A DNA stretch of 64,000 nt from a virus (taxonomy: Duplodnaviria; Heunggongvirae; Uroviricota; Caudoviricetes; Crassvirales). The stretch spans positions 1 through 64,000 of IMG/VR virus record IMGVR_UViG_3300035498_000265; one strand, written 5' to 3'. The notes below the pieces were generated by a model that was not told the DNA's origin, made no database searches, and was given only the letters and a program-made list of their open reading frames with translations. The translations under genes were made by a program, and so were the position numbers. Shown here in pieces: positions 1 through 64,000 of this stretch (within the stretch, counting starts at the first letter, position 1; the number at the start of each line of letters is the position of its first letter).

Positions 1-2427
1 TGAGCCTGCAGCAGGTTTTTCACTCTTAGTCTTTTTATTGAAGTTAATTCTATAGTTTTTCCTAGGTCTCTTAGTAGAAGTAGTACCCTGGATTCTTATA
101 GCAGCTTCAGTGTGAGTAAAGTTAAATGCATTACCCTTAGTTGCTGTAGTAGCATAACCTAGGTTAACGTCATTCTCAGGAGCAAAGTAATCTACTCTAA
201 ATGGGCCATAATAAGATTTCTTATCAGAAGACTTATTAAGGTCTTGCAATGTAACCCTAGAAGTTTGAGCATCTGATGGAGATATAATCATAACTCCTTT
301 ACCCATTGCTCTTATCTTCTGAGGAGATACATAGTCATTGTCAGTAGAATCTTGACTAAGAACATTATTCTTATTATAAAGCTCTTCAATGGCTGTAGAA
401 GATTCCTAGTCTATGATATGCTCATCAACACATTGGTCAATGGTTAAAGGCTCATCATAGTACTTAATAGATTTAATATATACGTCAGCGTATGTTGAAT
501 CTATAGTAATAGGTATCTTATTAAGATTAATGAATGATGAAGGAACAGGCGCTATAAATGATAGAATACCATCCAAGTATCCATAGCAAAGACCATTTGT
601 ACTACCTACTGAAGGAGCATTTGGGTCAATAACAAATGTATACTTGTAATAGGTGTCCTGAGCATATTGTGAACCAACTCTAGTTACAATAGATTGAGTT
701 ACTGAGCCATCATCATCTTTATAGTCAGTTACCTCACCAGTGTTAACTCCTACATAGCTAGTAGTAATCTTAAGACCAGTGTCTCTATTATCATTGTTCT
801 ACCAATAGCAAGAGATAATGTCATTCTCTTCAAGAGTAGCATTACTACATTTAAATAGGATTTCAAATGTACAACCATCCCTAGTTACAGGATAATTATT
901 AACTGACTAGAATAGTGGGAAATTAATAATAGCCTTAGCACCATTTTGCAATAGTAAAGCATTATCTACCCAACCATTAGATTGCCAGTTTAATCCCTCA
1001 AACTCTGTAGTAGTATCACCATAACTCCATACTGCAGGATTTACTTCCTCATTGCTCCTACCATCAGCATCTAGGTTTAGTTCTAGACTTTCTGTAGGTA
1101 ATTCAATATTAATGTCACTAGCTAAAGGAGTAATATAGATTGCTCTTATAGTGTCACCAGCATTGAATGTAACCTTCAATTTATTAGAAGACTTAATAGT
1201 TTTACTATAAGTGTATATCTTCCTATTTAAAGTCTAACTAGAAGGTGATGATACAACTGCATTACCATCAGAGTTAAGTTCATCAGTAGTTATAACTGCT
1301 GAAACTGATGAGTCATTTGCATTATAAGCATAGTAGTTAAACTTAAATGTACTAAACTTATAAGCTGAGAATGTAGGAATATTATAAGAGTATTCATCCT
1401 AAATAGAACCAGTAGTATCTTCTACAAGTAATGCTATTACTGTATTAGATGTAGAGGTAAATAAGTCAAAGTAATATGAAGAACTCCTTACTACTGTATC
1501 TCCAGAAGTAGTTTCAGCTACCAACTAGAAATTAGTTGTACCACTAGTTAATGATTGCTGGAACACTCCAGAAGATGATGAACTAGTTATACCTTCAACT
1601 TTATCTACTTCCTTACCATTCTTATAAAGGTAAACAGTCTTACTACCATTACCTTTAACACTATAAGGAATATTAACTAAGCTACTATTACTAGCATTAA
1701 TTAGATTAATAGAAGTGTTTAAAGTAAGTGATAATACTGTAAGATTAACACTACCATACTTAGTAATAACCTTAGTTTGGTTTACACCTTCCTCATCAAC
1801 ATAGCTATAAGTATGTGATACTTCTAGTGATATTACAATGTTAGATGAGCCAGTTATATTCTAAGATATAATAGAGGTCAAATCTACAGATTGACTAGTA
1901 TTACCTACAGCTTGAGTAGACTAGACAGTTCCCAGCGAAGCTGTATAAAAAGCTACTGAAGAACCTTGTCTAGCTATGCTTAAGTTAACACTAGCAAAAC
2001 TATTAGGTATAAGCTCATTTTGATAATCTGCTACTGTAAAACCATAAGACAGTGAAACCTATCCTCCTAGGTTAATAGCTGCACTAGACAGCTATGCAGC
2101 TACAGTTACAAATCTATCATTAGCATCAGCCTTACCAATATTAATATCAGAGGTAACTGTATTACCTGCTGAATTTAGCTGAGTTATAGTTAAAGCCTCA
2201 CTGTTACCCTCAATGCCTGTAACTATTTTACCATTACCATTCTAGAATAACCTAGTAGTTAATTGGTCACTAATTACAGTCTCAGCATCAGTCTAAGAGA
2301 GCTTATCTTGTAACTCATCTTTAATAAACTTCTGAACAGCTTCTCCACTATAGGGTAATCCAGTAGATACATCATTACCCCAGTCTTGAGAATAGTCTGT
2401 TATAGAATTTGTACTAACTTTTGCCAT
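1..2427 (-). CDS. Tail fibre-like Ser/Thr/Asn-rich structural protein; N-terminal part, continues past window start; many in-frame TAG read as sense
   Basis: ATG at 2425-2427 on minus strand; the track fragment 907-1179 is in the same frame; the frame is broken only by TAG; composition typical of phage fibre/receptor-binding proteins. Confidence 0.45.
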
Positions 2428-2607
2428 ATATAATTATATAAGTTTAATTTTTCCAACCTTCGGTATTAGACCATGGGGAGTCATTTTTCCAATACCCAGC
2501 ACCAAAGCAGCTCTTGATAGCTTCCCAAACAAGCTATATACCCTAATATATTTGGGTAATAGCTTTACTCCCAAGGAAGCTAGTTTCAAGTTCTTTTTTA
2601 CCTATAA

Positions 2608-3126
2608 ATAGCATAATCAATCATTTTCTACACAAAGGTATAGAGTATTATCATCTTTATCTTCTAAAGCTTCGTACTCTGCCTCTGTCAATGTAACAAT
2701 AGTTTTACCATTTATTTGTGAGTTAAGCTACTTTGATAGAGTGTCTGCATTGTTAGCAGTAGTCTTAATTTCATTAATATTATCTAGAGCCAAGTTCAAT
2801 CTAGCTGTAGCAGTATTAGCATTATCAGTAGCTGTCTTAGCATCTTCAGTTGCACTCTTAGCTTCCCCTGCAGCATCATTAGCTTCCTAGCTATATTTCT
2901 TAGCAGATTCAGCTGCTTCCTTTGCAGTACTAGCAGCTTCAACAGCAGGCTAAGATATTAATGAAATAGGAACCTTTACTAGTTCACTAGTATTAGTTTT
3001 ATATGAGGGGAGGGAGTCTACGTTATCTAGAGAGCTCACCTCTGCTAACTCATCAATACTAGTTGACTAAGTTGTAATCTCATTGATTACATCTTGTATT
3101 AGTTCTTGCCTTTCATCTGTAGTCAT
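2608..3126 (-). CDS. Ala/Thr-rich coiled-coil virion protein, 172 codons with 5 in-frame TAG
   Basis: Codon-by-codon translation from ATG 3124-3126 to TAA 2608-2610; in-frame TAG codons at 3067, 2950, 2887, 2728 and 2638. Confidence 0.45.
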
Positions 3127-3134
3127 AATTACTA

Positions 3135-4460
3135 AATCTATTCTTTATATTTCTTAGCTATTTCTATGAGAACATCACTATATTCAAATAACTCTTGATA
3201 CTTCTTTTCAAAGGACTTAACTTCATTTACCTTAATAACCATTGATTGTAGTTTAATTTCACCACTATAGTCTAAGGTAAAATCACCAGTACCATTCCAC
3301 AAGAAAGAAGATTTAAATGTATGATAATTTTCATCAGCTTCCAGTGCCTACTCTACTTTATAAATAGGTTTAGAATCATAGCCTTCATCAGACTCATTAT
3401 CTATAGAAACTTTTAAATTACCATCAGTTATAGCCTTATAACTAAAGATTAATGTTACATAGTAAGGCTTAGGCAATTCATCTAAATCAGTAGTAATTTT
3501 TCTTAGATTTTCATTCTTCTAAGTAATATAACCATTAACTAATTTAAGTAGAATTTGACCATCTTCAACTGTAACATAAGCACCTGTTTTCTTAGTAGTC
3601 AACAGGGTCTTATTAGTCATTACAAAGTTGCCTTTAGCCTTAAAATATTTAGCACTATTCTTAGTTAACCAACAGTCCATACTATCAATAAAGTATGGGT
3701 TATTAAGTAGATTCTCATAGCCAAATTCCTATCTAACACTAGCTAAACCAGTATTAATAGTAGCAGCATTTACTGTCACTAATGAGGCTAAATCCCTACC
3801 TTGATTATCTATGAATGTGCCTTTAAAGTAAACATTTTCACCAAAAGCACTCCAAGTATTAGTAGAACTTTGTCCTAGTCTAAAGGTGTAATTTGTATTA
3901 ATATTATCTAGGCTTACATTTACAAATTGAGTTAATACCATAACTCCATTGTATTTGTGAAGCATTAATACTTTTTGCCTTAGTCTATCTTCAGTACTAC
4001 CTACAAGGTATACTGTGTCGTACTTATTAGGGTGAACAGCATCTCTACTTATATAAGCATAATTATCTTTAACATACTCAACCTTGGCATAAGTTCCATT
4101 GAGATTAGAGTCTATGTTAAATCCTATTATATCATTACCTTCAAATATATTATCTTTGAAAGTTATCTTATAATAGTCTTCCTCAGTGGTTACTTCTGTG
4201 ACTTCAGAGTGAGAATTAAGTATTAATAAATCCTCTACCTAAGGGGGACTAAATACTGTGAACTCATCTCCTCTGTAATCATAGATAGTTTCATTCTCTT
4301 CTACATAGACTAACATCCCCTTTCTAAGTTTATCAGGGATTATGCTATCCCTCTCTTCTAGAGTAGAGACTTGCATAAATCCACCCCTTAGATTTAATGA
4401 GTCTAGTAAAGCAAAGTTTGAATTACCACTATGTTTAATTTCACTTATAAACTTAGGCAT
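3135..4460 (-). CDS. Structural (tail?) protein, about 440 codons with in-frame TAGs
   Basis: ATG 4458-4460; track fragments 4239-4460 and 3729-3965 share a frame and are joined only by TAG codons; 3-prime end approximate. Confidence 0.35.
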
Positions 4461-4462
4461 AA

Positions 4463-5197
4463 TTATTTAAATTCAATAGTTAAAGTTCCTAAGCTATTCC
4501 ACTTAGATATATACTAAGTACCTTCAATAGTAGCTCCCTAGTCATTAATCATAGAAGTAACTTCTTCATCTATATTAAAGCTATCTGTAGAGTCTATACC
4601 ATTTATATATATTTTTGAATACTCTAGTGACTTAGGTATAAACACTCTTAGATAGTCTTCATCAGGGACATTTATGTCATAGTTACTAGTGGGATTGATT
4701 GCCTTTTGGCTATTCTCAGAAGTACTGATGTAAATATACTCAATGAAGTTAATAGAAGTAGTGCTAAAACTAGTATTAGTTCCATCTGAAACTTCTATTA
4801 TAAATGTAGTATCTTTATCTATACTTTCTGATATATCATAAGACCTCTTAGTAATGTCAATAGACTCACCATTTAATACTTGGGAAAGTAATAATTTCTT
4901 ATTATAATTCCAAGTGAAATTAAGTTCATCTATCACTGTACCCACTTCATAAGTGCCACTCTATTTTAAATGAAGGTCAACTTCAGGAGTTACATAGATT
5001 AGCTTATCTAGGGCTTCTTTAACTGTAGTTATTGAGGTATCCTCAGAGGTAGTATATTCAACCTCTGGGGATTCCATCTTATTAAATCTCTACCAGGTAT
5101 TATCACCCCAGTATAATAGTTTACCTTTCCAATACCATAAGACTTCATGGTCTAGAGGTTCTTTAGGTGTCTATACTATAGCTCTAAACTTTCTCAT
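4463..5197 (-). CDS. Virion protein of about 244 codons with in-frame TAGs
   Basis: ATG 5195-5197 overlapping the TAA of the upstream gene (TAATG); TAA at 4463-4465; includes track ORF 4538-4945. Confidence 0.4.
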
Positions 5198-7602
5198 TAT
5201 TTAGTCTTATTTGGTTTATTAATTTGCTTTCTTTTTAATTCAGCATCAGTCTTAGCTTTGTCTTTATCAAACTATAGCCTCTGCTTGTCTAGCTTTAGTC
5301 TCTCATCAAACTCTCTTATCTTCTCTAGTAAATTAGCTCTAGACTCTTCAGAGAATTCAGGTTCAGGAGTTTCTTCAGAATTAGCTCCAGCTGATATAGT
5401 AGCAACTAATATCTTAGTCTCATTATCTCTAATGTTCATTTGCTCTTTAAGTTGCATCTCAGCTTCTTTCTATTGAGCCTCCATTTGCATCTATTGCTAT
5501 TGAGCTTCTAATGCTTGTTGTTGAGCCTGCTGCTGTCTTTCAAGAAGCTCCCTTTCATTCTTCTCAACCATCCTTTGTTTTTCAGCGAGAGATGAACTAT
5601 TATAGAGTTTCATAATAGTAGAGAAGTTCAAAGTCTGATTCTATAAAGCAGCTTGAGCAAGCATATCCATCTTCTGTTGAAGTTCTTGAATAGCATTACT
5701 ATTATCAACAACTAAGCCATAATCTGCTTCAGCGAATTCATCCCCATCTATATCCATAATCCTCATAGAATTATCAGATAAGATATATTGGAACTTCTTG
5801 TTATTGCCTCTTAAAGCTATCTTAGCAGTCTCTAAGAAACACTCTAATGCCCTTCTCTTAACATCTTCATGATGAATGAATAGCCACTCTGTAATATGTG
5901 AAGACTGTAAAGTAGCTCTTTCTACACCACCAACAGTTTCTCTATTACTAATCTAACCCTCTCTTTGTTTAGAGATACCTGCTACATCAGACATCTCTGA
6001 CTTAATGAATTCTAGTAAATTAACATCTTGCTGAATTATATTTCCTAGTTCAGCATCTATTACTCCCCTAGACGCATTATTAAGAGCGCCTGCTATCTTA
6101 CCAGTAGCAGCTCCAACGTTACCTTCTTTAAAGCTATCAATTACTGCTAGGTTATTAGTTTTAGCATAGTACATCCACTTCTGAATATCCCAACCAGCAG
6201 GTACTTTAGATAAGTCTAGCTCTAAGATTTTACCCCAGTTTTTAGCTAGTAACTTATTAAGTCTATCATGAACAGTGTCATATAAATAACTATATGGCTT
6301 CATCATGTCTACTAGTGAGAATGGCTTACTATCATTTAGATTATAGATAGAGCCTACTATACCAAAATGACATCTAGAAGGGTTAGCTAGTCTGTTATAC
6401 TGAACTACTCTAGGTCTCATATTAACATAAATGCTATTACCTATCTTAGTCCCTTCCCAAGCTTCATTAATCCATAGAATCTCTTCTTCTTCTCCTAAGT
6501 CCTTATTGATTACATAAGTCTCTGGGTATAGAGTAAATATCTCATCCCCTGTTTCCTAGTCATAGGATTTAACCTTTTTAATCTTTCTCCTAGACTTCCA
6601 GTACATCCTAAGAACTTTCAGATTACCAGCTAGGTCATAAGGAAGAAGAGAACTACTAGTAGAATCTGAGAATAAGCCGTTAGCATCAAAATAAAACCCT
6701 TCTCCTGAAGGTACTCCATTATCTAAAGTAACTGGGTCTATAAAACCATATCTCTCGTCTATATTATCCATTGAGTCTTTAGCAGGACTATCTAAGCTAT
6801 TAGGAGCTTTCTCTATATACTCCCTATCCTTAGCTGTTAGTACATCATAGTAAGTATCTATGATTTTACCAGGACTCCAGTAGTCCTCTATTATAACTAA
6901 ATCAGCATCTTCTATCCTATTGCTAAAGCCTGATTTAAATATTCTAATGTTAAGAGGATTAACCCTCTCAATAACTGGTTCACCACCAACTATATCACAT
7001 TGATAAATCTCTTCACCAATAGCCATAGCATCCATGAAACCCTAGTTAAAAATATAAGGAATATTTAGTTCTTTAACATAATGATTAAGTAGAGCATTAG
7101 CCCTAACTTCCCTCATATCCTACCACTCATATAAGAAGTAGTCATTCATTCTATCTAGTTCAGCTTCAAACTCATCTTCACTCTAAGTTGTATCTTGAAT
7201 GAGCTATTGCATCCTAGCTAGAATTTCTTTCTTCTTAGCTTCCTCTATCTCTGATATAGCATTAGGATTAGTTACCACTACTCTATAGTCAAATACTCTC
7301 TTTGATTCCTCACCTCTGAGTACATTTAATTTAGAGTTCATAATAGGATAGTGCTAAATCTATTCAGGTATAAAATCAGCCTCTAAGTTCTCTGGGTTAA
7401 GAACTAATTGTAAGTCCTCCATGTGTAACTTACCGTTAAGTAAGTCATAGTTTATTTTCTTATGAAGAACAGATTTTCTTACTAAACTATGATTGAAGAA
7501 TGTCTTACCCTAGGCCCAATCTAAGTGCCTTTTTCTCCAGACTTTATTCTTCTTACTAAAAGGAAGCTACTGGGGAGGTAAATTTGTAATATCGTTTCCC
7601 AT
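5197..7602 (-). CDS. Portal protein candidate, about 800 codons with at least 12 in-frame TAG
   Basis: Track fragments 7035, 6420 and 5457 are all in one frame; hand translation from ATG about 7600-7602 to TAA 5197-5199 crosses only TAG; size, position next to terminase and Q-rich coiled-coil C-terminus fit a portal. Confidence 0.45.
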
Positions 7603-7676
7603 AACTTCAATATAATTTTACTGGGCAAAGTTAGATAAATTATTTCACCTATGCAAGTGAATAAATAATTTACTAA

Positions 7677-9954
7677 TTACCTTAGACTCTTTTTGCTAAA
7701 TTTACTGTGTCTATCATCATAATTCTTCTTAAAGAATGGGTCATTACCTAGGTAAGAGTTATTATTTCTTTCACTCTTTTCTCTACTTACTTCACCATTA
7801 TATAGTATTAGCTTATCTTCTCTAAGCAGCATTAACATACCCATAGCCGATATTCTATCAAAGTTGCCCATAGGGTTATAGCCAATTAACTCTTTAATAA
7901 GAGCCCTATTCCTTATTGAATATAGATTATAGACCTAAGTCTCAGTAGGCTCACCATCAACTTCAGTAGTAATTGTAACTGGCTTTAATAGCCAAGACCT
8001 AAGTAAGTTTTTAGCAAAAGCATTAACAGGAGCAGTAGCAGTAGTACCCTTAGCTGTATTACCATAGCCAGGTCTAGCTAGTTGCTTATCCCTAAGAAAC
8101 TCCAATACATCTGTTAAATAGTGCAGGCAGTTCATCTTTGAAAAATGGCTAAATAAGCCCTTTTTATTCTGCTCATAGTTTAGCTAGCCATTATAAAATA
8201 CACACAGCCTTCTACATATTTCAAAGTAATCCTCTGCATACATAGGCCTACCTGTGTATTCTGCTACTATTTTATCAGTCCATAAGTCTAATACAAATAT
8301 AGAACCTAGAGACATAGTATTAGCTTCATCATTATCATAGGGGTCAGCACCCAAGATATACCTAGAACTAAATGGCTTATTAGTCTTTTTATCTATCTCA
8401 GGCATCTAGAATATCTCTATAGAGCCCTCTATCTTATTATCTTTATGAGGGAAGTCCCTTATAGGATTCTTAGAAGTAGGGTTAAACTCTACTGTACCCC
8501 CTTTAGTTATTATAAGTTCACCAGTGTATACATCATCAAATTCAGCGGGATTACTATCTATCTAAGCTAACCTCTCTGACAAATCAGTAACTGGGAACAT
8601 ATTAACCCCAGTCTTAACGATAGCTTCTGCTGGAGTTATAGGAACCTCTGCTATAGTTTTAATGATAGTGTTAGAGTCTGTAGAGTTATACTTTACTCTA
8701 TATCTATTCATGAGTATCTCTAGTAAAGCTTTAATTACATCAGATACACCATCCTAATTATAGCAGCCTTTCCTATTAACATAACCAGGAAAGAAAAATA
8801 CAAACTCTTTCTAGCCCTAGTTATTCTTATCAAAGACATTAGGTAAGGGGTACATATTATAACCCCTAGGATTATACATGATTTCCTGAGCACCAGCAAA
8901 GTCTGACTCATTATCACCAGCAGTACCCTGTAGATACATTAGACCAAATACATAATCACCTTCCTATACTGAGGGAAGCATAACATTGTATAGGTCAATT
9001 AACCTAGGGAAAGTACCAAATTCCTCTACACCAATAAAAGCAGCCCTCTTACCTCTAAGTTTAGATTCATCATCCTTTGATGATACCCCTAGAACCTAAT
9101 TTAAAGTGCCCTTCTCAATGTCTAAATCAGCGTCTTTATAACCCATAGTCCAGGTCATATCCTATATAGCACTCTTTAATCTTTTCCTAGGAAACTAAGT
9201 ATATTGAGCACAGAAGTTTGCCATAGACACAAACTTATTAAGAACACCGTCCTTGATTAGATATTCTTTCTGATAGGCAGTTGCTAATGAGGTTATACTA
9301 TTGCTGGCTATTTTATTCTCACCTAATATAAAATTATGAGTTAGTACAGAGGCCATACTATATGACTTTGATTTACCCCTAGCAGCTAACTCAGCACCAT
9401 GATTACCACCTAAGAATTTATTATATAGACCACCATTTCTAGCCTAATCCATATAATGGAATCTCCAATATATTCCTTCCCAAAACTCAGGGAAGTCTAT
9501 AACCCTATCAGCCTATTTAGTACCTTTCCTAATCTTAGATTGAATAATAGGACAATAGTTTAAATAGAAATAAAGTAAACCTGGAACCCATTCACCATCT
9601 GAAGGTCTAACATAGCCATCCCAACACCTCCTTACTTCTTCTCTAATCCACTTACCAAATTCACTATTAGGATTAGCATTAGGTCTTAGATTAGTGAAAC
9701 TACCATACTTCTTATAATGAAGAGCGGTAGGTCTAAAGTAATCCATATCCTATAATATGTGAGGATTTGCTAGGTCTACTATAATCCTACCTTTATCATC
9801 CTTAGGCCTATCCTTAGCATATTGTCTATCAGGAGAAATTAATCTCCTGATAAACTCAACATTATTTATTGTATCAAACAACTAATCCTAAACTTCTTGA
9901 GGAATATCCTTTAGAAGTTCATCAGTTATTGGTGTTTGATATTGGTTCATTATC
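7677..9954 (-). CDS. Terminase large subunit candidate, about 759 codons with in-frame TAGs
   Basis: Track fragments 9746, 8405, 8135 and 7871 share a frame; P-loop-like ARGKSKS near N-terminus; acidic nuclease-like C-terminal half; TAA at 7677-7679. Confidence 0.5.
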
Positions 9955-10269
9955 ACCATAACTACCTCCTAATATAAGGTTAAAGTCACTAGTTCTTATA
10001 CTCCTAAATAGCCTAATAACTAAGTCTTCTTCTATAGACTTAACTACTTTAGCTTCCTCCTCAGGAGATGTAACTCTATCTACTCTAGACACAGTTATAT
10101 AAGGAGCTTTATATTTAGTTGATTTATCTACATACCATATAGTATATATAAATCTTTTAAATGCATTCATTCTAGTGTTCTCTACAACCTTTTGTAGTAC
10201 AAATACTGCGTAGGGGTTAGACTCCCTAGTATATAATTCTAGTGCTTCTACAACTGCTCTTATATCCAT
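9922..10269 (-). CDS. Hypothetical 115-aa protein (TGA stop, no internal TAG); possible small terminase or DNA-binding partner
   Basis: Track ORF; ATG 10267-10269 lies 2 nt after the upstream TAA; overlaps the start of the terminase gene. Confidence 0.4.
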   Translation of the reverse strand: MDIRAVVEALELYTRESNPYAVFVLQKVVENTRMNAFKRFIYTIWYVDKSTKYKAPYITVSRVDRVTSPEEEAKVVKSIEEDLVIRLFRSIRTSDFNLILGGSYGDNEPISNTNN

Positions 10270-10271
10270 AA

Positions 10272-10811
10272 TTAAATCTCAAATCCGTCTTCAAATATTG
10301 TTTTTTCTCCCTGTCCTCTCATTTTACCTTGATTCCTAATCTCAGCATTAATAGCTCTTTCAGCCTCATCTAGGTTCTTAACTAGTTCAGGTATTTGCTT
10401 AATGAGAGCTCCTATTTCTTTTAGTTCTTTAACCTCTAAGCTGTCAAACTCCTAAGCTCTTAGTCTCTTCCTATATTTATCTACCATCCACCTAGTATCT
10501 TCTAGTAGTAATGCTGATGCTGGTTTAAAGGAAGCATAGAACTCCATAGCTTCTTTTACTAGCTTATCTGGTTTCCAATCTGCTGGCAATCCCTCTGCCT
10601 CTCTGATAGCTTCTGCTCTACTAGTAGCATCAGTTAAATACTGATAGTCACTCCTAGGGTCTTCCATAAAATAAATAAATCCTAGTTCCATTATAGCTCT
10701 ATCTTTACTCTGAGATTTATCCCTATTCCATATAGACCTAAAAGGCTTTAATGCAAAAGCTTCCTCAGATATAATTACCTTATAAGATTCATATTTAAAT
10801 AGTTTAATCAT
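10272..10811 (-). CDS. Hypothetical protein of about 179 codons with one in-frame TAG
   Basis: Track ORF 10452-10811 continues through TAG at 10452 to TAA 10272-10274. Confidence 0.4.
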
Positions 10812-10857
10812 ATTCCTATAAAATAAAAGGCTGAGAAGTTATCCCAGCCTATATAAG

Positions 10858-11277
10858 TTATATAATAATGTCTGTATTAGGAGTAATTATCTAAGAAGGC
10901 ACTGGGTCTGGTACTTCCTCATATTCCTCAATTACATACCTAATATCTTGGTCATGCAGTAACAAGCATTGCTTACCATCAATTTCAACTACATTGAAAT
11001 TATAACCTACTACTGGATTATCTGTAGCTAGGTCTTTTAAGCTATTTTTATCATGCTTGTATTGAGCATACCTAATAGGGTTAATACAGACTACATCACC
11101 AGGGTTAATGTCCCTAACTGAGTTACCAACAGCTATTACTGTTTGGTATTCTTTTAAAGCTCCTTTCTGTTTCCTAGTATCAATAATACCAGCGGCGGTA
11201 GTAGTATCATCTTCATAAGTATTCATTGTAGTTACGATGTTAGTAAACATCGGTCTAAGTTTTCTTATTACAATCAT
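10858..11277 (-). CDS. Small beta-rich protein, GroES/gp31-like co-chaperonin candidate
   Basis: Track ORF 10891-11277 extended through TAG to TAA 10858-10860; the pattern AVGNSVRDINPGDVV resembles a co-chaperonin mobile loop and core. Confidence 0.3.
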
Positions 11278-11545
11278 TGTTTCTAATCTATTGTAAATAA
11301 CTAAATCTTCTCTTTACACCTTGTACTCTATCATAACTAGAGTAAAGCTTACCTAAACTAGGTATATTAAAACTAGCTCTTAATTTAGAGAAATCCTCTT
11401 CAGTTAAATCTTCTTTAAGAGGAAGAGTCTAAATAGCTTGTCTAATAACTAGCCAATAGGCTTTATATACACTCTCCACTAATTCAGATGGAATGTTTAG
11501 TTCATGAGATGCTTTCTCAATGGCTATATCTAAGGAAGTTTTCAT
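11264..11545 (-). CDS. Hypothetical small protein of about 93 codons with in-frame TAGs
   Basis: ATG overlaps the TGA of the upstream gene (ATGA at 11542-11545); 3-prime end approximate. Confidence 0.25.
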
Positions 11546-11922
11546 TTAAATTCAAATAGTAATAATAATTGAAAATTGCCATCTTCCTCAACTATCTCAG
11601 GAACAAACTTAGGGTTTATTCTACCATCAGTTATTATCTTATTCTTCTTTAGTTTACCCATTATAACTTGAAAATGAGGTATAGATAATTGACATTCCTC
11701 CCTTACTTTCTTCCTAGTATCATCACTCATTACAACCTTATCAAGTATACTTTCATCAGTAATAACCTTACTAAGATTATATCTTTGTTTTACTAGTGCA
11801 GTTGCTACATCAATTTCTCTCTCAGTTAAATGGTGAAAAGGCCTTAGAAAGTCAAACCAATATCTAAAGAATTCATCTAAAGTAGTGGGGATTCTAATTG
11901 CGCTATTAACCTTCCCCTTCAT
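11542..11922 (-). CDS. Hypothetical 126-aa protein
   Basis: Track ORF, TGA stop, no internal TAG. Confidence 0.45.
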   Translation of the reverse strand: MKGKVNSAIRIPTTLDEFFRYWFDFLRPFHHLTEREIDVATALVKQRYNLSKVITDESILDKVVMSDDTRKKVREECQLSIPHFQVIMGKLKKNKIITDGRINPKFVPEIVEEDGNFQLLLLFEFK

Positions 11923-11927
11923 AGTTG

Positions 11928-12188
11928 TTATTCTCCCTCTCCTTCTTCATTCAGAGTTAAGTGCCCTTCAATTTCTTTAGCACACTTAGTTACAAACTCT
12001 GAGTTAGTAAAGGCATCTTTTGTTTCTAGTACTTTAAAAAGATAATCAAGCCTCTTAAAAAGATTACCTAAATTAACTTGTTGAAGTTGTGCAATTAGTT
12101 GAGTGTTCATGCTCTTAATACCAGCTAACTCTCTTTCTAGTTGCTCATAACTTGGTTTCTCTGTTGTTGCAGTACTCTTCTCTTCCAT
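11928..12188 (-). CDS. Acidic coiled-coil 86-aa protein
   Basis: Track ORF 11928-12194 uses a TTG start; the ATG at 12186-12188 is more likely; TAA stop. Confidence 0.4.
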   Translation of the reverse strand: MEEKSTATTEKPSYEQLERELAGIKSMNTQLIAQLQQVNLGNLFKRLDYLFKVLETKDAFTNSEFVTKCAKEIEGHLTLNEEGEGE

Positions 12189-12200
12189 TGTCAAAATTTT

Positions 12201-12629
12201 TTATCTAAAAGTTCAAAACCATATCTTTGTTTATACATCTATTTCCATGTATAGATGTCAGTGGTTTCTATGTTAGTTGAACCACAATCAGCACAGTATT
12301 CTAAGTCAGATAGCTTGGACTCATTCATAACTTTTAATGATAAGCAGTGTTTACAGTAAAATACTGGCTCTGCATTATAATTATCCTAGCTGTTTGAGTC
12401 TTGCATAAATATATCTTTTTCTCTGATTTAAATTCCTACCTGGAGTAGGTTTCCTGTTATTGTAAGGTCTCCTAGGATAAGGTTCTCCTAGAGGTGAACA
12501 ATGACCCCTCCTAATAGCTCTTCTCACTGATTTGAATTTATTAACAGCAGTGAATATTTTAAGTGAACCTGCGTTAATATATTCTTTGAATTCCTCTTCA
12601 GTCATTACTGGTCTTTCAATTTTCTCCAT
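12201..12629 (-). CDS. Zn-ribbon protein (CxxC...CxxC) of about 142 codons with 2 in-frame TAG
   Basis: Track ORF 12381-12629 continues through TAG codons to TAA 12201-12203. Confidence 0.35.
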
Positions 12630-12783
12630 AATAAATAAGTATAAATTCGTGACCTTCTTTAGTGAGAGTTACTATATCATCTCTTTTAATGTCAAGTTCC
12701 CTAGCTATATTAACAATAGCCCTAATAGTAGGAGCTGTTACAGCTGTAATTATCTTGCCACTTTTAATTGTACTTTCTCCCAT
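12618..12783 (-). CDS. Small protein of about 54 aa, AbrB/swapped-hairpin-like (weak)
   Basis: ATG 12781-12783 (MGESTIKSGKIITAV...); overlaps the downstream gene start. Confidence 0.25.
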
Positions 12784-12803
12784 ATAAATAAAGTTTTAAT
12801 AGT

Positions 12804-12871
12804 GACGGAGGTGGGTAACGCTCCCACAAAGTCTGGCTTATGAGACCAGATGGCGGACTTCCGCTCTCCGC
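12804..12871 (-). tRNA. tRNA-Met-like (anticodon CAT), atypical: short D region and imperfect acceptor
   Basis: Canonical anticodon arm CTGGT-CTCATAA-GCCAG on minus strand; hairpin GTGGG-AGCGTTA-CCCAC in the T-arm position; only 68 nt between putative ends. Confidence 0.35.
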
Positions 12872-12877
12872 AAATTG

Positions 12878-12951
12878 AGCAGGTAATGGGGCTTGAACCC
12901 ACAACTTTCAGTTTGGAAGACTGACACTCTAACCAATTGAGCTACACCTGC
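12878..12951 (-). tRNA. tRNA-Gly (anticodon TCC)
   Basis: Acceptor GCAGGTG/TACCTGC, D-arm GCTC..GAGT, anticodon arm TCAGT-CTTCCAA-ACTGA, T-loop TTCAAGC. Confidence 0.7.
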
Positions 12952-12956
12952 ATTAG

Positions 12957-13029
12957 AGCCTCCTAGAGGACTCGAACCCCTAACACTCTGACTACAAAAC
13001 AGAAGTTCTACCAGTTGAACTAAGGAGGC
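12957..13029 (-). tRNA. tRNA-Thr (anticodon TGT)
   Basis: Acceptor GCCTCCT/AGGAGGC, D-arm GTTC..GAAC, anticodon loop TTTGTAG, T-loop TTCGAGT. Confidence 0.65.
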
Positions 13030-13242
13030 ATATAGTGTTATTTCCTAACACTAATTTCATTTACCTAATCATAAAAGTCAATCACCCATTGCTCATTAGA
13101 CAACTCAAGGGTAGTAACATAAGTGTCTATTTTATTTAGTGCCATCAGGGTTTTCTTCATCAATTTCTTGATTAAAGATATTAACCATTTCATTAGTATA
13201 TCTTCTAACTTCTTCATGCTTTGAATTATATTTTAAGTGCTG

Positions 13243-13330
13243 TTGCCTCAGTAGGACTCGAACCCACACTAACTCCTTCAAAGGGAAAACGGATTTAGAG
13301 TCCGCTGTGCTACCATTACACCATGAGGCA
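13243..13330 (-). tRNA. Amber-suppressor tRNA (anticodon CTA, reads UAG); type-II body with about 21-nt variable region, U1-A72, discriminator A
   Basis: Minus-strand sequence TGCCTCA-TG-GTGT-AATGGTA-GCAC-A-GCGGA-CTCTAAA-TCCGT-(21 nt variable)-GTGGG-TTCGAGT-CCTAC-TGAGGCA-A; perfect 7-bp acceptor; loop CUCUAAA has U33 and A37. Confidence 0.75.
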
Positions 13331-13398
13331 GTGTTTTATTTTCACATTGCAAAGATAAGAAAAATAATTTAAACTACCAAATAATTTGGCAAAAACTT

Positions 13399-13740
13399 TT
13401 AGAAAAAGTGTAAATAAAGTGGAGATAGGATAGTATATAAAGTTTTAATATACCAAGGTGAGCCTATGTTTAAATCAACTGAACAAGTCCTAGACTTATA
13501 TATCCCTAGAGAATAACATAAATTATGAACTCTCCACTCATTTATCATACTAAATAAAGACCTATCTTGAACTGCATATTTATACTCACTAGTAGATATT
13601 TCATCTCTCACTAGTAGTAAAAAAGCTTTCATGTCTGAAATACTCTTTAGTCTCCAAGATGCTTCTATGTTAGTATTACTAGATGATAATACTACCTTTA
13701 CTATGTAGTTATTGTAATTTATTGTTAGCTTTCTTTCCAT
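13399..13740 (-). CDS. Hypothetical 113-aa protein embedded in the tRNA array (no TAG, TAA stop)
   Basis: ATG 13738-13740 lies just 3-prime of tRNA-Leu(TAG); the track ORF 13399-13860 is the same frame but its 5-prime part overlaps tRNAs and is not coding. Confidence 0.3.
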   Translation of the reverse strand: MERKLTINYNNYIVKVVLSSSNTNIEASWRLKSISDMKAFLLLVRDEISTSEYKYAVQDRSLFSMINEWRVHNLCYSLGIYKSRTCSVDLNIGSPWYIKTLYTILSPLYLHFF

Positions 13741-13741
13741 G

Positions 13742-13828
13742 TACCCAAGGTGAGACTCGAACTCACACTCTACTATTACTTCGACATAGCTTCTAAGACT
13801 ATTGTGTCTGCCATTCCACCACTTGGGC
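13742..13828 (-). tRNA. tRNA-Leu (anticodon TAG), type II
   Basis: Acceptor GCCCAAG/CTTGGGT, anticodon arm ATAGT-CTTAGAA-GCTAT, long variable region, T-loop TTCGAGT, discriminator A. Confidence 0.6.
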
Positions 13829-13834
13829 ATATAG

Positions 13835-13908
13835 TGGAGATTGTGGGTATCGAACCTCACATCTAAGGATTTTCAGTCCCCCGCATAGACCATCTTTGCT
13901 AAATCTCC
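13835..13908 (-). tRNA. tRNA-Phe (anticodon GAA)
   Basis: Acceptor GGAGATT/AATCTCC, anticodon arm GGGGA-CTGAAAA-TCCTT; T-arm slightly irregular. Confidence 0.5.
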
Positions 13909-13974
13909 ATGTTAGTTTATTCAGGTCTCATCCTCTGTCACCACTCATAAACTAAGAGCAAAAACTTGTTGAAG

Positions 13975-14056
13975 TGGGAATAGCTGGAGTTGAACCAACT
14001 TAGCCTTTGGCAACGGTTTTACAGACCGCACTAATTCACCGCATTAAAGTATTCCC
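13975..14056 (-). tRNA. tRNA-Tyr (anticodon GTA), type II
   Basis: Acceptor GGGAATA/TATTCCC, anticodon arm GCGGT-CTGTAAA-ACCGT, 13-nt variable arm, T-loop TTCAACT, discriminator A. Confidence 0.65.
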
Positions 14057-14060
14057 TTAG

Positions 14061-14133
14061 TCTTCCCACTGGGATTTGAACCCAGAACCTTTTGATTAAG
14101 AGTCAAAAGCTCTACCAATTAAGCTATAGGAAG
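14061..14133 (-). tRNA. tRNA-Lys (anticodon CTT)
   Basis: D-arm GCTT..GAGC, anticodon arm TTTGA-CTCTTAA-TCAAA, T-arm CTGGG-TTCAAAT-CCCAG. Confidence 0.6.
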
Positions 14134-14370
14134 ATGTGTAGCCTTATAGCTGTTTTAGAGAGTTTATTCCTAGGAAATGGCTACCAGCTCCTCTTATATA
14201 TACTATTTTATGACGAATACAATTTAAGAGGGAATTATCTCAAAGGAATCATTCCCGAAGGGCAGTAGTATAAACTTGCTGACCTAGTAAAATACCAAGT
14301 AGCTGCCCTCTTAACTAAGTTTAAAGCTTTCTTCATAATTAAAGATTTTATAGTTAAACATGCTACTTAG

Positions 14371-14442
14371 AGACTCCTGTGGGAGTCGAACCCACGCTCA
14401 TAGTTTTGCAGACTATTGCCTTACCAGCTTGGCTAAGGAATC
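14371..14442 (-). tRNA. tRNA-Cys (anticodon GCA)
   Basis: Acceptor GATTCCT/AGGAGTC, anticodon arm ATAGT-CTGCAAA-ACTAT, T-arm GTGGG-TTCGACT-CCCAC. Confidence 0.65.
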
Positions 14443-14492
14443 ATAAACTATCCTAGAGTTTGATATACAGGGACTCTAGGTAAGCTCGAGCG

Positions 14493-14565
14493 TACTGTGG
14501 ATAGGACTTGAACCTATAACCTCTTGTGTATAAGACAACCGCACTAACCATTGTGCTACCACAGT
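14493..14565 (-). tRNA. tRNA-Ile (anticodon TAT)
   Basis: Acceptor ACTGTGG/CCACAGT, D-arm GCAC..GTGC, anticodon loop CTTATAC, T-loop TTCAAGT. Confidence 0.55.
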
Positions 14566-14575
14566 GAAATTATTG

Positions 14576-14647
14576 TAGGCATAAGTAGAATCGAACTACT
14601 ATTACAAGAATATCAGTCTTGCTTCCTAACCATTAGAAGATATGCCT
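14576..14647 (-). tRNA. tRNA-Ile (anticodon GAT)
   Basis: Acceptor AGGCATA/TATGCCT, anticodon arm CAAGA-CTGATAT-TCTTG, T-arm AGTAG-TTCGATT-CTACT. Confidence 0.6.
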
Positions 14648-14653
14648 ATGTAG

Positions 14654-14724
14654 CAAAGGTGGAGGGAATCGAACCCCCATTGCTAGTTTTGGAGACTAGA
14701 GTAATACCATTATACCACACCAAT
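14654..14724 (-). tRNA. tRNA-Trp (anticodon CCA)
   Basis: Anticodon arm CTAGT-CTCCAAA-ACTAG, T-loop TTCGATT; acceptor has two U-U mismatches. Confidence 0.5.
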
Positions 14725-14735
14725 ACTTACAGCAA

Positions 14736-14945
14736 TTATAACCTATGATTCATATATTCTTCACTTTCCATTAAAGCTCTGATTTGTCTTTCTAGAGAAC
14801 ACCCAGGCTCATACATATCTAATATAAGAGGGTAAGGGTAAGGATTTTCTATACCAACATAAGTATTCTTAGGTTTAGTATCTACCTCCGCTAGAGTCTT
14901 TAACCAAGCTAAATAGTCAGAGTAACTCTGTTGTTTATATTCCAT
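14736..14945 (-). CDS. Hypothetical 69-aa protein between tRNA blocks (TAA stop)
   Basis: Track ORF; standard stop, no TAG. Confidence 0.3.
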   Translation of the reverse strand: MEYKQQSYSDYLAWLKTLAEVDTKPKNTYVGIENPYPYPLILDMYEPGCSLERQIRALMESEEYMNHRL

Positions 14946-15087
14946 AATAAATTTAAAAGTGCTGCCATCATCAGCCTCGGCAGCTAAGGTAGGTTCTACG
15001 ACACCTAAAAGACGTTCACTACATATTGTATATATAGTTCTTCCAGTTACGTTGAGTCTTACACTAGTACTATTCTCTTTATTATTG

Positions 15088-15160
15088 CTCCCCCTATAGG
15101 GCTCGAACCTATGACCATCACATTAACAGTGTGCCGCTCTACCAACTGAGCTAAGAAGGA
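15088..15160 (-). tRNA. tRNA-Asn (anticodon GTT)
   Basis: D-arm GCTC-AGTTGGTA-GAGC, anticodon loop CTGTTAA, T-arm ATAGG-TTCGAGC-CCTAT. Confidence 0.6.
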
Positions 15161-15168
15161 ATATTTAG

Positions 15169-15240
15169 TGGACTAACAGGGGCTCGAACCCTGAATTATA
15201 GTTCGCAAAACTATTGTTATACCAGTTTAACTAAAAGCCC
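15169..15240 (-). tRNA. tRNA-Ala (anticodon TGC) with G3-U70
   Basis: Acceptor GGGCTTT with a G3-T70 wobble (the Ala identity pair), anticodon arm ATAGT-TTTGCGA-ACTAT, T-arm CAGGG-TTCGAGC-CCCTG. Confidence 0.55.
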
Positions 15241-15244
15241 ATAG

Positions 15245-15317
15245 TATGGTAGAGAAGACTCGAACTTCCAACCTCTTGGTCCCAAACCAAGAGCACTGCC
15301 TATTGTGCTACTACCAT
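15245..15317 (-). tRNA. tRNA-Pro (anticodon TGG)
   Basis: Acceptor ATGGTAG/CTACCAT, D-arm GCAC..GTGC, anticodon arm CTTGG-TTTGGGA-CCAAG, T-arm GGAAG-TTCGAGT-CTTCT. Confidence 0.7.
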
Positions 15318-15323
15318 AAGTAG

Positions 15324-15410
15324 AGGAGAGCATTAGACTCGAACTAAAGCCACTTTTACATGACCACTTTGCTTAGCAGGCAAGCCCTACTCCTAGTAGG
15401 TTTACTCTCC
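15324..15410 (-). tRNA. tRNA-Ser (anticodon GCT), type II
   Basis: Acceptor GGAGAGT/GCTCTCC, anticodon loop CTGCTAA, long variable arm, T-loop TTCGAGT. Confidence 0.55.
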
Positions 15411-15421
15411 ATAAATTTTAG

Positions 15422-15513
15422 AGGAGGATGTCAGACTCGAACTGACACATCGCTTTTACACGATTACTAGCAGTTTTCAAGACTGCTGCCTTACCAATTA
15501 GGCTTAATCCTCC
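15422..15513 (-). tRNA. tRNA-Ser (anticodon TGA), type II
   Basis: Acceptor GGAGGAT/ATCCTCC, anticodon arm GCAGT-CTTGAAA-ACTGC, variable arm of about 23 nt, T-arm GTCAG-TTCGAGT-CTGAC. Confidence 0.65.
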
Positions 15514-15627
15514 ATAAAGGAGCCCACTTACACCTTCACAGGCTGAGTGGGATAATGATTTAATCTTTGTATCTTTACATCGTAACAACAAATCACCACA
15601 ACAAAATGTCTTATAGTGTCTTATAAG

Positions 15628-15699
15628 TACTCCCTGAAAGAATCGAACTTTCATCAATAGCTTAGAAGGCTATGGCTTTATCCATTAAGCTAAGGAAGC
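15628..15699 (-). tRNA. tRNA-Arg (anticodon TCT)
   Basis: Acceptor GCTTCCT/AGGGAGT, D-arm GCTT..AAGC, anticodon arm ATAGC-CTTCTAA-GCTAT, T-arm GAAAG-TTCGATT-CTTTC. Confidence 0.65.
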
Positions 15700-15738
15700 A
15701 TTGTGTTTTGAATTACAGTGCAAAGTTAAGTAAAATTT

Positions 15739-15767
15739 TTGACATATGCAAATTTTTACTGAATTAT
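15739..15767 (+). promoter_or_regulatory. Box TTGACATATGCAAAT (copy 1), sigma70 -35-like, with weak -10 AATTAT 17 nt downstream
   Basis: Exact 15-mer shared with 16400-16414; contains the near-palindrome ACATATGC. Confidence 0.3.
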
Positions 15768-15782
15768 TTTCAATTATTTGAT

Positions 15783-16094
15783 AACTTTCTAATCAATTAA
15801 GGATTTAAGACACCTAGCTACCCACTCTACCATAGGCTCATCTGATGATGCATTATGGTATTGACCTTCCCTTAATATAGCATGAATTAGCTCATGCAAT
15901 AAAGTTATTTTATATTCACTAGTGTCCATAGGCTATCCTTTAGAATCATATTTAGATAACCAAACCTAGTTAGTTACAGTGTTAGTCATACCAGCAATAA
16001 AAACATCTTTCTCATCTGTTTCTATCTTATCTACCTATTCTAAGGTGTATTTAGTACCAAATAAATCAAATTCTTTAACCTTTAATTTTCTCAT
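15783..16094 (-). CDS. Small HExxH zinc-metallopeptidase-like protein (ImmA/IrrE- or SprT-like), about 103 codons with 4 in-frame TAG
   Basis: ATG 16092-16094 (MRKLKVKEFDLF...), motif TLLHELIHAIL; in-frame TAG codons; ends at TAA 15783-15785. Confidence 0.4.
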
Positions 16095-16399
16095 AGTTAT
16101 CCTCATTCCTAGTTAACTTAACCTCAATTTAAAAGTTATCATTTATAAAGAGACCTGCCCCAATAGCCAGTGAAGGAGCTCGGCACAAAATTAATAATAG
16201 CATTGAGGGCGTTTATATATTATTAGTTTTCCTCTTAGTTATCCCTAGCTCCAATTACCTCTGCCCTACTAATGGTATCCTTTACTTTCCCATGTTGGCT
16301 TGGAGACCTCTCAACTATATTAATTTCTTCTCTTTTTACAATGAGGTTATGTCTTCTAGTACTTATATGTCCTAGTGATTGCAAAGGTAAGAAAAAAAA

Positions 16400-16434
16400 T
16401 TGACATATGCAAATCTTTTAACAATTTTTATGAT
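16400..16434 (+). promoter_or_regulatory. Box TTGACATATGCAAAT (copy 2)
   Basis: Exact repeat of the 15739 box at the edge of the divergent early control region. Confidence 0.3.
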
Positions 16435-16488
16435 TTGTCTAACAAAATAATTTTTTTAATTTTTCTGAAAAATTTTTTGGAATTTTTT

Positions 16489-16518
16489 TTGATTTTACTT
16501 GTAAGAGGGAGATATAAT
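16489..16518 (+). promoter_or_regulatory. Sigma70-type early promoter: -35 TTGATT, 18-nt spacer, -10 TATAAT
   Basis: Hexamers read directly from sequence; sits about 80 nt upstream of the first plus-strand early gene in an AT-rich, T-tract-rich region. Confidence 0.4.
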
Positions 16519-16596
16519 ATAAACACCACTCCACCATTCCTTTGACAATTGGGGATAGTCCCCCTCCTTATTACTAACTCATTAAATATTACCACT

Positions 16597-16818
16597 ATGT
16601 CACAAGAACAAGGCAAAGCTGCTTGGATGACACTCTCTAAGCAAGACCAAGACTACCTAGTAAGTCACCTAGAATCAGACAAAGTATCTGACCACATTGA
16701 CCTCATCAAGGCACTAGACTGCTATGACCCAATGACTAAAGTAGCCTATGAATGGCTAGAAGCCAACAGACCAGACTTACTAGCTAAGCTACTAGAACTA
16801 GACGACATCTATGGCTAA
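16597..16818 (+). CDS. Early hypothetical protein, 73 aa
   Basis: Track ORF 16549-16818, trimmed to the first ATG downstream of the promoter; TAA stop. Confidence 0.45.
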   Translation: MSQEQGKAAWMTLSKQDQDYLVSHLESDKVSDHIDLIKALDCYDPMTKVAYEWLEANRPDLLAKLLELDDIYG

Positions 16819-16861
16819 AAGGCAACAGCTCAGTAGGAGAAATCCTACTGGGTTGTATTCC

Positions 16862-16895
16862 TAATCTAAATATAACTTAATATATATTTTGATTG
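16862..16895 (+). promoter_or_regulatory. Phage promoter-like repeat, copy 1 (TAATCTAAATATAACTT...TTGAT)
   Basis: Member of a 5-copy motif family, each copy immediately upstream of a small early ORF. Confidence 0.3.
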
Positions 16896-16918
16896 TTTAA
16901 TTAAATATATAATGTATT

Positions 16919-17146
16919 ATGAATGAAGCAAGTAAAGAACACCTAGAAATTATAAGCTTAGCTACTAAGTATTATGGCTTAGAACATATGCCTTTTGAAG
17001 AAGGCTTAAAGGTAATTGAGCAGCACCTTGATTTAAGTGAGCCAAAGAAGGCATTGAATGAATTGCAACTATTAGTTGCAACCTTTGGCACTAAGGAAAT
17101 TGAGGATAGTTATAATGCCTATTGTGATGAGCATAGGCGTGAATAA
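16919..17146 (+). CDS. Early hypothetical protein, 75 aa
   Basis: Track ORF, TAA stop. Confidence 0.5.
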   Translation: MNEASKEHLEIISLATKYYGLEHMPFEEGLKVIEQHLDLSEPKKALNELQLLVATFGTKEIEDSYNAYCDEHRRE

Positions 17147-17200
17147 CTAAAGAATTAAGCTTGGTGTAGCATAGCTACACTGAGCTTAATCACCTAGTAA

Positions 17201-17238
17201 TAAATCTAAATAGAACTTATTCTAACTCTTGATATGAC
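17201..17238 (+). promoter_or_regulatory. Promoter-like repeat, copy 2 (TAAATCTAAATAGAACTTATTCTAACTCTTGATATGAC)
   Basis: Motif family; preceded by hairpin GTGTAGC-ATA-GCTACAC. Confidence 0.3.
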
Positions 17239-17470
17239 TAAAACCATTATTATTTGCGCATTGCTTGCTATAGTAGGCTTTGGTGCAGGCTATCTCACTT
17301 GCCAAAAAGTGAATGTAGATATTCAGTTAATTGATGCTCAGAATGCAGCTCTAGAGAAAGCTGAGATTGTTATGGATAACAATGACCTCTGGGATATTGA
17401 TGGCTCTGATGACATGGCTGAATATATGGAGTTAACTGCTGAGGTAGACTCTATCTGGAAAACAAAGTAA
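17234..17470 (+). CDS. Early membrane protein, 78 aa (N-terminal transmembrane helix)
   Basis: Track ORF; hydrophobic N-terminus. Confidence 0.5.
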   Translation: MTKTIIICALLAIVGFGAGYLTCQKVNVDIQLIDAQNAALEKAEIVMDNNDLWDIDGSDDMAEYMELTAEVDSIWKTK

Positions 17471-17523
17471 TATATACACTAGTGAGAAATCACTAGTGTA
17501 TTAACATTTTAAATATTAAATCA

Positions 17524-17715
17524 ATGGACATTGACAGTGAGTTAATCAAGGGAATAATTTATTATATTAAACGTATTCCTGCATGGGAGAATGATGACAT
17601 CATCATAGTAAGTGTTGAACCTAGAGTAAAGGGTTTATATGTAATTTATAGACCAGTTAGAAGACAACAAGGGTTTGGCAAGTTAATCAGTTATAAAGAA
17701 TTAGCTGAGTGGTAA
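17524..17715 (+). CDS. Early hypothetical protein, 63 aa
   Basis: Track ORF, TAA stop. Confidence 0.4.
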   Translation: MDIDSELIKGIIYYIKRIPAWENDDIIIVSVEPRVKGLYVIYRPVRRQQGFGKLISYKELAEW

Positions 17716-17776
17716 TAAGGTTAGCCCTAGGCACTATTTTATAATGGTGTCTAGGGATTAATTAAAATCACTGTAG

Positions 17777-17815
17777 TAAATCTAAACATCACAATTGCAT
17801 TTGGTTATTAATTCA
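17777..17815 (+). promoter_or_regulatory. Promoter-like repeat, copy 3 (partial match)
   Basis: Shares TAAATCTAAACAT with the other copies; preceded by inverted repeat CCCTAGGCAC/GTGTCTAGGG. Confidence 0.25.
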
Positions 17816-17897
17816 GTGGGGGGTTAGGCTTAGCTGTAGTTATTATATGTGTACTAGTGAGGATTAAACTGGATTTAAAGGTTAATTTAATTGGTAA

Positions 17898-17934
17898 TAA
17901 ATCTAAACATAACTTTACCTATTCTTTGATGAAA
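17898..17934 (+). promoter_or_regulatory. Promoter-like repeat, copy 4
   Basis: TAAATCTAAACATAACTTTACCTATTCTTTGATGAAAT. Confidence 0.3.
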
Positions 17935-18000
17935 TCAAGGGTTCTAAGCTATTATAAAGGTTAGAACTATGTGGGTTTATTAAGTTAATAATGTTTGGAG

Positions 18001-18038
18001 TAAATCTAAACAGAACTTTTCCTATTCCTTGATATAAA
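18001..18038 (+). promoter_or_regulatory. Promoter-like repeat, copy 5
   Basis: TAAATCTAAACAGAACTTTTCCTATTCCTTGATATAAA. Confidence 0.3.
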
Positions 18039-18146
18039 CAATTAATTTTGTGTTAAGAGGTCAGGTCTCTGAAACACTTTATTAGTAATGCCTGCGGTTA
18101 GGTGTGTCTGTTAACACACTAGTAGCTCTGGGATGAGTTAAATAAA

Positions 18147-18482
18147 ATGGCTGAACAAAATATCGCCGAACTCCGTGGTATCCAAAACTCTTGGTCTCTA
18201 ATGGCTTTTGCTAGAGCAAAAGGTCTACCACACCCTAACACATCAAAGAACACCTTAACTGGTGAAACTTTCCACAACTTGTGCTTTGTTGACCAAGACA
18301 ACAACAGAACATTTGTTGCCTTCTCAAGCAAACTTGGTGAGCTTACTCCTGAGGAGATTGTAGCTCGCAAAGATGAATTGCAAGTTGTTAAGTTGAATCC
18401 TGACGCTGATGGCAAAGAAGGTGGTTATCTGCTTTGCAAAGCTGGTAATCTCAATCTTGGCGAAGCTATTCAACTGTTCTAA
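18147..18482 (+). CDS. Early hypothetical protein, 111 aa (locally higher GC)
   Basis: Track ORF; followed by a strong terminator. Confidence 0.55.
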   Translation: MAEQNIAELRGIQNSWSLMAFARAKGLPHPNTSKNTLTGETFHNLCFVDQDNNRTFVAFSSKLGELTPEEIVARKDELQVVKLNPDADGKEGGYLLCKAGNLNLGEAIQLF

Positions 18483-18525
18483 GCTTGAACTAGAACTAAC
18501 TAACTGAGTTAATTGAGTTAATAGA

Positions 18526-18562
18526 GAATGAAGGGCTGACTATCAACCCTTCATTCTTTTTT
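18526..18562 (+). terminator. Rho-independent terminator
   Basis: Stem GAATGAAGGG...CCCTTCATTC followed by TTTTTT. Confidence 0.6.
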
Positions 18563-18622
18563 CAACAATTTCTGTCAAGCAAATTATCACAAAATCAATA
18601 ATACATAGCTATTTATACTGTT

Positions 18623-18718
18623 ATGGACTTTTGGTTTGACCTATATACAGGCATTGTAGCAATAGCTTATATGCTAATAATTGGATTAATTATCAAAGGA
18701 ATTTCCGAAGATAAGTAA
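18623..18718 (+). CDS. 31-aa hydrophobic micro-protein (single transmembrane helix)
   Basis: ATG...TAA frame MDFWFDLYTGIVAIAYMLIIGLIIKGISEDK; below the track length cut-off. Confidence 0.25.
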   Translation: MDFWFDLYTGIVAIAYMLIIGLIIKGISEDK

Positions 18719-18750
18719 ATAAAATATCAAATTCTAACAATATTTACAAG

Positions 18751-19071
18751 ATGAAACACATCAAGAGTACAAACAAACCATTCATAGTTATAGCTATTTT
18801 AGCAGCTATGATGTTTATATCTTCTGTATCTTTATTTGCAGAAGTAACAAGAGAAGGTAATACTTTTAAAACAGAACAAACATCTACATCTCAAGGTACT
18901 CAAACTAAATATACTTGGGAAGATAAAGAAGGTAATAAATATCCTATCTTTATTACTAAGAGAGGTGCTTGTTATGTGAATAAAGTATCAAAGAAAACAG
19001 GTAAAGAATATAAATACTATTTACCTAAAGACATTCAAGAAACTATTAAAAAAGAACTTGGTTATGAATAA
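18751..19071 (+). CDS. Secreted or membrane-anchored 106-aa protein (signal peptide)
   Basis: Track ORF; N-terminal signal-like segment KPFIVIAILAAMMFISSVSLFA. Confidence 0.5.
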   Translation: MKHIKSTNKPFIVIAILAAMMFISSVSLFAEVTREGNTFKTEQTSTSQGTQTKYTWEDKEGNKYPIFITKRGACYVNKVSKKTGKEYKYYLPKDIQETIKKELGYE

Positions 19072-19339
19072 TTTCTGTGCAGTAGCTACTATAGCTAAAA
19101 CATTAAATAAAATGCCTGTAGACTACAGAAGCATCACTGGTAAGCACTACCCTACATACTATACAACTATCGAACTTCTATCTAAATTGGTTGATAGACT
19201 AGATAATGATGATAGTCTTGATAAAGATATAAGAGACTTAAAATCTGAGAAATCTTGTCTTATAGAATTAGGGTTTTCCAAAATGTGTGTATTCTTTAAT
19301 AAATATAGCGGAGAAGCTATAGCAATTCTAGGTATATGA
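19058..19339 (+). CDS. Hypothetical 93-aa protein
   Basis: Track ORF overlapping the previous stop. Confidence 0.4.
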   Translation: MVMNNFCAVATIAKTLNKMPVDYRSITGKHYPTYYTTIELLSKLVDRLDNDDSLDKDIRDLKSEKSCLIELGFSKMCVFFNKYSGEAIAILGI

Positions 19340-19436
19340 AAAGATACAAAGTAATAGACTCTGAGGGCTATGTTCTCAGAGTCTTTAATTCATATAAGTT
19401 AGCTATGACATTTAAAATAGCTAATGGTAGAATGGA

Positions 19437-19685
19437 TTGGTCAATAATTTGCAAATAATGAAGCAATTAAATATAAAGCTAATATTGAAGAGTATTCTCT
19501 TCTATATTACTATGTTTAGTTATATACTATTCATAATGAGTGTAGACGACTTAAGCTTAAAAAGTCTATTTCTATGCATATTAGGGTTAGCTTTACTAAC
19601 TTATATATGTCATAAAGTGAAGTTTAGTAATATTGAGTTAGATATAATTTCTGGGAATTCCCTATTTAAGAAATGGGGAATTTGA
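19437..19685 (+). CDS. Membrane protein, 82 aa
   Basis: Track ORF; two hydrophobic segments. Confidence 0.4.
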   Translation: MVNNLQIMKQLNIKLILKSILFYITMFSYILFIMSVDDLSLKSLFLCILGLALLTYICHKVKFSNIELDIISGNSLFKKWGI

Positions 19686-19741
19686 GGTGAAAGAATATTT
19701 ATGGTTTGATTATTAACTCAGTCTGTGAAGATAGAGTTATA

Positions 19742-19812
19742 TACCCCTAAAGCATAGAGGCGATGCAATGGATTTTTAATCCATGGAGTAAAGTTCAAGT
19801 CTTTATAGGGGT
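19742..19812 (+). tRNA. tRNA-Lys (anticodon TTT)
   Basis: Acceptor ACCCCTA/TAGGGGT, D-arm GCAT..ATGC, anticodon arm ATGGA-TTTTTAA-TCCAT, T-arm TAAAG-TTCAAGT-CTTTA. Confidence 0.7.
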
Positions 19813-19902
19813 ACAATTTGTAATGGTTGTAACGACGTTTAGGCATTTTAGTTAATTGGAATGTTAATATTAGTATTAACCTGTGAAGGCGAAGTACTAA
19901 CT

Positions 19903-19983
19903 GGAGATATTAATCATGGCTTAACACAGTGCAAATAGTCAATGAAATATTGGTTAATGTGAGTTCGATTCTCACTATCTCCG
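19903..19983 (+). ncRNA. Aberrant 81-nt tRNA-like element (perfect 7-bp acceptor and T-arm, no canonical anticodon arm)
   Basis: GGAGATA...TATCTCC acceptor, T-arm GTGAG-TTCGATT-CTCAC; only a mismatched candidate arm CATGG-CTTAACA-CAGTG. Confidence 0.35.
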
Positions 19984-20078
19984 CTTAAGCTTATACTATA
20001 TACAACAGACGATTTTAAGGTAATTGCTTGTGAAAGTATTTGCCTTTATCTTTGAGATTGGTTTTTAGTTAATATAAG

Positions 20079-20143
20079 AGTACATTAGTTTAATGGTAGA
20101 ATACAAGTTATTTGTGGTAAGAGTTCGACTCTCTTATGTACTC
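20079..20143 (+). ncRNA. Truncated 65-nt tRNA-like element
   Basis: Acceptor AGTACAT/ATGTACT, T-arm AAGAG-TTCGACT-CTCTT, D-like GTTT-AATGGTA-GAAT; only about 15 nt remain for the anticodon region. Confidence 0.3.
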
Positions 20144-20215
20144 CTCATGTGGTAATATTATTTAGAAATTGATATTTAATTGGATATACATTGTCTGAGA
20201 AGATAGTGTATAAAT

Positions 20216-20287
20216 GCTCTTATAGTTCAACGGATAGAATGTAGATTTCCTAAATCTGAGATGATGGTTCGATTCCATCTAGGAGTA
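20216..20287 (+). tRNA. tRNA-Arg (anticodon CCT)
   Basis: Acceptor GCTCTTA/TAGGAGT (two G-U pairs), D-arm GTTC..GAAT, anticodon arm TAGAT-TTCCTAA-ATCTG, T-arm GATGG-TTCGATT-CCATC. Confidence 0.6.
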
Positions 20288-20367
20288 CAAGCATATAATT
20301 ATAGAAATAAGAATTTCAAGAATTTCAATTCTAAAGTCTCGGTATGTGAATATAGAGACTTTTATAA

Positions 20368-20441
20368 GCATCAGTAGCTCAGTTGGATAGAGCAACAGTC
20401 TTCTAAACTGTGGGTCATGAGTTCGAGTCTCATCTGATGTA
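20368..20441 (+). tRNA. tRNA-Arg (anticodon TCT), second copy
   Basis: Acceptor GCATCAG/CTGATGT, D-arm GCTC-AGTTGGATA-GAGC, anticodon arm ACAGT-CTTCTAA-ACTGT, T-arm ATGAG-TTCGAGT-CTCAT. Confidence 0.7.
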
Positions 20442-20476
20442 CAATTAACTTTAATAAACAAATCAACACAAGAGCA

Positions 20477-20794
20477 ATGAAATGTATTTTTACAGAACAA
20501 GAAGATGCTTTGATTAAGAAAATCCCTGAGAAGCATCTAGGTAATCTCTCTAAAGGCTTTAGAGAGTTAGGCGAACAACTTGGTAGAAGTCCTCAATCTA
20601 TTTCTAGTAGATATTATTATCTTAAGAAGAAGGACAAAAACCAAGGTAACTATAGTTTTATGGTTATCTCTAACAAGCAATTAATTGGTGATAGGAAAAT
20701 AGTACGAGAAAATTGTCCTATAAGACCTATTAAATCCAAAAGAACATGGTTGAAAAATATCCTCGATAGATTATTTGGCAAGAAGGATAAGTAG
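20477..20794 (+). CDS. Small basic DNA-binding-like protein (HTH/Myb-like?), 105 aa; ends at TAG with TAA 8 codons downstream
   Basis: Track ORF; stop codon TAG at 20792-20794 followed by in-frame TAA. Confidence 0.45.
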   Translation: MKCIFTEQEDALIKKIPEKHLGNLSKGFRELGEQLGRSPQSISSRYYYLKKKDKNQGNYSFMVISNKQLIGDRKIVRENCPIRPIKSKRTWLKNILDRLFGKKDK

Positions 20795-21032
20795 TTTAAA
20801 TTATGGAAAAAGTAGTAAAGGTAACTTTCCTAACCGAAGAAAGCCGAGTGTAAAGCACTCCCCCGTATAAGTCTTAAGCCGAAATACTGGCCCCTCATTA
20901 TTTAGAGGCTGGAGGTACAGTAGGAAATAGCAACATTTTTAGGGCTTTGCACTCTCCATAATAATATTAAATTACCAAATACTTATTGTCTAAGAGGTTA
21001 GATGAGCTCAGATTATTCTCTAGTATATACTA

Positions 21033-21391
21033 GGAGTATTTCTGGGCTCTATATTTGGGGTATCATGGTATTGATTGCATATGTATTAGTAGAAGAACAT
21101 GGGGAGGGCATACTCCTAAAATAGCAAACTAAATTTAAACGCAGACACTTATACTACTGCATATGATATGGCTGCTTAAGCCTATCATCGAGTAGCACTT
21201 ACTTTGGAACAGAAAGGTGCAAACACAAACTTCTACAATAATATAAGTAGAATAGATTTCTCTGTTAGATTAAATAGAGTGGTGGAAGACTTCTGGTCAA
21301 CCTTGTGAATAAAACACATTAAAATTGAAAACTATGTATAATTCTTTTATTATGAGTGTGTAAGACGAGGGTTCGACTCCCTCATACTCCA
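21033..21391 (+). ncRNA. ssrA: tmRNA (ssrA-like), about 359 nt, tag peptide A-DTYTTAYDMAA
   Basis: 5-prime GGAGTAT-TTCTGGG... pairs with 3-prime ATACTCC-A following the T-arm GAGGG-TTCGACT-CCCTC; internal frame GCA GAC ACT TAT ACT ACT GCA TAT GAT ATG GCT GCT TAA at 21141-21179; no protein ORF on either strand. Confidence 0.75.
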
Positions 21392-21421
21392 CTAAAACTC
21401 AATTAACTTAAAACCCAGATT

Positions 21422-21892
21422 ATGGAACAAGAACTTAAAATCCCAGAAGGTTGGGAATTTTCTAGAGTAGAGGGTGATAAGATTATCCTCAAAGAAGGAA
21501 GACCTAAGACATGGGAAGACTGTGTTAAAAAAGTAGGCAGTAAAAATCTTGCATATATAAGTAGTGAATCTCAAATCTTAGAGTACAGTCACAAAGAAAG
21601 AGGCTTCATTAAAGAAGCCTTTGATAGTAATCTACTTCCTAAAAAGTATGTACAGCCGATGCTAGCTTTAGCAAAGTTGCTAGTATGCTATAAGGCATGG
21701 GCTAATACTTATGTACCTGATTGGACTAACCCTACACATGATAAATATGGTGTCTGTGTAATTGAAAATAGGCTAAGGGTAGTTAAAAGTGAATTTACTA
21801 GTAAATTATTTACATTCTCCTCTGAGAGCAAATGTAAAGAGTTCCTAGCAGCATTTGAAAGCTTACTTGAACAAGCTAAGCCTTTACTATAA
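21422..21892 (+). CDS. Hypothetical 156-aa protein, paralog A of a tandem pair
   Basis: Track ORF; shares LALAKLLVCYKAW...EQAKPLL with the 22110 ORF. Confidence 0.55.
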   Translation: MEQELKIPEGWEFSRVEGDKIILKEGRPKTWEDCVKKVGSKNLAYISSESQILEYSHKERGFIKEAFDSNLLPKKYVQPMLALAKLLVCYKAWANTYVPDWTNPTHDKYGVCVIENRLRVVKSEFTSKLFTFSSESKCKEFLAAFESLLEQAKPLL

Positions 21893-21936
21893 GGTGGATA
21901 AGTTATAAGAACAAATTGAATTAGGACTTATAGACA

Positions 21937-22104
21937 ATGAGTAATTCAAGTATAAAACACCTTATGACTACCTCTACAAATAAACCTCAATATTTACTTA
22001 CTGAGAAAGATGTTAAAGAACTTGATAAGTTAGTAAAACATGGATGGTTTATTAAACTAAAAGCTGGTTATCGTTATGTAAGATTTAAGATTAATCATAT
22101 TTAA
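21937..22104 (+). CDS. Small basic 55-aa protein
   Basis: ATG...TAA frame MSNSSIKHLMTTSTNKPQYLLTEKDVKELDKLVKHGWFIKLKAGYRYVRFKINHI. Confidence 0.3.
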   Translation: MSNSSIKHLMTTSTNKPQYLLTEKDVKELDKLVKHGWFIKLKAGYRYVRFKINHI

Positions 22105-22109
22105 AGATT

Positions 22110-22592
22110 ATGAACATAAAAGAAATAACCCTCCCTGATAGTTGGATAATAGATAAACAAGAAGGTAATAAACTTATCTTGAAAGAAGATTTGACTAAGT
22201 TAAACACTTGGGAGAGTTGCTTTGATAAACTTTTTTCAGAACAGGGTTTAAGGGTCATTGACTCTGAAGGATTTTTTGCTCTTCCTCATGTTAAAATGAA
22301 ACATAAATCTGTTGGGAAGACCATAATTCCAGTAGAGTATACATACTCAATGTTAGCTTTAATGCAGTTATTAGTTTGTTATAAAGCTTGGATTGGTGAT
22401 TGGAAACCTGATTGGGAGAATGATTGGGAGAGTGACCCATATAAATTTTATATTCGCGCAGATATGTACAGAATAACATTAGGTGCAACTAAAAATGAAT
22501 GGCACATATTCACTTTTCCAACTGAAGAAATGGCTAACAGATTCTTAGATACATTTAAAGCTTTATTAGAGAAAGCAAAACCGTTATTATAA
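22110..22592 (+). CDS. Hypothetical 160-aa protein, paralog B
   Basis: Track ORF; C-terminus ...LLEKAKPLL and core ...LLVCYKAW... match paralog A. Confidence 0.55.
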   Translation: MNIKEITLPDSWIIDKQEGNKLILKEDLTKLNTWESCFDKLFSEQGLRVIDSEGFFALPHVKMKHKSVGKTIIPVEYTYSMLALMQLLVCYKAWIGDWKPDWENDWESDPYKFYIRADMYRITLGATKNEWHIFTFPTEEMANRFLDTFKALLEKAKPLL

Positions 22593-22596
22593 AAAA

Positions 22597-23214
22597 ATGG
22601 AAGAAAGAAATATAAAATTAACTCTTGAGAAGGCTAAAGAGTGGTATAACAGTGATAGTAAAGAACTCAAGGAAGTTGCTTTACAAGCCTTTACAAAAGA
22701 AGAGCTCACTAAAGAGCCCTGGGAAAGAATTAAGACCTTTGAAGATGCTTGTAAATCACTGGGAATTGATTCTTCTTCACTAAATCTATTTGGCGGTTTT
22801 AGCCAAGATATAAGAGACCATCTTTTAGCTGTATATAAACTTGACACCATTAGGAGAGCTCTTAATGGTGATTGGAGGCCCAAACTAACTGAAGGTAAAG
22901 TGTATTACCCTTATGTAGCAATCTACAAGGAATCAGAAGATATTAATCCTAATGGTGCTAGAAGTAGGATTTGCTTTACTACTAACGGTTGTAAAAGGTG
23001 GAAGCTCGTTGGTGGTGCCTATAGCTATTGTGACGATGGGGTTGGCAGCTTCGGTGTGGGTTACGGTAGTGTTAGTGCTTATGCTGGCCTCCTCTGTTGT
23101 AAATCAATAGAAATTGCTAAGCACATGAGCTTGTATTTCCCTAAAGAAATATTTGAAGCTTGTTACTCTCATCTTGGACTTGTAATCTCGTGGGATAAGC
23201 AAGTTATGCTATGA
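22597..23214 (+). CDS. Hypothetical 205-aa protein with Gly/Cys-rich C-terminal segment
   Basis: Track ORF. Confidence 0.5.
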   Translation: MEERNIKLTLEKAKEWYNSDSKELKEVALQAFTKEELTKEPWERIKTFEDACKSLGIDSSSLNLFGGFSQDIRDHLLAVYKLDTIRRALNGDWRPKLTEGKVYYPYVAIYKESEDINPNGARSRICFTTNGCKRWKLVGGAYSYCDDGVGSFGVGYGSVSAYAGLLCCKSIEIAKHMSLYFPKEIFEACYSHLGLVISWDKQVML

Positions 23215-23392
23215 TAGTTTGAGTGAAGCATTTTAAGCTTACATTTATGTGAAGCAACGTAGCTCTTTATTAGTATCGTATTAGACTAACTGTAGTCTCT
23301 TGCAGGAGCTAAATAGAAGAGAGACAACAAGAGTATAATGCAATGTGGGAGGGGATGCTCTCCCCATTGCTTAACAATTAAATTCTCAAGAC

Positions 23393-24517
23393 ATGAAAGT
23401 ACCATCAATGATTTGGTTAAAGAATGGTAGAGAACTTAGCCAAGTCGAAGACTCAATACAAGTAATTGAGGAACTTCCTAAGAAGATATACACTCTGCAA
23501 AAGAAGCCATTATCGGGGGATTTATATTTAGAGGAATTTGCTGATGAGTTTAGTTTTAATTTCAAATTATATGGTATTGAGACTAGATTCATAGAACATG
23601 TTCTAAAGACATTTGAATCCACTAACACTAACTTAGGTGTCCTATTAAATGGTGTAAAGGGTACAGGTAAAACTATTACTGCTAAAATATTAGCTAATAA
23701 GATGAATTTACCTGTAATCCTAGTGAATGGTTATTACGAAGGATTGGCTGAATTTATAGCTAAAATTGAAAGTGATTGCATTTTATTCTTTGATGAATAT
23801 GAAAAAAGATTTGACAAAGAGAGGATGACTGACACTGACATTCTAGCTATAATGGACGGTGTCTTCAATAGCCCTCATAGGAGAGTATTCCTATTAACTA
23901 CCAATAGTCTCTATATTAATGATAATATGATTGGTAGACCATCAAGAATAAGATATAAGAAAACCTTTAGCAATCTTCCTCCTGAAATAGTTAAGGAATA
24001 CCTAGATGATAATTTGATTAACAAAGAGTATACCCAATCAATTATCTCTTATATTGACACTCTAGCTATCTCTACTATTGATATATTAAAAGCAGTAGTA
24101 GATGAATTCAATATCCATAATACTCCTTTGAGTGAATGGAAGAACTTCTTTAACACTGAACCTGCTAGATATACATGGTCTTGTTATGTATACAAGCAAG
24201 ATAGTGATGAAGAATTCTCTAAAGAAGAATTTAAAGAAAAGCTAAATATGCTAGGAACTCTTTATAAAACAAGTGAAGGTAAAGACGATATTTATGGCTT
24301 AGATGACCTTGACTTATGGTGCTCAACAGTGAGAACTAATGAGTCTATCTTTAGTTTAAGAGTAGGTGAAGACTTTGGTCAATATGGCACAATAGTTGAA
24401 GTACTCTTAGATGAAGGTATGGTCATTACTACTGATGATTATAACTCTACATACTATGCAAAGATACTTAATCTAGAAACTAAACCATCTCTATATAGAG
24501 GAGGTCTAGTATTCTAA
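23393..24517 (+). CDS. AAA+ ATPase
   Basis: Walker A GVKGTGKT and Walker B ILFFDEYE in the 374-aa track ORF. Confidence 0.6.
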   Translation: MKVPSMIWLKNGRELSQVEDSIQVIEELPKKIYTLQKKPLSGDLYLEEFADEFSFNFKLYGIETRFIEHVLKTFESTNTNLGVLLNGVKGTGKTITAKILANKMNLPVILVNGYYEGLAEFIAKIESDCILFFDEYEKRFDKERMTDTDILAIMDGVFNSPHRRVFLLTTNSLYINDNMIGRPSRIRYKKTFSNLPPEIVKEYLDDNLINKEYTQSIISYIDTLAISTIDILKAVVDEFNIHNTPLSEWKNFFNTEPARYTWSCYVYKQDSDEEFSKEEFKEKLNMLGTLYKTSEGKDDIYGLDDLDLWCSTVRTNESIFSLRVGEDFGQYGTIVEVLLDEGMVITTDDYNSTYYAKILNLETKPSLYRGGLVF

Positions 24518-24568
24518 AACCTTTTATCGCTAGGCTATCTTACCTCTCTAGGTAGTCTAGCATCGCTT

Positions 24569-24653
24569 GCCCTCATGATGGAATTGGTAGACATGAGAGA
24601 CTTAAAATCTCTTGGTCATTGTGACTGTATGGGTTCAAGTCCCATTGGGGGTA
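24569..24653 (+). tRNA. tRNA-Leu (anticodon TAA), type II
   Basis: Acceptor GCCCTCA/TGGGGGT, Leu-type D-arm GGAATTGGTAGAC, anticodon arm AGAGA-CTTAAAA-TCTCT, variable hairpin GTCA-TTG-TGAC, T-arm ATGGG-TTCAAGT-CCCAT, discriminator A. Confidence 0.75.
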
Positions 24654-24674
24654 CTACCTTAGGAATTTAAATCT

Positions 24675-25118
24675 ATGAGTGAAATTAAAGTCAGACTCAG
24701 CCTTGATGTACAAGGTGCTCAATTGCTGAGCGAGCAGGAGTGCTCTAAAAACCCAAAAGAAAGTTATAATACTGAAATTATCTCTGTTGAAGCTTCCACA
24801 AAGAGTGGAAAGCCTGTTAGAGAGATTCTAACTATTAATACTAGAAAAAATCGAATAATTAAACAATCATTAAACATCTCAAAGGAAGCCTACAACTACT
24901 ATGTCTCAGACAATGAGCCTCCTACAGAAAGGCTCGCTAAGAGAATCTACTTGAAGAAAGAAGTAGGCAAACAACCAAATGGCAAACCTAACAAAGTAAC
25001 TGTTGAGACCACTCTGTGGGCTCAATATACTCCTAAGCAAAGGCTTAATTGGCATATGTCAAAAATAGCTGAAAGCTTAGGTGCTATTGGCTATTCCTTT
25101 GAAATATTAGATGACTAA
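24675..25118 (+). CDS. Hypothetical 147-aa protein
   Basis: Track ORF. Confidence 0.5.
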   Translation: MSEIKVRLSLDVQGAQLLSEQECSKNPKESYNTEIISVEASTKSGKPVREILTINTRKNRIIKQSLNISKEAYNYYVSDNEPPTERLAKRIYLKKEVGKQPNGKPNKVTVETTLWAQYTPKQRLNWHMSKIAESLGAIGYSFEILDD

Positions 25119-25179
25119 TATACAGAGGGGTATAGGTAGTTAATTCTACCTATATTCTTTCTGTACTAATAGAGTTAAC

Positions 25180-25362
25180 ATGGAAGTTATAATATTCTTT
25201 ATTCTATTTATAACCCCTATAATCTGGGCTTATAAATTCTATGAACCTAGACTAGATGTGGTGATTAGTCCTAATAACAAGGTAGTTCTTCTGTGGTATA
25301 ACTCTTGGGATGACTTATACAATTACAAAAGAACGTATAAGAAATTATTTGTCATCAAATAA
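25180..25362 (+). CDS. Small membrane protein, 60 aa
   Basis: Track ORF; hydrophobic N-terminus. Confidence 0.35.
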   Translation: MEVIIFFILFITPIIWAYKFYEPRLDVVISPNNKVVLLWYNSWDDLYNYKRTYKKLFVIK

Positions 25363-25378
25363 AGTTAAACCACTTAAA

Positions 25379-25582
25379 TATAAGATTATGAAGACTGCTT
25401 ACATTCTAGTTGCATGGTTTGTCATAGCTATATTGACTATCAATTTTAGCATAGACTTAATCAATGCTGCAAATACTATTTCTAATATAGTAGGATTATT
25501 CTTACTATTAACGGTGATAGTAGTATCAATTAAAACAAATTGCTTTTTACATCTAACAAAATTAATAAAACCAAGAAAATGA
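25379..25582 (+). CDS. Membrane protein of about 67 aa (two transmembrane helices)
   Basis: Internal ATG of track ORF 25310-25582 (MKTAYILVAWFVIAILTINF...); the upstream part of the track ORF overlaps the previous gene. Confidence 0.35.
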   Translation, partial: YKIMKTAYILVAWFVIAILTINFSIDLINAANTISNIVGLFLLLTVIVVSIKTNCFLHLTKLIKPRK

Positions 25583-26361
25583 AAAAGAAATTTATTATTG
25601 GCCTTATAGGTCTTTTTGTTTGCATGGGTGTATGCTCATGTGAAAGGATTGACGCTGGCCATGAAGGAATCAAAGTTAATCTCTATGGAGATGACAAAGG
25701 TGTTGGAGAAGTGTCTATGTGCACAGGTATGGTGTGCTATAACCCATTTACAACTGCAATCTATGAGTACCCAACATTCGTACAAACTGTAGACTATGAG
25801 CCCTTTACTATCAATGCAAAGGATGGCTCAGAGTTTACTGTAGACCCAACTGTCTCATTGAAGATTGTTGACGGTAAATCACCTGCTGTATTTAAGAAAT
25901 ACAGGAAAGAGCTAAAAGATATTATTAATGGAACTCTATATAATTATGTAAAGAATGCATTTAGGATACAGCTGAATAACTTTACTACTGATTATATTGT
26001 AAGTAACAGGGATTCTATTGAAAATGCTATTGAAAAGTATCTAGCGGCTGATTTGCTAAAAGAGAATTTTCAACTTGAGCAACTTACTTCTGGTCTCAAA
26101 TATCCAGAGACTATTGTCAAGGCTGTAAATGAGAAGAATAGAGCTATTCAAGAGGCCCAAAAAGCTCAGAATGAAGTAGCTGTAGCTGAGGCTCAAGCTA
26201 AGAAACTACTAGTAGCAGCTAATGCAGAGGCTGAAGCTAATAGACTTAAGCAACAAGCTCTTACTCCTCAAATCTTAGAGAAAATGTGGATAGAAAAGTG
26301 GGATGGTAAGTTGCCAGTCTATGGACAAGTCCCCACATTGTTTAAAGACATTACTAAGTGA
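25579..26361 (+). CDS. SPFH/band-7 (HflK/C-, stomatin-like) membrane protein with lipoprotein-like N-terminus
   Basis: Track ORF 25540-26361 trimmed to MKKKFIIGLIGLFVCMGVCSC; central SPFH-like region and Ala/Gln-rich coiled coil (AQKAQNEVAVAEAQAKKLLVAANAEAEANRLKQQAL). Confidence 0.5.
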   Translation: MKKKFIIGLIGLFVCMGVCSCERIDAGHEGIKVNLYGDDKGVGEVSMCTGMVCYNPFTTAIYEYPTFVQTVDYEPFTINAKDGSEFTVDPTVSLKIVDGKSPAVFKKYRKELKDIINGTLYNYVKNAFRIQLNNFTTDYIVSNRDSIENAIEKYLAADLLKENFQLEQLTSGLKYPETIVKAVNEKNRAIQEAQKAQNEVAVAEAQAKKLLVAANAEAEANRLKQQALTPQILEKMWIEKWDGKLPVYGQVPTLFKDITK

Positions 26362-26672
26362 TAGAAGTATTTTACCTAATAGGCTTAGTCACCCTTTTAA
26401 TACAGCTATATGTATTAAAACATACTAAGTATGTTTATACATATGGCTCTTTTAAGAAGAGTGATGAGGAGAACTTAAAGCCTATAAGTATCCCAGTATG
26501 GCATGTAATAGTAGCAATTCTTATAGTATGTATACCTTACGTTGGTGTTATTCTTGAAAATTTGTTTTTCACTCTACGCTGGGTAATTAAGTATGCTGAT
26601 ATAAAAGATGACTACCGTTCATACTATGTCTATTGGAGACTCAGAGACTCATTTTTAACTAAATCAATTTAA
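26358..26672 (+). CDS. Membrane protein, 104 aa
   Basis: Track ORF; two hydrophobic segments. Confidence 0.4.
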   Translation: MIEVFYLIGLVTLLIQLYVLKHTKYVYTYGSFKKSDEENLKPISIPVWHVIVAILIVCIPYVGVILENLFFTLRWVIKYADIKDDYRSYYVYWRLRDSFLTKSI

Positions 26673-27193
26673 TGAAAAAGCTAATCATAGTTCTAAAGAC
26701 TATAATCCCAATAGGTGCAATGCTATCATTCATAATCTACATGTGCACGTTAGAGAGTAAAAGCAATAATCACACACCTACTGAGGAAATAGCTTTAGAT
26801 TCTATACCCACTACTCCTAAGTTCTTCTCACAATCTCCTAGTGAAGGCTTATGGGATGCTTTAATTTACTATGAAATTCAACACCCTGAGATAGTATATG
26901 CTCAAGCTGTACTAGAAACAGGGCACTTTAAATCAAAGGGTTGTAATGAACATAACAACCTCTTTGGTTTATATAATAGTAAAAAGAAAAGCTATCATAA
27001 GTTTAGTCACTGGACAGAAAGTGTGGTAGCTTATAGAGAGTGGATTCAGTATAGGTATAGGTCTCCCACTAACTATTATGAGTTCTTGGAATCTATACAT
27101 TATGCCGAGGACAAAACATATACAACTAAATTAAAAAAGATTGTAAGTAATGGCAAAGTTAAGCAAGATGCAAGCCCAAGCTGTCATCAATAA
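26672..27193 (+). CDS. Signal-anchored glucosaminidase-domain peptidoglycan hydrolase (endolysin-like)
   Basis: N-terminal transmembrane segment; motif AQAVLETGHF...NNLFGL typical of mannosyl-glycoprotein endo-beta-N-acetylglucosaminidase (FlgJ-type) domains. Confidence 0.5.
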   Translation: MKKLIIVLKTIIPIGAMLSFIIYMCTLESKSNNHTPTEEIALDSIPTTPKFFSQSPSEGLWDALIYYEIQHPEIVYAQAVLETGHFKSKGCNEHNNLFGLYNSKKKSYHKFSHWTESVVAYREWIQYRYRSPTNYYEFLESIHYAEDKTYTTKLKKIVSNGKVKQDASPSCHQ

Positions 27194-27560
27194 GCTAGAA
27201 AGAGAGTCTCGAGTACTACGAGAGGCTCTTATCAAAAAGGCTAAGGAGGAATATGTTCTCTCTGGCAAAGCTAAAGAAATAGCTGAGATGATAGAGCGGC
27301 GTGATAAACTTAAAGCAGAAGCTGAATCTATTGCTGAGAATATCAGGAAATCTGCTGAGGACTTAGGTGTAACTGGTGTATACCTATATAGTAAATCAGA
27401 AGAAATCATTGAGAAACTCATAAATAAAGGGGTAGAAGAAAAATACCCTAAAATAGACTTGGAAGCTGCTCTCGATGAGTTAATTATTAAGTCTGTGGAC
27501 GATGTAATCGACATAGATGGATTTATTGAACATTATCTTAAACAAATGAGAAATGGGTGA
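27150..27560 (+). CDS. Coiled-coil protein, 136 aa
   Basis: Track ORF overlapping neighbours by a few codons. Confidence 0.45.
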   Translation: MAKLSKMQAQAVINKLERESRVLREALIKKAKEEYVLSGKAKEIAEMIERRDKLKAEAESIAENIRKSAEDLGVTGVYLYSKSEEIIEKLINKGVEEKYPKIDLEAALDELIIKSVDDVIDIDGFIEHYLKQMRNG

Positions 27561-28734
27561 TAGAGAAGCTGTAAAGGCTGCCATACTTAATATGCCAAAT
27601 AATAACCTGCTCATTGAGCTGCCAACTGGGCATGGTAAGACAGCTGTTGCACTTGAGCTATTAAGAGCTAGATTAGCTCCTAATAGTAAAGTATTAGTCG
27701 TTGTTCCTAGAATAGTATTGAAAAGAAACTTTATGCAGGAAGTAAAAAGATGGTGGCCAGAATGCCAAATTCAATATACACTGACTACATATAGGTCTTT
27801 AGATAAGCACGCTGGAAATTGGGATGCTGTGGTATATGATGAAGCTCATCATTTTACACCTAGATGCCAAGAAGCTGCTAAGAAGATAAATAGTAAAAAT
27901 TCAATACTTCTTTCTGCTACAGTCTCACAAAGGCTAAAAGAATCACTGAGTAAATTATTCAGTAATCTAGGTCTTTATAAGAGAACTGTAAAGGAGGCTA
28001 TAGACAATGGAGTTTTACCAGACCCCAAGGTTTATCTGTTACCTCTAGAGCTAGATAATACTCTAGAACTAGAAACTATCATTAAGAACCCTAAGTGTCT
28101 ACAGGAAGTTCATGTATCTTGGAAAAATAGGTGGCAATACCTAGGAAGAAAAGATATAAGAATTTGCATACATTGTACTAAGAAGCAATTTATGCTAGAC
28201 CTAGATGGACAAATTAATTGGTGGAAAGAAAAGTTCCAGAGAACTAGACAAGAGTCATTTAAGAATCAATGGCTCAAGCTTTGTGGTAATAGATTAAAGA
28301 TATTGAGTAATTGGAGAACATCTAATTCAACTGAAATACTTAAGTATCTCAAGAATTATAGGACACTAACTTTCTGTAATAGTATTGAGCACACTGAAGT
28401 ATTAGGTAAATACTGTGTTAATAGTAAGAATAAGATGTATCTTAATATACTTGATGACTTTAATAGTGGTAGAATTAAGCATATAACTGCATGTAATATG
28501 CTTAATGAAGGTGTTAATTTGGTAAATTGTAGAATTGGTATCTATGCAGTTTTGAATAGCTCAGAAACTCTCATAAAACAGAAACTAGGAAGGTTATTAA
28601 GACATGAACATCCTATTCTCATAGTCCCTTATTACGTAGGCACTAGAGAAGAAGAGATTGTTAAGACGATGCTCCAGGATTATAATCCTGACCTAGTGTC
28701 TGTGGTTAAAGATGTTAAAGATATAGTTTTATGA
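27553..28734 (+). CDS. Superfamily-2 DEAH-box helicase
   Basis: Motif I PTGHGKT and motif II VVYDEAHHF. Confidence 0.6.
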   Translation: MGDREAVKAAILNMPNNNLLIELPTGHGKTAVALELLRARLAPNSKVLVVVPRIVLKRNFMQEVKRWWPECQIQYTLTTYRSLDKHAGNWDAVVYDEAHHFTPRCQEAAKKINSKNSILLSATVSQRLKESLSKLFSNLGLYKRTVKEAIDNGVLPDPKVYLLPLELDNTLELETIIKNPKCLQEVHVSWKNRWQYLGRKDIRICIHCTKKQFMLDLDGQINWWKEKFQRTRQESFKNQWLKLCGNRLKILSNWRTSNSTEILKYLKNYRTLTFCNSIEHTEVLGKYCVNSKNKMYLNILDDFNSGRIKHITACNMLNEGVNLVNCRIGIYAVLNSSETLIKQKLGRLLRHEHPILIVPYYVGTREEEIVKTMLQDYNPDLVSVVKDVKDIVL

Positions 28735-29324
28735 GATTAACTATCGATGAAAGAGTGTTAGCTGAAAATAATCTAACTTTAGATGAATTCCTCATACTAT
28801 TATTTAACTCTAGAGAAGCTGATATTAAAAAGAATATTGAGTCTCTAGTGAATAAAGGATGGGCTGAGAGAGATTTGTTTGAAGAAAATAGAGTAGTGCT
28901 GAGTGATAACATTAGGCAGAAAGTTGCTGATATAGTTATTGACTCAGAGCAGCTAGCACAGAATAATCAAGACAACTTTGAAGCTCTAGCTAGGAAACTA
29001 ATGGAAGTTTATCCTGAAGGTAGAAAAGCAGGAACAACTTACTATTGGAGAGGCAGTGTCTCAGAAGTAGCAAGAAAGCTTAAGAACTTAGTAGTTAAAT
29101 ATAATTGTAAGTTTACTGAACAACAAGCTATAGAAGCAACTAAAGCTTATGTAACTTCTTTCAATGGAGACTACAAATTTATGAAACTATTGAAGTATTT
29201 CTTGTTAAAAGCTCCCAAGAATAACAATGGAGATATTGAGATTGAGTCTGAATTTATGACATACTTAGAAAATAAGGATGTTATAGAGGCAGCTGGGGGA
29301 GACTGGACAACTGACTTAGTATGA
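28731..29324 (+). CDS. Hypothetical 197-aa protein
   Basis: Track ORF; translationally coupled (ATGA overlap). Confidence 0.5.
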   Translation: MRLTIDERVLAENNLTLDEFLILLFNSREADIKKNIESLVNKGWAERDLFEENRVVLSDNIRQKVADIVIDSEQLAQNNQDNFEALARKLMEVYPEGRKAGTTYYWRGSVSEVARKLKNLVVKYNCKFTEQQAIEATKAYVTSFNGDYKFMKLLKYFLLKAPKNNNGDIEIESEFMTYLENKDVIEAAGGDWTTDLV

Positions 29325-30484
29325 GTTTAAAAGAAAGAGTACTTGGAAACCTTAAAAGGAGAAGAGATAAGCTCCTTAGTGGTGGAATTAACAGTATTCC
29401 ATCACCGTTCTTAAGGTTTAGTGATGATTTTATAGGTATAGAACAGAAGAAGTATTATGTGATTACTAGTTCTACTAAAGGAGCTAAGACTCAATTTGCT
29501 TCCTATGTATTTGTGTTTCAATCACTACTCTATGCCTATCATAATCCTGATAAATTAAGACTGAAGATATTCTATTATCCTCTGGAGGAAACCCCAGACG
29601 ATGTATTGACTAGATTCATGTCCTTTATCCTGTATACTTTATCTGGAGGCAATATAAGGATTGCTCCTACTGACTTAGAGAGTACCAAGAATGATAGACC
29701 TGTAGGTGATGAAATATTCAATCTATTAGAGAGTGAAGAATATTCAAGGATAATTGATTTCTTTGAGGAGCACGTCATATTCTCCACATCTACAAATCCT
29801 ACTGGTGTATACAATGAATGCAAGAAATATGCAGAAGAACATGGTACTGTGCATAAGAAAAAGCAGAAAATCAGAGATGAGTTTACTGGTGAAACAAAGG
29901 AAATAGATGCCTTTGATTATTATGAACAGGAAGACCCAGATGAGTATAGATTAATATTCTATGACCATGTGAGTCTAACTTCATCAGAGAGGGGTTTATC
30001 ATTAAAGCAATCTGTAGATAAACTAAGTGAGTACTTTGTACTACTTAGAAATAGATATGGATATAGTCCTGTAGTTATTCAACAGCAGGCATTTAGTGGT
30101 GAATCCCTTGATGCTTACAAGGAGCAAAAACTTAGACCTACAATAGCTAATCTAGCAGATAGTAAATATACTTCTAGAGATGCTAATGTAGTTCTAGGTT
30201 TGTTTAGCCCCTTCAAGTATGAGCTTCCAGACTACAAGGGATATGACATTACTATATTAAAAGATAATGTCAGATTCCTTGAAGTCCTTGTTAACAGGGG
30301 TGGTAGCCCAGGAGGACTAGTAGCATTATACTTTGATGGTGCTGTATGCTCCTTTAATGAGCTTCCTAGACCTAAGGAGAAAGAAGCTTTGAAGCAAATC
30401 TATGATTTCCTTATTACTACTAGAGAAAGGAAATCTATTAGGGCATTTATAGCCTATATTAGAAATTTATTTAAGAAACAGTAA
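29321..30484 (+). CDS. RecA-fold ATPase, candidate replicative (DnaB-like) helicase
   Basis: Walker A-like SSTKGAKT and Walker B-like LIFYDHVSLT in a 387-aa ORF within the replication module. Confidence 0.4.
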   Translation: MSLKERVLGNLKRRRDKLLSGGINSIPSPFLRFSDDFIGIEQKKYYVITSSTKGAKTQFASYVFVFQSLLYAYHNPDKLRLKIFYYPLEETPDDVLTRFMSFILYTLSGGNIRIAPTDLESTKNDRPVGDEIFNLLESEEYSRIIDFFEEHVIFSTSTNPTGVYNECKKYAEEHGTVHKKKQKIRDEFTGETKEIDAFDYYEQEDPDEYRLIFYDHVSLTSSERGLSLKQSVDKLSEYFVLLRNRYGYSPVVIQQQAFSGESLDAYKEQKLRPTIANLADSKYTSRDANVVLGLFSPFKYELPDYKGYDITILKDNVRFLEVLVNRGGSPGGLVALYFDGAVCSFNELPRPKEKEALKQIYDFLITTRERKSIRAFIAYIRNLFKKQ

Positions 30485-31212
30485 TGGCAAAGATTTTAGT
30501 TTTAGCTAAATCTGGATTCGGTAAAACTACTTCCTATTGTGGAAGAGCTAAACTTGGAATCCAAGGTCTTGACCCTAAAGAAACCTATGTTATTCAATGT
30601 ATAGGTAGAGCTATTCCCAATAGGGACTTTACTCTTACTAAATCTCCTGAGATTAAAGACTTGGCTACTGGTAACAGGGTACAAGTTGATGTAATCACAG
30701 GCCAAGAGAGATTTAAAAGAGTTGCAGATATACTCAATGCATTGAAGAGCTCCCCTTATAAGAACATAGTAATTGATGATTTCAATTACCTAGGTCAAGA
30801 TTATTACATGGCAAATGCTATGAAAGGTGGCTGGGATACACCTAAACAGATTGGCTATGGCATGGGTCTTATCTTTGATGCCTTCAGAGGATTCCCTGAG
30901 GATAAAAACATTATTTGTCTTGCTCACTATGAGGAGTACAAAGATAAAAATGGTGACTCTTTATCTTACAGGTTTAAAAGTATAGGCAATATGGTTGATG
31001 GCTACATCACACCTGAAGGTAAGTTTGACATTATTCTCTTTGGTAAATCTTCCTTTGATGCAGAAAAGAAAGTCGCAGTAAAGGAATTTGTTAAGGAGTT
31101 TGATGGTGAATTCCCTGCTAAAGATTCTATTGGTGCTTTAGATGAGTTACCTGACACTATTCCTAATGACCTCGCTATTGTTGTTGAGGAACTAAGAAAA
31201 ATCTATGGTTAA
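30484..31212 (+). CDS. RecA-like/AAA ATPase (Sak4-type recombination or replication ATPase candidate)
   Basis: P-loop LAKSGFGKTT and Walker B IVIDDFNY. Confidence 0.45.
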   Translation: MAKILVLAKSGFGKTTSYCGRAKLGIQGLDPKETYVIQCIGRAIPNRDFTLTKSPEIKDLATGNRVQVDVITGQERFKRVADILNALKSSPYKNIVIDDFNYLGQDYYMANAMKGGWDTPKQIGYGMGLIFDAFRGFPEDKNIICLAHYEEYKDKNGDSLSYRFKSIGNMVDGYITPEGKFDIILFGKSSFDAEKKVAVKEFVKEFDGEFPAKDSIGALDELPDTIPNDLAIVVEELRKIYG

Positions 31213-31223
31213 TAAACTAACAT

Positions 31224-31607
31224 ATGAAAAAAGAGCTTAGTAGAAACGATTTAGCTGCTATCAAAAGAGCTGCTGAGAGTATTAAACCTTTGGCTACAAA
31301 GAGAGATAGACTCACAGCTAAAATTGATGAGCTAATTAAGCAAAGGGATGCAATCAACGAGAGAATTGGGTACTTTAATTTACCTATTATTAATCTCACT
31401 GGGTTTGAAACTGAAGACTTAGTTGAGAGAGATGAGTCAGGCAAATTAGTATTCAAGTATCCTGATACAATTATACCCAATCTAATCCCTGAAGAAACTA
31501 AGGATGAAGTAGCAGACATCGATGAAAATGCAGTAGTTGATGAAGTTGAGACAACTGCTGCAGAGGCTCCTTTTAATCCTATTGATAACCCAAATGTAAA
31601 TTTATAA
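31224..31607 (+). CDS. Acidic 127-aa protein
   Basis: Track ORF. Confidence 0.45.
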   Translation: MKKELSRNDLAAIKRAAESIKPLATKRDRLTAKIDELIKQRDAINERIGYFNLPIINLTGFETEDLVERDESGKLVFKYPDTIIPNLIPEETKDEVADIDENAVVDEVETTAAEAPFNPIDNPNVNL

Positions 31608-31609
31608 AC

Positions 31610-32515
31610 ATGAGAAAGAGCAAGATTTTTATGGCCTTTGGTAAAGGTGTAGACAGTGCAAAAGAGACCGTAATTAATAGGTATATTGGTGTAGGTTCTG
31701 TAGGCATTGTAGCCATTAACCCTACAAAGGAAGAACTTGAAAAGTTATACAATACTACTCTTGACAGTGAGCCTGAGTATTTTGGTAAGTCAAATAACAA
31801 TGGTAAAGAAGTAGAGACTGCCAGGGTAGCTTTCTTAGTTAAACCTGACCCTGTAGCCACTGGTTTGGATATTACTCCTATTAGTGTTGCCTTCTTCCTT
31901 AATAAGGATTATAGGTACAACAATGACGGCACTAAGATTGAAGTTATTGATGAATATGGTAACTCAGGTTGGGCTACTAAAGAACAACTTCAAAACCACA
32001 GCAGACTCTTGAGTAAAGACGGTAAACCTCTCAAGATTAGCACTAATTATAGGCCTGCTTATGTCGGTGAGATTAGGCTCACTAGTTTCATCAAAGCATA
32101 CTTAGGTGTGCCTGATGCTTTTGAGTATGTTGACAATACTTGGCAACTCAGAGCTGACGCTGAATTAGGTATTGCTAGATTTGAGAACGTTGAAAATATG
32201 TTCAAAGGTGACTTCTCTGAAGTCAAAGAAATTATTGCTTATCAACCTGAAAACAAGGTTAAAGTCTTGTTTGGTGTCAAGAAAGATGACGATGGTAGGA
32301 TGAAGCAAGCTTTCTATAGGGACATGTTCTTGAGGAACAAGACTACTAATTACAGTAAGCTTGACGCTGATGTTAAAGACAGAAAGAACAATGGCGCATA
32401 TCCCACAACTGACTTTGAGGTTTGTGACCTTAAAATTTATGATGTAAAAGCAACAAATCTTGCAGAAGCTCCTGCTCAACAGCAAGCTCCTGCTAATCCT
32501 TGGTTTCAACAATAA
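31610..32515 (+). CDS. Hypothetical 301-aa protein (possible ssDNA-binding or annealing protein, by position only)
   Basis: Track ORF between the ATPase and the primase. Confidence 0.45.
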   Translation: MRKSKIFMAFGKGVDSAKETVINRYIGVGSVGIVAINPTKEELEKLYNTTLDSEPEYFGKSNNNGKEVETARVAFLVKPDPVATGLDITPISVAFFLNKDYRYNNDGTKIEVIDEYGNSGWATKEQLQNHSRLLSKDGKPLKISTNYRPAYVGEIRLTSFIKAYLGVPDAFEYVDNTWQLRADAELGIARFENVENMFKGDFSEVKEIIAYQPENKVKVLFGVKKDDDGRMKQAFYRDMFLRNKTTNYSKLDADVKDRKNNGAYPTTDFEVCDLKIYDVKATNLAEAPAQQQAPANPWFQQ

Positions 32516-33522
32516 TGGCATTTAGCTCTGGAAAACCTTCAGTAAGTTTGCAAGATATTCTAAGAATAGTCTCTGAAGCAGACATTGCTGCGCATTACCT
32601 AGGAATATCAAGTATTCCTTGTGTAATGCAAAGCCCTTTAAGACAAGATAATCATCCCTCATTTGGTATTTATTCACCAGATGGTACAGAAGTTAACTAC
32701 ATAGATTTCTCCACACATGAAGGTGGTAGGATTCTCACCCTCCTACAAAAGATGTGGGGAACAGACTATGAGGAAACTTGCTACAGAGTATATAAAGAGT
32801 TTGCCGAGCGCAGAGTGCATCCATTAGTAGGAATTAAGACCTCAGGAGTGCCAATCAGGAAGTCTGGCCCTAGTGATGTTAAGATGGAATGTCGTGTAAG
32901 AGAGTGGCAAGCTTATGATATTGCTTATTGGGAGTCTTATGGGATTTCATTAGAATGGCTTAAATATGCTGAGGTTTATCCCATATCTCATAAAATCATT
33001 GTTAAAAACAATGAGAGATATGTATTTGGAGCTGATAAATATGCCTATGCTTATGTTGAACATAAGGATGGCATCGTCACACTTAAAATATACCAGCCCT
33101 TTAACAAGGCTGGTTTTAAGTGGTCGAGCAAACATGACAAATCTGTAATTAGCCTATGGTCTAAAGTCCCATTGGAAGGAGATAAAATTTGTATATGCTC
33201 ATCATTGAAGGATGCACTGTGCCTATGGTCTAATACAGGTATCCCTGCCCTCGCTATTCAAGGTGAGGGGTATCCCATCAGTGAGTCCGCAGTTAATGAA
33301 CTAAGAAGACGTTATAAAGAGATTTATATATTGCTAGATAACGATACAGCGGGTTTAAAAGATGGCGTATCTCTAGCAAGTTCTACTGGTTTTATTAACT
33401 TAATTCTTCCTCAATTTGAGGGGGGTAAGGACGTCAGTGATTTATATAAAGTCAAAGGTAGAGATACCTTTTTAAAAACTATCTTACCCTTATTTAATAA
33501 CAATAAACACTTACAACAATGA
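32500..33522 (+). CDS. DnaG-like primase (zinc-binding N-terminus plus Toprim domain)
   Basis: HPSFGIY zinc-ribbon-like motif; Toprim motifs E...YILLDNDTAG...GKD. Confidence 0.55.
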   Translation: MVSTIMAFSSGKPSVSLQDILRIVSEADIAAHYLGISSIPCVMQSPLRQDNHPSFGIYSPDGTEVNYIDFSTHEGGRILTLLQKMWGTDYEETCYRVYKEFAERRVHPLVGIKTSGVPIRKSGPSDVKMECRVREWQAYDIAYWESYGISLEWLKYAEVYPISHKIIVKNNERYVFGADKYAYAYVEHKDGIVTLKIYQPFNKAGFKWSSKHDKSVISLWSKVPLEGDKICICSSLKDALCLWSNTGIPALAIQGEGYPISESAVNELRRRYKEIYILLDNDTAGLKDGVSLASSTGFINLILPQFEGGKDVSDLYKVKGRDTFLKTILPLFNNNKHLQQ

Positions 33523-33734
33523 AGTTCGGAAAACTTTTCAAAAAACTTATTGCAATTCACCCTGAATTTGCAAATCTTTCAGCAAACAGATTTTCAGCCC
33601 TCACTTATAAAGAACTGAGGAGCATTGCTAAAGTACTCTATAGACCTGCTAATCCTGGCAGATTGACTTGGTACATGAGGCAAAATCATGACACACTTGC
33701 TAAAAGTGTATACAGTACTTTGATGGACTGGTAA
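33519..33734 (+). CDS. Small basic 71-aa protein
   Basis: Track ORF. Confidence 0.4.
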   Translation: MKFGKLFKKLIAIHPEFANLSANRFSALTYKELRSIAKVLYRPANPGRLTWYMRQNHDTLAKSVYSTLMDW

Positions 33735-33785
33735 GCTTTAATTATAATAGGGAGTCTTAGGACTCCCTTAACTGTTTTTTTTTGT

Positions 33786-34577
33786 ATGAAAAAAGAAAAA
33801 CACTTAATAGTTAGGTCTAGGAATACAACTTGCTCTCCCTTAAAAGAGATAGTTGTTCCTAGTACTACTATACTGCGATTGGGTAGTACAACTCCCACTG
33901 AAAAAATCACCAAAAGACCTAACCCTATTGAGATAAATACAGCAGAAGCCTGTGCTATATCAGGTGATAAAGAGCTAATGAGAAAAGCTTTTATTGAAAA
34001 CAATATACCTATTGCAGAAGGAATTCATACTGATGACATTAATAAGGTTATTGAGTTCATGCTAAAGCAGGATAGCTCTATTATATGTAAGCATATTCAC
34101 TCTAGTAAAGGCAAGGGTATTTACTTATTTAAGTCTAGAGAAGAGCTCCTAGAGTGGAGTAAAAACCATGATGTAAATAAGCATATCTTTGAAAGGTATT
34201 ATACTTATACTAGAGAATACAGGCTTCATGTAACCAAAGATGGTTGCTTCTATGCATGTAGAAAGATGCTCAAACATGATGCAGATGTTAGATGGCATAG
34301 GCATAATGTTAACTCAGTGTGGTTTGTAGAAGAGAACCTTCTCTTTGATAAGCCTACTAACTGGGATTCTATAGTAGAAGACTGTGTTAGAGCACTAGAA
34401 GCAATAGGCTTAGACATAGCTGCATTTGATATAAAAGTACAAAGTAGTCAGCATAAAAATCCTAAGTATATTATACTAGAGAGTAATAGTGCCCCCTCTC
34501 TTGGTGAGAAAGGCCTTTTAAAGTACAAAGAAACCTTAACTAAGCTCATAAATGGAAAAGAATTTTGCATTCACTAA
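33786..34577 (+). CDS. ATP-grasp fold ligase (RimK or glutathione-synthetase-like)
   Basis: HSSKGKGIYLF plus ILESNSAPSLGEKG ATP-grasp signature elements. Confidence 0.5.
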   Translation: MKKEKHLIVRSRNTTCSPLKEIVVPSTTILRLGSTTPTEKITKRPNPIEINTAEACAISGDKELMRKAFIENNIPIAEGIHTDDINKVIEFMLKQDSSIICKHIHSSKGKGIYLFKSREELLEWSKNHDVNKHIFERYYTYTREYRLHVTKDGCFYACRKMLKHDADVRWHRHNVNSVWFVEENLLFDKPTNWDSIVEDCVRALEAIGLDIAAFDIKVQSSQHKNPKYIILESNSAPSLGEKGLLKYKETLTKLINGKEFCIH

Positions 34578-35322
34578 CTTCTGCACAATCTATTCTTCTA
34601 AAGGCAATACACCTAACAACCTTAGAGAACGAGCTTGCTTTAGTGATATATTCTATAGTGAGTATAATGGAGTTGTGCAAAAGAACACTTATGAAGTCAC
34701 TTTATATAAATTAGGTGATACACTCAATAAAGAACGTAAGAATAATGCCTGCTTATTAGATAAGCGAGGTATAATTCGTCACTTAAAGATTCTACAATCA
34801 GTATTTAAATTCAGCTGGCATCTAAAAGAGGATGGTGATGATAAATATATCTTAACACTAACTCTTGATGGAGACCTCATTTATCACAAATATCTTCTTA
34901 CCTGGGTAAGGTACTTATATGAATTTCCATTTAATGTATTCTTACTTGACGCAATTAACCTGAAAAAACTACCTGAATTTAAATTTGAATCAATCATTAA
35001 TTTATTTAATGTGGCAGGAGCTACCTCTGGTATTAATAGACATGGATGTGATATTCATGCCATAGGAGCTACCTATACCTTCAAGCAACTATATACAATT
35101 AAGGAAACCAAGAGTTCCCTTAAAAGTTTAGAGGGAGGCCATACTAGACTTAATAATACCTTCCTTTATGTTGAAGATGAAGATAACCTTAAACAATTTA
35201 ACAAGACATTAAAAGACAATGTTGACAGTTTAGAATTTTGGAGTTCAGATGAATGGTTCACAAAGAGACTGCCACTGTATAAAGAAAATTACAAGATTTT
35301 AAAGAAATTACAAGCAAAATGA
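34552..35322 (+). CDS. Hypothetical 256-aa protein in the modification cluster
   Basis: Track ORF. Confidence 0.45.
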   Translation: MEKNFAFTNFCTIYSSKGNTPNNLRERACFSDIFYSEYNGVVQKNTYEVTLYKLGDTLNKERKNNACLLDKRGIIRHLKILQSVFKFSWHLKEDGDDKYILTLTLDGDLIYHKYLLTWVRYLYEFPFNVFLLDAINLKKLPEFKFESIINLFNVAGATSGINRHGCDIHAIGATYTFKQLYTIKETKSSLKSLEGGHTRLNNTFLYVEDEDNLKQFNKTLKDNVDSLEFWSSDEWFTKRLPLYKENYKILKKLQAK

Positions 35323-35957
35323 AAAAAGTATTTGTAGTGGGCACTGCCCTTAACTATGCTAGCTTCATTGATGATGCTACCTTGACATCTGACATGAGCG
35401 AAGCTGACATTGTTCTATTCACTGGAGGTGAGGATGTAAATCCTGCTTTGTATAAAGCACGAGTACATGATTCTACCTATTATAATAAAGACCGAGACAA
35501 GGCTGAGGTCTCAGTTTTCAAGAAGGTTAAGAAAAACCAATTAGCATTAGGCATTTGCCGAGGTTCACAATTCTTGTGTGTCATGAATGGTGGTAAATTA
35601 GTACAAGACTGTGGAGGTCATGGTTTATATGGCACTCATGGCATTACTAATGGTGAAATTGAGTATGAAATAACTTCTACTCACCACCAAATGCAATATC
35701 CCTATAACCTTGATAGCAATGACTACTCTCTCTTGTTTATTGCTAGTCCTGCTAGGAGTGGTAGGTATGAGGGTGATGGCATTGACCCTAATCCAATTAT
35801 TAGATATGGTGAACCTGAGATTGTGTTATATCACAAAGAGGGTAAACCTAAATGTCTTGCTATTCAAGGACACCCTGAAATCATGAGGGAGAATGCCCCT
35901 GTTATTGGTATGTTAAATGACCTTATTAACGAAACACTTAATTCTATTGAAAAATGA
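35319..35957 (+). CDS. Class-I glutamine amidotransferase-like / gamma-glutamyl hydrolase (peptidase C26-like)
   Basis: Nucleophile elbow LGICRGSQF and QGHPE His motif. Confidence 0.5.
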   Translation: MKKVFVVGTALNYASFIDDATLTSDMSEADIVLFTGGEDVNPALYKARVHDSTYYNKDRDKAEVSVFKKVKKNQLALGICRGSQFLCVMNGGKLVQDCGGHGLYGTHGITNGEIEYEITSTHHQMQYPYNLDSNDYSLLFIASPARSGRYEGDGIDPNPIIRYGEPEIVLYHKEGKPKCLAIQGHPEIMRENAPVIGMLNDLINETLNSIEK

Positions 35958-36748
35958 TTGCATTGGAAAATATTACTATAGGTGCAGACCCAGAGCTCTT
36001 CCTTATAAACAAAAAAACTGGTGAAGTAGTATCATCAATAGGTATTATACCTGGTGAAAAAGGCAACCCATACAGGAGTGAAGATATGCCTGAGGGCTAT
36101 GGCTTGGAGATTGATAACATCCTAGCTGAATTCAATATTCCTCCCGTTGATAATTTGGATGATTTTGTCAATGCTATTGACTACATGAAGAAATACATCC
36201 AGAAGTTTATCAAAGCTAAAGACAGTAACTTAGACATTCTTACTAAGGCCTCTATGATAGTTCCTGAAGACCAACTCCAGAGCCCTGAAGCTAAGTTATT
36301 TGGTTGCAGTGTGGACTATAATGCTTACACTCAAGAACCTAATCCTAAACCCAAAGGAGAAAGAACTAATCTTAGAAGTGCTGGTTTCCATATTCACATT
36401 GGCTATGCTAATAACAATGTTGAAAGCTCACTAGCTCTTATTAAATACCTTGATATGTATCTAGGTGTTCCCTCAGTATTAATGGATGCTGATGTTAAGA
36501 GAAGAAATCTTTATGGTAAAGCTGGCTGCTTTAGACTTACTCCTTATGGTCTTGAATATAGAGTCCTCTCTAGCTATTTCCTCTCAAACAAGAGAACTCT
36601 TAAATGGGTTTGGTCTGGCATTTGCAAAGCTATCAATGCATACAATGATGGTGAAGACTTTGCTGATGAAGACCTAGTTCAAAAGGCTATTAATGAGAGT
36701 GACAAATCAATTGCAACACAACTTATTAAAGATTATAATCTAGCATAA
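35954..36748 (+). CDS. Amidoligase (COOH-NH2 ligase, GCS2-like) family protein, copy 1
   Basis: GADPELFL...GFHIHIGY motif pattern of carboxylate-amine ligases. Confidence 0.45.
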   Translation: MIALENITIGADPELFLINKKTGEVVSSIGIIPGEKGNPYRSEDMPEGYGLEIDNILAEFNIPPVDNLDDFVNAIDYMKKYIQKFIKAKDSNLDILTKASMIVPEDQLQSPEAKLFGCSVDYNAYTQEPNPKPKGERTNLRSAGFHIHIGYANNNVESSLALIKYLDMYLGVPSVLMDADVKRRNLYGKAGCFRLTPYGLEYRVLSSYFLSNKRTLKWVWSGICKAINAYNDGEDFADEDLVQKAINESDKSIATQLIKDYNLA

Positions 36749-36749
36749 T

Positions 36750-38102
36750 ATGTGCGGAATTTTTGGTATAATCACCCCTAAACCTAGAAAGTTTGATGCT
36801 CGAGCTTTCTGTGTTTTGGGTGTTAACAATGACTCACGAGGAGGAGACTCGTGTGGTGTTTTCATCGACAAGAGATATGAATATGGCGTTAATGAGAACA
36901 AGATGTTCTACTCATTCTTTCCTAAAAGTAAAGTGCTTAATAGTACTCAGCGATGCCAAATTGCTCTAGGGCACTGTAGGAAAGCTTCAGTAGGAGCTAT
37001 AAATGAAGCTAACGCTCAACCAGTAGTAATTAAAGATGAACTAGGTGAAGTTAAATATGTTTTAATTCACAATGGCACTATCTTGAATTATGAGGCTTTG
37101 GCTAAGAAATATATCCCTGATGTAGATATTAAAGGCATGACTGACTCACAAGTCATGGCTAGAATATTTTACCATAAAGGCTATGATGTATTAGGTGAAT
37201 ACCTTGGAGCAGGTGCCTTTGTTATGGTTGACTATAGAGGTGAAGAGCCCTTAGTTCTACTCTTTAAGGGTGAATCTAAGTCCTCTCAATACTCTGTAAC
37301 AACTAGTGTAGAAAGACCATTATACTGCTCTTATAGTCAAAATGAGTTTATCTTCTCATCTATTATGGACTACCTTAAACCCCTACGTCCTAATAGAGAA
37401 GTGCTAACTCTCTCACCTAATTATCTACTCTGTCTCAAAGATGGTAGTTTATTCATAATTAAAGAATATGATAGAAAGTCATTATGGCAGACTCGAAGTT
37501 ATACTACCTATGCTAATAACACTGCTAGTACTTATACTCCTAGTAAAGTTCTTAGTGTAGTTAGAAATAGCTACAATGACTATGATGAGTTTGGCAATGG
37601 CTACTGGGATGATGCCATAGAGATGGACACAGATGGCTTATACTATGTAGGTGCAACTCTAGCTAATGGTACTTATTGGGTAGATGCTCTTGGTTCTATC
37701 AAGAGAAGAAAACTAGCTGGTACTATAGCAGTATCCTTTTGGATGGGAGTTCTACTCTATAATAGTGCCTGCTATAACTATCTTAGGGAGTTTGCTAAGA
37801 GCTATGGGTGCTCTCAAGATAACTTAGCTCTCTCTCTTCCTGACTTAGTTCATTATTTAAGTCCTATTCCATGGAGAACTAGTGACGGGACTTGGGTAAG
37901 GTCTGACAGTGCTCTAACTAATAAGCCTGTTACTGGCAGAGTTTTATTCCCATTTACAACAGAAAGCCTATGGATTTCAGGTGGTGCAGTTAGCTACTAC
38001 ACTGAGAATGTGCCCTATAGTGACACTATAAAAATATTAAAAGACAACGAAAATTATAAAATAGACGCAGATGCCATATCAAGAACGTTTGGGAAACATT
38101 AG
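36750..38102 (+). CDS. Class-II (Ntn) glutamine amidotransferase-like protein; ends at TAG with TAA 12 codons downstream
   Basis: N-terminus MCGIFGI (Cys2 nucleophile after Met removal); 450 aa. Confidence 0.5.
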   Translation: MCGIFGIITPKPRKFDARAFCVLGVNNDSRGGDSCGVFIDKRYEYGVNENKMFYSFFPKSKVLNSTQRCQIALGHCRKASVGAINEANAQPVVIKDELGEVKYVLIHNGTILNYEALAKKYIPDVDIKGMTDSQVMARIFYHKGYDVLGEYLGAGAFVMVDYRGEEPLVLLFKGESKSSQYSVTTSVERPLYCSYSQNEFIFSSIMDYLKPLRPNREVLTLSPNYLLCLKDGSLFIIKEYDRKSLWQTRSYTTYANNTASTYTPSKVLSVVRNSYNDYDEFGNGYWDDAIEMDTDGLYYVGATLANGTYWVDALGSIKRRKLAGTIAVSFWMGVLLYNSACYNYLREFAKSYGCSQDNLALSLPDLVHYLSPIPWRTSDGTWVRSDSALTNKPVTGRVLFPFTTESLWISGGAVSYYTENVPYSDTIKILKDNENYKIDADAISRTFGKH

Positions 38103-39513
38103 GCCTCAGGGAGGAGCTGCACAAGCCTATTATCATAATGTCAGAGTAAAAATTGATAATGGTCTTGTCGGCGCAGGAGGTTTAGCTATGGAAGACTGGG
38201 CTAGAAGGCGTAATCCAATGCCAGTGAAAAAGATTCTCGAGGAAACTAGAGAGCCTATAGATGATACAGAAGGCTATGTAAGAGGTGTTGTATATACCTC
38301 AGATAAATACATAGAGTATGGCTGGTTCAAAGAATCTACAGAAAATATCCTAGTAATGGTTAGGGGTGATACTCCTTTTGGTAGAAACCTCTACTCAGGA
38401 ATATCACGAGAAGCTCTATCTAACCTTGTATTTGCTAAAGGACTAGGCTATTATATCTTACCTGGAGACTATAGTGAGAAAGACTTGAATAAGCTCACTA
38501 GAGCTATGGGTCAAGGTAAATTTCCCTATGACTTTGACAAACACTATGAGGCTGCTGACAGTTTTAACTTGTTTAAAGATGCTCAAAAGGTCTTAAATGA
38601 AGTAGAGTATCCATTATCTAAAGAACTTAAGTATACTTTCGGACTTGAGTTTGAGACATCTATGGGCTATATCCCACAAGAGATATGCTATAGAGATGGT
38701 TTAATCCCATTAAGAGATGGCTCAATCACAGGTATAGAGTATTCAACTGTAGTTCTTGAAGGTAATAGGGGCTTAAATCTTCTTAAACAACAAGTATCAA
38801 CCCTTAAAGAGTACACTACTTTCAATAAGGAATGTGCTTTGCATATTCACTTTGGTGGTTATCCAGTAGACCCTGTAAGTATTATGGCTCTTTATGGTCT
38901 TTGGTATGCAGTTGAAAGAGACCTAGAGTCAAATTTATATGTTCCTAGTGATACTTTCAGAACTAGCAAATATAAAGCTAATGGAAAGGATTACTGCAAC
39001 AAGCTAACTGGCAAAAATAGCTTTGAGCAACTATTTAGGTCTTTGACTGGACAAAGGTACTTTGGTAGTTTAGTTCAGCCACACCCTGCTGATGTTGAGA
39101 AAAGAGCTAAATGGAATATTAAAAGTAGGTATTTTGGTCTTAACCTTGTTAACATGGTATGTTATAAAGGCCCTAAGACTGTAGAATTTAGATTCCTAAG
39201 ACCTACCTTTAACTACAGAGTAATTACTCTGTGGATGTATGTTCTTAATGCTGTTCTTAGGGCTGCTGAAAGAATAGCTAATGAGTGGAGAGAAGAACAT
39301 TGTAACAATACTGAGGATATGACTTCTTATATCCTTAGTAGATGTTATGATGGCATCAAAGACTTATTAGCTAGAGCCTATGACGCAGAAACCTTCAATA
39401 AGTTAAGTAAGGAACTAGACTTATTGCAGAATGCCACTGAGCAGCAAGAGGCTAACGGAGACCATTGTGGCAGGGATACATTCTTCATAGATAATCTTCT
39501 GCATGACGATTGA
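38071..39513 (+). CDS. Amidoligase-like protein, copy 2
   Basis: CALHIHFGGYP motif analogous to HIHIGY of copy 1; 480 aa. Confidence 0.4.
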   Translation: MPYQERLGNIRPQGGAAQAYYHNVRVKIDNGLVGAGGLAMEDWARRRNPMPVKKILEETREPIDDTEGYVRGVVYTSDKYIEYGWFKESTENILVMVRGDTPFGRNLYSGISREALSNLVFAKGLGYYILPGDYSEKDLNKLTRAMGQGKFPYDFDKHYEAADSFNLFKDAQKVLNEVEYPLSKELKYTFGLEFETSMGYIPQEICYRDGLIPLRDGSITGIEYSTVVLEGNRGLNLLKQQVSTLKEYTTFNKECALHIHFGGYPVDPVSIMALYGLWYAVERDLESNLYVPSDTFRTSKYKANGKDYCNKLTGKNSFEQLFRSLTGQRYFGSLVQPHPADVEKRAKWNIKSRYFGLNLVNMVCYKGPKTVEFRFLRPTFNYRVITLWMYVLNAVLRAAERIANEWREEHCNNTEDMTSYILSRCYDGIKDLLARAYDAETFNKLSKELDLLQNATEQQEANGDHCGRDTFFIDNLLHDD

Positions 39514-40177
39514 AGAATACTTTGGAGATTGGCTTAAGGTCATAGATAAGGATAAATTAGGGGAAGTATTGCAGGCTCTGAGTAAATTAGACCCAGAGAC
39601 TGTATGTCCCTCTCCTAGAGATACCTTTAGAGCTTTTAGGTTATGTCCTTTTGATGATTGTAGAGTAGTATTCTTAGGGCAAGACCCTTACCCACAGAAG
39701 GGAGTAGCCACTGGAATATTATTTGGCAATAGGGGATTAACACCTGAGTCAAAGCTCTCACCCTCATTACAAGTTATTAAGGAAAGTTGCATTGACTATA
39801 GTATACCTCATGGTGTAATAGACTTTGACAACACCTTAGAAAGCTGGGCAAAACAAGGTATACTAATGCTTAATTCAGCTTTAACTTGCGAAGTAAATAA
39901 ACCTAACTCTCATACTATGTTGTGGAGGAGGTTTATGTCAAGTTTCCTCAATAATTTATCAATAAGGGAAAGTGGTATTATCTATGTTCTCTTTGGAGCT
40001 CAAGCTAGAACATTTGCACCTTATATATGTGAGAAATATAATCATATAATTAAGGTAGGGCACCCAGCTCAATATGCTAGAATAAACAGACCAATGCCTA
40101 ATAAGGTATTCACTAGTGTAAATGAGCTACTTTACAGTGATTACGGTGATACTATAACCTGGTTCACCGAGTATTAA
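39503..40177 (+). CDS. ung: Uracil-DNA glycosylase (family 1-like)
   Basis: Water-activating motif VFLGQDPYP and C-terminal GHPAQ-like motif. Confidence 0.6.
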   Translation: MTIEEYFGDWLKVIDKDKLGEVLQALSKLDPETVCPSPRDTFRAFRLCPFDDCRVVFLGQDPYPQKGVATGILFGNRGLTPESKLSPSLQVIKESCIDYSIPHGVIDFDNTLESWAKQGILMLNSALTCEVNKPNSHTMLWRRFMSSFLNNLSIRESGIIYVLFGAQARTFAPYICEKYNHIIKVGHPAQYARINRPMPNKVFTSVNELLYSDYGDTITWFTEY

Positions 40178-40198
40178 TCTTTAAATATAATAACAACA

Positions 40199-40720
40199 AT
40201 GAAAACAGAAAAGCTTTACTTAGCTAGCACAGGCAGGGTAGTTCATGTAGGTGATACTATCAAGAGTAGAATGTCTAAGGATGGTATTACTACTATAACC
40301 TTAGTCACTATCACTGAGAAAAGCATTCCTATGCTGTTAAATTCAGGGATTCTAGTTAGTACACCTGGTGAGACTCTATCATTGAATACAGTCTTTGAAA
40401 GGCTTAGTACTAAATTAGGATGGAAACCTCAGAGAGTGACTAATTGGTTGGACGCTGTTAGTAACCTTAATCCAATGGCAGCCTTCACTATAGTAGCTAA
40501 AGAGGTAGCTATCATCCTTGATGAGAAATACCCTGACCATATTAGAAACAGTGAAAGGATTTTCACAATCTCATCTCTTGATGGTAGAGTCCATGAGGTT
40601 GTAAAGGCTCATATTAAGAGTTACAGAAACTTTGCTGCCTTTAGGACTTTAGAGGATGCTAAGCTTGCTTGCAACATACTTAGAGCTCCTCTTAAGGAAA
40701 TGTTCTCTAGTGGAAAATAA
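40199..40720 (+). CDS. Hypothetical 173-aa protein
   Basis: Track ORF. Confidence 0.45.
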   Translation: MKTEKLYLASTGRVVHVGDTIKSRMSKDGITTITLVTITEKSIPMLLNSGILVSTPGETLSLNTVFERLSTKLGWKPQRVTNWLDAVSNLNPMAAFTIVAKEVAIILDEKYPDHIRNSERIFTISSLDGRVHEVVKAHIKSYRNFAAFRTLEDAKLACNILRAPLKEMFSSGK

Positions 40721-41222
40721 GAAAGTAAAGAACGCTAAAGTAATTGTATACAACAATATTAGGTTTAAATCTAAGCTTGAAGTTAGTTTCTATAAGATAT
40801 TAACCCAAGCTGGATTTAATCCTCAATATGAGCGAATAACCTATTTACTGTGGAAAGGTTTTAAACCTACGATTCCATTTTACACAAAAGATAAAAAGAC
40901 TAAACTTCTTAAGTTAGATGAAGTTAAACTCAGAGATATGACTTATACCCCTGATTTTACTTTTAGATATAATGGTAGACTAATTATCATTGAGGCTAAG
41001 GGTAAAGAAAATGATACTTATCCCCTTAAGAAGAAGTTATTTAGGGGATTATTAGAGAGCATGACTCTTGATAATCCCCTATTCTTTGAGGTATTCACTC
41101 AAAAGCAATTACTACAAGCAATAGAAATCATTAAGTCCTATGGCTCAGTTAATAGAGAAAATCAGTGCTGCTCTTCATGTATTACCGAAGAAGGACATAG
41201 AGATTGCAGAGAGACTCCTTAA
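40656..41222 (+). CDS. PD-(D/E)XK nuclease (Vsr or homing-endonuclease-like)
   Basis: YTPDF...IIEAKG catalytic motif arrangement. Confidence 0.4.
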   Translation: MLSLLATYLELLLRKCSLVENKKVKNAKVIVYNNIRFKSKLEVSFYKILTQAGFNPQYERITYLLWKGFKPTIPFYTKDKKTKLLKLDEVKLRDMTYTPDFTFRYNGRLIIIEAKGKENDTYPLKKKLFRGLLESMTLDNPLFFEVFTQKQLLQAIEIIKSYGSVNRENQCCSSCITEEGHRDCRETP

Positions 41223-41451
41223 AAAGAGGGACTTTCAATCACTATTAGAAATAGTTGACTCAGATATATATCTAGTAAGGAAGCATCAAGATGATGAAGT
41301 TCCTAAAGAAGAGTATGCAAACCTTAAAATCGAAGACATTATAGACCTTAGGTCTGACCTATCAGAATATATGTCTTACATACTTCCTCCTGAAGACTGG
41401 GAAGATAATCACTTAGGTGATTTAGGAGGACAATTCTATGATGATTTATGA
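41140..41451 (+). CDS. Acidic 103-aa protein
   Basis: Track ORF. Confidence 0.4.
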   Translation: MAQLIEKISAALHVLPKKDIEIAERLLKKRDFQSLLEIVDSDIYLVRKHQDDEVPKEEYANLKIEDIIDLRSDLSEYMSYILPPEDWEDNHLGDLGGQFYDDL

Positions 41452-42506
41452 AAGAAAAGAAAGAAAGACCTTCTTTTTACAATATTAGTTGGCCTGTTAC
41501 TGAGGAGGAGTATAGAGCAGACCCTGCTCTATCCTACTCCACTATATCTAAATATGAGAGAACTGGCTTTGATGGCATAAAGTTTCTCTTTGATAAGGTA
41601 GAAACCCCTAGCTTAACTTTTGGCTCAGCAGTTGATAGCTTAATAACAGGAGGTAAAGAAGAATTTGACTCTAGGTTCCTAGTAGCTGATTTCCCAGCTT
41701 TATCTCCTAGTATGACAGAAATAGTTAAACATATATTCCATGTATATGGTGAGAAATATGATAAACTAACTGATATACCTGATGATGCTATCATCCTTAT
41801 AACTAAGCTAATGTCTTTTCAGCTTAACTGGAAAGCTGAAACTAGAGCTAGAGTTATCAAGGAAAGTGGCAGCGAATACTATAGATTGTTATTCCTAGCT
41901 AAAGATAAGACTGTCCTAGATGCTAAAACATATGAAGCTGTACTTAGAGCTGTAAAAGCCTTAAAGACATTTAAATCCACCTATGACTATTTCAAAGAAA
42001 CTAGTCCATTTGAAAATGTTGAAAGGTTATACCAATTGAAGTTTAAAGCCCAGTTAGATGGAACTTGGTATAGGTGTATGGCTGACTTAATTGTGGTTGA
42101 CCATGATAAAAAGACTGTCCAACCAATAGATTTAAAGACATCTTCAAAGAGAGAGTGGGATTTCCATAAGAGTTTTATCGACTGGAGATATGACATTCAA
42201 GCTAGGTTGTACTGGAGGCTAATTAGAACTACAATGGATGGAGACCCTTACTTCAAAGACTTTAAACTCCTACCATATAAGTTCATAGTAGTTAACAGAA
42301 ATATTCCATGCCCCTTAGTGTGGGGATTTGCACAAACTACTGAGAGAGGCACTCTTAAAGTAGGTAAAAATGGGAGCATAGAATTAAGAGACCCCTGTGA
42401 GATAGGAGCTGAATTAGACCATTATCTCACTAGTAAACCAACAGTTCCTGTAGGCATAATTGAGGCAGGAGTAAATGACATTAATACTTGGTTAAATAAG
42501 TTATGA
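41448..42506 (+). CDS. PD-(D/E)XK exonuclease (Cas4/RecB-nuclease-like)
   Basis: MADLIVVDHDKKTVQPIDLKTS (D...D/ELK) motif pattern. Confidence 0.45.
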   Translation: MKEKKERPSFYNISWPVTEEEYRADPALSYSTISKYERTGFDGIKFLFDKVETPSLTFGSAVDSLITGGKEEFDSRFLVADFPALSPSMTEIVKHIFHVYGEKYDKLTDIPDDAIILITKLMSFQLNWKAETRARVIKESGSEYYRLLFLAKDKTVLDAKTYEAVLRAVKALKTFKSTYDYFKETSPFENVERLYQLKFKAQLDGTWYRCMADLIVVDHDKKTVQPIDLKTSSKREWDFHKSFIDWRYDIQARLYWRLIRTTMDGDPYFKDFKLLPYKFIVVNRNIPCPLVWGFAQTTERGTLKVGKNGSIELRDPCEIGAELDHYLTSKPTVPVGIIEAGVNDINTWLNKL

Positions 42507-44662
42507 AGGTAGTAAAAAGGAATGGAAATCTAGAAGACTTTAGCATTAATAAAGTTATAAATGCTATTAATTGTGCTTATTGCTCAAAAGGGTTAAAGCC
42601 TCAAGATGAAGTCCTAGAGGAAGTTAAAGAAGAGTTCAATGGTGACTTTGATACTATAGGAGTAGAGGAAGTTCAAGACAAGGTTGAAAAAATCTTGATG
42701 GACTTAGCCCCCTATCCTGTAGCTAAATCCTTTATTCTTTATAGAGAACAGCATAAACAAGCTAGATTTGTTAGAGAAAGACTAGACTATATGGAGAGAT
42801 ATAGCCAATCTGGAAATAATGCAGCTAGCTCCTCAGAGACTGATGCTAATGCTAATGTCTCAATGAAGAATGTTGCTAATCTAGAAGGAGAGGTCTATAA
42901 GACTACTAATAGGATTATCCAAAGGCAAAGGATGAAAGAGAAGCTTAATACAATGTACCCTGAGGTAGCTAAGCAATATGAGGAGGATATTGAACATCAC
43001 ATTATTTATCCTCATGATGAAGCTTCTACCCCAGTATTGAAACCATATTGTATGGCTGCTACTCTCTATCCTCTTATGTTGGATGGTGTAGGTAACATTG
43101 ATGGAGTAACTCCTAGTCCCCCCAACGATATTCAGTCATTCAGTGGACAAGTAACTAATCTAGTATTCTTGTTATCTTCTCAAGTTAAAGGAGCTGTAGC
43201 TCTTGGAGACTACTTTATTGCCTTGAATTACTACGTAGTAGCAGAGTTTGGAAACCAATGGTATGATAAGCTAGATACTGTCATAACTAATGGGTTTACT
43301 ACTGCTCATACTATAGAGTATTACATTAAGAAGGGTATGAAGCAATTCATTTATGGTGTTAATCAGCCTGCAGGTAATAGGAGTTATAACTCTCCTTTTA
43401 CTAATGTCTCTTACTATGATAGAGAGTACTTTAATTCTCTATTTAAAGACTTCTGCTATCCCGATGGTACTAAACCTGAGTGGAAAGCTATTGACACCCT
43501 TCAAAGGATGTTTATGAAGTTGCATAGAGAGCTTAGGTTGGTTAAACCACTTACCTTCCCTGTATCTACTATAGCACTAGTACATAATAACAAAGAGTAT
43601 CTCGACCTAGACTATAAACACTTATGTGCAGAGGAATGGGCTAAAGGTGGTAGTTTCTTCTGTTATACTAGTGATAATCCTACTTCATTAGCCTCATGCT
43701 GCAGAGTTCTCAATGAGATTAAGGATAACACCTTTAGCTCTACTACAGGTATGACAGGTGTTATGACTGGCTCTGTGAATGTAATTACTCTTAATATTAA
43801 TAGGATAGTTCAAGATTACTTTAGATTCTTCCCAACTGACTGTAATGTTAACTGCTTATTAGAAGATAAGAGTAAGGGTTATCCTCTTTTGAGGAAGTGG
43901 CTAATTAATATCCTAGAGAGGGTTTATAAGTATCACATTGCTTATAAGACCATGCTATATGACCTTGAAGATAAAGGTATGCTAGCAGCCTCTAATGCTG
44001 GATATATCTACTTGAAGAAATTATATAGCACTATTGGTGTTTTAGGTTATTGTGAAGCAGCTAAATTCTTAGGCATAGAGGTTAGCAATAATCCTGATTA
44101 CAAGCAATTCTTAGAGGTAGTTCTAGGTACTATTAAAGAGCAAAACAAGTTACACTCTATCCAAGATAAAAAGAGACCCTTCTTGTTTAACTCTGAAGCT
44201 GTGCCTGGTGAAAACTTAGCAGTTAAACTCTATGAATGGGATAAAGCTGATGGATATGTTGTACCTGAAGACCAGAACTTATATAACTGTTATTTCTATA
44301 ATCCATGGGATGATACATCTGTACTAGATAAACTCAAATTACATGGTAAAGAGATTAGCCAATATAGTGATGGTGGTCAGGCTGCACACATTAACTTAGA
44401 CTCTCATTTGAGTGAAGAGCAATACCTTAAGATTCTAGATTTAACTAGAGAGTATGGTACTAGTTACTTCACATTTAACATACCTATGAGTGAATGTGCT
44501 GAGTGTGGTCATGTAGTTAATGCACCTATTGATAAATGCCCTTTATGTGAATCTAATAAGATTAAATATTGGACTAGAATCATAGGTTATTTAACTTGTG
44601 TTGACAGTTGGTCTAATCCTAGACAGCTAGAACAGAAACATAGAACTTATACTAAAGTATGA
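42503..44662 (+). CDS. nrdD: Anaerobic ribonucleoside-triphosphate reductase
   Basis: N-terminal ATP-cone MKVVKRNGNLEDF; 719 aa; C-terminal Cys cluster CAECGHVVNAPIDKCPLCE. Confidence 0.65.
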   Translation: MKVVKRNGNLEDFSINKVINAINCAYCSKGLKPQDEVLEEVKEEFNGDFDTIGVEEVQDKVEKILMDLAPYPVAKSFILYREQHKQARFVRERLDYMERYSQSGNNAASSSETDANANVSMKNVANLEGEVYKTTNRIIQRQRMKEKLNTMYPEVAKQYEEDIEHHIIYPHDEASTPVLKPYCMAATLYPLMLDGVGNIDGVTPSPPNDIQSFSGQVTNLVFLLSSQVKGAVALGDYFIALNYYVVAEFGNQWYDKLDTVITNGFTTAHTIEYYIKKGMKQFIYGVNQPAGNRSYNSPFTNVSYYDREYFNSLFKDFCYPDGTKPEWKAIDTLQRMFMKLHRELRLVKPLTFPVSTIALVHNNKEYLDLDYKHLCAEEWAKGGSFFCYTSDNPTSLASCCRVLNEIKDNTFSSTTGMTGVMTGSVNVITLNINRIVQDYFRFFPTDCNVNCLLEDKSKGYPLLRKWLINILERVYKYHIAYKTMLYDLEDKGMLAASNAGYIYLKKLYSTIGVLGYCEAAKFLGIEVSNNPDYKQFLEVVLGTIKEQNKLHSIQDKKRPFLFNSEAVPGENLAVKLYEWDKADGYVVPEDQNLYNCYFYNPWDDTSVLDKLKLHGKEISQYSDGGQAAHINLDSHLSEEQYLKILDLTREYGTSYFTFNIPMSECAECGHVVNAPIDKCPLCESNKIKYWTRIIGYLTCVDSWSNPRQLEQKHRTYTKV

Positions 44663-45345
44663 AAGTATTAATCGTACCTGATGTTCATGGTAGATTATTC
44701 TGGAGAAAAGCTAAAGAATTAGTAAAAGAATATAAGCAGATTGTTTTCCTAGGAGACTACTTAGACCCTTATCCCGTTGAGGGTATAACTCCTAGGGAAG
44801 CTTTCTCTGAGTTCAAAGACATAATTGAATTTAAGAAAGCTTATCCTAAGAAAGTAACATTGTTACTAGGCAATCACGACTTACATTATTACTTTACTGA
44901 TTTTATATCTAGTACTAGAAAGAACTACCTAGACTTGGATGAATACCATAAGTTCTTCGTTGATAACAGAGAGCTATTTACATGCTTTAAAGTTATCAAC
45001 TCATATAAGAATAAGTGGGTTTTATCTCATGCTGGAATATCTATACCATGGTTAAATCAGAATAATTTGAGCTTAACTAAGTTATTTAAAACTCCCTTAA
45101 TAGAGTTAAAGTCTGCATTAGAGCAGGTATGCTCTTGGAGAGGGGGCTATGACAATTATAGTAGCCCTGTATGGTTAGATATTCATGAGGCTGTTGACGA
45201 TAATATGCTATTAGGGTGCAATGTAACTCAGATAGTTGGGCATAACCAAGTAGGTAATATTTCCAACTTTAATGGGATTACATTCGTAGACTTAAGAAAC
45301 CTAATTTCACTAGATACAAAAACAAAGAAAATAGATTTTGTATGA
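44659..45345 (+). CDS. Calcineurin-like metallophosphoesterase
   Basis: Motifs VPDVHG, GDYLD and GNHD. Confidence 0.6.
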   Translation: MKVLIVPDVHGRLFWRKAKELVKEYKQIVFLGDYLDPYPVEGITPREAFSEFKDIIEFKKAYPKKVTLLLGNHDLHYYFTDFISSTRKNYLDLDEYHKFFVDNRELFTCFKVINSYKNKWVLSHAGISIPWLNQNNLSLTKLFKTPLIELKSALEQVCSWRGGYDNYSSPVWLDIHEAVDDNMLLGCNVTQIVGHNQVGNISNFNGITFVDLRNLISLDTKTKKIDFV

Positions 45346-45442
45346 AGACTAAAGAATTATTCACTACTACAAACGGTAGATTAATCCTAGTTTATGCTGC
45401 ATTCCTAGGGTACTTACTTGGAGTAGTTTATGGGGCTCTAAG

Positions 45443-45904
45443 ATGAAATACACAGATGCTAAAGTAACCTTTGCTGAAGTCCCTGATGAAATAGCTCTCT
45501 GCATAAATATATCTAATTGTCCTTGCCATTGTGTAGGCTGTCATAGCTCATACTTAGCAGAGGACATCGGTGAACCCCTTGATGAGGATGTTCTTGCAAA
45601 GTTAATTGATGACAATGAAGGAATAACTTGTGTTGCCTTTATGGGAGGAGATGCAGAGCCTAATATAATTCTTGAATTAGCTAGGTTCATTAGAGCTATT
45701 TATACTAGGATAAAGGTAGCTTGGTATAGTGGTAGAGATAAACTGCCTAATATTATTGAAGATGAGATAGATATGTTTGACTTCATTAAATTAGGCCCTT
45801 ATATCGAGGAACTTGGCCCCTTAAATGAGACAACTACTAATCAAAGATTCTATAAAGTAGTTGAGGATAAACTAGTGGATATAACCCACAAATTTTGGAG
45901 ATAA
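45443..45904 (+). CDS. nrdG: Anaerobic RNR activating enzyme (radical SAM)
   Basis: Cys motif CPCHCVGCHS; size and position next to nrdD. Confidence 0.55.
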   Translation: MKYTDAKVTFAEVPDEIALCINISNCPCHCVGCHSSYLAEDIGEPLDEDVLAKLIDDNEGITCVAFMGGDAEPNIILELARFIRAIYTRIKVAWYSGRDKLPNIIEDEIDMFDFIKLGPYIEELGPLNETTTNQRFYKVVEDKLVDITHKFWR

Positions 45905-45908
45905 AATT

Positions 45909-46460
45909 ATGGTAGAAGTAAAAGTTAAAGTCTTTAATGGTCAGAAGTTACCTACTATTATTAAGAAGGGAGACTGGATTGATTTATCAATCAATGAGGA
46001 TATTCATTTAGAAGCCCCTCAAGCAGGTATACTTAGAAAAGACAGAAATGACGATGGTGAATTAGTGCAACATAGAGATGTAATTCTCAAAGTAAACTAT
46101 TTGCCATTAGGAGTAGCTATGAAATTACCTAAAGGGTATGAAGCACATATAGTATCTAGGAGTAGTACTCCTAAGAAATATGGAGTTATGTGTGCTAACT
46201 CTATAGGTATCATAGATAACTCATACTCTGGTGACAATGATGAGTGGAAATACCCAGCTATTGCCATTAGAGAGACTGACATTAAGAAAGGAACTAGAAT
46301 ATGTCAGTTTAGAATTCAACTTAGTCAGAAAGCTACTATGTGGCAAAAGATTAAGTGGTTCTTTAGCTCTGGTGTTAAGCTAGTTAAAGTTTACCAATTA
46401 GATAGCACAGATAGGTCTGGCTTAGGTAGCACTAGTGACTCAGAGTTTGTAAATCCTTAA
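45909..46460 (+). CDS. dUTPase/dCTP-deaminase family protein
   Basis: Beta-rich 183 aa with GIIDNSYSGD motif-3-like segment. Confidence 0.45.
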   Translation: MVEVKVKVFNGQKLPTIIKKGDWIDLSINEDIHLEAPQAGILRKDRNDDGELVQHRDVILKVNYLPLGVAMKLPKGYEAHIVSRSSTPKKYGVMCANSIGIIDNSYSGDNDEWKYPAIAIRETDIKKGTRICQFRIQLSQKATMWQKIKWFFSSGVKLVKVYQLDSTDRSGLGSTSDSEFVNP

Positions 46461-46474
46461 CATAAACCTGAAAA

Positions 46475-46975
46475 ATGATTTTAGAAATAGTAATAACCTT
46501 AATAGCAGTAGTAGCCATAGGACTTATGGTGAACTTTAGTGAAAATAAGATAAAAAGGAATAGCAGGAAAATTTCCTTTAAAGAGTCTATGGACTTAGCA
46601 GAGCTTCCTATTGTGACTTTTTATCAAGGAGATAAGAAGTTTAACTTCTTACTAGACACTGGAAGTAATTATTCACATATAAGTAAAGAGGCTGCTGCTG
46701 AATTGGTTGGTGAAGTACAAGCATCTGAAGGTCAAGTCTCTGGCATTGGAGGTGAGAAAGCAGATGTATTCTCAGGAGTATGTAAAACTGTATTAACTTA
46801 TAAGAATGAGCAATTTGACATTGAATTATGCATTGGTGAGCATTTAAATGACACTTTTAGTGCTATTAAAGCTGAAACTGGTGTACAAGTACATGGTTTA
46901 ATTGGTAATAAGTTCTTCCAGAGATATAAGTACATACTAGACTTTGAGGAGCTTGTAGCTTACACTAAGAAATAG
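46475..46975 (+). CDS. Membrane-anchored retropepsin-like aspartic protease; ends at TAG with TGA 8 codons downstream
   Basis: N-terminal transmembrane helix, catalytic FLLDTGSNYSHIS (D-T/S-G) motif. Confidence 0.45.
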   Translation: MILEIVITLIAVVAIGLMVNFSENKIKRNSRKISFKESMDLAELPIVTFYQGDKKFNFLLDTGSNYSHISKEAAAELVGEVQASEGQVSGIGGEKADVFSGVCKTVLTYKNEQFDIELCIGEHLNDTFSAIKAETGVQVHGLIGNKFFQRYKYILDFEELVAYTKK

Positions 46976-46982
46976 CGAGCCT

Positions 46983-47237
46983 ATGGAAAAATCCTATGAG
47001 TTAATAAGTAGAGACAATGACATTTACACCCTTGAAAGAGTTGGCGGAGTTAGCTCCAAGCAATACTCTCTTAAGGGTGTTACTCATCTAAGATTTGGCA
47101 GAAACATAATGGGTGAAATAGTCTTTGTAGACCCCAGTGGTGGCCCTTATATAGGAGTAGATAGAATCTTAGAAGGTATAGGTAAAGTGTCAGATATAAG
47201 TAATACTAATAAAAGTATACTGATAACATTCAAATAA
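46983..47237 (+). CDS. Hypothetical 84-aa protein
   Basis: Track ORF. Confidence 0.4.
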   Translation: MEKSYELISRDNDIYTLERVGGVSSKQYSLKGVTHLRFGRNIMGEIVFVDPSGGPYIGVDRILEGIGKVSDISNTNKSILITFK

Positions 47238-49450
47238 TGAGTCAGATATATCTAGTTACAGGGCAAAAGCAATTATTTGATAATGATACTTATAAAATTA
47301 TAAGTGTTGAAGATTCATTAAGGTTGCTTAAGCCATTAGTAAAGGTAGGATTAGATACTGAGACTGAGGGATTCTCCCCTTTTCTTAAGAAGCTATTGTT
47401 ACTTCAACTAGGTAATAGAGACTTTCAAGTTGTTGTTGATTGTACTACAATAGATATTCAATCCTACAAAGAATACCTAGAATCAGAGAGACTATTCATT
47501 GGATGGAATTTAAAGTTTGATGTTAAATTCCTATTCTATCATAATATTATACCAAAGAACCTCTATGATGGCTTTTTAGCAGAAAAAATGAGGTGGTTAG
47601 GCTGGCCTTCAGGTATGCACTCACTCAGTCTTAAATCAGCAGGTGAGAATTACCTAGGAGTTGAACTTGATAAGACTGTCAGAGGTCAGATTATATGGAG
47701 GAAAGAGTTGACTGATGAGATAGTAGAATATGCTGCTAATGACGTTAAATATCTAGAAGATATTATGGATAAGCAGACAGAGATACTATATGCAAGAGGT
47801 CAAAAGCTAGCTCTAGAGGTAGAGAATAAAGCTATCCTTCCTACTGCATACTTTGAGTTTTGCGGAGTTAAGCTTGACGTTGAAAGGTGGAAGGCTAAAA
47901 TGAGCAAAGATGAGGAGGCCTTGCAGAAAGCTCAGGATGAACTTGATAAGTTTGTTGTGGATTTATATGAAGCTAACAAGAGTAACTTAAGTGGATTCTG
48001 GGTTGAAGATTGGTATGATTTTAATAATGGCTCACCTAGTGGTAAATGGAAACCAGCTATTGAAACTGAGAATTCTCCTGAAGCTCCGTTCTTTGATAAA
48101 ACAGAGGGTGATTGGCAGTATATCAGTAGGGAGTTCCCATTCATTGAGGTAGCTCAACCTGACTTATTTGGATTTACTACCCCTGGCCCTAAGTGTAAAG
48201 TAAATTGGAATAGTTCTAGACAGGTAATTCCTTTGCTTGAGTTCTTCGGCTTTGACCTTTTAACTAGGGATAAAGTCAATGGTGGAATGAAGAAGTCTGT
48301 GGATGCTACAGTGATTGAAGGACAAAGAGATAAGCATCCTATTGCTGATGTTTACTTAAGGTTTAAAGCTGCACAGAAGGTAACTAGTACCTATGGACAG
48401 AATTTCCTAGACCTTATTAATCCTAAGACAGGTAGAATACATACTTCATTCAATCAAATAGGAACAGATACACATAGATATAGCTCAGGTGGTGGTGATG
48501 ATAAAGAGGTTATCCCAGGCAAGAAAGTGCCATTGGTAAATCTACAGAACCTTCCTGCTGATGCTGAGACTAGAGCTTGCTTTATATCTGATAAAGGCAA
48601 TAAGTGGATTAGCGCAGACTATAGTGGTGAAGAGTCAGTAATCTTAGCTAATATAGCCAAGGATGAAGCTATGATTGAGCTATTCTTACATGGTTGTGGA
48701 GACTTGCATAGTCTAGTAGCTAAGATGGTTTATCCTGATGAGCTTAAGGATGTCCCTGTAGAGAAGGTTAAGAAACTTAGACCTGATTTAAGGAAGAAAG
48801 CAAAGGCTCCTGAGTTTACATTTGCTTATGGTGGTGATGCTAATACCTTGATAGGTAGAGACCATATACCAGAGGATGAAGCTAGAGCTATTGAAGATAA
48901 CTACAAAAAAGGCTTCCCTGGTGTAGCAGCTTATCAAGCTAATCAGAGGAAACTAGTAATGCAATTAGGTTATATTAATACCTGTCCAGAGGTAGGTTAT
49001 AGAGCTCATATATATGACTTTGAAGACCTAGATAGGACTCAAAAGAAATTTAATCAGGAGTTCTGGGCAAAGTATAGAAACCTTAAAGCAACTAATCCAT
49101 ATGACCCTCTTGTTGAAGAAGTGAGACACTATTTCAAGAGGAAATCAGCCTCTGAAAGACAATCTATCAACTACCCGATTCAATCCAGGGGGTCAGCAGT
49201 GTTCAAGATAGCAGCAGTTAACTTGTTTAACTGGGTTGTTAAGAACAATTTGTTTGGGGTTGTAAAATTCTGTATACCTGCACACGATGAATTTAACATT
49301 GAAGCCCCTGCTGAAATAGCAGAGGAGGTAGCTAATAAACTTCATGAGTGTATGATAAATGCAGGTAAGTTTATCTGTAAAATTGTTCCTCTTGAGGCTG
49401 AAGTGTCAAGGTTAAAAGATGGAACTTTACCAACTTATTGGATACATTAA
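47237..49450 (+). CDS. Family A DNA polymerase with 3-prime-5-prime exonuclease domain
   Basis: Exo I DTETEG; 737 aa; polymerase motifs (KAKAPEFTFAYGG, NYPIQSRGSAV, PAHDEF). Confidence 0.65.
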   Translation: MSQIYLVTGQKQLFDNDTYKIISVEDSLRLLKPLVKVGLDTETEGFSPFLKKLLLLQLGNRDFQVVVDCTTIDIQSYKEYLESERLFIGWNLKFDVKFLFYHNIIPKNLYDGFLAEKMRWLGWPSGMHSLSLKSAGENYLGVELDKTVRGQIIWRKELTDEIVEYAANDVKYLEDIMDKQTEILYARGQKLALEVENKAILPTAYFEFCGVKLDVERWKAKMSKDEEALQKAQDELDKFVVDLYEANKSNLSGFWVEDWYDFNNGSPSGKWKPAIETENSPEAPFFDKTEGDWQYISREFPFIEVAQPDLFGFTTPGPKCKVNWNSSRQVIPLLEFFGFDLLTRDKVNGGMKKSVDATVIEGQRDKHPIADVYLRFKAAQKVTSTYGQNFLDLINPKTGRIHTSFNQIGTDTHRYSSGGGDDKEVIPGKKVPLVNLQNLPADAETRACFISDKGNKWISADYSGEESVILANIAKDEAMIELFLHGCGDLHSLVAKMVYPDELKDVPVEKVKKLRPDLRKKAKAPEFTFAYGGDANTLIGRDHIPEDEARAIEDNYKKGFPGVAAYQANQRKLVMQLGYINTCPEVGYRAHIYDFEDLDRTQKKFNQEFWAKYRNLKATNPYDPLVEEVRHYFKRKSASERQSINYPIQSRGSAVFKIAAVNLFNWVVKNNLFGVVKFCIPAHDEFNIEAPAEIAEEVANKLHECMINAGKFICKIVPLEAEVSRLKDGTLPTYWIH

Positions 49451-49715
49451 TATGAAACCAAAAGCAGTAAAAGTAGAACTAAATAGGGTAACTCCTAATG
49501 GTTCTAGTGGTACAGGTTACGATGAACCTTGTAACTTTAAAATATACCTAGACAATGGAGAAGTTCTTAAGAGGACAATCTATGATTGGTATAGACCCTA
49601 TGGTGAAACAATAAACTCTATAAAAGAGATGTGTATAGCTATACCAGCTTCTAATCTATTAGAGGTAATGGATATGGCATTAGATGCATGGAAAGCTGAC
49701 GTTAGTTTAGATTAA
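49419..49715 (+). CDS. Hypothetical 98-aa protein
   Basis: Track ORF. Confidence 0.4.
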   Translation: MELYQLIGYINMKPKAVKVELNRVTPNGSSGTGYDEPCNFKIYLDNGEVLKRTIYDWYRPYGETINSIKEMCIAIPASNLLEVMDMALDAWKADVSLD

Positions 49716-49725
49716 ATTATTTAAA

Positions 49726-50157
49726 ATGGAAGAGTATATTTGCACAAAAGATTTCTGCTTTGAAGATGTAATATTTGCTAAAGTTGGCGATACTATAGTA
49801 GTATTACCTGATAAGAAGACAGTAGTAAACAAGGCTACTAAATCAGTGATATCTAATCCTGAGTTAGTAAAGGACAAAAGATATTTCTCTAAAGTCCCTA
49901 AATCAGATAGGGTAAATCATCCATCACATTATACTTGGCTTAAAGAAAAATGTGGCATTGAAGTTATTGATATTACAAGGCATCTTGACTTTGATAAGGG
50001 CAATGCTGTCAAATATCTACTTAGGTCAGGCTATAAGATTGAGGAAGGCTTATCTATGGTTAACAAAGAGATTGAAGACTTGAGAAAAGCTATTTGGTAC
50101 ATCCAGGACAAAATAAATGAACTAGAAAAGTATGCTAAATACAAGTACCAAAACTAA
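49726..50157 (+). CDS. Hypothetical 143-aa protein
   Basis: Track ORF. Confidence 0.45.
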   Translation: MEEYICTKDFCFEDVIFAKVGDTIVVLPDKKTVVNKATKSVISNPELVKDKRYFSKVPKSDRVNHPSHYTWLKEKCGIEVIDITRHLDFDKGNAVKYLLRSGYKIEEGLSMVNKEIEDLRKAIWYIQDKINELEKYAKYKYQN

Positions 50158-50301
50158 AGCAAAGGCAGCCCTAAAGCTATATAATCAGATTAATAGTTAC
50201 TTACTTGAACAAGAGTTTGAGGAACTAGCTGGTAATCCTATAGCTAAGATGTCTTTGAAGCAAGCAGCTCAATGTCTTGCTAAGATAATTAGGAGAGAAC
50301 A

Positions 50302-50469
50302 TGGCTGAGTATATACTATGTAACAATTGTAAAAAGTTAATTGAATATAAGCCCGAAATTCATTATGAGGGAGGGATAACTTATAAGAAGTTAACTTGCC
50401 CTGAGTGTGGACACACAGAGATAACTAATCAGAACCATATTCACTATGGTGATGATGGTAAGAAATAAA
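50302..50469 (+). CDS. Zn-ribbon protein, 55 aa (CNNC...CPEC)
   Basis: ATG...TAA frame MAEYILCNNCKKLIEYKPEIHYEGGITYKKLTCPECGHTEITNQNHIHYGDDGKK. Confidence 0.35.
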
Positions 50470-50471
50470 TA

Positions 50472-50654
50472 ATGAGGCAATACACTCAGAGAGAGTTTAT
50501 AAAAGTAGTAAGAGCTAATGGTTTCTGTTACAAAAGAAGTAGGGGAGACCATAGCATTTATTACAATGAAAGAGGAAGACATATTAGTATTCCTAGGAAT
50601 CTCAAATGTGTAATAGCCAGAAGATTAATTAAGGAAAATAGCTTAAAAGTTTAA
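50472..50654 (+). CDS. HicA-like (YcfA family) small RNA-binding or toxin-like protein
   Basis: 60 aa with the GDHSIYYNERG...ISIP pattern characteristic of HicA. Confidence 0.4.
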   Translation: MRQYTQREFIKVVRANGFCYKRSRGDHSIYYNERGRHISIPRNLKCVIARRLIKENSLKV

Positions 50655-50657
50655 CAT

Positions 50658-50921
50658 ATGAAAATAATTAAATTCTATACTAAGACTTGTGGTCAATGTA
50701 AGGCTCTAAGTAGAGCTTTAGAGGACTTCAATCTTATTCCTATTGAGTCTGTAGACTGTGAGGAAGACCCAGAAGAACTTAGTATTAAGTTCCAAATACG
50801 GAGTCTACCTACATTAGTTATAGTAGATTCTAAAGGTGAATTCCTTAGAAAAATAACTGGTGTTATCACTAAAGATTCACTAGAGACTATAGTCAAATCT
50901 GAACTAGAACACGAAGACTAA
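50658..50921 (+). CDS. Glutaredoxin/NrdH-like thioredoxin-fold protein
   Basis: CGQC redox motif in an 87-aa ORF. Confidence 0.5.
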   Translation: MKIIKFYTKTCGQCKALSRALEDFNLIPIESVDCEEDPEELSIKFQIRSLPTLVIVDSKGEFLRKITGVITKDSLETIVKSELEHED

Positions 50922-51856
50922 TGAGACTTATAAAATCTTCAGTGGAATTATTGCCACAGAAACCTGGTATACAAGGTATACTAGAGCAAATAGAATTAGC
51001 TGCTAGGACTTGCTATAAGAGTGAGAACAACATTAAATATGATGAAGAAGGTAATTCTTTAACTGCTAAAGACTTTGTAGATAAGATAGTTAATGTCTAT
51101 AAACATCAGTCAGTGGCAGAGCATGGCACTGTATATTTACTTCTTACTACCCCTATACAAAATTTAGAGGAGTATGAAGCTATAGCAGACTTCTATAATA
51201 AAAATCCTTTTTCAGTAGTATACAAGGTAGAGTCAGGTTATGGTGTAGGTCTAGCTCCTAATTATAAATCCAATAACCAGGGGAGAACTTGTTATTATAT
51301 AACTACAAACTACAGAGTATTGTTAGAAAATAACAGGTTAGACGATTTACAATATCTTTGTAACCCTACAGAGTACCATCAGAAAAGAGTAACTATAAGA
51401 GTTAAATGCCCTATTTCAGTATCTAGAGAGTGGAATAGGCACAGGAGTCTCTCTATAAGTGAACAATCTACTAGATATTGTAATTATAGTAAGGATAAAT
51501 TTGGTAATGAGCTTACCTTTTGTATTCCTTATTGGACTCCTGACTTAAAACCTACAGAAGATGCATTTGACATTGATTATGTAGAGAGTGCAAGTCACAA
51601 AAGTAGGAAGTTCTTATGTAATTTATTTAAAGCAGAGGTGGATTACTTAGAATATACTACTGATGATGGTTTAAAACCTCAAGAAGTTAGGGAAATACTC
51701 CCCTTATGTACAGCTACAGAAGTTGTATATACAGGTTTTATAAGTGATTGGAATCACTTCTTTAGTCTTAGAGCTCCAATGAGAGGAGCTAAGAATGTTC
51801 ACCCTGAAATAGCCAAGCTTGCAGATGCAGCTTGTCAAATGATACAATGTTGTTAG
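50921..51856 (+). CDS. thyX: Flavin-dependent thymidylate synthase ThyX; ends at TAG with TGA 4 codons downstream
   Basis: ThyX signature RHRSLSISEQS. Confidence 0.65.
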   Translation: MRLIKSSVELLPQKPGIQGILEQIELAARTCYKSENNIKYDEEGNSLTAKDFVDKIVNVYKHQSVAEHGTVYLLLTTPIQNLEEYEAIADFYNKNPFSVVYKVESGYGVGLAPNYKSNNQGRTCYYITTNYRVLLENNRLDDLQYLCNPTEYHQKRVTIRVKCPISVSREWNRHRSLSISEQSTRYCNYSKDKFGNELTFCIPYWTPDLKPTEDAFDIDYVESASHKSRKFLCNLFKAEVDYLEYTTDDGLKPQEVREILPLCTATEVVYTGFISDWNHFFSLRAPMRGAKNVHPEIAKLADAACQMIQCC

Positions 51857-51869
51857 AATAACCTGAGTT

Positions 51870-51908
51870 GAAGTAGGCAGGGCCTCGTGCTCTGCTTACT
51901 TTTTTCTT
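51870..51908 (+). terminator. Rho-independent terminator after thyX
   Basis: Stem GAAGTAGGCAGGGC / GCTCTGCTTACTT followed by a T-run. Confidence 0.55.
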
Positions 51909-52018
51909 TCTATTTACAGTAAATAATATTGTTATCTATAGCAATTTTTACTGTTAAAAGCTTGTTTAAACCAACAAAAATGCTTACCTTTGTAAAAATT
52001 TAATATAATTATGATTAT

Positions 52019-55000
52019 ATGAGCGAATGTGTAAACACAAAAAGTAAAGCCTTCCTAGATTTATAGCAAGAAACTAATGTAGCTACACCTGTTTTAAAAT
52101 AGGTGGTACATTTACTCAATAGATAGGGTGTTGAACCTACTAAAGAGGCTGTAAAGGAAACTTTAAAAGGTAAACAAGCTGAGTTTGGTAAGACTTCTAC
52201 TAAACTCTGGAAAGAGAAATATCAAACTCCTAGAATATTTAGCAACTAGGAAATTGTCAAGGAAGCTAGATTAGCTATGGAAATATTTCCAAGACAATCA
52301 GTATCAATTTATAAAAATGCTGATAATACTTGGACTATAGATGTAGCTAAACCACTAGAGAAATAGAATATTGCACCAGATGAAGATTCAACTAAGTTCT
52401 CATTTGAAAAGAATAAAGAGTCTGGTTGGGAATCATTGAGGAGTGCTGAAATACTTGCTAAGTTACCTAAAGAGATAGCTTAGAAAGTCAATGATACTAT
52501 CTCAGAATACGCTGAAGCTAAAAGCAGAGGTGTTGAGCAATCAGAAGCTAGTAACCTTTATTTTGGTGAGAATAAAGAGAGAACAGCTTCAGATTTACTA
52601 GATAGTATAATAGCAAACTCTGAAGATGCAGAGTTAGTAGAACTAGCTAAAGTAGCTAAGAGTAAGCTAAAAACTAATCCTATAGTAAAATTACAAAGGC
52701 AGAATAACGCTAGAAGAGGACTAAGAGGTTTACATCACACTGATGGTAGTATTTCTATTTATAATAGAGCTACTAAGGGTATAGATGCAACTGATGGTAC
52801 TAGAGGATTAGAAAGAACAATAGTTCATGAAATTATTCATGAAATCACCTCAGACGCCCTTAACTCAAATGAAAAACTGAGGAAAGAGGTAGCTACAATT
52901 ATGGGTTAGTTGCAAGATTACTTAACCCAGAATGGTATAAGCACATTCACTTATGCTCTAAAAAATGAAAAAGAGTTTATAGCAGAATTTATGAGTTAGC
53001 CCTTCTTTAGGGAAGCTCTTAAACATATGCCATCAAAGCTAAATAATAAACCTACAAACTTCTTTCAAAGAATTATAAATACCATAAAGTCGCTCTTTGG
53101 TAGGCAAAGAACCTTATTTAAGGACGCTAATGATGCCTTTAGACATATATTAGATGCTGAAGCAAAGGCTGACATTGTTGATAGAGTAGAAGATTTTGAA
53201 GAAGCACAAGATACTAAGGAAAGCCAAGAAAAAACTGAACAAGAAACCAATAACAAAGACAAGATGTTAGAACAAATTCATCTCATTAACAAACAATTTA
53301 ACAGAATTCTGGAAAGTAAGACCTTAACAAGTACAGATTTAGCCGAAGTATCCGACGTTATCGCAGATTTAATCTCTAGTAAGATTGATGAGCTTGAGTC
53401 TAAAAGAGACCAAGTTAAAGAGCTCTTAACTGCTAGAAACCCAGAAGACAATACTGATGTTAGCAAGTTATCTAGATTTGACCTTGTTAAAGCAGTAGGT
53501 ATCCAACACTTTATTGACTTAGTAAAGCAAGACTTTGTTATAAATAAAAGAACTGCTTTACCAGAAAATAGAGCTAAAATCACTGAAGTAGTTAAAAATT
53601 GGGACTACTTCATTAATAGAATAAAAAGTACTTTATCTGAGACTGAAGGTATTCACCTAGAGGTTAAAGTAACTGGTGAAAAAGATATTGCAAAAGATGA
53701 TGTCTTAGTAGACCAATATGAAGAAGATGGTACTAATATTCAAGACCAGGTTGAAGATGGCCAATTAAGTTGGCAAGTTGAAAACAACACTATTGACCCT
53801 GTTACAAGTATGACTCAGCTAGTAAGGTTACAATTAAGAGGACTTTATGAGCTAAGAGACAATGGTAGGAGAGATGACAATGATAACATTCTCTATGACC
53901 ATGTTAGAACTAAATGGGGTACAGATGCTAAGGTAGGTCATACTAGAGCAGCTAAATGCCTACTTAAATGGCTTAATGAAGTACCTAGTGTTGATGGTAT
54001 GGTAGAAGTACTAGAAAGTAAAGCTAAGAAAAGACCTTGGGTAACTCAATTAATACCTAAGTTATCTGATAAATCAGGCACTTACACAACTGAGCAAAGT
54101 CAATTCTTTAGTACTTTCTATAAACCTTTCATGAAGTTTACCAATGTAGGTAAGAAAGGTGACGTACTTACCTCTAGACAGTTAAATGAGCACCCATTCT
54201 TGACACTAACTATTAAGACTATTGAAGCTTCTTATAAGTTAGGTCAACATCCACTAGTAGCTAATGGCTTGGAAAGTGGAGTTAAAGAATTAATCTCTCA
54301 TTATGACAGTCTTAAAGAAGCTATATCTAAGAATGATAAAGGAGCTATTGAAGATATGCTCAGAATTATCACTAAAGATTTAGGCTTTGAAATAAATGTA
54401 GCTGAATGTCAATTGGAAGATGATGAAATCCAAAGTATATTTCATGAGCTAGGAATTATAACTACTATGGTAGGTAGAAATGCTACTAATCCAGAGTATG
54501 ACCCATTTGCTTATAACAAAGATGGTATAAGAAGTAATCTTATGAGATTCTTTGAGAAATTAACTGACCAATTTGAAGATGAAGCTATTACTTCTTTCTA
54601 TGAAGGAGGTAAAATGAGACAGAGTTATCTACTCCCATCTTACTTAACTATGTTCTCTAGTAAATTCCATCTAGAAGATAAAGCCTTTAATAGGTTCTTA
54701 TTATCTGAATTTAATAGTGAGTTCTTTAGAACTTCTCTATTTAAAGAAGGTATAGATGATGATAGCCTAGCTAGGGAAGTTAAGAAAGGCTGGACTAATG
54801 TATGGCTGTCTCAAATGATGTCAGACCCTAGAAAAAGAAGAAACTTCAGATGTAAAACTAGTCTTACTTTTAACAATGGTAAAAATCAAAAAGTTTACAT
54901 GAGAGGTATGACTGCTGAGGAATATGCACTAGCTGCAATTACTGAGTTCTTTGGTGAACAAAGTAATGATACTGAAGCTACTTTCTTAGCAAACTTTAGG

Positions 55001-58000
55001 GTTCCCATTGAGTCTAATAAGCCCTCTGCAGAGTATATTACTTTCTATGCTAGAGGTGGTTCTTTCTATAAGGATGACTTAGTTAATGACTTCCTAAGTG
55101 TATTTAATCAGGAGCTTAGTAGAATTAAAACTGTTAAACTAAGGAAGAAACTTAGAGACAGTAAAATTGCTGAGCTTCAAAAAAGATTAGATGCTGAGGA
55201 AATTACTAAGCAACAGTTTGAAGCTATCAAATATAATATCTTAGAAGAAGCTATTACTAACTTTGATACTAGAGGTGAACAATTTGTTTTCCTAGATTTC
55301 TTGAACTCAGAACTACCTAAAGAAGGTTTTGCTGGTACAGAGCTAGGTAAACTTATTGATAAATCTTCTAGGGGAGAAAAAATAGACAAAAATAAGTTAG
55401 CTGGACTAGCCGCAGAAGCCATTAGAACCTCTATTCAAGCTAGAGTTGATAGCATGATTGACAAGTTTAAAGCTAATGGTGTATTTGAGCAATGTAAGAC
55501 AATCAATAAAGTAGAAGGCACTGACAAAGTAGTTCAAAATAAACTAGAACTATTCCTATGGAATGATGCCTTTGCTTCAACTCAAATAATGCAGTTATTA
55601 ATATCAGACCCAGCCCTTTTAAAGAGCACAGATGATGTTCAAAAGAGGTTTGCACAAGTTCATGCTTCAGGGAATAGAGCTAATCTAGCTGCTACTACCT
55701 TTAAAGAGGATGGTGGCATTCCTGTTACTGATGGTGTACACAGAAGTATAACCCTCAGAGATATTGAGAAGTTTAATGCTAATGTGATTGATAACTTAAC
55801 TGCTGCACTAGACCAAAGAATAGCTAAGGCTGAAAATGATGCTGAAAGAATTTCTTGGGAGGCATTTAAAGAGAGATTAGTTGGTGAGGAGGGCCTTTAC
55901 AGAAAAAAGACTAACTTAGCTGACGCTCAAGCTTATAGCTGCCCTACTTCTTATAGGAAGAAAGCTCTTATGTTTGGCTTATGGTCAAAGGAAGCTGAAG
56001 AAGCTTATAAGAGAATTAAGAGTGGTAATTACACTTTCTCTGATGTAAGTATAGCTTTTCAACCATTCAAACCCTTCTTATTTGGCAATAGTATTGAAGA
56101 TACTGGAGTTGATGCAGAAGGAACTATCTCTAAAATGAGAGTATCTGTTCAGAATAAAAATGCTGAATGTCTACTAGTAATGGCAGATGCTATTATCGGT
56201 GACAGTGATACTGGTAAACCAAATCTTCTAAGGGCATTATTTAATGTTATGGAAGATAGTCATAAGGAGAAAGATGAAAATGGTAATCCTATAGAAGGAA
56301 CTTATAGACAAGATGGTATTGACACTGTGAACTTTGAGTCTGCTGTTAAATCAGGAGGCCAAGGTAGAATTGACACTCAAGCCTATGCTGGTGGTAAACA
56401 GCTTTTAGATGGCACTATGTTAGGTCATGAAAAAGCCTTTGAAGACCAGCTAAGGTCAATTATATATACAACTAAGACTATTAATGTAAAGAATGCAGAA
56501 GGCCAATCAGAAGAAAAAACAGTAACTGTTTATAATAAAACCTCAGTAAAGCATATTGGCTTTGAGAATTATTGTATGCAGCAAGCTGTGCCCGAGCACT
56601 TTCTAGACCATAGTCAGTTGGAAGGTTCTCAACAAAGAGCTCTTATCCCGTCTGACTTAGCTACTGTAGATGCTGCTGGTAAAGAAGTTCTCTATAAAAT
56701 AAATGAGACTACTAGCATGACAGCAGATGAGCTAAGAGCTAGATATGACCAACTTCATGCAGATAATATTCAGAAAGGTATAGATGAGATTAACACCCTC
56801 TTTAACCTAAATAACTCCACTGCTCAACAAAGGAAAGAGGCTCTTAGTAAGTTACTAGTAGACCAATTCCTAGCTGATGGTAGATATTCAGGTGATATGC
56901 TTTATATGGTAACTCTGAATGAAGAAACTGGTGATTTCCCTGTATCATTGGAAGACCCAATGATTAGAAACCAAGTAGAGCAAGCTATTAATTCTATTAT
57001 TAAAAGTAGAGTTAATAAACTTAAGATGAAAGGTGGCCCACTTGTTCAAATGTCTAACTTTGGGATGTCTAAAGAACTTAAGATTAAATTCAAAAGTAAA
57101 GATGGACAACCACTCAAAGAGAGAGCAGAATTTAATTCTGATGAAGAGTATAAAAGCTACCTTGAAGAAAATCAAGCTGGCATTGACCATTATGAAGTTA
57201 TAGCCCCTGCTTATACTGAAGGAATCTTTCAACAATTTGCAGATAATAACGGTAATATCAGTGTAGAAGCTCTAGAACTATTAGAGCCTGACCTATTGAA
57301 GATGATTGGATATAGAATTCCAACTGAAGCTAAGTATAGTATTGCACCACTTAAGATTGTAGGATTTGCTCCTAAGGAAATGGGTGATGTTATTATACTT
57401 CCTGCAGAAATTACTCTTATAACAGGTTCAGACTTTGATGTTGATAAAGAATATTGCATGAGAAAAACACTAGATATTGTACCCAAAATATTTTTATCGA
57501 AAGAAAATCAGAAATTAAGCCCAGAAGAGCAAGCTAACATTAGGTCTTCAATAGCTGCTAGAAAGCTAGCTAAAGAACCTAGTGTAAAGGAACTTAGCAA
57601 AGATATGATAGCATTAGCTGATAGATTTGTTAATGACCCTTATAATAAGAAGCTCTGGTTAAGTGAAGGCCTGACTGAGGAACAATATAAAGACATACTT
57701 AAGAGCTATGTTAATATAATGTTTGAAGTTAAACCTGCTAAAGGTGTAGACGCTAACAATAATGAGATATTTGATATGTCTTATAGTGTCTTAACTAATG
57801 AAACCAATGTAGCTAAACTACTTAAGCCAGGTGGTTTTGAAGAGCACAAACATATTGCTTATGCAGTAAGTGCTTATAGACTTCCTGAGATAAGAGAGAA
57901 AGGAATTTCCTTTGACACTCTACTTAAGATGGATACTGGCAAACTGGGCAAATTAATAGAAAAATCAGACAAGAACTTAATGTACTTTGATACTCAATTA

Positions 58001-60013
58001 GAGTATTATGGTAACAATAATTCAGCTAGTAGTCTACTAGGTATATCAGCTGTAAATAGTGTAGCTCATGCTATACTAGTCAGTGATAATATTGGGTTAG
58101 ACCTAACAGGAACATTCATTCCTACTATAGCTGGAAATGCTTTTAGCTCAAAAATGCAACTAGATAAATCATTAGCCAATGATAATGCTTCTATAGCTGA
58201 AACTTTAGGTAGCTGTGTAGCAGCATCAGCGGATGCAGCTAAAGACCCTGTATTAAACTTTATGAATCTAAATCCTCAAACTTTTAATGTTTATACAACA
58301 TTGATAAGATTAGGTATTCCTAACTCAGTAGCAACTTTATTGATGTCTTCTAAGGTACTAGGTGACGCTGTAGTTGAAGCTAACGCCAGAACACTTAAAG
58401 GTGAATGGTCAACTCCAGAGTCTATCCTTAGAGAGAAAATGTCTGATGATGAATTAAAAGACTTAGGCTATGATATACAGTCTCCTATCTTCACTGAACC
58501 AATCACCAGAGATGAGTTAATAAAAGGGCTAGTTGATGATGACTTAAATGTATCCTTAAAAATCTCAAAAGCTTTAATTGCTTTGTTTGATGTGTCTAGG
58601 AAAGTTAGATTAGCTGACCAAGTAACTAGGTATAATTCAATATCTAGTGCTGTAGGCCCATCTACTCTAGACAATTATATCTTCCAAGAGAAACTGAAGG
58701 AACTAGATAATAGCTCTTCTCTTGTAGATATGAACAATCCTGAGGGAGACCACCTGAGAACAAAGCAGTTGTTAGAAAGACATAAAATGTTATCAAAGTT
58801 TAGTGAAGCCTATAAACTAGCAGACAGTGTGTTAGTGGATGATATGCCTTTAACTAGTGCATTCTTAGATAGTATTAAAACTATCTATGCTACGCCGTTT
58901 GTAGCAGGTCTTGAGTTAAAGTTTGGACTACCAGATGTAGTTAAAGGTGATAGGGCTGTTATGGGTAAATTGAGAGACTTCTTTACTGCTTGGACTGCAG
59001 TTAAGAATGGTCTAGTTAATTATGATGAGCTTGGCTATTTAAGTAAGCAGTTCCCAAGAACACTTACTGCTAAAAAGAAAGAACACAGTGACAACTATTT
59101 AGCTCAAAACTTATATTTAAATATAGACAATAGGTCAGGATTTCCCATTGTAGCTATGAATATTTCTATGATTGAAAAAGAATCTAGAGATAAATTAGCT
59201 GCATCTTGGGCGGACTTATACACTAAGGACGAAAAATTTGCTATGGATTTATTTAAATATAGCTTCTTTAGAGGTGGATTAGGATTTAGTCCTAAGACAT
59301 TCATGAGTGTACTTCCCATCCAAATGAAAGTTAAGATGAAAGGATACTTAGACCTCTTTAAGAAAGTTGAGACATTGAGTGAGACTGAAGTTAACTTAAT
59401 GTATAAGCAGTTCATTAGTAATAACTATATGGACAATAAGGTAGCTCCAGTTATGTCAGGAATTAGCCCTGATAAAAATGGTAGAATAACAATAAGTAAA
59501 GACAATAAGAAAGCCAATTCCTTTAAGGGTGTAACTTTCTTTAAGACTATTACTAAGCCAAATACTGAATTTGGTGAACCTGTTATTAGACTATATCAAT
59601 GTGTAGGTGGTTATGAAGAAGGCCCTGTTTATAGGATGTATGAAGAAATTCCTAAACTGGGTGCTGAAGGTAACTTCTTAGAACTATCTACCGAAGAAAT
59701 AGAACAAAGTGAGTTTGATGTTAGGTTTGATTAGGATGATTCAGGTGAATCATTCTTACCACCTAGTCCTGATGATATTCCTGTTGATAGAACCCCAACT
59801 GCTATTGAGGCTAAGAGAATAATGAACGATGTTATGACATCTTAGCAACAACAAGCAGTTAGGGAAGAAATTGCCAAGAGAGAAGGTGCTATAAAGGAAG
59901 CTTATATCGCTAGATGCATGGCAAGAGCTGAATCTATTATACTAGAGAAAGGCTTTAAAATATCAAACTCAGCAAAAGACTTAGCTGAGGAAATAATAAA
60001 AAAACTTTGTTAA
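52019..60013 (+). CDS. Giant late protein, 2664 codons (10 in-frame TAG only in the first ~340 and last ~90 codons); zincin HExxH near N-terminus, DFDVD near residue 1804; candidate virion-packaged RNA polymerase or ejected cargo protein
   Basis: Frame opens after TAA 52001-52003; first ATG 52019; HEIIHE at 52826-52843; DFDVD at 57431-57445; track ORF 53027-59734 is the TAG-free core; TAA at 60011-60013. Confidence 0.45.
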
Positions 60014-60014
60014 T

Positions 60015-63000
60015 ATGGCAAAAAGTACAGGCTGTAAAAGAGCTCCTGAAATAAATGGAGAACTAAGTTAGCTATATCTGGATTTATTCGATATGCTAAA
60101 AAATAAATATAAATTAGATGCAGCTGCTGCTAGACAGGTAACTAATGTTATCTATGTCTAGTATGCATCTAATGACTAGTTAAAAGCATCACTAGATAAC
60201 CTAAATAAAGCAAGAAATAGTCAGGACTAGCATAGTGCTGATGATGTCTTTGATGCTATAGGAGGTGATGAACTAGTAAAATATGCAGCTATTGACGGTA
60301 TGAATGAACTTAACTCTCTCAGTATATCTGAGGGAGTTAAGCTCGATACTGTTCATAATGTGGAGTTTACTAATTGGGAAGACGCTTATACTAAAGCATA
60401 GGATATAAATACAGCGCATCCTACTTTAAGTGCGTATGTAATTCAATAGAATGGTAAATACATAGTTAAGATTAACAATATGACTAGCTTAAATATGGCT
60501 GATAGGGTAACTACAGACATAGAAAATCAATAGATGCAACTATTAAAGAATGCATTAGCTAGTGTTAATCTAAACATAGATGATATTACCTTTGCACAAG
60601 ATACCTTCTTTGGAAGAAGATATAATAACTTAGTAAGTTGGATTAGGAATATACCTAAGACTGACCCTAAGTATTTAATGAAGGATGATTTAAAGATGCT
60701 TATTTCTCTCTTTCAAAGAGAGCAGATAGTAGATAGAATCATAACTAAATTCGGAGGAATTGATGACCTAGTAGATGCTTACTATGGGTGGTATAGAGGT
60801 ACTTATACAGCTACACCTACTACTGAAACCCAATTAAAAGCAGCTATGGATTTAATGTAGAGCTTCAATGGTTTAGATGTTGATGCTCTATATACAAACT
60901 CTAAAGACCTAACAGACCAAATAAAGAATAATAGTGTAGATTATAATGCTAGACTATTATGGGAAAAGCTTAATGATGCATTTAAGTTAGATAGTGTGTC
61001 AATATAGACTTCTATAGATAGACTTAATACTATAAGAGAAGTAATAGCTTAGACTATTAAATCATTAGGTGTTGAAGCTAATGCTCTAAGAGGAGATAGC
61101 TAGAAAGCTGTTAGGGATGATTTATTAAATAGAATTGAAGCTCTAGATAAAGACTTAGAGCAAAGACAATATACCTCAGGACTAGCTGAGTTCTTAACTA
61201 ATGCTGCTACTAGATTATAGGATATGTTACATGAATTAGTAGTACCTATATCATAGGGCGCAGATATGAATGATATACATCAAAGAGGCTCTGCTTTAAG
61301 AAGAGCTGCTCAGTATATGCAAGTCTATAAACCTATTATAGAGAGTATTTCTAAACTAGATGGCTTAGAGAGAGATATTGATATTACTGACTAGGATGTA
61401 TAGAGACTACAAGCAGAAGCAGCTAAGTTAAATAATACTATAGTAGAGATTAACTAGGCTATTAAAAATAGTATAGATATGTGGGCTAAGTAGGCATTAT
61501 CTTTGATGTTAGTAGAAAATTCAGAGATAACTATTGATGATGTCATGGACAACTTAAAGGTAGATGCTACTTGGTTTGATAGAATGTACAATGTTACTAA
61601 AGTTAGTCAAATACCCACTGCAGTTATAGGTAACTATATCTAGGAAACTAGAAGATAGAGAACTATGAGATTAGCTCATATAGCTGATAGAATAGGTGCT
61701 ATATTGTAGACTAAAGACCCTGTTACAGGTAAGAGCTCTAATATGAAGAATAGGAATACATCATTTATGTATGAGCTAGTAGACTCTGAGTTTGGTGGTG
61801 GTAAAAAGGAGTACAAAATTATAAGTGAGTACGATTTTAATAAGTACTATGAGCTAAAGAGAAAATAGGCTGGAAGGTTAAAAAAGAGAGGTGTAACAGG
61901 GGCTGCATTCAATCTAGCTATGGAAGCTTGGGTTAATAATAACACAGATACTATTGTAGTAGACTAGGTTACTAATAGAACAGAAAGAGTTCCTAAAGTA
62001 AAGAAAGCACAGAACCCTCTTGATAAACTGTCAGAGACTGAAAGGGCTATATATGATTAGTTCTTAGACTTAAAAGGAGAGATAGATAGTATGCTTCCAG
62101 AGTTCGCTAGAAGCAGGTATAACCCTCCCCAATTAAGAAAGAATGCTCTAGATTAGCTAGGCTAGGGTAAAGTTGGTAAGGCTGTTGCTGAGAAATATAA
62201 ATCTAACTTTAGTGTTAGAGAGGATGAAGAAGGGTTTGGTTAGATTAAGGAAACTGATGATGGGGAAGTAATATCAACTTACACAGATATGACTGGTAGT
62301 ACTGATATAGTCCCAGTTAATTATGTACAGAAGCTTAAGAATCAAGATGAGCTATTATTAAACTTCTCAGAGGGATTACTTCACTTAGCATCCTCAGCTA
62401 TTAACTATGATATTATTAAGGGTATAACTGATACAGTAGAAGTTCTTAGTGACTATGTAGTAGATAAAGTACATCCTATGTAGAATGGGCTAGAGCTAGC
62501 TCAAACATTCACTTATGGAACTAAACTATTCTATGAAGTAGGTAAAAGAGGTAAACATGATATTTCTAATGTAGAAAGAATACTACAAGATTAGAAAAAG
62601 AGATTACTCTATAATGATACTACTGCAGGTAGGTCAGTCAAAGTAACAAAGGGCTTAAACTTTATTAGAAAAGTAACTTCAGTATAGGCTCTTAGTTTTA
62701 ACCTATTTGGTGCTATGAATAATGCATTAGAGGGCTATAGAAAGAACTTAGAGGAAGCTATAACATATGGTACTGATACCTTTGACCTTGTTGACCTTGA
62801 GTGGGCTCATGCAGTTATCTTTGGTCTCCACCCACTTGAAGGGGTAGGTCATATAAAGGATTTCTTAACAGGTAAAAGAACTCATAAAGGCAGCTTAATA
62901 GTTAATAGGTTTGACCCTAAGAAAGAGAAATACCATGAGATAGCTAATAGAAAATATAGGACTAATTTCTTTAGGACTTTAGTATCTAAGGATTTAACTA

Positions 63001-64000
63001 TGATTATGTATGGCTTTGGTGAAACTCTTAATAACTTACCTATTATATATGCTATGTTGCACCATGTTAAGGTAACTATAGATGGTAAGAAAGGCACACT
63101 ATATGATGCTCTTGAAGTAAGGTAGAGAGCAGATGGAACTAGTGAATTAGCACTTAAGCCAAAAGTAATTAATATCAAAACTGGAAAGCATGTCACAGAT
63201 GCCGACTTAGATGAGTTAGCTAAGAAGATGAATGAAGTCTCTGAGACTAACCACGGTGGTATGTCTGATGAAGCTAAAGGTGAAATAGCTTCAACTCTAC
63301 TAGGTATGATGACTCTACAACTTAGGAGATGGATGATTGGTGTCTATTCTAAGTACTTTAGAGGTGAATACTTTGATGCATCTACTGGTAAAAAAAGAGA
63401 GGGTGCTTGGAAGGGTGCTTATGATTTTCTAAGTATGATAGCAAAAGATATGAAAGGTATGCCTTGGAGCTTAGACTGGGGACATGATATGAGGACTTTC
63501 AGTTAGGAATGTATAAAGAATTGGCATAACTTTAAGCCTCATCAAAGGAAAGCAGCTGTAAGCTTTGCAACTACAACGGTTTTAATGACAGTATTAAGCT
63601 GGCTAGTAGATGGCATTGTTAGAAGTTACTACCCCTCAGATAAGGATGAAATATGGTTCAAAGTAGTATTTTATCTATTAGCAAGACAGAGAATGGATGT
63701 TCAGTCTACTGTACCTGACTTAAAGCATCTAGAGAGAGTTGGATAGATTGGTACAAGTATGATTGAGATTATGGATAAACCGTTTGCATCTTACTCTACT
63801 ATTGAGATGGCTACTTATTGGGTTACAGCTCTCCCAGAACAAGGTGAAGAAGTTAAATCTGGCCCTCATAAAGGAGAGGATAAATACCTGAGGGGATTGA
63901 GTAAGCATTATGTGAAACCACTAGAGCTATATTATAGACTAGAAGGATTGAAAGACACAGATGAGCTCATAGAAAGCTTAGGTGGACTAAAAGGTAAGTT
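60015..64000 (+). CDS. Second giant late protein (at least 1328 codons, continues past window end), about 35 in-frame TAG
   Basis: ATG 60015 lies 1 nt after the TAA of the previous gene; track fragments 60534, 62289, 62715 and 63228 are all in this frame, separated only by TAG. Confidence 0.45.

What the first reader, a model, noticed from the sequence alone, without database searches (positions are those of the whole stretch)
1..64000. Amber (TAG) codon reassignment confined to late/virion gene modules
Every long minus-strand gene in 1-12783 (tail fibre-like, portal, large terminase and others) is interrupted only by TAG and ends at TAA or TGA. The same is true on the plus strand for 52019-64000 and for the minus-strand HExxH gene at 15783-16094. 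About 60 early/middle genes (16597-51856) contain no sense TAG. This is the signature of a stop-codon-recoded phage (TAG read as an amino acid late in infection); a cognate suppressor tRNA is present. TAG density reaches about 1 per 40 codons in the 60015+ gene.
Basis: partly seen in the sequence, partly recalled or inferred. Interest (0 to 1): 0.9.

Follow-up and report, generated by a model that had tools for sequence, protein, structure and literature searches.

The report
Late-gene TAG-to-glutamine recoding, two-anticodon-arm suppressor tRNA
This is a crAss-like gut phage that reads the stop codon TAG as glutamine in its virion genes, which is a known phenomenon, but its suppressor tRNA carries an extra arm that displays a normal glutamine anticodon, an apparently undescribed feature that may explain how such tRNAs get charged.

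Summary
In 1-12800 (minus strand) and 51900-64000 (plus strand), long ORFs contain in-frame TAG but never TAA or TGA. Long-ORF coverage rises from 0.46 to 0.95 and from 0.69 to 0.99 when TAG is read as sense. About 53 replication genes (16.6-51.9 kb) have no internal TAG.

TAG means glutamine. It aligns mostly with Q in five standard-code relatives, including seven all-Q columns.

The window is a crAss-like phage (Steigviridae-like; IAS virus is nearest). Late-gene TAG-to-Gln recoding in this group is already published (Yutin 2021, Borges 2021, Peters 2022).

Two refinements: four early or middle genes use TAG as a true stop, and a 2,245-codon core of the giant RNA-polymerase ORF is TAG-free.

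The unexpected part is the suppressor tRNA (13242-13330, minus strand, 89 nt). It has a tRNA-Gln body, a CUA anticodon, and an extra arm whose 7-nt loop, CUUUGAA, mimics a Gln anticodon loop.

Pattern scans of viral contigs show this is general:
- Long CUA tRNAs carry YUGA.
- Long UCA tRNAs carry CUCCAAA (Trp).
- Long UAU tRNAs carry GAU (Ile).
- Long ordinary tRNA-Gln(UUG) controls do not carry it.

I infer, but have not tested, that the arm is a pseudo-anticodon that recruits the host synthetase.

The parts
1..2433 (-). Large virion or tail-fibre-like gene that runs off the window start; 12 in-frame TAG, no TAA or TGA.
   Evidence: Matches PHROG 14959 (unknown function) at E = 1e-65.
2617..5200 (-). 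Three virion or tail-like genes (2617-3144, 3129-4466, 4463-5200) with 4, 6 and 5 in-frame TAG.
5197..7602 (-). Portal gene with 15 in-frame TAG.
   Evidence: PHROG 6547 at E = 4e-133. 71% amino-acid identity to the IAS virus portal. TAG columns are mostly Q in relatives.
7677..9959 (-). Large terminase gene with 16 in-frame TAG after the start codon.
   Evidence: PHROG 6681 at E = 6.5e-103. 72% identity to IAS TerL. Alignment.
9922..12668 (-). Small genes at the head of the leftward block, syntenic with IAS gp087-gp094 (GroES-like, HU-like and regulators); 0-3 TAG each.
12877..15699 (-). Array of 17 tRNA genes, co-directional with and upstream of the recoded leftward block.
   Evidence: ARAGORN and Rfam RF00005. 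ARAGORN places the IAS virus tRNA array in the same arrangement.
13242..13330 (-). Amber suppressor tRNA(CUA), 89 nt. The acceptor stem and D arm are of the phage tRNA-Gln type (U1-A72, G2-C71, G10, A73).
   Evidence: (59.7 bits). The 5' half is identical to, and syntenic with (Leu-Sup-Thr-Gly), the 73-nt suppressor of the nearest relatives L605 and L606.
13289..13305 (-). Arm 1 of the suppressor: a 5-bp stem and the loop CUCUAAA. The anticodon CUA lies at 13296-13298.
   Evidence: plus manual parsing of the sequence.
13273..13287 (-). Arm 2 (extra arm) of the suppressor: a 3-4 bp stem and the 7-nt loop CUUUGAA, which has the form of a tRNA-Gln anticodon loop. The pseudo-anticodon UUG lies at 13279-13281. 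Five unpaired nucleotides follow before the T stem.
   Evidence: Specificity matrix and controls.
15774..16112 (-). Small HExxH gene with 4 in-frame TAG, upstream of the tRNA array on the same strand.
   Evidence: PHROG 1233 at E = 3e-13.
16597..51856 (+). Early and middle (replication and nucleotide-metabolism) block of about 53 genes with no internal TAG. Stop codons: TAA 32, TGA 17, TAG 4.
   Evidence: Pfam hits: AAA, SNF2, DnaB, Toprim, UDG, NrdD, dUTPase, PolA, ThyX.
46475..46975 (+). Aspartyl-protease-like gene that ends in TAG exactly where the IAS homologue ends; a back-up TAA lies 7 codons later. This is one example of TAG used as a true stop. The others are 20477-20794, 36750-38102 and 50921-51856.
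52019..60013 (+). Giant ORF of 2,670 codons containing the virion RNA polymerase. It has an N-terminal HExxH region. TAG occurs at 8 sites in the first 332 codons and at 2 sites in the last 94 codons.
   Evidence: Residues 928-2474 align with IAS gp056 RNA polymerase at E = 1e-50.
53000..59731 (+). TAG-free core of the RNA-polymerase ORF: 2,244 codons with 84 Gln codons, all CAA or CAG.
   Evidence: This remains unexplained.
60015..64000 (+). Second giant gene of the transcription block, a homologue of IAS gp057. It runs off the window end and has 32 in-frame TAG.

Best explanation
The window is about two thirds of a crAss-like phage genome (Crassvirales, close to Steigviridae/Asinivirinae) that uses two readings of TAG.

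**Two readings of TAG.**
- In the rightward replication block, TAG is avoided inside genes and occasionally used as a stop, always with a TAA or TGA 4-11 codons downstream.
- In the packaging, virion and transcription-block genes, TAG is a frequent glutamine codon, making up 39-53% of all Gln codons.

**How it is decoded.**
- Decoding depends on a phage tRNA with anticodon CUA. It sits in the tRNA array at the head of the leftward recoded block.
- This tRNA descends from the lineage's tRNA-Gln-type suppressor.
- Once it accumulates, ribosomes read through TAG, the virion genes become translatable, and the few TAG-terminated early proteins gain short tails.

**Inferred steps.**
- The timing (standard code early, recoded late) is inferred from gene content.
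- The mechanism of charging is also inferred. Bacterial GlnRS relies on anticodon bases 34-36, so a CUA anticodon is a poor substrate.
- This tRNA carries a second hairpin between the anticodon arm and the T arm. Its 7-nt loop, C-U-U-U-G-A-A, reproduces a tRNA-Gln anticodon loop (U33, UUG, A37).
- I propose the second hairpin acts as a pseudo-anticodon that host GlnRS recognises. It might be reached directly, or through an alternative fold in which arm 2 takes the place of the anticodon arm.
- Under this model, one arm reads the codon and the other is read by the synthetase.
For: **Shown: recoding.**
- Frame-specific stop counts and ORF coverage.
- Homology of the interrupted ORFs to portal, TerL and RNAP.
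- TAG aligns with Q, including seven all-Q columns across five standard-code genera.
- The Gln codon budget fits.
- TAG stops in early genes coincide with the ends of IAS homologues.
- A CUA tRNA is present, with a tRNA-Gln-type body.
- Published precedent: PMC7886860, bioRxiv 10.1101/2021.08.26.457843, and proteomics in PMC9523058.

**Shown: the extra arm.** The scans specified only the anticodon loop, a long gap and the T loop, and the sets are non-redundant.

| Set | n | Result |
|---|---|---|
| Long CUA tRNAs | 50 | 38 have YUGA in the extra region, 0 have CCAA |
| Long UCA tRNAs | 16 | 15 have CCAA, typically 5 bp plus loop CUCCAAA; 0 have YUGA |
| Long UAU tRNAs | 66 | 55 have GAU[U/A] |
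| Long ordinary tRNA-Gln(UUG), control | 24 | 1 has YUGA; the loops are generic tetraloops |

- Fisher p values range from 3e-9 to 4e-27.
- For the CUA set, the loop consensus is C/U32, U33 (28 of 36), C/U34, U35 and G36 (36 of 36), A37 (35 of 36).
- The stem pairs covary.
- The 11 class-II-bodied CUA tRNAs lack the motif.
- Carrier loci gain long ORFs under the matching code: TAG for the CUA + YUGA set and TGA for the UCA + CCA set.
- The type is rare in cellular genomes. Among the first 120 rows of the cellular-genome scan, only 1 tRNA had the arm.
- How phage suppressors get charged is stated as an open question in the Borges preprint.
Against: **No direct evidence.**
- There is no expression, proteomic or aminoacylation evidence for this genome.
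- Whether the mature tRNA keeps the extra arm is unknown.

**The arm is not required for recoding.**
- Other TAG-recoded relatives of this phage carry ordinary 72-73-nt CUA tRNAs. L652 and L677 have 11 and 14 TAG in their portal genes.
- The arm can therefore be at most an enhancer.

**Structural doubts.**
- Arm 2 in the CUA class is short (2-4 bp).
- In a canonical L-shaped tRNA, a variable arm does not point to where a synthetase's anticodon-binding domain sits. A direct read-out would need an unproven conformational change.
- The tRNA departs from the E. coli GlnRS identity set at two positions: it has C3-G70 and A73.

**Other caveats.**
- Extra arms with unrelated loops exist on many ordinary phage tRNAs, so the arm as such may have another primary role.
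- The TAG-free RNA-polymerase core does not fit a simple rule that all late genes are recoded.
Confidence: 0.85

Rival explanations
1. The extra arm of the suppressor has no role in charging. It is either an evolutionary relic (an old anticodon arm left after a second arm was inserted or duplicated) or a general stabilising or anti-nuclease arm of the kind many phage tRNAs carry. On this view the suppressor is charged by GlnRS simply because CUA tRNAs are tolerated, as with E. coli supE.
For: - Related recoded phages manage with 72-73-nt CUA tRNAs.
- Ordinary phage tRNA-Gln, Cys, Pro, Thr and Lys can carry extra arms with GNRA-type loops.
- Arm 2 is only 2-4 bp in the CUA class.
- Amber suppressors are known to be glutaminylated in E. 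coli (cited in the Borges preprint).
Against: - The loop sequence tracks the arm-1 anticodon in three independent classes, and does not do so in the UUG control.
- It is conserved (U35 and G36 in 36 of 36, A37 in 35 of 36) while the acceptor, anticodon and arm-2 stems diverge and covary.
- Two class-II-bodied UCA tRNAs also carry a CCA loop, which suggests convergence.
- Arm-1 and arm-2 stems are unrelated in sequence, so this is not a recent duplication.
Confidence: 0.3
2. TAG encodes an amino acid other than glutamine. The long extra arm and A73 would make the tRNA a class II type charged by LeuRS, TyrRS or SerRS. ARAGORN labels it 'Pyl'.
For: - The tRNA is 89 nt with a 21-nt variable region and discriminator A73.
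- Global alignment scores slightly higher against a tRNA-Leu than against tRNA-Gln, because of length.
Against: - TAG columns in portal and TerL show Q 66, E 20, K 16, and no L, Y or W. S appears only 5 times out of 155 cells. Seven columns are Q in all five relatives.
- The Gln codon budget fits.
- The acceptor stem and D arm are nearly identical to the phage tRNA-Gln(UUG) of IAS virus and to the syntenic short suppressor of L605.
- The geometry is not class II, with 5 unpaired nucleotides 3' of the arm rather than 1.
- No Pyl machinery was found among the annotated genes.
- Proteomics in crAss-like phages found Q (PMC9523058).
Confidence: 0.03
3. The TAG-interrupted ORFs are pseudogenes or assembly or sequencing artefacts of a defective phage.
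For: Under table 11 the late genes are fragmented.
Against: - Only TAG, never TAA or TGA, occurs in frame over more than 7,000 codons, while all three stops abound out of frame.
- There are no frameshifts, and identity to relatives runs across TAG sites at 70% or more.
- A cognate tRNA is present.
- Relatives show the same pattern.
Confidence: 0.01
4. The host itself reads TAG as sense, or supplies the suppressor, so the pattern reflects the host's code rather than a phage-driven switch.
For: None from the window. Some recoded phages lack a detectable suppressor (PMC7886860).
Against: - The phage encodes its own CUA tRNA.
- Early and middle genes avoid internal TAG entirely, and four of them terminate at TAG at homologue-supported positions.
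- Relatives of this lineage infect Bacteroides, which uses the standard code (record annotation). This is inference.
Confidence: 0.02

Closest known systems
Code-15 (TAG to Gln) recoded crAss-like phages (Yutin et al. 2021, PMC7886860; Borges et al. preprint 10.1101/2021.08.26.457843; Peters et al. 2022, PMC9523058)
   Same: - In-frame TAG is confined to structural and late genes.
- Early genes are compatible with the standard code.
- The phage encodes a CUA tRNA.
- The reassignment is to Gln.
- The code switches at short phylogenetic distance within the beta/IAS group.
   Different: - Nothing differs at the level of the recoding itself.
- This genome adds documented TAG stops in early genes and a TAG-free RNA-polymerase core.
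- Those papers do not describe the architecture of the suppressor tRNA (checked by text search).
Classical amber suppressors derived from tRNA-Gln or tRNA-Trp in E. coli (supE, su7); from my own knowledge of the tRNA identity literature
   Same: - The body is of tRNA-Gln type with anticodon CUA.
- Charging is presumably by GlnRS, which tolerates but disfavours A36.
   Different: - Those are 75-76-nt class I tRNAs with a 4-5-nt variable loop.
- This one has a second hairpin with a Gln anticodon loop.
[quoted passage not shown]
   Same: - An amber-suppressor tRNA has a variable arm remodelled into a copy of the cognate anticodon arm, so that a synthetase's anticodon-binding domain can be recruited.
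- The paper reports that this enhances aminoacylation in vivo.
   Different: - That system is synthetic. It uses an allo-tRNA chassis and HisRS fused to an extra anticodon-binding domain through a linker.
- Here the arm is natural, occurs on ordinary 7/5 tRNAs, and would have to work with unmodified host GlnRS, TrpRS or IleRS.
Class II tRNAs (Ser, Leu, bacterial Tyr) and allo-tRNAs (PMC5389517)
   Same: A long extra arm between the anticodon arm and the T arm, with a total length of 85-95 nt.
   Different: - Class II arms are joined by about 1 nt on each side, carry arbitrary loops, and sit on bodies with a GAGYGG-type D loop.
- In the class II systems I know of, the arm is recognised by shape rather than by loop sequence (own knowledge).
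- Here the 3' linker is 4-7 nt, the body is of Gln or Trp type, and the loop sequence is the conserved part.
'Code change module' of Jade phages: suppressor tRNA + TrpRS + RF1 (Borges et al.)
   Same: A phage-encoded solution to the problem of charging and using a suppressor before the late genes are translated.
   Different: - That solution supplies a dedicated synthetase and a release factor.
- No aaRS or RF is encoded in the 64 kb seen here.
- The proposed solution here lies within the tRNA itself.
Theta (HDV-like) ribozymes next to phage suppressor tRNAs (PMC10879173)
   Same: An RNA-level accessory linked to the tRNA-Sup genes of recoded gut phages.
   Different: - Those are separate self-cleaving elements downstream of the tRNA.
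- The Rfam gathering scan of 12700-25000 found only tRNAs and a tmRNA. I do not know whether a theta-ribozyme model is in that library.

Membership tests
Stop-codon-recoded phage, genetic code 15 limited to late genes | Long ORFs with homologues are interrupted only by TAG and close at TAA or TGA. | tested here: met
   In-frame TAA and TGA counts are 0 and TAG counts are 5-32 per gene.
Stop-codon-recoded phage, genetic code 15 limited to late genes | TAG aligns with glutamine in standard-code homologues. | tested here: met
   Q fills 66 of 155 cells, 7 of 31 sites are Q in all five genera, and the remainder are mostly E, K and R.
Stop-codon-recoded phage, genetic code 15 limited to late genes | A phage-encoded tRNA with anticodon CUA. 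| tested here: met
   ARAGORN; Rfam tRNA at 59.7 bits.
Stop-codon-recoded phage, genetic code 15 limited to late genes | Recoding is confined to structural, lysis and late genes, with early genes readable in the standard code. | tested here: met
   Exceptions: the 2,245-codon RNAP core has no TAG, and the lysis and capsid genes lie outside the window.
Stop-codon-recoded phage, genetic code 15 limited to late genes | Read-through peptides with Gln at TAG; temporal switch during infection. | not testable with these tools
   Only precedent exists, from other crAss-like phages (PMC9523058).
Crassvirales (crAss-like phages) | Signature portal, TerL and giant RNAP-containing transcription block in crAss-like gene order. 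| tested here: met
   - Megablast to IAS virus and cr128, cr112, cr106 and cr116.
- PHROGs 6547 and 6681.
- Synteny with IAS.
- RNAP homology.
- The major capsid protein is not in the window.
tRNA-Gln as substrate of bacterial GlnRS (E. coli identity set; own knowledge) | Weak 1-72 pair (U1-A72), G2-C71 and G10. | tested here: met
   Sequence parsing. The same features occur in the phage tRNA-Gln(UUG) of relatives.
tRNA-Gln as substrate of bacterial GlnRS (E. coli identity set; own knowledge) | G3-C70 and discriminator G73. | tested here: not met
   The tRNA has C3-G70 and A73. The bona fide tRNA-Gln(UUG) genes of related phages also end in ..CAAC with A73, so the Bacteroides rule may differ from the E. 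coli rule.
tRNA-Gln as substrate of bacterial GlnRS (E. coli identity set; own knowledge) | Anticodon Y34-U35-G36 with A37. | tested here: not met
   The decoding arm has C-U-A-A (G36 replaced by A). The full Y-U-G-A motif is instead present in the loop of the extra arm.
Class II tRNA (Ser/Leu/Tyr) | A long variable arm on a class II body (GAGYGG-type D loop, about 1-nt linkers). | tested here: not met
   The length criterion is met (21 nt), but the D arm is GGUGUAAUGGUAGCAC and the 3' linker is 5 nt. Class-II-bodied CUA tRNAs in the same scan look different.
tRNA with pseudo-anticodon arm (engineered precedent, PMC7590224) | The variable-arm loop reproduces the cognate anticodon loop. | tested here: met
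   The window loop is CUUUGAA.
tRNA with pseudo-anticodon arm (engineered precedent, PMC7590224) | The arm increases aminoacylation by the cognate synthetase. | not testable with these tools
   This needs aminoacylation kinetics or suppression assays.

The most novel reading that the evidence does not exclude
Phage tRNAs that must carry an anticodon the host synthetase does not accept solve the identity problem with a second anticodon-like stem-loop in the variable region. That second loop displays the cognate anticodon.

| Decoding anticodon | Codon read | Second loop |
|---|---|---|
| CUA | TAG | YUG (Gln) |
| UCA | TGA | CCA (Trp) |
| UAU | AUA | GAU (Ile) |

This would be a natural tRNA in which the codon-reading anticodon and the synthetase-reading anticodon are physically separate. 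The window's suppressor would be one member of a widespread, phage-enriched class. Nine of my ten full-text searches bore on this feature, and none found a description of it.
Probability: 0.5. Interest if true: 0.9.

Novelty: new variant of a known kind. Interest (0 to 1): 0.62.

Why it matters
**The recoding itself.** It is a textbook-in-the-making case and matters mainly for correct annotation. With table 11, half of the virion module is lost.

**The suppressor tRNA.**
- How phage suppressor tRNAs are charged by host enzymes that normally read the anticodon is an explicitly open question in the field.
- A built-in pseudo-anticodon would be a simple and testable answer.
- It might help explain why Gln and Trp are the reassignments seen in phages.
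- It would extend to a sense codon (AUA, Ile).
- It would give a sequence rule for predicting the amino acid carried by unusual phage tRNAs.
- It would provide a natural template for orthogonal tRNA design, a route so far explored only by engineering.

Tried and rejected
- **Single-sequence folding.** The MFE fold of the suppressor did not reproduce a cloverleaf (z = -1.6), so I parsed it by hand and by comparison.
- **Similarity to tRNA-Leu.** The higher alignment score against tRNA-Leu was rejected as a length and register artefact once the acceptor stem and D arm were compared and synteny with L605 was found.
- **Suppressor versus deposited phage genomes.** blastn gave only a partial tRNA-Trp hit.
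- **Recent acquisition of the RNAP core.** Megablast of 52000-64000 found nothing, so recent acquisition of the TAG-free RNAP core from a standard-code phage could be neither supported nor excluded. GC and GC3 of the core resemble the flanks.
- **Transcription units.** The sigma-70 and terminator scan of 12000-17000 was no better than shuffles for promoters, and its terminator hits were mostly tRNA arms. No transcription-unit claim is made.
- **tmRNA.** I considered a link between the tmRNA and recoding. I rejected it because standard-code relatives have the same gene and its tag ORF ends in TAA.
- **IAS virus as partly recoded.** X residues in my translation suggested this, but a direct codon count found no in-frame TAG in any of the IAS CDS I checked; I attributed the X residues to ambiguous bases without checking the sequence.
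- **Synthetase or release factor.** I looked for a phage synthetase or release factor among the larger genes and found none.
- **Literature.** Ten full-text searches were run. Nine bore on the extra arm or suppressor charging, and one established the recoding precedent. Only the engineered pseudo-anticodon turned up. Subscription-only papers are not covered.

Full report
**1. The observation**

The window has 34.7% G+C. When only TAA and TGA count as stops, seven large ORFs appear, with in-frame TAG counts as follows:

| ORF | Strand | In-frame TAG |
|---|---|---|
| 1-2433 | minus | 12 |
| 3129-4466 | minus | 6 |
| 4463-5200 | minus | 5 |
| 5197-7617 | minus | 15 |
| 7677-9995 | minus | 17 |
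| 52004-60013 | plus | 10 |
| 60000-64000 | plus | 32 |

- None of these reading frames contains TAA or TGA. The two other frames of the same DNA carry tens to hundreds of all three triplets. Chance and general TAG enrichment are therefore excluded.
- Coverage by ORFs of at least 100 codons rises from 0.46 to 0.95 in 1-12800 and from 0.69 to 0.99 in 51901-64000 when TAG is sense. It barely changes (0.83 to 0.87) in 16501-51900. Making TGA sense gives no such gain.
- The small HExxH gene at 15774-16112 (minus strand) has four TAGs.
- A tRNA with anticodon CUA lies at 13242-13330 on the minus strand.

- Some small genes at 9.9-12.7 kb have no TAG.
- The middle block holds about 53 called genes, not 60.
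- The TAGs of the 2,670-codon ORF are all in its first 332 and last 94 codons.

**2. What the sequence is**

- Megablast of 1-12800 hits only crAss-like phages of Steigviridae/Asinivirinae. IAS virus is best, at 74% nucleotide identity over TerL and portal.
- The interrupted ORFs match the crAss-type portal (PHROG 6547, E = 4e-133) and large terminase (PHROG 6681, E = 6.5e-103).
- Gene order matches IAS virus. A tRNA array comes first, then small regulators, HU and GroES-like genes, then TerL, portal and tail genes. On the other side lies the giant RNA-polymerase transcription block.
- The rightward block 16.6-51.9 kb is the replication and nucleotide-metabolism module. Pfam finds AAA ATPase, SNF2 and DnaB helicases, primase, UDG, NrdD, dUTPase, PolA and ThyX.
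- IAS virus itself has no in-frame TAG in any gene and even ends its portal gene with TAG. It is therefore a standard-code comparator.

**3. Which amino acid**

- Against IAS virus alone, TAG sites align with Q 17 times, K 6, R 6 and E 2.
- Against portal and TerL of five standard-code genera (IAS, cr128_1, cr112_1, cr106_1, cr116_1), the 31 TAG sites align with Q in 66 of 155 cells. E (20) and K (16) follow.
- Seven sites are Q in all five relatives. L, Y and W never occur, and S occurs five times.
- The window's own CAA and CAG codons show a similar exchange pattern: Q 0.63, E 0.11, A 0.07 and K 0.05.
- CAA + CAG + TAG sums to 41-45 per 1000 codons in the recoded genes, against 37 in the TAG-free RNA-polymerase core. 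TAG makes up 39-53% of these codons.

TAG therefore means glutamine here. This agrees with the published prediction and with proteomic evidence for crAss-like phages (PMC7886860; PMC9523058).

**4. TAG is also a stop in this genome**

- Of the roughly 53 plus-strand genes in the middle block, 32 end in TAA, 17 in TGA and 4 in TAG.
- Two of the TAG-terminated genes end at the position where the IAS homologue ends, or within one residue of it. These are the aspartyl-protease-like gene 46475-46975 and thyX 50921-51856.
- Each TAG stop is followed by a TAA or TGA 4-11 codons later.
- The phage thus uses TAG in two senses, separated by gene module. This fits the published model of standard code early and TAG-to-Gln late (Borges et al. 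preprint).
- The timing is inferred from gene content. Nothing here measures it.

**5. An exception inside the recoded block**

- The 2,670-codon ORF (52019-60013) contains an N-terminal HExxH region. Residues 928-2474 align with the IAS virion RNA polymerase gp056.
- Its central 2,244 codons have 84 Gln codons and no TAG, although the flanking parts of the same ORF and the next gene use TAG for about half of their Gln codons.
- At a TAG fraction of 0.4-0.5 this cannot be chance.
- The composition of the core is like that of the flanks, and no close relative was found by megablast.
- A standard-code reading from an internal ATG (codon 342) to the TAG at codon 2577 would give a 2,235-residue protein, comparable to IAS gp056 (2,159 residues).
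- One possibility is that the polymerase core must be translatable before the suppressor is available. I could not test this, and it remains unexplained.

**6. The suppressor tRNA**

The gene is 89 nt and parses as follows:
- a 7-bp acceptor stem (U1-A72, G2-C71, C3-G70);
- D arm GUGU/AAUGGUA/GCAC;
- arm 1, GCGGA-CUCUAAA-UCCGU, with anticodon CUA;
- then 21 nt, then a normal T arm, then discriminator A73.

Origin:
- The acceptor stem and D arm are nearly identical to the tRNA-Gln(UUG) of IAS virus.
- The first 25 nt match those of the 73-nt CUA tRNA of the two nearest relatives in IMG/VR (L605, L606) apart from one extra T in their D loop. That tRNA sits in the same gene order, Leu(UAG)-Sup-Thr-Gly.
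- The suppressor is therefore of tRNA-Gln descent, and in this genome it has gained an insertion.
- The 21 nt form a 3-4 bp stem with the 7-nt loop C-U-U-U-G-A-A, followed by five unpaired nucleotides. The loop has the form of a tRNA-Gln anticodon loop (U33, UUG, A37).
- The first 17 nt of this region are identical to those of suppressors on unrelated 160-196-kb viral contigs (L053, L063, L091). The arm may have been acquired by exchange between phage tRNA genes.

**7. The arm is a general, specific feature**

I scanned IMG/VR with patterns that fix only the arm-1 loop, a 24-34-nt gap and the T loop, so nothing about the extra region was specified. All sets below are non-redundant.

| Set | n | Result |
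|---|---|---|
| Long CUA tRNAs | 50 | 38 have YUGA, none CCAA |
| Long UCA tRNAs | 16 | 15 have CCAA, none YUGA |
| Long UAU tRNAs | 66 | 55 have GAU[U/A] |
| Long tRNA-Gln(UUG), control | 24 | 1 has YUGA |

- *CUA set.* The 12 exceptions are 11 tRNAs with class II bodies and GNRA-like loops, plus one with CUGC. In 36 tRNAs a 2-5 bp stem closes a 7-nt loop centred on YUG. U33 occurs in 28, U35 and G36 in 36, and A37 in 35.
Two of these tRNAs have class II bodies, which suggests convergence.
- *UAU set.* The typical form is GCGC-CAGAUUA-GCGC. GAU is the anticodon of the major tRNA-Ile (own knowledge).
- *Control.* The extra arms of ordinary tRNA-Gln(UUG) end in generic tetraloops such as UUCG, GAAA and GUAA.
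- *Statistics.* The matrix is diagonal, with Fisher p values between 3e-9 and 4e-27. Stem pairs next to the loop covary: C-G, G-C and U-A in the CUA class, and all five pairs in the UCA class.
- *Genomic context.* Loci that carry CUA + YUGA tRNAs gain long ORFs with TAG as sense (0.43 to 0.68, against 0.51 with TGA). Loci with UCA + CCA tRNAs gain with TGA as sense (0.41 to 0.59, against 0.47 with TAG).
- *Cellular genomes.* The same CUA pattern in 185,579 cellular genomes gave, within the first 120 rows, six long CUA tRNAs. Only one has the arm, and it sits on a 15.8-kb MAG contig.

**8. Interpretation of the arm**

- From my own knowledge of the tRNA identity literature, GlnRS, TrpRS and IleRS all use anticodon bases as major identity elements.
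- In all three classes, the decoding anticodon differs from the cognate one by a single base: CUA versus CUG, UCA versus CCA, and UAU versus GAU. The cognate loop reappears in the extra arm.
- The simplest reading is that the extra arm is a pseudo-anticodon that restores recognition by the host synthetase.
- The unusual 4-7-nt linker between arm 2 and the T stem matches the length of a class I variable loop, whereas class II tRNAs have about 1 nt there. This is compatible with an alternative fold in which arm 2 occupies the anticodon-arm position while the tRNA is being charged. That idea is speculation.
- An engineered counterpart exists. Mukai (PMC7590224) placed a pseudo-anticodon arm in the V arm of amber-suppressor allo-tRNAs and reported enhanced histidylation by HisRS chimeras.
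- Nine of my ten full-text searches targeted this feature or suppressor charging. Text searches of the main recoding papers were also run. None found a description of a natural case.
- The Borges preprint lists the charging of suppressors as an open question.
- The library lacks most subscription journals, so prior publication cannot be excluded.

**9. Limits**

- The arm is not necessary for recoding. Among 80 relatives found with the portal protein, 13 have TAG in the portal gene. Every CUA tRNA found in those loci is 72-73 nt long.
- Arm 2 is short in the CUA class.
- A canonical variable arm does not point at the anticodon-binding site of a synthetase.
- Many ordinary phage tRNAs carry extra arms for unknown reasons.
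- Whether the arm survives in the mature tRNA is unknown.
- I put the recoding explanation at about 0.95, and the pseudo-anticodon function at about 0.5-0.6.

**10. Verdict**

- As a phenomenon the recoding is already known. This is a new member of the TAG-recoded beta/IAS-like crAss group, and it would merit a low score on its own.
- The case gains interest from its suppressor, which belongs to a phage-enriched class of tRNAs with two anticodon-like arms. That class appears to be undescribed, and it makes the charging problem of phage suppressors directly testable.

Noticed in passing
window 53000-59731 (+): The 2,244-codon core of the giant RNA-polymerase ORF has 84 Gln codons and no TAG, although the same ORF's first 332 and last 94 codons and the next gene use TAG for about half of their Gln codons. 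A standard-code product from ATG codon 342 to the TAG at codon 2577 would be about the size of the IAS RNAP. This is unexplained.
   Followed up: partly
window 20477-20794, 36750-38102, 46475-46975, 50921-51856 (+): Four early or middle genes end in TAG, each with a back-up TAA or TGA 4-11 codons downstream. Two end where the IAS homologues end. TAG therefore has two meanings in one genome.
   Followed up: yes
window 21057-21394 (+): A phage-encoded tmRNA (Rfam RF00023, 73.7 bits; tag ADTYTTAYDMAA; the tag ORF ends in TAA). Homologous SsrA genes occur in the standard-code crAss-like phage cr106_1 and in Kehishuvirus 'tikkala', so it is a lineage feature and is not tied to recoding.
   Followed up: partly
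L247-L365 (e.g. L286, L348, L283); also L026 6110-6201 and L106 5960-6051: Dozens of 88-96-nt phage tRNA-Ile(UAU) genes carry an extra arm whose loop reads CAGAUUA or CUAGAUU, so it contains the GAU anticodon of the major tRNA-Ile. The window's own tRNA-Ile(UAU) (14492-14565) is of normal length.
   Followed up: partly
L219, L227; L486-L604 (e.g. L603, L518, L572): Many phage tRNAs for class I amino acids (Gln, Cys, Pro, Thr, Lys) carry extra arms capped by generic tetraloops (GAGA, GAAA, UUCG). The reason is unknown. This shows that an extra arm alone is not evidence of a pseudo-anticodon.
   Followed up: no
window 13242-13330 versus L605 1276-1348 and L053, L063, L091: The suppressor looks mosaic. 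Its first 25 nt and its gene neighbourhood match the 73-nt suppressor of the nearest relatives (apart from one extra T in their D loop). The first 17 nt of its extra region are identical to those of suppressors on unrelated 160-196-kb viral contigs.
   Followed up: partly
L605-L684 (80 portal relatives): Recoding is patchy in this lineage. 67 relatives have no TAG in the portal gene, and many of them carry tRNA-Gln(UUG). 13 have 1-14 TAG. L605 and L606, the closest relatives, have only 2 TAG plus a short CUA tRNA, which looks like incipient recoding of the kind Yutin et al. described for OFRY01000050.
   Followed up: partly
window 33786-39513 (+): A cluster of ATP-grasp-like, phiEco32-type COOH-NH2 ligase, class II glutamine amidotransferase and Amidoligase_2 genes sits in the replication block. 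Its function here is unknown, and I found no link to tRNA charging.
   Followed up: no
L001 2463-4861 (IAS virus NC_049978): The RefSeq record annotates the IAS tRNA array on the minus strand, but ARAGORN finds all 18 tRNAs on the plus strand, co-directional with the late genes as in the window. The annotated strand is probably wrong.
   Followed up: no
window 52019-53000 (+) and 15774-16112 (-): Two separate HExxH (zincin-like) motifs lie in TAG-rich sequence. One is in the N-terminal region of the RNAP ORF (..VHEIIHEIT..) and the other is in the small gene upstream of the tRNA array (..LLHELIHAIL..).
   Followed up: no

Follow-up and report, generated by a model that had tools for sequence, protein, structure and literature searches.

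The sequence analyzed here (the window) is a 64,000-nt stretch of a phage genome of roughly 100 kb, with a G+C content of 34.7%; a search for the rest of the genome returned a single record, an identical 11.9-kb contig. Judged by its terminase, which falls near those of IAS virus, cr85_1, and crAss001, the phage is a beta-group crAss-like phage close to IAS virus. According to ARAGORN, the window contains 21 tRNA genes and one tmRNA. The features that concern us here are a minus-strand tRNA array, a suppressor tRNA within it, and a set of late genes in which TAG occurs in frame (Table 1).

Table 1. Coordinates of the suppressor tRNA, its parts, its surroundings, and the TAG-containing late genes in the 64-kb window
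Feature	Position	Strand	Basis
Amber-suppressor tRNA (CUA), 88 nt, five-arm cloverleaf	13243..13330	-	ARAGORN; RF00005, 59.7 bits; 13-sequence family in which 7 acceptor pairs covary
Anticodon CUA (pairs with UAG), loop CUCUAAA	13296..13298	-	ARAGORN; covariance-model alignment
Variable region, 21 nt; its final 4 nt, UAGU, correspond to the whole 4-nt variable loop of the relatives' 73-nt suppressors	13268..13288	-	Alignments
Extra-arm hairpin UUCC-CUUUGAA-GGAG (U.G, U-A, C-G, C-G; 7-nt loop)	13273..13287	-	Compensatory G-C to U-A change; two C-G pairs invariant
tRNA array, 17 genes including the suppressor; without tRNA-Gln(UUG)	12877..15699	-	ARAGORN, Rfam; Gln(UUG) gene present in L001, L002, and L127
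Promoter-like box TTTG-N20-TATCTTTG (pattern TTTG-N20-TAnnTTTG), ~20 nt upstream of the suppressor	13350..13381	-	Pattern scan
Large terminase, 16 in-frame TAG	7677..9959	-	TAG-as-sense ORFs; codon-level alignment
Portal, 15 in-frame TAG	5197..7602	-	Relatives' homolog matches P22_portal weakly
Late ORF, 12 TAG, runs off the window	1-2433	-	TAG-as-sense ORFs
Late ORF, 4 TAG	2617-3144	-	TAG-as-sense ORFs
Late ORF, 6 TAG	3129-4466	-	TAG-as-sense ORFs
Late ORF, 5 TAG	4463-5200	-	TAG-as-sense ORFs
Late ORF of >1333 aa, 32 in-frame TAG, runs off the window	60000..64000	+	TAG-as-sense ORFs

An 88-nt tRNA with the anticodon CUA had been predicted from the sequence to lie in the minus-strand array, and both search programs recover it. 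Namely, ARAGORN calls a CUA tRNA at 13242-13330 on this strand, with cta at position 33, and the Rfam tRNA model RF00005 matches it with 59.7 bits (gathering score, 29; E value of 4.7e-11 in 14 kb) over the full model, positions 1 to 71, as a normal cloverleaf. In the covariance-model alignment, the loop CUCUAAA is in phase, and 18 nt of the variable region are placed as an insertion. The CUA falls in a correctly phased 7-nt loop, at raw positions 33 to 35, with U33 and a purine at position 37. The stems, the 21-nt variable region, and the discriminator A can all be read in the sequence as the original prediction described them. The acceptor UGCCUCA/UGAGGCA forms seven Watson-Crick pairs, including U1-A72; the D-stem GUGU/GCAC (with a U13.G22 wobble) carries the loop AAUGGUA; the anticodon stem is GCGGA/UCCGU (with a G27.U43 wobble); the variable region is UUUCCCUUUGAAGGAGUUAGU; and the T-arm is GUGGG-UUCGAGU-CCUAC. 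The discriminator is A73, no CCA is encoded, and the invariant bases (U8, A14, G18G19, U33, A37, G53, T54, T55, C56, A58, and C61) are all kept. The gene is therefore confirmed as a genuine tRNA with the anticodon CUA in phase.

ARAGORN labels this tRNA "Pyl" because of its anticodon alone. A tRNA-Pyl has a short variable loop, a small D-loop, and an elongated anticodon stem and is accompanied by pyl genes. We rejected the label on account of the 21-nt variable region, the normal D-loop with G18G19, and the anticodon stem of five pairs.

When the suppressor is folded thermodynamically as a single sequence (z-score, -1.5), its minimum-energy fold is not a cloverleaf. Evaluated directly, the five-arm cloverleaf has an energy of -25.6 kcal/mol, which is 1.8 above the minimum free energy. 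The extra arm, a weak hairpin of 3 to 4 pairs, contributes -2.3 kcal/mol. The commonest member of the family described below (L079) has the five-arm cloverleaf as its minimum-energy fold. The 15-mer that forms the arm was sought as a repeated element and is present once in the window.

The anticodon arm had been described as almost identical to that of an adjacent tRNA-Tyr(GTA). The stems are indeed similar (GCGGU/ACCGU in the tyrosine tRNA), but the genes are not neighbors: tRNA-Tyr(GTA) lies at 13974-14056, and Leu(tag) and Phe(gaa) stand between it and the suppressor. The promoter-like box upstream of the suppressor, which we take to fit the Bacteroides -33/-7 consensus, suggests that this tRNA may be transcribed from its own host-type promoter. 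Three boxes of this pattern occur in the 64 kb, all of them on the minus strand and all in the tRNA region; this count is not above chance (1.12 expected), and it is the placement alone that is suggestive. A search of 12700-16600 against Rfam 15 at E values up to 1 gave no match to an HDV-like or other ribozyme beside the suppressor, a result that is valid for families represented there. No synthetase, tRNA amidotransferase, or release factor was found in the 20 window ORFs scanned against Pfam, and ARAGORN finds no second CUA tRNA within the 64 kb.

Reading TAG as a sense codon brings out long late ORFs in the window. Of the 4411 late-gene codons, 87 are TAG, which makes up 46% of CAA, CAG, and TAG combined (75 CAA and 29 CAG). 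The early and middle genes, 38 plus-strand genes between 21400 and 52100 that include those for helicase, primase, DNA polymerase A, anaerobic ribonucleotide reductase, and thymidylate synthase, have no in-frame TAG in 9557 codons. Three of these 38 genes end at TAG, with a backup stop 4 to 11 codons on. In-frame TAG is confined to the late genes.

To which amino acid does TAG correspond? A first tally at the protein level, against database terminases, pointed to glutamine. The closest terminase matches (88% identity, e.g., L001) are themselves recoded, with TAG pretranslated as Q; since database proteins of recoded relatives carry TAG in this form, a protein-level alignment alone is circular. 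The analysis was therefore repeated on codons and restricted to relatives whose use of translation table 11 had been verified. In L002 to L004, whose terminase translates correctly with table 11, CAG or CAA stands at 9 of the window's 16 TAG positions in this gene, and comparison of the window with the recoded L001 reveals TAG-CAG and TAG-CAA swaps in both directions. Alignment of the late proteins to seven standard-code relatives covered 33 TAG sites, at which the majority residue is Q in 17, K in 4, R in 2, I in 2, S in 2, and L or Y in none. The comparison that the original prediction had proposed, of TAG positions with Q, Y, L, or S, thus comes out on the side of Q. Eight of the sites have Q in every aligned relative (at least 4 relatives each). 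Summed BLOSUM62 scores at the TAG sites are highest for Q (79.5), followed by E (34.8), K (25.9), S (-0.5), Y (-48.6), and L (-56.1). As a control, the window's genuine Q codons show a majority of Q at 66% of sites, and its genuine L, Y, and S codons show their own residue at 71 to 86%. Given this control, the 33-site tally, and the BLOSUM62 sums, TAG is almost certainly read as glutamine. Late-gene TAG aligns with Gln in standard-code homologs, as in a code 15 module, and this assignment matches both the published inference of TAG-to-Gln for other crAss-like phages (PMC7886860) and its mass-spectrometric confirmation in such phages (PMC9523058).

Among the recoded relatives of the same clade that were sampled over this region, twelve loci (4 distinct sequences; L001, L005, and L127-L137) encode a 73-nt CUA tRNA with a 4-nt variable loop. 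It lies in the same slot as in the window, with Leu(tag) or Lys(ctt) on one side and Thr(tgt) on the other. This variable loop is AAGU or UGGU and corresponds to the UAGU that ends the window's variable region. The window is homologous to L001, L005, and L137 from the upstream flank through nt 40 of the tRNA, and the similarity ends at the variable region. The long-armed form recurs in the corresponding slot of L109, a 1.1-kb contig from a second, diverged member of the window's clade. A CUA tRNA is absent from the standard-code relatives. As the 73-nt relatives show, TAG-to-Gln decoding does not depend on the arm.

Viral contigs were scanned with a pattern that left room for a short or a long variable region. 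This gave 71 loci that share the anticodon arm, and in 16 of them the tRNA measures at least 82 nt. The family of the window's tRNA comprises 7 of those 16 together with 34 metagenome loci, which amounts to 13 distinct sequences on about 40 contigs. It is carried by gut and rumen contigs, about 110-195 kb in length, whose crAss-like terminase shares just 23% identity with that of the window. In the family alignment, all seven acceptor pairs covary and are 100% paired, and two T-stem pairs covary as well. The arm has two invariant C-G pairs and one pair that changes from G-C in the commonest type to U-A (the window being of the U-A type), and its loop is kept as CYYUGAA. The invariance of the D-arm and the anticodon arm in the family was partly imposed by the search pattern and is not to be counted as conservation. 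Judged by this alignment, the extra arm is real and recurrent.

In-frame TAG sites of the carriers align with TAG (151), CAA (60), and CAG (29), and with any other codon at most 12 times; accordingly, the family appears to accompany TAG as Gln elsewhere too. Outside viral contigs, a search of 185,579 bacterial and archaeal species genomes gave no match to the family and hence no bacterial source for it. Among GenBank phages, there was no match to the window's tRNA at an E value of 1e-5, and a query with a family member at E values up to 1 retrieved weak tRNA-Leu matches only; the family is absent from that collection.

From the long variable region, the original prediction had assigned the tRNA to a type II body and had taken this body to argue for an identity other than glutamine. 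The variable region is long and paired as in class II (21 nt, a 3- to 4-bp stem, and one compensatory change), but the other class II features are missing. The class II D-arm has a 3-bp D-stem, unpaired positions 13 and 22, and an enlarged D-loop, while the suppressor has a four-pair stem with U13.G22 and a 7-nt loop; neither its acceptor end nor the residue decoded is that of Leu, Ser, or Tyr. According to our comparison of identity elements, the acceptor ends of all three differ from that of the suppressor: in these arrays, Leu tRNAs have mostly G1.U72, with a few G1-C72 or A1-U72, and Tyr and Ser both have G1-C72, the latter together with U73 or G73. The combination U1-(A/G)72, G2-C71, and A73 is found in these arrays in tRNA-Gln(UUG) and the suppressors only, in keeping with the Gln-like character that had been ascribed to U1-A72/G2-C71. 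The exact D-arm GUGU-AAUGG(Y)A-RCAY, with four pairs and a short loop, occurs among 368 distinct tRNAs in 17 of 74 CUA tRNAs, 3 of 12 Gln(UUG), 1 Ala, and 0 Leu. The crAss tRNA-Gln in the supplement of PMC7886860 has an identical D-arm.

The suppressor carries part of the GlnRS identity set of E. coli. U1-A72, G2-C71, G10-C25, and U35 are present, whereas C3-G70 replaces G3-C70, A73 replaces G73, and A38 replaces U38. In the phages' own tRNA-Gln(UUG), position 73 is likewise A and the 3-70 pair varies, and the host may therefore not follow the E. coli rule.

Ad hoc isotype profiles, built from 4 to 34 phage tRNAs per isotype and no substitute for tRNAscan-SE models, rank Gln first once the arm is removed; with the arm included, Leu scores at or above Gln (38.5 versus 29.7 for the window's tRNA). 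Identity to the suppressor reaches 0.79 for Leu(UAA) and 0.78 for Gln(UUG) and, with the extra arm removed and the anticodon masked, 0.71 for the best Tyr. A tyrosine origin was rejected, as the resemblance is limited to the anticodon stem, the best identity is 0.71, and Tyr has G1-C72. Full-length matches in GenBank phages are to tRNA-Leu only, at 71-73% identity and with weak E values of 2e-3 to 0.8. From synteny, the acceptor end, the D-arm, and the UAGU end of the variable region, the tRNA looks like a class I core of the glutamine type, to which a 15-nt hairpin has been added on the 5' side of a normal 4-nt variable loop, a better description than class II. The argument from the body to a non-Gln identity is not supported: Q is the majority at 17 of 33 TAG sites, the D-arm and acceptor end are Gln-type, and a 73-nt class I suppressor occupies the relatives' slot.

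The scenario that we favor, and consider quite probable, is that this glutamine-type tRNA with an added hairpin is a functional amber suppressor, charged by the host GlnRS, that inserts Gln at UAG. Suppression would permit the TAG-recoded late genes, which encode terminase, portal, and other proteins presumed to belong to the virion, to be translated in a Bacteroidota host that uses the standard code. The enzyme that charges the suppressor is most likely the host glutaminyl-tRNA synthetase, which would read the acceptor end, the 10-25 pair, and U35. In the GlnRS-tRNA structure, this class I enzyme leaves the variable-loop face of the tRNA free, and for this reason the extra arm would be tolerated. 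Bacteroidetes have GlnRS and lack GatCAB (PMC3927822), and GlnRS identity resides in acceptor pairs, the 10-25 pair, and U35 (PMC9976931). Moreover, changing two acceptor pairs gave glutamine acceptance to an amber tRNA-Ser, whose variable arm is long (PMC9976931).

Other scenarios concern where the body came from, which residue it delivers, and whether it works at all. The body may derive from a class II tRNA-Leu such as Leu(CAA), with its identity later switched to Gln by U1-A72 and a remodeled D-arm. The anticodon of Leu(CAA) becomes CUA by one change, as in E. coli supP. With such an origin, the decoded residue (Gln) would be unchanged and the origin alone would differ. The ad hoc Leu profiles do score full-length suppressors as high as the Gln profiles, and the suppressor is about as close to Leu(UAA) as to Gln(UUG); A73 is the leucine discriminator as well, and the slot immediately preceding Thr(tgt) is occupied by Leu(UAA) in the standard-code L008, L010, and L012. 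The full-length GenBank phage matches, although to tRNA-Leu only, are weak, and the four-pair D-stem with a 7-nt loop is that of phage tRNA-Gln and of no Leu tRNA. Most Leu tRNAs of the arrays have G1.U72 or G1-C72 rather than U1-A72. The syntenic 73-nt suppressors, which share the upstream flank and the 5' half of the tRNA, score as Gln, and their entire variable loop is matched by the final 4 nt of the window's variable region. We therefore regard a leucine origin as unlikely.

The least probable of the scenarios that we weighed is that the tRNA is still of class II identity and decodes UAG as Leu, Tyr, or Ser, with the former Gln sites tolerating the swap. It would account for the long variable region with A73, for the anticodon stem like that of Tyr(GTA), and for the overall likeness to Leu, yet the 33 TAG sites include no site with a Leu or Tyr majority, 2 with Ser, and the 8 with Q in all aligned relatives, and the acceptor end is unlike that of the Leu, Tyr, and Ser tRNAs of these arrays. 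Among the recoded relatives and the other family carriers, TAG interchanges with CAA, from which it is two mutational steps away, a pattern expected of synonyms. It is also very improbable, in our view, that the long-armed tRNA is a damaged, nonfunctional copy and that TAG is decoded by another suppressor, encoded by the host or outside the window. Such a copy would fit the 73-nt version used by the other sampled recoded clade relatives (except L109) and the minimum-energy fold of the window's tRNA, which is not the cloverleaf, and 64 kb of a roughly 100-kb genome are in view. But the tRNA has every invariant base and scores 59.7 bits, the window has no other CUA tRNA, and no family member occurs in the 185,579 bacterial and archaeal species genomes. 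The arm, with a compensatory change, is conserved on about 40 independent contigs, which represent different phage groups and use TAG as Gln, and L109, a second lineage, is long-armed in the corresponding slot.

A further question is whether the arm of the favored glutamine suppressor has a role of its own. We suggest, tentatively and as something that is rather doubtful, that it is a selected functional element; if so, this family would be the first among natural glutamine-accepting tRNAs to have a class II-like fifth arm. The arm may act as an antideterminant against class II synthetases that approach from the variable-loop side. LysRS would be the obvious candidate; it mischarges CUA tRNAs in a "seesaw" with GlnRS (PMC1483225). 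Alternatively, a phage or host factor may use the arm as a handle to time the onset of suppression. Compatible with selection on the arm are the conserved loop CYYUGAA in a family in which every acceptor pair varies, the presence of the arm in distantly related crAss-like phages (terminases 23% identical), and the replacement of the 73-nt form by the long-armed form in one slot in two lineages of the clade.

Recoding of late genes from TAG to Gln is already known; what is new here is the extra arm on a glutamine-type suppressor. Phage-encoded CUA suppressor tRNAs of TAG-to-Gln crAss-like phages have been described (Borges et al. 2021 preprint, 10.1101/2021.08.26.457843, with the general model; Peters et al. 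2022, PMC9523058), and OFRY01000050, a member of the beta group, has late-gene TAG-to-Gln recoding and a terminase with 15 reassigned TAGs (Yutin et al. 2021, PMC7886860). The window resembles the code 15 crAss-like phages in its CUA tRNA within an array, its TAG restricted to late genes, the correspondence of TAG to Gln, and its position near IAS virus, and its terminase, like that of OFRY01000050, has about 15-16 TAGs. It differs in that its suppressor is 88 nt long with a hairpin arm, while the syntenic suppressors of the sampled relatives, L109 excepted, are 73 nt long. We found no long variable arm on such suppressors in the phage-recoding papers searched, including the supplement of PMC7886860. 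Gut-phage CUA tRNAs associated with theta ribozymes, 69% of which are predicted to be of the Gln isotype, have been linked to code 15 (Kienbeck et al. 2024, PMC10879173). Such tRNAs are followed directly on their 3' side by a minimal HDV-like ribozyme; they share with the window's tRNA the gut-phage setting, the CUA anticodon, and a mostly Gln assignment, and the window's tRNA has no adjoining ribozyme match.

Compared with the classical suppressors of E. coli, the window's tRNA shares with supE (tRNA-Gln, CUA) U1-A72, G2-C71, G10-C25, U35, A37, and A31-U39, and differs from it in C3-G70, A73, A38, a variable region of 21 nt instead of 5 nt, and its Bacteroidota host. Among the determinants of GlnRS is the anticodon CUA (PMC9976931). 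Like supP (Leu), supD (Ser), and supF (Tyr), the window's tRNA is a CUA tRNA with a long variable arm; unlike them, it has a class I D-arm with four pairs and a short loop, an arm of 3 to 4 pairs, and probably Gln as its amino acid. Assigning phage suppressors by shape only, such that a long arm means Leu, Ser, or Tyr, can thus mislead the inference of genetic codes. Here, a natural amber-suppressor family appears to combine a Gln-type acceptor and D-arm with a fifth arm, and the recoded sites indicate that it delivers Gln. Its members are candidate scaffolds for engineered amber suppression. A precedent is the engineered tRNA-Ser amber suppressor (in PMC9976931), which shows that GlnRS can accept a long arm given Gln-like acceptor pairs. 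That tRNA is a laboratory mutant, whereas the family described here is natural and conserved, and it would be the natural counterpart to the acceptance of a long-armed tRNA by GlnRS in the laboratory.

The window lacks a tRNA-Gln(UUG) gene at positions 15700-15775 (-), as comparison with a recoded relative (L001, 3335-3504) and a standard-code relative (L002, 2694-2766) shows. In most of the sampled relatives, recoded and standard-code alike, this gene heads the array; in the window, a conserved promoter-like segment leads directly to Arg(tct). The suppressor is therefore the only glutamine-type tRNA within the window. The gene is also absent from L137, another recoded relative. Database proteins from recoded phages (protein matches P0001-P0024, and locus L001) were predicted with TAG pre-translated as Q. 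Residue counts at TAG positions drawn from such matches are circular unless checked at the DNA level.

One standard-code relative, L018, encodes a tRNA with an ochre-suppressor anticodon, whose place is occupied by Lys(ttt) in three other standard-code relatives (L008, L010, and L012). The UUA tRNA may be a suppressor that arose ahead of any recoding. The window array includes tRNA-Ile(UAU), which several relatives also encode.

The window's only three TTTG-N19-21-TAnnTTTG boxes all fall in the tRNA region. Two of the boxes precede a tRNA gene by about 20 nt, and the second and third are near-duplicates of each other. Their total in the 64-kb window is not above chance (3 observed versus 1.12 expected).

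Elsewhere, the window encodes a tmRNA, which could be relevant to ribosomes that stall at UAG while the suppressor has yet to build up. An amidoligase-type cluster comprises ATP-grasp, Peptidase_C26 (a glutamine amidotransferase-like family), phiEco32-like COOH-NH2 ligase, class-II glutamine amidotransferase, and Amidoligase_2 members; TAG is the stop codon of its GATase gene. Among the terminase homologs of relatives, P0025, P0026, P0028, P0038, and P0039 are about 1090 aa long, with some 330 aa of extra length, and match Hom_end/LAGLIDADG-type Pfam families, consistent with inteins.

Features of the window and of loci from other phages (L-numbers)
Feature	Locus	Position	Strand	Remark
Box 1	window	13350-13381	-
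Box 2	window	15721-15752	-
Box 3	window	16382-16413	-
tRNA-Ile(UAU)	window	14492-14565	-	adjoins Ile(GAU)
tmRNA	window	21057-21392	+	Rfam 73.7 bits; tag peptide ADTYTTAYDMAA
Amidoligase-type cluster	window	33735-39513	+
tRNA, anticodon UUA	L018	2321-2393		73 nt; adjoins Lys(ctt)
Long-variable-region Met/Gly/Cys tRNAs	L007; L008; L049; L052; L043; L116	475-559; 4077-4161; 903-994; 4500-4587; 7803-7888; 3607-3702		85-96 nt
Second long-armed CUA group	L019; L024; L063; L060	3000-3090; 249-340; 2894-2983; 11874-11968

Long variable regions also occur in nominally class-I phage tRNAs for Met, Gly, and Cys; thus, extra arms are sporadic in phage tRNA arrays, on suppressors and other tRNAs. On visual inspection, a few CUA tRNAs (L047, L052, and L072) look class II, their D-arms resembling those of Ser or Leu tRNAs, and might decode TAG differently. 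Long-armed CUA tRNAs also form a second group, which shows an apparent A1.C72 mismatch; the arm loop of its L019 member, CUGAA, is similar to that of the window family (CYYUGAA).

Follow-up and report, generated by a model that had tools for sequence, protein, structure and literature searches.

Four genes in the replication block of the phage analyzed here end in TAG, a codon that its late genes read as glutamine, and each is closely followed by a second in-frame stop. We asked whether these second stops are selected backups. Had they been selected, they would represent the first sequence-level sign that recoded phages shield their early proteome against the suppressor tRNA they themselves encode. 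The analysis was based on a window of 64,000 nucleotides (the whole stretch of DNA) and on related loci. It indicates that the backup stops after TAG are very probably an ordinary by-product of the sequence, with unselected spacing, in a phage that follows a known split-code strategy.

The source is a gut crAss-like phage (Crassvirales) in which TAG is read as Gln in the late genes and the replication block keeps the standard code. The late (morphogenesis) genes at 1..11545 on the minus strand carry in-frame TAGs, including a portal-like gene (5197-7602, minus strand) with 15 and the large terminase (7677-9950, minus strand) with 16. In the larger genes of this segment, TAG accounts for 32-71% of the Gln codons. 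In-frame TAGs are also abundant in the plus-strand late genes from 52 kb, for example in the partial giant gene that follows the virion RNA polymerase (RNAP) gene (60018..64000, plus strand; 32 TAG out of 60 Gln codons), and taking TAG as sense raises the coding coverage from 0.63 to 0.75. At the terminase TAG positions, Gln is the commonest homolog residue at 10 of 16 and invariant at five, with some of these homologs possibly being code-15 calls. For the RNAP, the presence of Q at TAG positions in 'full-length' database homologs was rejected as proof, since these homologs are code-15 calls of recoded genomes and the argument is circular. The verified standard-code relative L084 was therefore used instead; it has Q at 9 of the 12 C-terminal RNAP columns that hold TAG in the others.

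A suppressor tRNA with anticodon CUA was detected at 13242..13330 on the minus strand by ARAGORN, with 59.7 bits against the Rfam tRNA model. It is 89 nt long, has an unusually long variable region and is presumably charged with Gln. The gene belongs to a tRNA array (12877-15699) and occupies the 5' end of the leftward late unit, upstream of that unit's genes. Its free-energy fold did not reproduce the cloverleaf and is uninformative. The in-frame TAGs of the late genes, their alignment with Gln and this tRNA bear out the premise of an earlier note on this DNA that TAG is readable as sense in the phage. Gene order, the literature and the transcription classes of phage phi14:2 suggest that suppression would set in late. 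Such a code split is already known and not new; late-gene recoding under code 15 (TAG to Gln) has been described in crAss-like phages (PMC7886860, Yutin et al. 2021; 10.1101/2021.08.26.457843, Borges et al. 2021; PMC9523058, Peters et al. 2022). The window resembles those phages in its in-frame TAGs confined to late structural genes, in the alignment of TAG with Gln, in the position of tRNA(CUA) ahead of the recoded genes and in a replication module in the standard code. It shows no essential difference from them, the unusual length of its suppressor tRNA aside.

The standard-code replication and nucleotide-metabolism block (16549..51856, plus strand) comprises 54 genes, called as ORFs with no gene model used, and none of the 54 has an internal TAG. 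Pfam matches in the block include AAA ATPase, SNF2/DEAD helicase, DnaB-like helicase, Toprim primase, UDG and PDDEXK nuclease, as well as NrdD, dUTPase, PolA and ThyX; a scan of 28 early proteins revealed neither a release factor nor an aminoacyl-tRNA synthetase. The genes (plus strand, 16.5-52 kb) stop at TAA in 33 cases, at TGA in 17 and at TAG in 4, in line with the earlier statement that almost all early genes stop at TAA or TGA (50 of 54). Code-11 and code-15 stops thus coincide in 50 of the 54 genes and are offset by 24, 36, 24 and 15 nt in the four TAG genes.

This layout corresponds to the 'dual-coded' early genes of Mgcod (Pfennig et al., 10.1101/2022.06.29.495998), which yield near-identical proteins under codes 11 and 15 in a 'soft switch', and for which stops less than 30 nt apart count as equivalent isoforms. 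Three of the four TAG genes lie inside this tolerance, and the gene ending at 38100 (36 nt) falls just beyond the default; the block is dual-coded by the Mgcod definition. The preprint already covers the descriptive content of the earlier observation. It claims no selection on short extensions, however, and the adaptive claim goes further, without support in the phage studied here.

All four TAG-terminated ORFs are genuine genes on the plus strand. The Myb-like DNA-binding gene (20477..20794) ends at TAG 20792, followed by a second TAG at +7 and by TAA at +8 (20816). The class-II glutamine amidotransferase gene (36750..38102) ends at TAG 38100, with TAA at +12 (38136), and its 3' end overlaps the next gene, an amidoligase starting at 38071, by 32 nt. 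The aspartyl-protease gene (46475..46975) ends at TAG 46973 with TGA at +8 (46997), and thyX (50921..51856) at TAG 51854 with TGA at +5 (51869). The positions given in the earlier note are correct; only its thyX distance of four codons needs amending, since four sense codons lie between the two stops, which makes +5 when counted as at the other three sites.

To judge these distances, the 50 TAA- or TGA-terminated genes of the same 54-gene block served as controls. The median distance to the next TAA or TGA was 8 codons for the four TAG stops and likewise 8 for the control stops, 68% of which had one within 12 codons. A Mann-Whitney test for shorter distances after TAG gave p=0.53 (n=4 vs n=50), and four randomly drawn genes all had their next stop within 12 codons with a permutation probability of 0.23; a naive geometric null for the four TAG spacings gave 0.066. 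No excess of near backup stops over chance was found after TAG in the window (4 vs 50 genes). The earlier note had interpreted the backup stops as an adaptation and had itself named equal distances at TAA- and TGA-terminated genes as the observation that would speak against this. The comparison was carried out and equal distances were found in the window, so the claim fails on its own terms.

A selected fail-safe, limiting readthrough after the onset of suppressor tRNA expression, is therefore very unlikely, with the control genes of the window lying at the same distances, even though all four window cases fall within 12 codons. Tandem stops in other systems lend it plausibility by analogy. 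In tandem or fail-safe stops, e.g., those of Pyl-using archaea, the logic is the same, as a near second stop limits the extension where a stop is sometimes sense; extension lengths after TAG have been tabulated for amber in Pyl-using archaea (PMC12626013). The defining signature of such systems is a shorter distance after the ambiguous stop, and this was tested in the phage of the window and is absent.

The comparison was extended to the clade of the window, which has no close relative among GenBank phages. Its best GenBank match, cr116_1 (Steigviridae, Asinivirinae), shows 36% identity over the RNAP and seems to have been annotated under the standard code. A PolA query against IMG/VR recovered one short contig, and the RNAP-core alignment A1 found no match in IMG/VR or in JGI metagenomes. 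The same-clade sample consisted of 11 confidently TAG-recoded early-block segments (the window plus L081-83, L085-88 and L090-92) with 219 unique early ORFs, 18 of them TAG-terminated and 201 controls. Distances to the next stop after TAG ranged from 1 to 172 codons, with a median of 16.5 (n=18) vs 8 in the controls (n=201; p=0.97 for 'TAG shorter'), values that may be inflated where the relatives' 'TAG-terminated' ORFs are intron-split exons or carry sense TAGs. The six longest TAG distances include several from ORFs that are split by introns or may contain sense TAGs; without these six, the recalculated median was 10.

Distant TAG-recoded loci likewise gave a median of 17 codons after TAG vs 9 for controls. 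These come from 80 pooled thyX-centred IMG/VR loci and serve as supporting evidence only, because they represent only about three independent TAG-recoded lineages and sense TAGs contaminate the 'TAG-terminated' class. The mirror test, on TGA stops in TGA-recoded loci, was null. Distances after TAG are thus longer in the larger same-clade sample and in the distant lineages, not shorter as a fail-safe would predict. The smallest and cleanest subset, the window plus seven RNAP-linked loci, trends in the direction of a fail-safe (median 6.5 after TAG, n=8, vs 8; p=0.24), and a weak shortening is possible at these sample sizes. A nearer unambiguous stop after TAG than after TAA or TGA, i.e., the backup-stop signature, is absent in the window, in the clade and in the distant loci.

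Orthologs of the four genes point in the same direction. In close recoded relatives, all four have orthologs that terminate at roughly the corresponding residue with TAA or TGA and whose next stops are equally near. In L090 and L091 the Myb-like ortholog stops at TAA, and the class-II glutamine amidotransferase orthologs in L090-L092 have TAA or TGA within 1-3 codons of the window stop position. Aspartyl-protease orthologs share the end residue and stop at TAA or TGA in 28 of 29 cases; in seven close relatives the stop is TGA and the next stop lies at +6. The 79 thyX orthologs use TAA in 59 cases, TGA in 11 and TAG in 9. The TAG terminator is not conserved at the four genes, and a backup stop is not tied to TAG termination across the orthologs, both of which argue against a fail-safe.

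The same orthologs make it scarcely credible that the four terminal TAGs are Gln codons and the tails of 4-11 residues functional parts of the proteins. TAG is sense elsewhere in this genome, and Mgcod (10.1101/2022.06.29.495998) counts such genes as two isoforms. However, the orthologs lack the tails and have TAA or TGA exactly or almost exactly at the corresponding residue, the TAG lies beyond complete Pfam domains, and the glutamine amidotransferase tail runs into the next gene out of frame.

Selection could instead have acted on the choice of terminator rather than on the backup distance, with TAG stops either undergoing removal from the early block or scarce even before recoding, and the remaining four being recent, lineage-specific substitutions. 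We consider this a real possibility, if somewhat short of an even one. TAG makes up 8.2% of early stops in the clade vs 14.1% in crAss loci without signs of recoding (p=0.019), close relatives have TAA or TGA in place of each of the four window TAG stops, and TAG loss in low-GC relatives has been described as a precursor of recoding (Borges et al., 10.1101/2021.08.26.457843). On the other hand, the window alone shows no significant depletion (4/54 vs 136/966, p=0.22), and the comparison set is heterogeneous and ORF-called. The mild depletion of TAG stops in early blocks suggests that some selection on TAG terminators may exist, not on backup distance. This view is compatible with unselected spacing and does not compete with it.

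Under the preferred explanation, in which the spacing is a by-product, the early block is written to read almost alike under the standard code and code 15, and in the late genes TAG serves as a Gln codon read by the phage tRNA(CUA), whose gene heads the late operon. That four early genes out of 54 end in TAG would be chance. With the suppressor active, their products would be lengthened by 4-11 residues before the next TAA or TGA, short C-terminal extensions that are probably harmless. AT-rich intergenic and overlapping-start sequence supplies an in-frame TAA or TGA at a median of 8 codons beyond any stop; in an AT-rich genome such as this (35% G+C), readthrough is normally capped early. No dedicated protection is then needed, as readthrough meets a stop within about 8 codons by default, and the spacing figures quantify why the published 'dual-coded / soft switch' layout costs the phage little. 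The control design, with TAG compared to TAA and TGA stops inside the same blocks and complemented by an ortholog check, is reusable.

The giant virion-RNAP gene (52019..60013, plus strand) is a single frame of 2664 codons with TAGs only in codons 1-327 and 2572-2609. It carries the motif DFDVD (crAss-like hallmark DFDxD), and its core matches PDB 6VR4 (phi14:2 gp66) with E=3e-18. In the window, the core is free of TAG from a conserved Met at 53264 to 59731; TAG 59732, which follows, is read as sense. An ORF at 53027-59734 (2235 codons, TAG-free, ending in TAG, next TAA 93 codons on) was considered as a fifth TAG-terminated gene, one without a backup, and rejected because homologs extend about 80-150 residues beyond it, ending near the window TAA at 60011, and L084 has Gln at this position.

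Across eight TAG-recoded genomes of the clade, the RNAP core (about 2150 codons) is TAG-free among about 600 Gln codons; in the other late genes TAG makes up about 42% of Gln codons. RNAP TAGs are confined to the divergent N-terminal 330-450 codons or so and to the last 92-95 codons approximately. The core is bounded in all eight by an invariant Met (53264 in the window) and an invariant TAG (59732), and a second C-terminal TAG is common to six of them. The leader before Met 53264 is A-rich and lacks a Shine-Dalgarno sequence.

From this sequence pattern we tentatively propose, as a rather doubtful reading, that TAG could act as a stage-dependent terminator at the virion-RNAP gene, with a stand-alone core made first and an extended form after suppression. 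If so, the standard code would yield a core RNAP of the length of phi14:2 gp66, and suppression an N- and C-extended RNAP, perhaps the packaged form. Alternatively, the core may be TAG-free because transcription genes are a known low-amber domain, with the shared TAG inherited by descent. The TAG-bounded pattern inside the RNAP gene may be new and points to a code boundary within this gene.

The window (35% G+C, 64 kb) is organized in two divergent arms. The leftward arm, on the minus strand from ~16.1 kb down to position 1, comprises an array of 17 tRNAs (12877–15699) and, beyond it, genes that the standard code breaks into fragments. The ORFs of the rightward arm, on the plus strand starting at 16.5 kb, are long and intact. 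Once TAG is read as sense, long genes are restored on the minus strand, including those for a portal-like protein (801 codons, 15 TAGs) and the large terminase (758 codons, 16 TAGs), and likewise on the plus strand from 52 kb. Glutamine was the commonest homolog residue at 10 of the 16 terminase TAG sites and invariant at 5. Because some database homologs are code-15 translations of recoded genomes, i.e., with TAG already read as Gln, a relative verified to use the standard code (L084) served as a check; it encodes Gln at 9 of the 12 C-terminal RNA polymerase (RNAP) columns that show TAG in recoded genomes. The giant plus-strand protein matches the solved virion RNAP of the crAss-like phage phi14:2 (6VR4, E = 3e-18), and cr116_1, a Crassvirales phage, is the closest record in GenBank. 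The window therefore belongs to a crAss-like phage with TAG as Gln in its late genes, an arrangement already known in this group. A tRNA with anticodon CUA was detected by ARAGORN and Rfam at 13242–13330 (minus strand), inside the tRNA array that precedes the recoded genes. The premise of the earlier note, that TAG becomes readable, is thus borne out and was known before.

This tRNA measures 89 nt and has a variable region of ~20 nt, resembling class-II tRNAs even though TAG aligns with Gln, and its first pair is U1–A72. No tRNA-Gln with a normal anticodon was found in the window's tRNA array. The early block of this TAG-reading phage also encodes a tmRNA (Rfam, 73.7 bits) at 21057–21394 (plus strand), with the tag peptide ADTYTTAYDMAA. 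A connection is conceivable with ribosomes that run off host mRNAs once their stops have been read through; a literature search found tmRNA hardly discussed for Crassvirales.

The plus-strand block holding the TAG-terminated early genes encodes helicases, primase, UDG, NrdD, dUTPase, PolA and an amidoligase cluster, and corresponds to the replication module, the early class in phi14:2. A mechanical gene call yielded 54 genes in this block, with 33 TAA, 17 TGA and 4 TAG stops and no internal TAG. The four TAGs lie at 20792, 38100, 46973 and 51854 (thyX), as previously noted, and terminate genes for a Myb-like DNA-binding protein, a class-II glutamine amidotransferase, an aspartyl protease and ThyX. 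The next in-frame TAA or TGA follows at +8, +12, +8 and +5 codons, so the nearby stops exist, the thyX figure having been off by one in the earlier numbering.

The observation is accurate, yet the pattern does not exceed chance. The 50 TAA- or TGA-terminated genes of the same block have their next TAA/TGA at a median of 8 codons (within 12 codons in 68%), and the TAG-terminated genes are no closer (median 8 vs. 8; Mann–Whitney 'shorter' p = 0.53). All four genes fell within 12 codons in 23% of random draws of four block genes, and a geometric model based on base composition gave 0.066. Local shuffles gave next-stop medians of 11–14, and random block positions a median of 16, i.e., farther than after genes. 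AT-rich spacers and overlapping starts likely cause the near downstream stops. Across the block (16400–52000, plus strand), the median is 8 codons whichever stop codon ends the gene. The earlier note had itself listed such an outcome as a refutation of its idea.

The comparison was extended to relatives. Among 80 thyX-centred IMG/VR loci, ~8 were TAG-recoded and 6 TGA-recoded. Outside clearly recoded genes, TAG-terminated ORFs (pooled, de-duplicated) had a median of 17 codons vs. 9 for the others, in a locus set contaminated by sense TAGs; the mirror test for TGA in the TGA-recoded loci was null. Closer, confidently TAG-recoded genomes were found via RNAP and DnaB-like proteins, giving a clade sample of the window plus ten TAG-recoded segments with 219 unique early ORFs. 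Here, the 18 TAG-terminated ORFs (distances 1, 2, 3, 5, 8, 8, 12, 16, 16, 17, 17, 21, 25, 26, 35, 68, 124 and 172) were not nearer to the next stop than the 201 controls (median 16.5 vs. 8; 'shorter' p = 0.97). The six longest distances include several from ORFs that are intron-split or may contain sense TAGs, and the median without these six is 10. The small RNAP-linked subset alone trended shorter (6.5 vs. 8; n = 8, p = 0.24); a weak shortening effect after TAG is possible, and the data give no support for one.

In close recoded relatives, orthologs of all four genes end in TAA or TGA at the equivalent residue or very close to it, with next stops near; the aspartyl protease, for example, ends in TGA in seven relatives, with the next stop at +6. 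The four TAGs are thus genuine, lineage-specific terminators, and a nearby second stop is present whichever terminator is in use. With spacing equal in the window, not shorter in the clade and equally near in orthologs, the proposal that the second stops are an adaptation capping readthrough is unsupported. Early-block TAG stops are somewhat rarer in the clade (8.2%) than in crAss loci not looking recoded (14.1%, p = 0.019), in line with reports that TAG loss precedes recoding. That early genes read nearly alike in both codes, gaining short extensions at most, has already been described under the terms 'dual-coding' and 'soft switch', and Borges et al. saw legitimate TAG terminators as short C-terminal extensions; neither work claims selected backup stops.

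Two further observations concern early genes of the relatives. In several of them (L082, 4028–7112; L085, 2862–6235; L087, 1536–4909), a LAGLIDADG-encoding insertion, either an intron or an intein, interrupts PolA, and the upstream exon ends in TAG; the PolA of the window (47237–49450) is intact. In another recoded relative (L091, 18305–19604), the early-block COOH–NH2 ligase region consists of short TAG-ended ORFs whose frames stay open for long stretches past the TAG, so that its 'standard-code' block may have acquired sense TAGs.

A genetic-code boundary lies inside the virion-RNAP gene (52019–60013, plus strand), a single frame of 2664 codons without TAA or TGA. Its first 336 codons include 17 for Gln, 8 of them TAG; the following 2235 include 84, none of them TAG, and the final 94 include 5, of which 2 are TAG. 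The absence from the core has a probability of ~1e-20, given that TAG represents ~42% of Gln codons in other late genes. Seven further recoded genomes (L081–L083, L085–L088) share this layout, with cores 66–92% identical, each containing 70–78 Gln codons and no TAG. Over the ~2150-codon core, the eight genomes together have 0 TAG in ~600 Gln codons; within this gene their TAGs are found only in the divergent ~330–450 codons at the N-terminal end, where they are scattered, and likewise in the final ~92. The TAG-free core (53264–59731, plus strand) opens at an invariant Met (nt 53264, within 'DKMLEQI'), is co-linear with phi14:2 gp66 and about equal to it in length, and ends at an invariant TAG (nt 59732, residue 2572), where L084 has Gln. 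Common descent may account for this shared TAG, as 6 of the 8 genomes also have a second C-terminal TAG in common. The leader before the core Met is 53–70% A, and no Shine–Dalgarno sequence was found in it.

On one reading of this layout, a standard-code core RNAP would be made early and an extended RNAP once suppression begins. More conservatively, the core is TAG-free because transcription genes are part of the known low-amber domain. In phi14:2, the RNAP module is of the middle class, with transcription continuing late. RNAP ORFs in three TGA-recoded crAss loci (L025, L028, L051; 2462–3080 aa visible) lack in-frame TGA, paralleling the TAG-free core of the window's clade.

Inside the replication block, genes for ATP-grasp, peptidase C26, a phiEco32-like COOH–NH2 ligase, the class-II glutamine amidotransferase and amidoligase form a cluster (33786–39513, plus strand), kept in three relatives (L090–L092), which may serve to ligate peptides or metabolites. 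The thyX gene (50921–51856) is mosaic: one contig (L001) combines a PolA 93% identical to that of the window with a ThyX at just 43%, and no TAG recoding is seen up to 10 kb from thyX in its best match (L005, 69%). Some close terminase homologs (P0025, P0026, P0028, P0038 and P0039) of ~1090 aa carry Hint/LAGLIDADG domains and thus contain an intein, from which the window's terminase is free.

Follow-up and report, generated by a model that had tools for sequence, protein, structure and literature searches.

A one-piece tmRNA gene with an intact tag reading frame in a crAss-like phage genome

Genes for transfer-messenger RNA (tmRNA) occur in 402 of 18,146 phage genomes (PMC9004378), and the roles proposed for them are either to sustain the hijacked translation or to tag proteins for recycling (PMC7162821, PMC11915505, PMC9004378). 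Some huge phages carry a tmRNA together with SmpB (PMC7162821), the tmRNA of the marine phage Melnitz is made of two pieces and comes with a glutamine riboswitch, and the mycobacteriophage DS6A encodes an RNA without coding sequence (PMC11915505). The element described here differs from each of these: it is a one-piece RNA with an intact tag, no SmpB gene accompanies it in the analysed stretch, and no riboswitch was found.

Phages of the crAss-like group are among the most abundant human gut viruses. Literature searches on tmRNA in connection with crAss-like phages or Crassvirales returned mostly papers on software and methods and none that discusses the gene; in those examined, tmRNA figures just in an annotation step, in a count or as a reference. 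The supplementary files examined of the tmRNA database paper contain no crAss entries. The kind of element is already known, and one member of the family is annotated in GenBank/RefSeq, at positions 29657-29960 of cr106_1 (Mahstovirus faecalis, MT774378/NC_055871), as 'transfer-messenger RNA, SsrA'. Given this entry, the huge phages and the 402 genomes mentioned above, a virus-encoded tmRNA cannot be called unusual, as a first-pass annotation of our locus had it. As these searches yielded no paper on crAss tmRNAs, the family picture drawn below, with its ~40 contigs, the hairpin that replaces the pseudoknot PK1, an intron form and decayed copies, may be new in its details.

The window, i.e. 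the whole stretch of 64,000 nucleotides that was analysed, carries on its plus strand, at 21057-21391, a one-piece tmRNA (SsrA) gene of a crAss-like phage with a mature body of 335 nt. ARAGORN placed the tmRNA at 21057-21392 (+) with the tag ADTYTTAYDMAA*, and the Rfam model RF00023 matched 21057-21394 over its full length (model positions 1-374) with 73.7 bits and an E-value of 9.6e-27, the gathering score being 47 bits. The first-pass annotation, which had named ARAGORN and a covariance search as suitable checks, was therefore right about the identity of the gene, and also about the lack of a protein ORF in the region, where none longer than 40 aa was found on either strand. When the window RNA was folded alone, the tmRNA reached a minimum free energy of -83.2 kcal/mol (z = -3.0); its G+C content is 35%. 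Five other public assemblies, obtained from different samples, contain 21000-21421 with 100% identity, indicating that the stretch is neither a product of chance nor an assembly artefact. The CCA tail could begin with C21392; the sequence runs on as ...CCA-CUA and the rest of the tail is not encoded after this residue. The T-loop is contiguous, the 5' and 3' halves stand in standard order and no Intron_gpI match is present in the window; the tmRNA is thus neither of the intron form nor a permuted two-piece molecule. Because both halves and the tag are present in a full-length gene, an integration-site (attP) fragment was ruled out.

Both ARAGORN and Rfam put the 5' end at 21057. From this position the 5' strand of the acceptor stem, GGGGUAU (21057-21063), pairs with the 3' strand AUACUCC (21384-21390) as G1-C, G2-C, G3·U, G4-C, U-A, A-U and U-A, the discriminator A21391 completing the 3' segment (21384-21391). 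The first-pass annotation had instead started the RNA 24 nt upstream, at GGAGUAU in 21033, which yielded a length of 359 nt. That start and its acceptor pairing have to be given up together with the length: they would create A3-U70 and lose the wobble G3·U70 (G21059·U21388), which is invariant in 36 of 36 unique relatives. Moreover, a start at 21033 sets the D-loop-like motif out of the family register, and GGAGUAU belongs to a separate upstream hairpin. G3·U70 is the alanine identity element recognized by AlaRS in tRNA-Ala and in tmRNA. Acceptor pairs 5-7 covary within the family, being CAU/AUG, CUA/UAG or, in the window, UAU/AUA. Next to the acceptor, alignments delineate a D-loop-like segment, CAUGGUAUUGA (21064-21074), with the motif UGG..UUGA that is common to the phage family and Bacteroides tmRNA. 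The T-arm GAGGG-UUCGACU-CCCUC (21367-21383), identified from the sequence and by Rfam, had been correctly placed from the start, as had the 3' strand ATACTCC and the discriminator A; four of its five pairs are changed on both sides across the family, with 100% of the cells paired. With a 7-bp acceptor, G3·U70, A73 and the T-arm, and with the anticodon arm absent, the tRNA-Ala-like domain is complete.

To retrieve related loci from IMG/VR, two invariant sequence blocks were used. Among these loci ARAGORN recognized 41 tmRNA genes with 36 unique sequences, and Rfam added longer family variants of ~445 nt beyond the ARAGORN calls. Altogether, homologous tmRNAs are present in about 40 related viral contigs, mostly crAss-like and 90-101 kb long, and most copies lie directly after a tRNA-Arg gene. 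A blastn search of the tmRNA against the phage collection returned Crassvirales records only (Steigviridae, Asinivirinae). The window copy is the most divergent of the family, with 64-79% identity to the others, the closest being L003 (79%). The cr128_1 tmRNA is unannotated, and a group I intron interrupts it. In the cultured Kehishuvirus 'tikkala', hypothetical CDSs are annotated over the tmRNA, which has lost the T-stem and the acceptor 3' strand, and two further copies (L041 and L055) are truncated at the 5' end, with the last ~95 nt left and fused behind a tRNA. These decayed copies indicate that the tmRNA is dispensable or accessory, with gains and losses inside the clade. Bacteroides cellulosilyticus is the host of the nearest cultured relative, and the cultured Kehishuvirus relative offers a concrete handle for testing.

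The fold was assessed with an RNAalifold consensus from an alignment of the 36 unique family sequences. The consensus comprises the acceptor stem, the long helix H2, the T-arm, helix H5, whose loop carries the stop codon, and additional hairpins. Over its 63 pairs, 98.9% of the cells are paired, compared with 42-48% after sliding the partners by 1-3 columns. Changes on both sides affect 17 pairs, versus 3.0 ± 1.3 in shuffled alignments (none of 500 reaches 17) and 0-7 in the slid controls. The aligned sequences thus strongly support the family fold. Helix H2 (5' strand 21075-21102, 3' strand 21332-21363 in the consensus), which links the tRNA-like part of the molecule with the mRNA-like and pseudoknot domain, counts 26 pairs, of which 8 are changed on both sides, and more than 99% of its cells are paired. 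Helix H5, GCUGCU/AGUAGC (21171-21196, consensus helices 5 and 6), holds the stop codon in its loop. It is followed, in the region equivalent to PK2, by the hairpin GCACUU...AGGUGC (21195-21220; alignment and consensus), which is nearly invariant in the family and whose block AACAGAAAGGTGCAAAC pulled out the relatives. A lineage-specific hairpin, CUUCUAC...GUAGAA (21230-21252), seen in both alignment and fold, is partly present in the closest relative L003 only. In the 3' pseudoknot domain, the hairpin CUCUGUU-AGAUUA-AAUAGAG (21260-21279) covaries between subgroups, where it reads CUUGCAU/AUGCAAG, CCCUGUU/AAUAGGG or UCUGCAU/AUGCAGA.

At the usual site of PK1 the fold places a hairpin, GGGAG-GGCAUA-CUCCU (21102-21117), its counterpart in the relatives being UGAUG-GAAAGA-CAUCA or AGCUG-GAAAGA-CGGCA. 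The window RNA and all its relatives have a single hairpin here, of 4-5 bp with a 6-nt loop. Neither inspection nor a helix scan of the family alignment revealed a conserved second PK1 stem, and the loop-to-tag pairings that were considered for this role are not common to the subgroups. The classical PK1 therefore appears, from the predicted structures, to be reduced to a single hairpin. In E. coli, the tmRNA stays functional when its pseudoknots are exchanged, and neither they nor the distance from PK1 to U85 are critical (PMC2481249). We therefore regard the hairpin in place of PK1 as a reduced structural variant rather than a defect, and membership in the tmRNA class is kept. Further downstream, the PK2-PK4 region contains conserved or covarying hairpins, and its pseudoknot pairings are inseparable from noise in this AT- and GU-rich alignment; a brute-force search for conserved helices and pseudoknots was swamped by spurious G·U and A-U helices. 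Across the family, the pseudoknot domain ranges between about 300 and 447 nt. With its hairpin for PK1, variable pseudoknot domain, varied tags, and intron-split and decayed copies, the family can be viewed as a natural experiment in tmRNA minimisation.

ARAGORN and homology agree on the tag frame GCA GAC ACU UAU ACU ACU GCA UAU GAU AUG GCU GCU UAA at 21141-21179 (+), with the stop codon at 21177-21179 and the peptide ADTYTTAYDMAA; frame and TAA are exactly as first proposed. Tagged chains would end in A-ADTYTTAYDMAA, with the C-terminus ...AADTYTTAYDMAA. The frame is preceded by a single-stranded spacer (21118-21140, from the sequence), so that 23 nt separate the hairpin at the PK1 site from the resume codon, versus ~11 nt in the relatives. 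Within it, U21136 (-5) and A21137 (-4) are equivalent to E. coli U85/A86, the main frame-setting element of the E. coli tmRNA (PMC2481249), and U-A is found at -5/-4 also in the relatives (...AAUAACU before GGC) and in Bacteroides (...UUUAUCU before GGC). A short frame starting at 21124, GCA-AAC-UAA, was weighed for the likeness of AAAAUAGCAAAC to E. coli AAAAUAGUCGCAAAC; it was rejected because homology, the U at -5 and the in-frame stop in H5 all favour the ARAGORN frame.

The window frame is homologous to the relatives' G/D-N-T-(S)-Y-R-V-A-A. Family tags include DNTYRVAA, GNTSYRVAA, GNTYRIAA, AKSYRMTPALMAA and GNSYRVVA, next to ADTYTTAYDMAA of the window, which is the outlier of the family. 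They are 8, 9, 12 or 13 codons long and differ by whole codons; the position of the stop in the H5 loop is retained (TAA, with TGA in two copies), and all but one end in Ala-Ala. The relatives' tags end in VAA, IAA, MAA or AAA, following a host-like Y-x-hydrophobic-A-A pattern. The ending MAA, which the first-pass annotation had contrasted with the canonical LAA, is indeed present in the window tag, but among these endings it is only a minor variant. When metagenomes were scanned with the 5' tRNA-like sequence of the window, only two contigs were found, both of an unrelated tmRNA lineage, which leaves the conservation of the window tag without close relatives to check against.

In Bacteroides, the native tag GETNYALAA drives strong degradation (bioRxiv 10.1101/2025.03.18.644028), and comparison with fetched Bacteroides tmRNAs shows that the family tags resemble it. 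The resemblance extends to the whole RNA: G3·U70, A73, the GGUUCGAnUCC T-arm, the UGG..UUGA motif, the long H2, the U-A at -5/-4, the Y-x-hydrophobic-A-A tag end and the TAA in the H5 loop are all shared, and the resume contexts are very similar (UAUCU-GGC-GAA-ACU in Bacteroides, UAACU-GGC-AAU-ACU in the phage family). The differences are nevertheless substantial. The window tmRNA has 335 nt as against 395 nt in Bacteroides, with ~60% global identity; the Bacteroides PK1 has two stems (AGUGG/CCACU and GGUAA/UUAUC, as read from the sequences), whereas the phage RNA has the single hairpin; the 3' pseudoknot domain of the phage RNA is reduced, with a length that varies; and ADTYTTAYDMAA is longer than GETNYALAA, with GCA instead of GGC as resume codon. 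Unlike the Bacteroides tmRNA, that of the window is virus-encoded and has no SmpB gene nearby.

Judging from its genes, the window belongs to a crAss-like, Steigviridae-like phage. Homologues of the cr106_1 portal and TerL (68% and 54% identical, respectively) lie on its minus strand, and the plus strand carries a replication module with an SNF2/HKD nuclease-helicase, a DnaB-like helicase, NrdD, PolA, ThyX, dUTPase and UDG, the HKD nuclease again being homologous to that of cr106_1. The module is followed by giant ORFs without Pfam matches, as is the case for crAss virion RNA polymerase genes. Among the 21 tRNA genes of the window, tRNA-Lys, tRNA-Arg(CCU) (20216-20288, +) and tRNA-Arg(UCU) (20368-20442, +), the latter two located by ARAGORN, are co-oriented upstream of the tmRNA, which heads the TAG-poor block of the plus strand and is itself co-oriented with the replication module. 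This succession of a tRNA-Arg gene and the tmRNA gene is kept in relatives; in cr106_1, too, the tmRNA comes after tRNA-Arg where the rightward early/replication block begins. The tmRNA of cr106_1 and those of the IMG/VR relatives are homologous to that of the window and have the same hairpin-for-PK1 architecture. Compared with these cr106_1-type relatives, the window has a 12-codon tag versus mostly 8-9 codons, a different hairpin sequence at the PK1 site, an extra hairpin, UAU/AUA at acceptor pairs 5-7 and the 23-nt spacer. A scan for sigma-70-type promoters gave nothing convincing upstream of the tmRNA, the best match falling inside the RNA.

Several genes bearing on translation were also sought. 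A tblastn search with E. coli SmpB found no SmpB in the 64-kb window (best E 2.9), a third or so of the genome lying outside it, and PHROGs and Pfam scans of about 35 window ORFs detected no translation factor. In the absence of SmpB from the window, the function of the tmRNA would depend on its compatibility with the host SmpB. Pfam assigned the ORF 50472-50651 to HicA_toxin (33.9 bits), and a HicA is annotated in cr106_1 as well.

Collectively, these data lead us to consider it probable that the tmRNA is of Bacteroidota-type origin, has been inherited in one crAss clade and supplements ribosome rescue during infection by a host-dependent trans-translation. The RNA would be co-transcribed with nearby tRNA genes belonging to the early/middle, TAG-poor block, trimmed by host enzymes that also add the CCA tail, and charged with alanine by the host AlaRS through G3·U70 and A73. 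Bound by host SmpB and EF-Tu, it would then be brought to ribosomes that have stalled on reaching the 3' end of a broken mRNA. The ribosome would move to the internal frame set by the U-A at -5/-4, add A-ADTYTTAYDMAA and terminate at the UAA, being thereby recycled, and the hydrophobic-Ala-Ala end would mark the truncated protein for host proteases. The presumed benefit is an extra rescue capacity, which could free ribosomes when infection generates many non-stop mRNAs. The HicA-type mRNA interferase of the phage would create such non-stop messages, a suggestive though circumstantial link with the tmRNA. That a clade has its own rescue RNA but would use the host SmpB suggests that non-stop translation complexes limit these infections.

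The first-pass annotation had connected the tmRNA with the recoding of TAG, and the recoding itself is real. Minus-strand genes at 1-10 kb contain 12-17 in-frame TAGs each, plus-strand genes at 52-64 kb contain 10 and 32, and there are none at 25.5-36 kb. Of 31 TAG positions in the portal and TerL, 13 align with Gln and 5 with Glu, the next most frequent residue, and a tRNA(CUA) is encoded in the window; TAG is thus read as Gln in the late genes. It could be supposed that the tmRNA exists for ribosomes held at unsuppressed TAGs, or for those that, after expression of the suppressor tRNA, continue past host TAG stops. The 10-32 in-frame TAGs of the late genes and the tRNA(CUA) agree with this idea, as does the strong divergence of the window copy from the rest of the family, and RF1-deficient recoded E. 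coli is reported to resolve UAG codons in part by ribosome rescue (PMC6207430). However, the window genome recodes TAG and cr106_1 and cr128_1, both complete genomes, do not: they have homologous tmRNAs with intact standard-code late genes and no suppressor tRNA, their standard-code ORF coverage being 0.90 and 0.895, respectively, with little gain when TAG is taken as sense. A suppressor tRNA was likewise present in none of the other phage loci collected before that check. In addition, a ribosome that meets an internal TAG in the presence of RF1 terminates and does not stall, the substrates of tmRNA being ribosomes that have little or no mRNA left downstream. Since standard-code relatives carry the tmRNA, it is a lineage trait that predates the recoding in this phage, and an origin of the gene in recoding seems unlikely; the part of the earlier proposal that ties the tmRNA to recoding was not upheld.

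A secondary specialisation of an older tmRNA is a related, speculative and unlikely option. The divergent RNA, with its 13-residue tag and remodelled PK1 region, could be adapted to late infection, when the Gln-suppressor tRNA would drive ribosomes past host UAG stops to mRNA 3' ends and HicA would fragment messages. The tmRNA would then recycle these ribosomes and mark read-through or truncated host proteins with a phage degron. If true, trans-translation would serve here for host shut-off and for recycling amino acids. The phage tag might, moreover, have been tuned so that its reading differs from that of the host tag.

The RNA could also act as a decoy or inhibitor that binds host SmpB, AlaRS or ribosomes and so blocks or diverts the trans-translation of the host. 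Such a precedent exists, as the tmRNA-like RNA of mycobacteriophage DS6A, which has no coding sequence, inhibits the endogenous tmRNA in E. coli (PMC11915505), and both the missing SmpB gene and the reduced PK1 in the window would fit. On the other hand, indels by whole codons, the kept stop, the C-terminal Ala-Ala and the U-A element are unexpected in an RNA that is never translated. This coding-frame constraint across the family argues that the tag is translated, and makes a mere decoy very improbable. Least probable of all is a host-captured relic, non-functional here and persisting by hitch-hiking: the decayed relatives (tikkala, L041, L055) and the atypical PK1 region and tag of the window would suit it, but the acceptor with G3·U70, A73, the T-arm, H2, the open tag frame with its stop and H5 are all intact, and the differences from L003 (79%) consist of compensatory changes (acceptor UAU/AUA, T-arm) and an in-frame extension (+4 codons).

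Outside the mature tmRNA, the fold of 21000-21420 shows a self-contained and stable leader hairpin, GAGCUCAGA...UCUGGGCUC (21004-21049, +), which holds GGAGUAU at 21033-21039. No counterpart of this heptamer or of the hairpin was seen in the relatives compared. The heptamer looks like a partial duplicate of the true 5' end; since many 7-mers could match somewhere, it is probably a chance similarity or a relic.

A split tmRNA gene was found in the crAss-like phage cr128_1, a GenBank relative in which the tmRNA carries no annotation. The gene extends over positions 7824-9140 of locus L183 (MT774392.1), where a group I intron (RF00028 in Rfam, 86.1 bits) interrupts it over about 868 nt. At position 8254 the 5' exon comes to its end with the bases ...GACGAGGGUU, and the first base of the 3' exon, CGAAUCCCUCAUGCUCCA, lies at 9123; when the two exons are joined according to the predicted splicing, a perfect T-arm and the acceptor strand are regained. 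The intron also contains, on the opposite strand, an ORF (8468-9028) with zf-FCS as its sole Pfam match. By our count, the intron would be inserted 3' of the second T-loop base, corresponding to subsite 3, a tmRNA intron position reported from the class Bacteroidia only (PMC11915505). Furthermore, at 1317 bp, cr128_1 would have a longer tmRNA gene than any described in the same study, where the maximum is 1152 bp.

A broken tmRNA copy was observed in the cultured Kehishuvirus sp. 'tikkala' (locus L002, OQ198717.1, about 5846-6137). This copy is 97.6% identical to the tmRNA of the crAss-like phage cr106_1 as far as the T-loop, beyond which the sequence diverges (…GUCCAACCAUCCCCA) and the T-stem, the acceptor 3' strand and the partner of the G3·U70 pair are gone. 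A 3' exon was sought downstream and none was found within 2 kb. The broken copy scores below the Rfam threshold (41.7 bits), is missed by ARAGORN and is overlaid in GenBank by two hypothetical CDSs. At two other loci, L041 (about 2618-2712) and L055 (about 2072-2166), the tmRNA is reduced to its final ~95 nt, comprising the 3' strand of H2, the T-arm and the acceptor 3' strand, fused 3 nt 3' of a tRNA gene. These copies are tmRNA remnants with a 5' truncation.

Four loci carry long variants of about 442-447 nt (L006, 5992-6438; L012, 891-1337; L018, 2149-2595; L048, 1503-1944), with an insertion of ~140 nt within the pseudoknot domain. All four are above the Rfam threshold, yet they are missed by ARAGORN. 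The tmRNAs of two metagenome contigs, L181 (4986-5358, JACCDW011942931.1) and L182 (530-905, JACCDW010323096.1), share their first 22 nt with the window tmRNA but are otherwise unrelated to it. Their tags, DEKSTMTYDDLMAFVGMDYAVAA and DEMSTMTFADLMDFVGADYAVAA, are unusually long (23 residues), and the contigs themselves are so short that they may be of either phage or bacterial origin.

Directly upstream of the window tmRNA lies an imperfect hairpin of ~46 nt (21004-21049). It includes the motif GGAGUAU, which the first-pass annotation had taken for the tmRNA 5' end; this motif is fully complementary to the 3' strand of the acceptor stem and closely resembles the true 5' end. The octamer CAUACUCC occurs twice, in the single hairpin at the PK1 position (21109-21116) and at the tmRNA 3' end (21383-21390). 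Both repeats may be duplication relics, reflect alternative precursor pairings or have arisen by chance. Another hairpin, UCCCAGAAGGUUGGGA, resembles a terminator and is followed by a U-rich tract (21441-21456, plus strand). Located ~50 nt past the tmRNA 3' end and within the opening codons of ORF 21422-21892, it could mark the end of a tRNA-tmRNA transcript.

Between tRNA-Arg and the tmRNA, a small plus-strand ORF (20477-20791) encodes a Myb-like DNA-binding domain (24.7 bits). Its weak homologues in relatives adjoin the tmRNA on the opposite side, which indicates a local rearrangement. Elsewhere on the plus strand, the replication block includes adjoining ORFs (36750-39510) that encode a class-II glutamine amidotransferase domain (GATase_6) and an Amidoligase_2 domain, and a 60-residue ORF (50472-50651) matches HicA_toxin at 33.9 bits against a cut-off of 27. 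The latter shares 67% identity with the N-terminal portion of gp_13300, a cr106_1 gene product annotated as 'mRNAse'.

TAG recoding in the window is confined to late, structural and virion-RNAP genes (1-10000, minus strand; 52000-64000, plus strand). Compared with standard-code homologues of the portal and TerL proteins, the recoded TAGs correspond mostly to Gln (13 of 31 positions). The tRNA(CUA) at 13242-13330 (minus strand), labelled 'Pyl' by ARAGORN, has a length of 89 nt and includes a variable arm of ~21 nt, an unusual form for a Gln-type suppressor.
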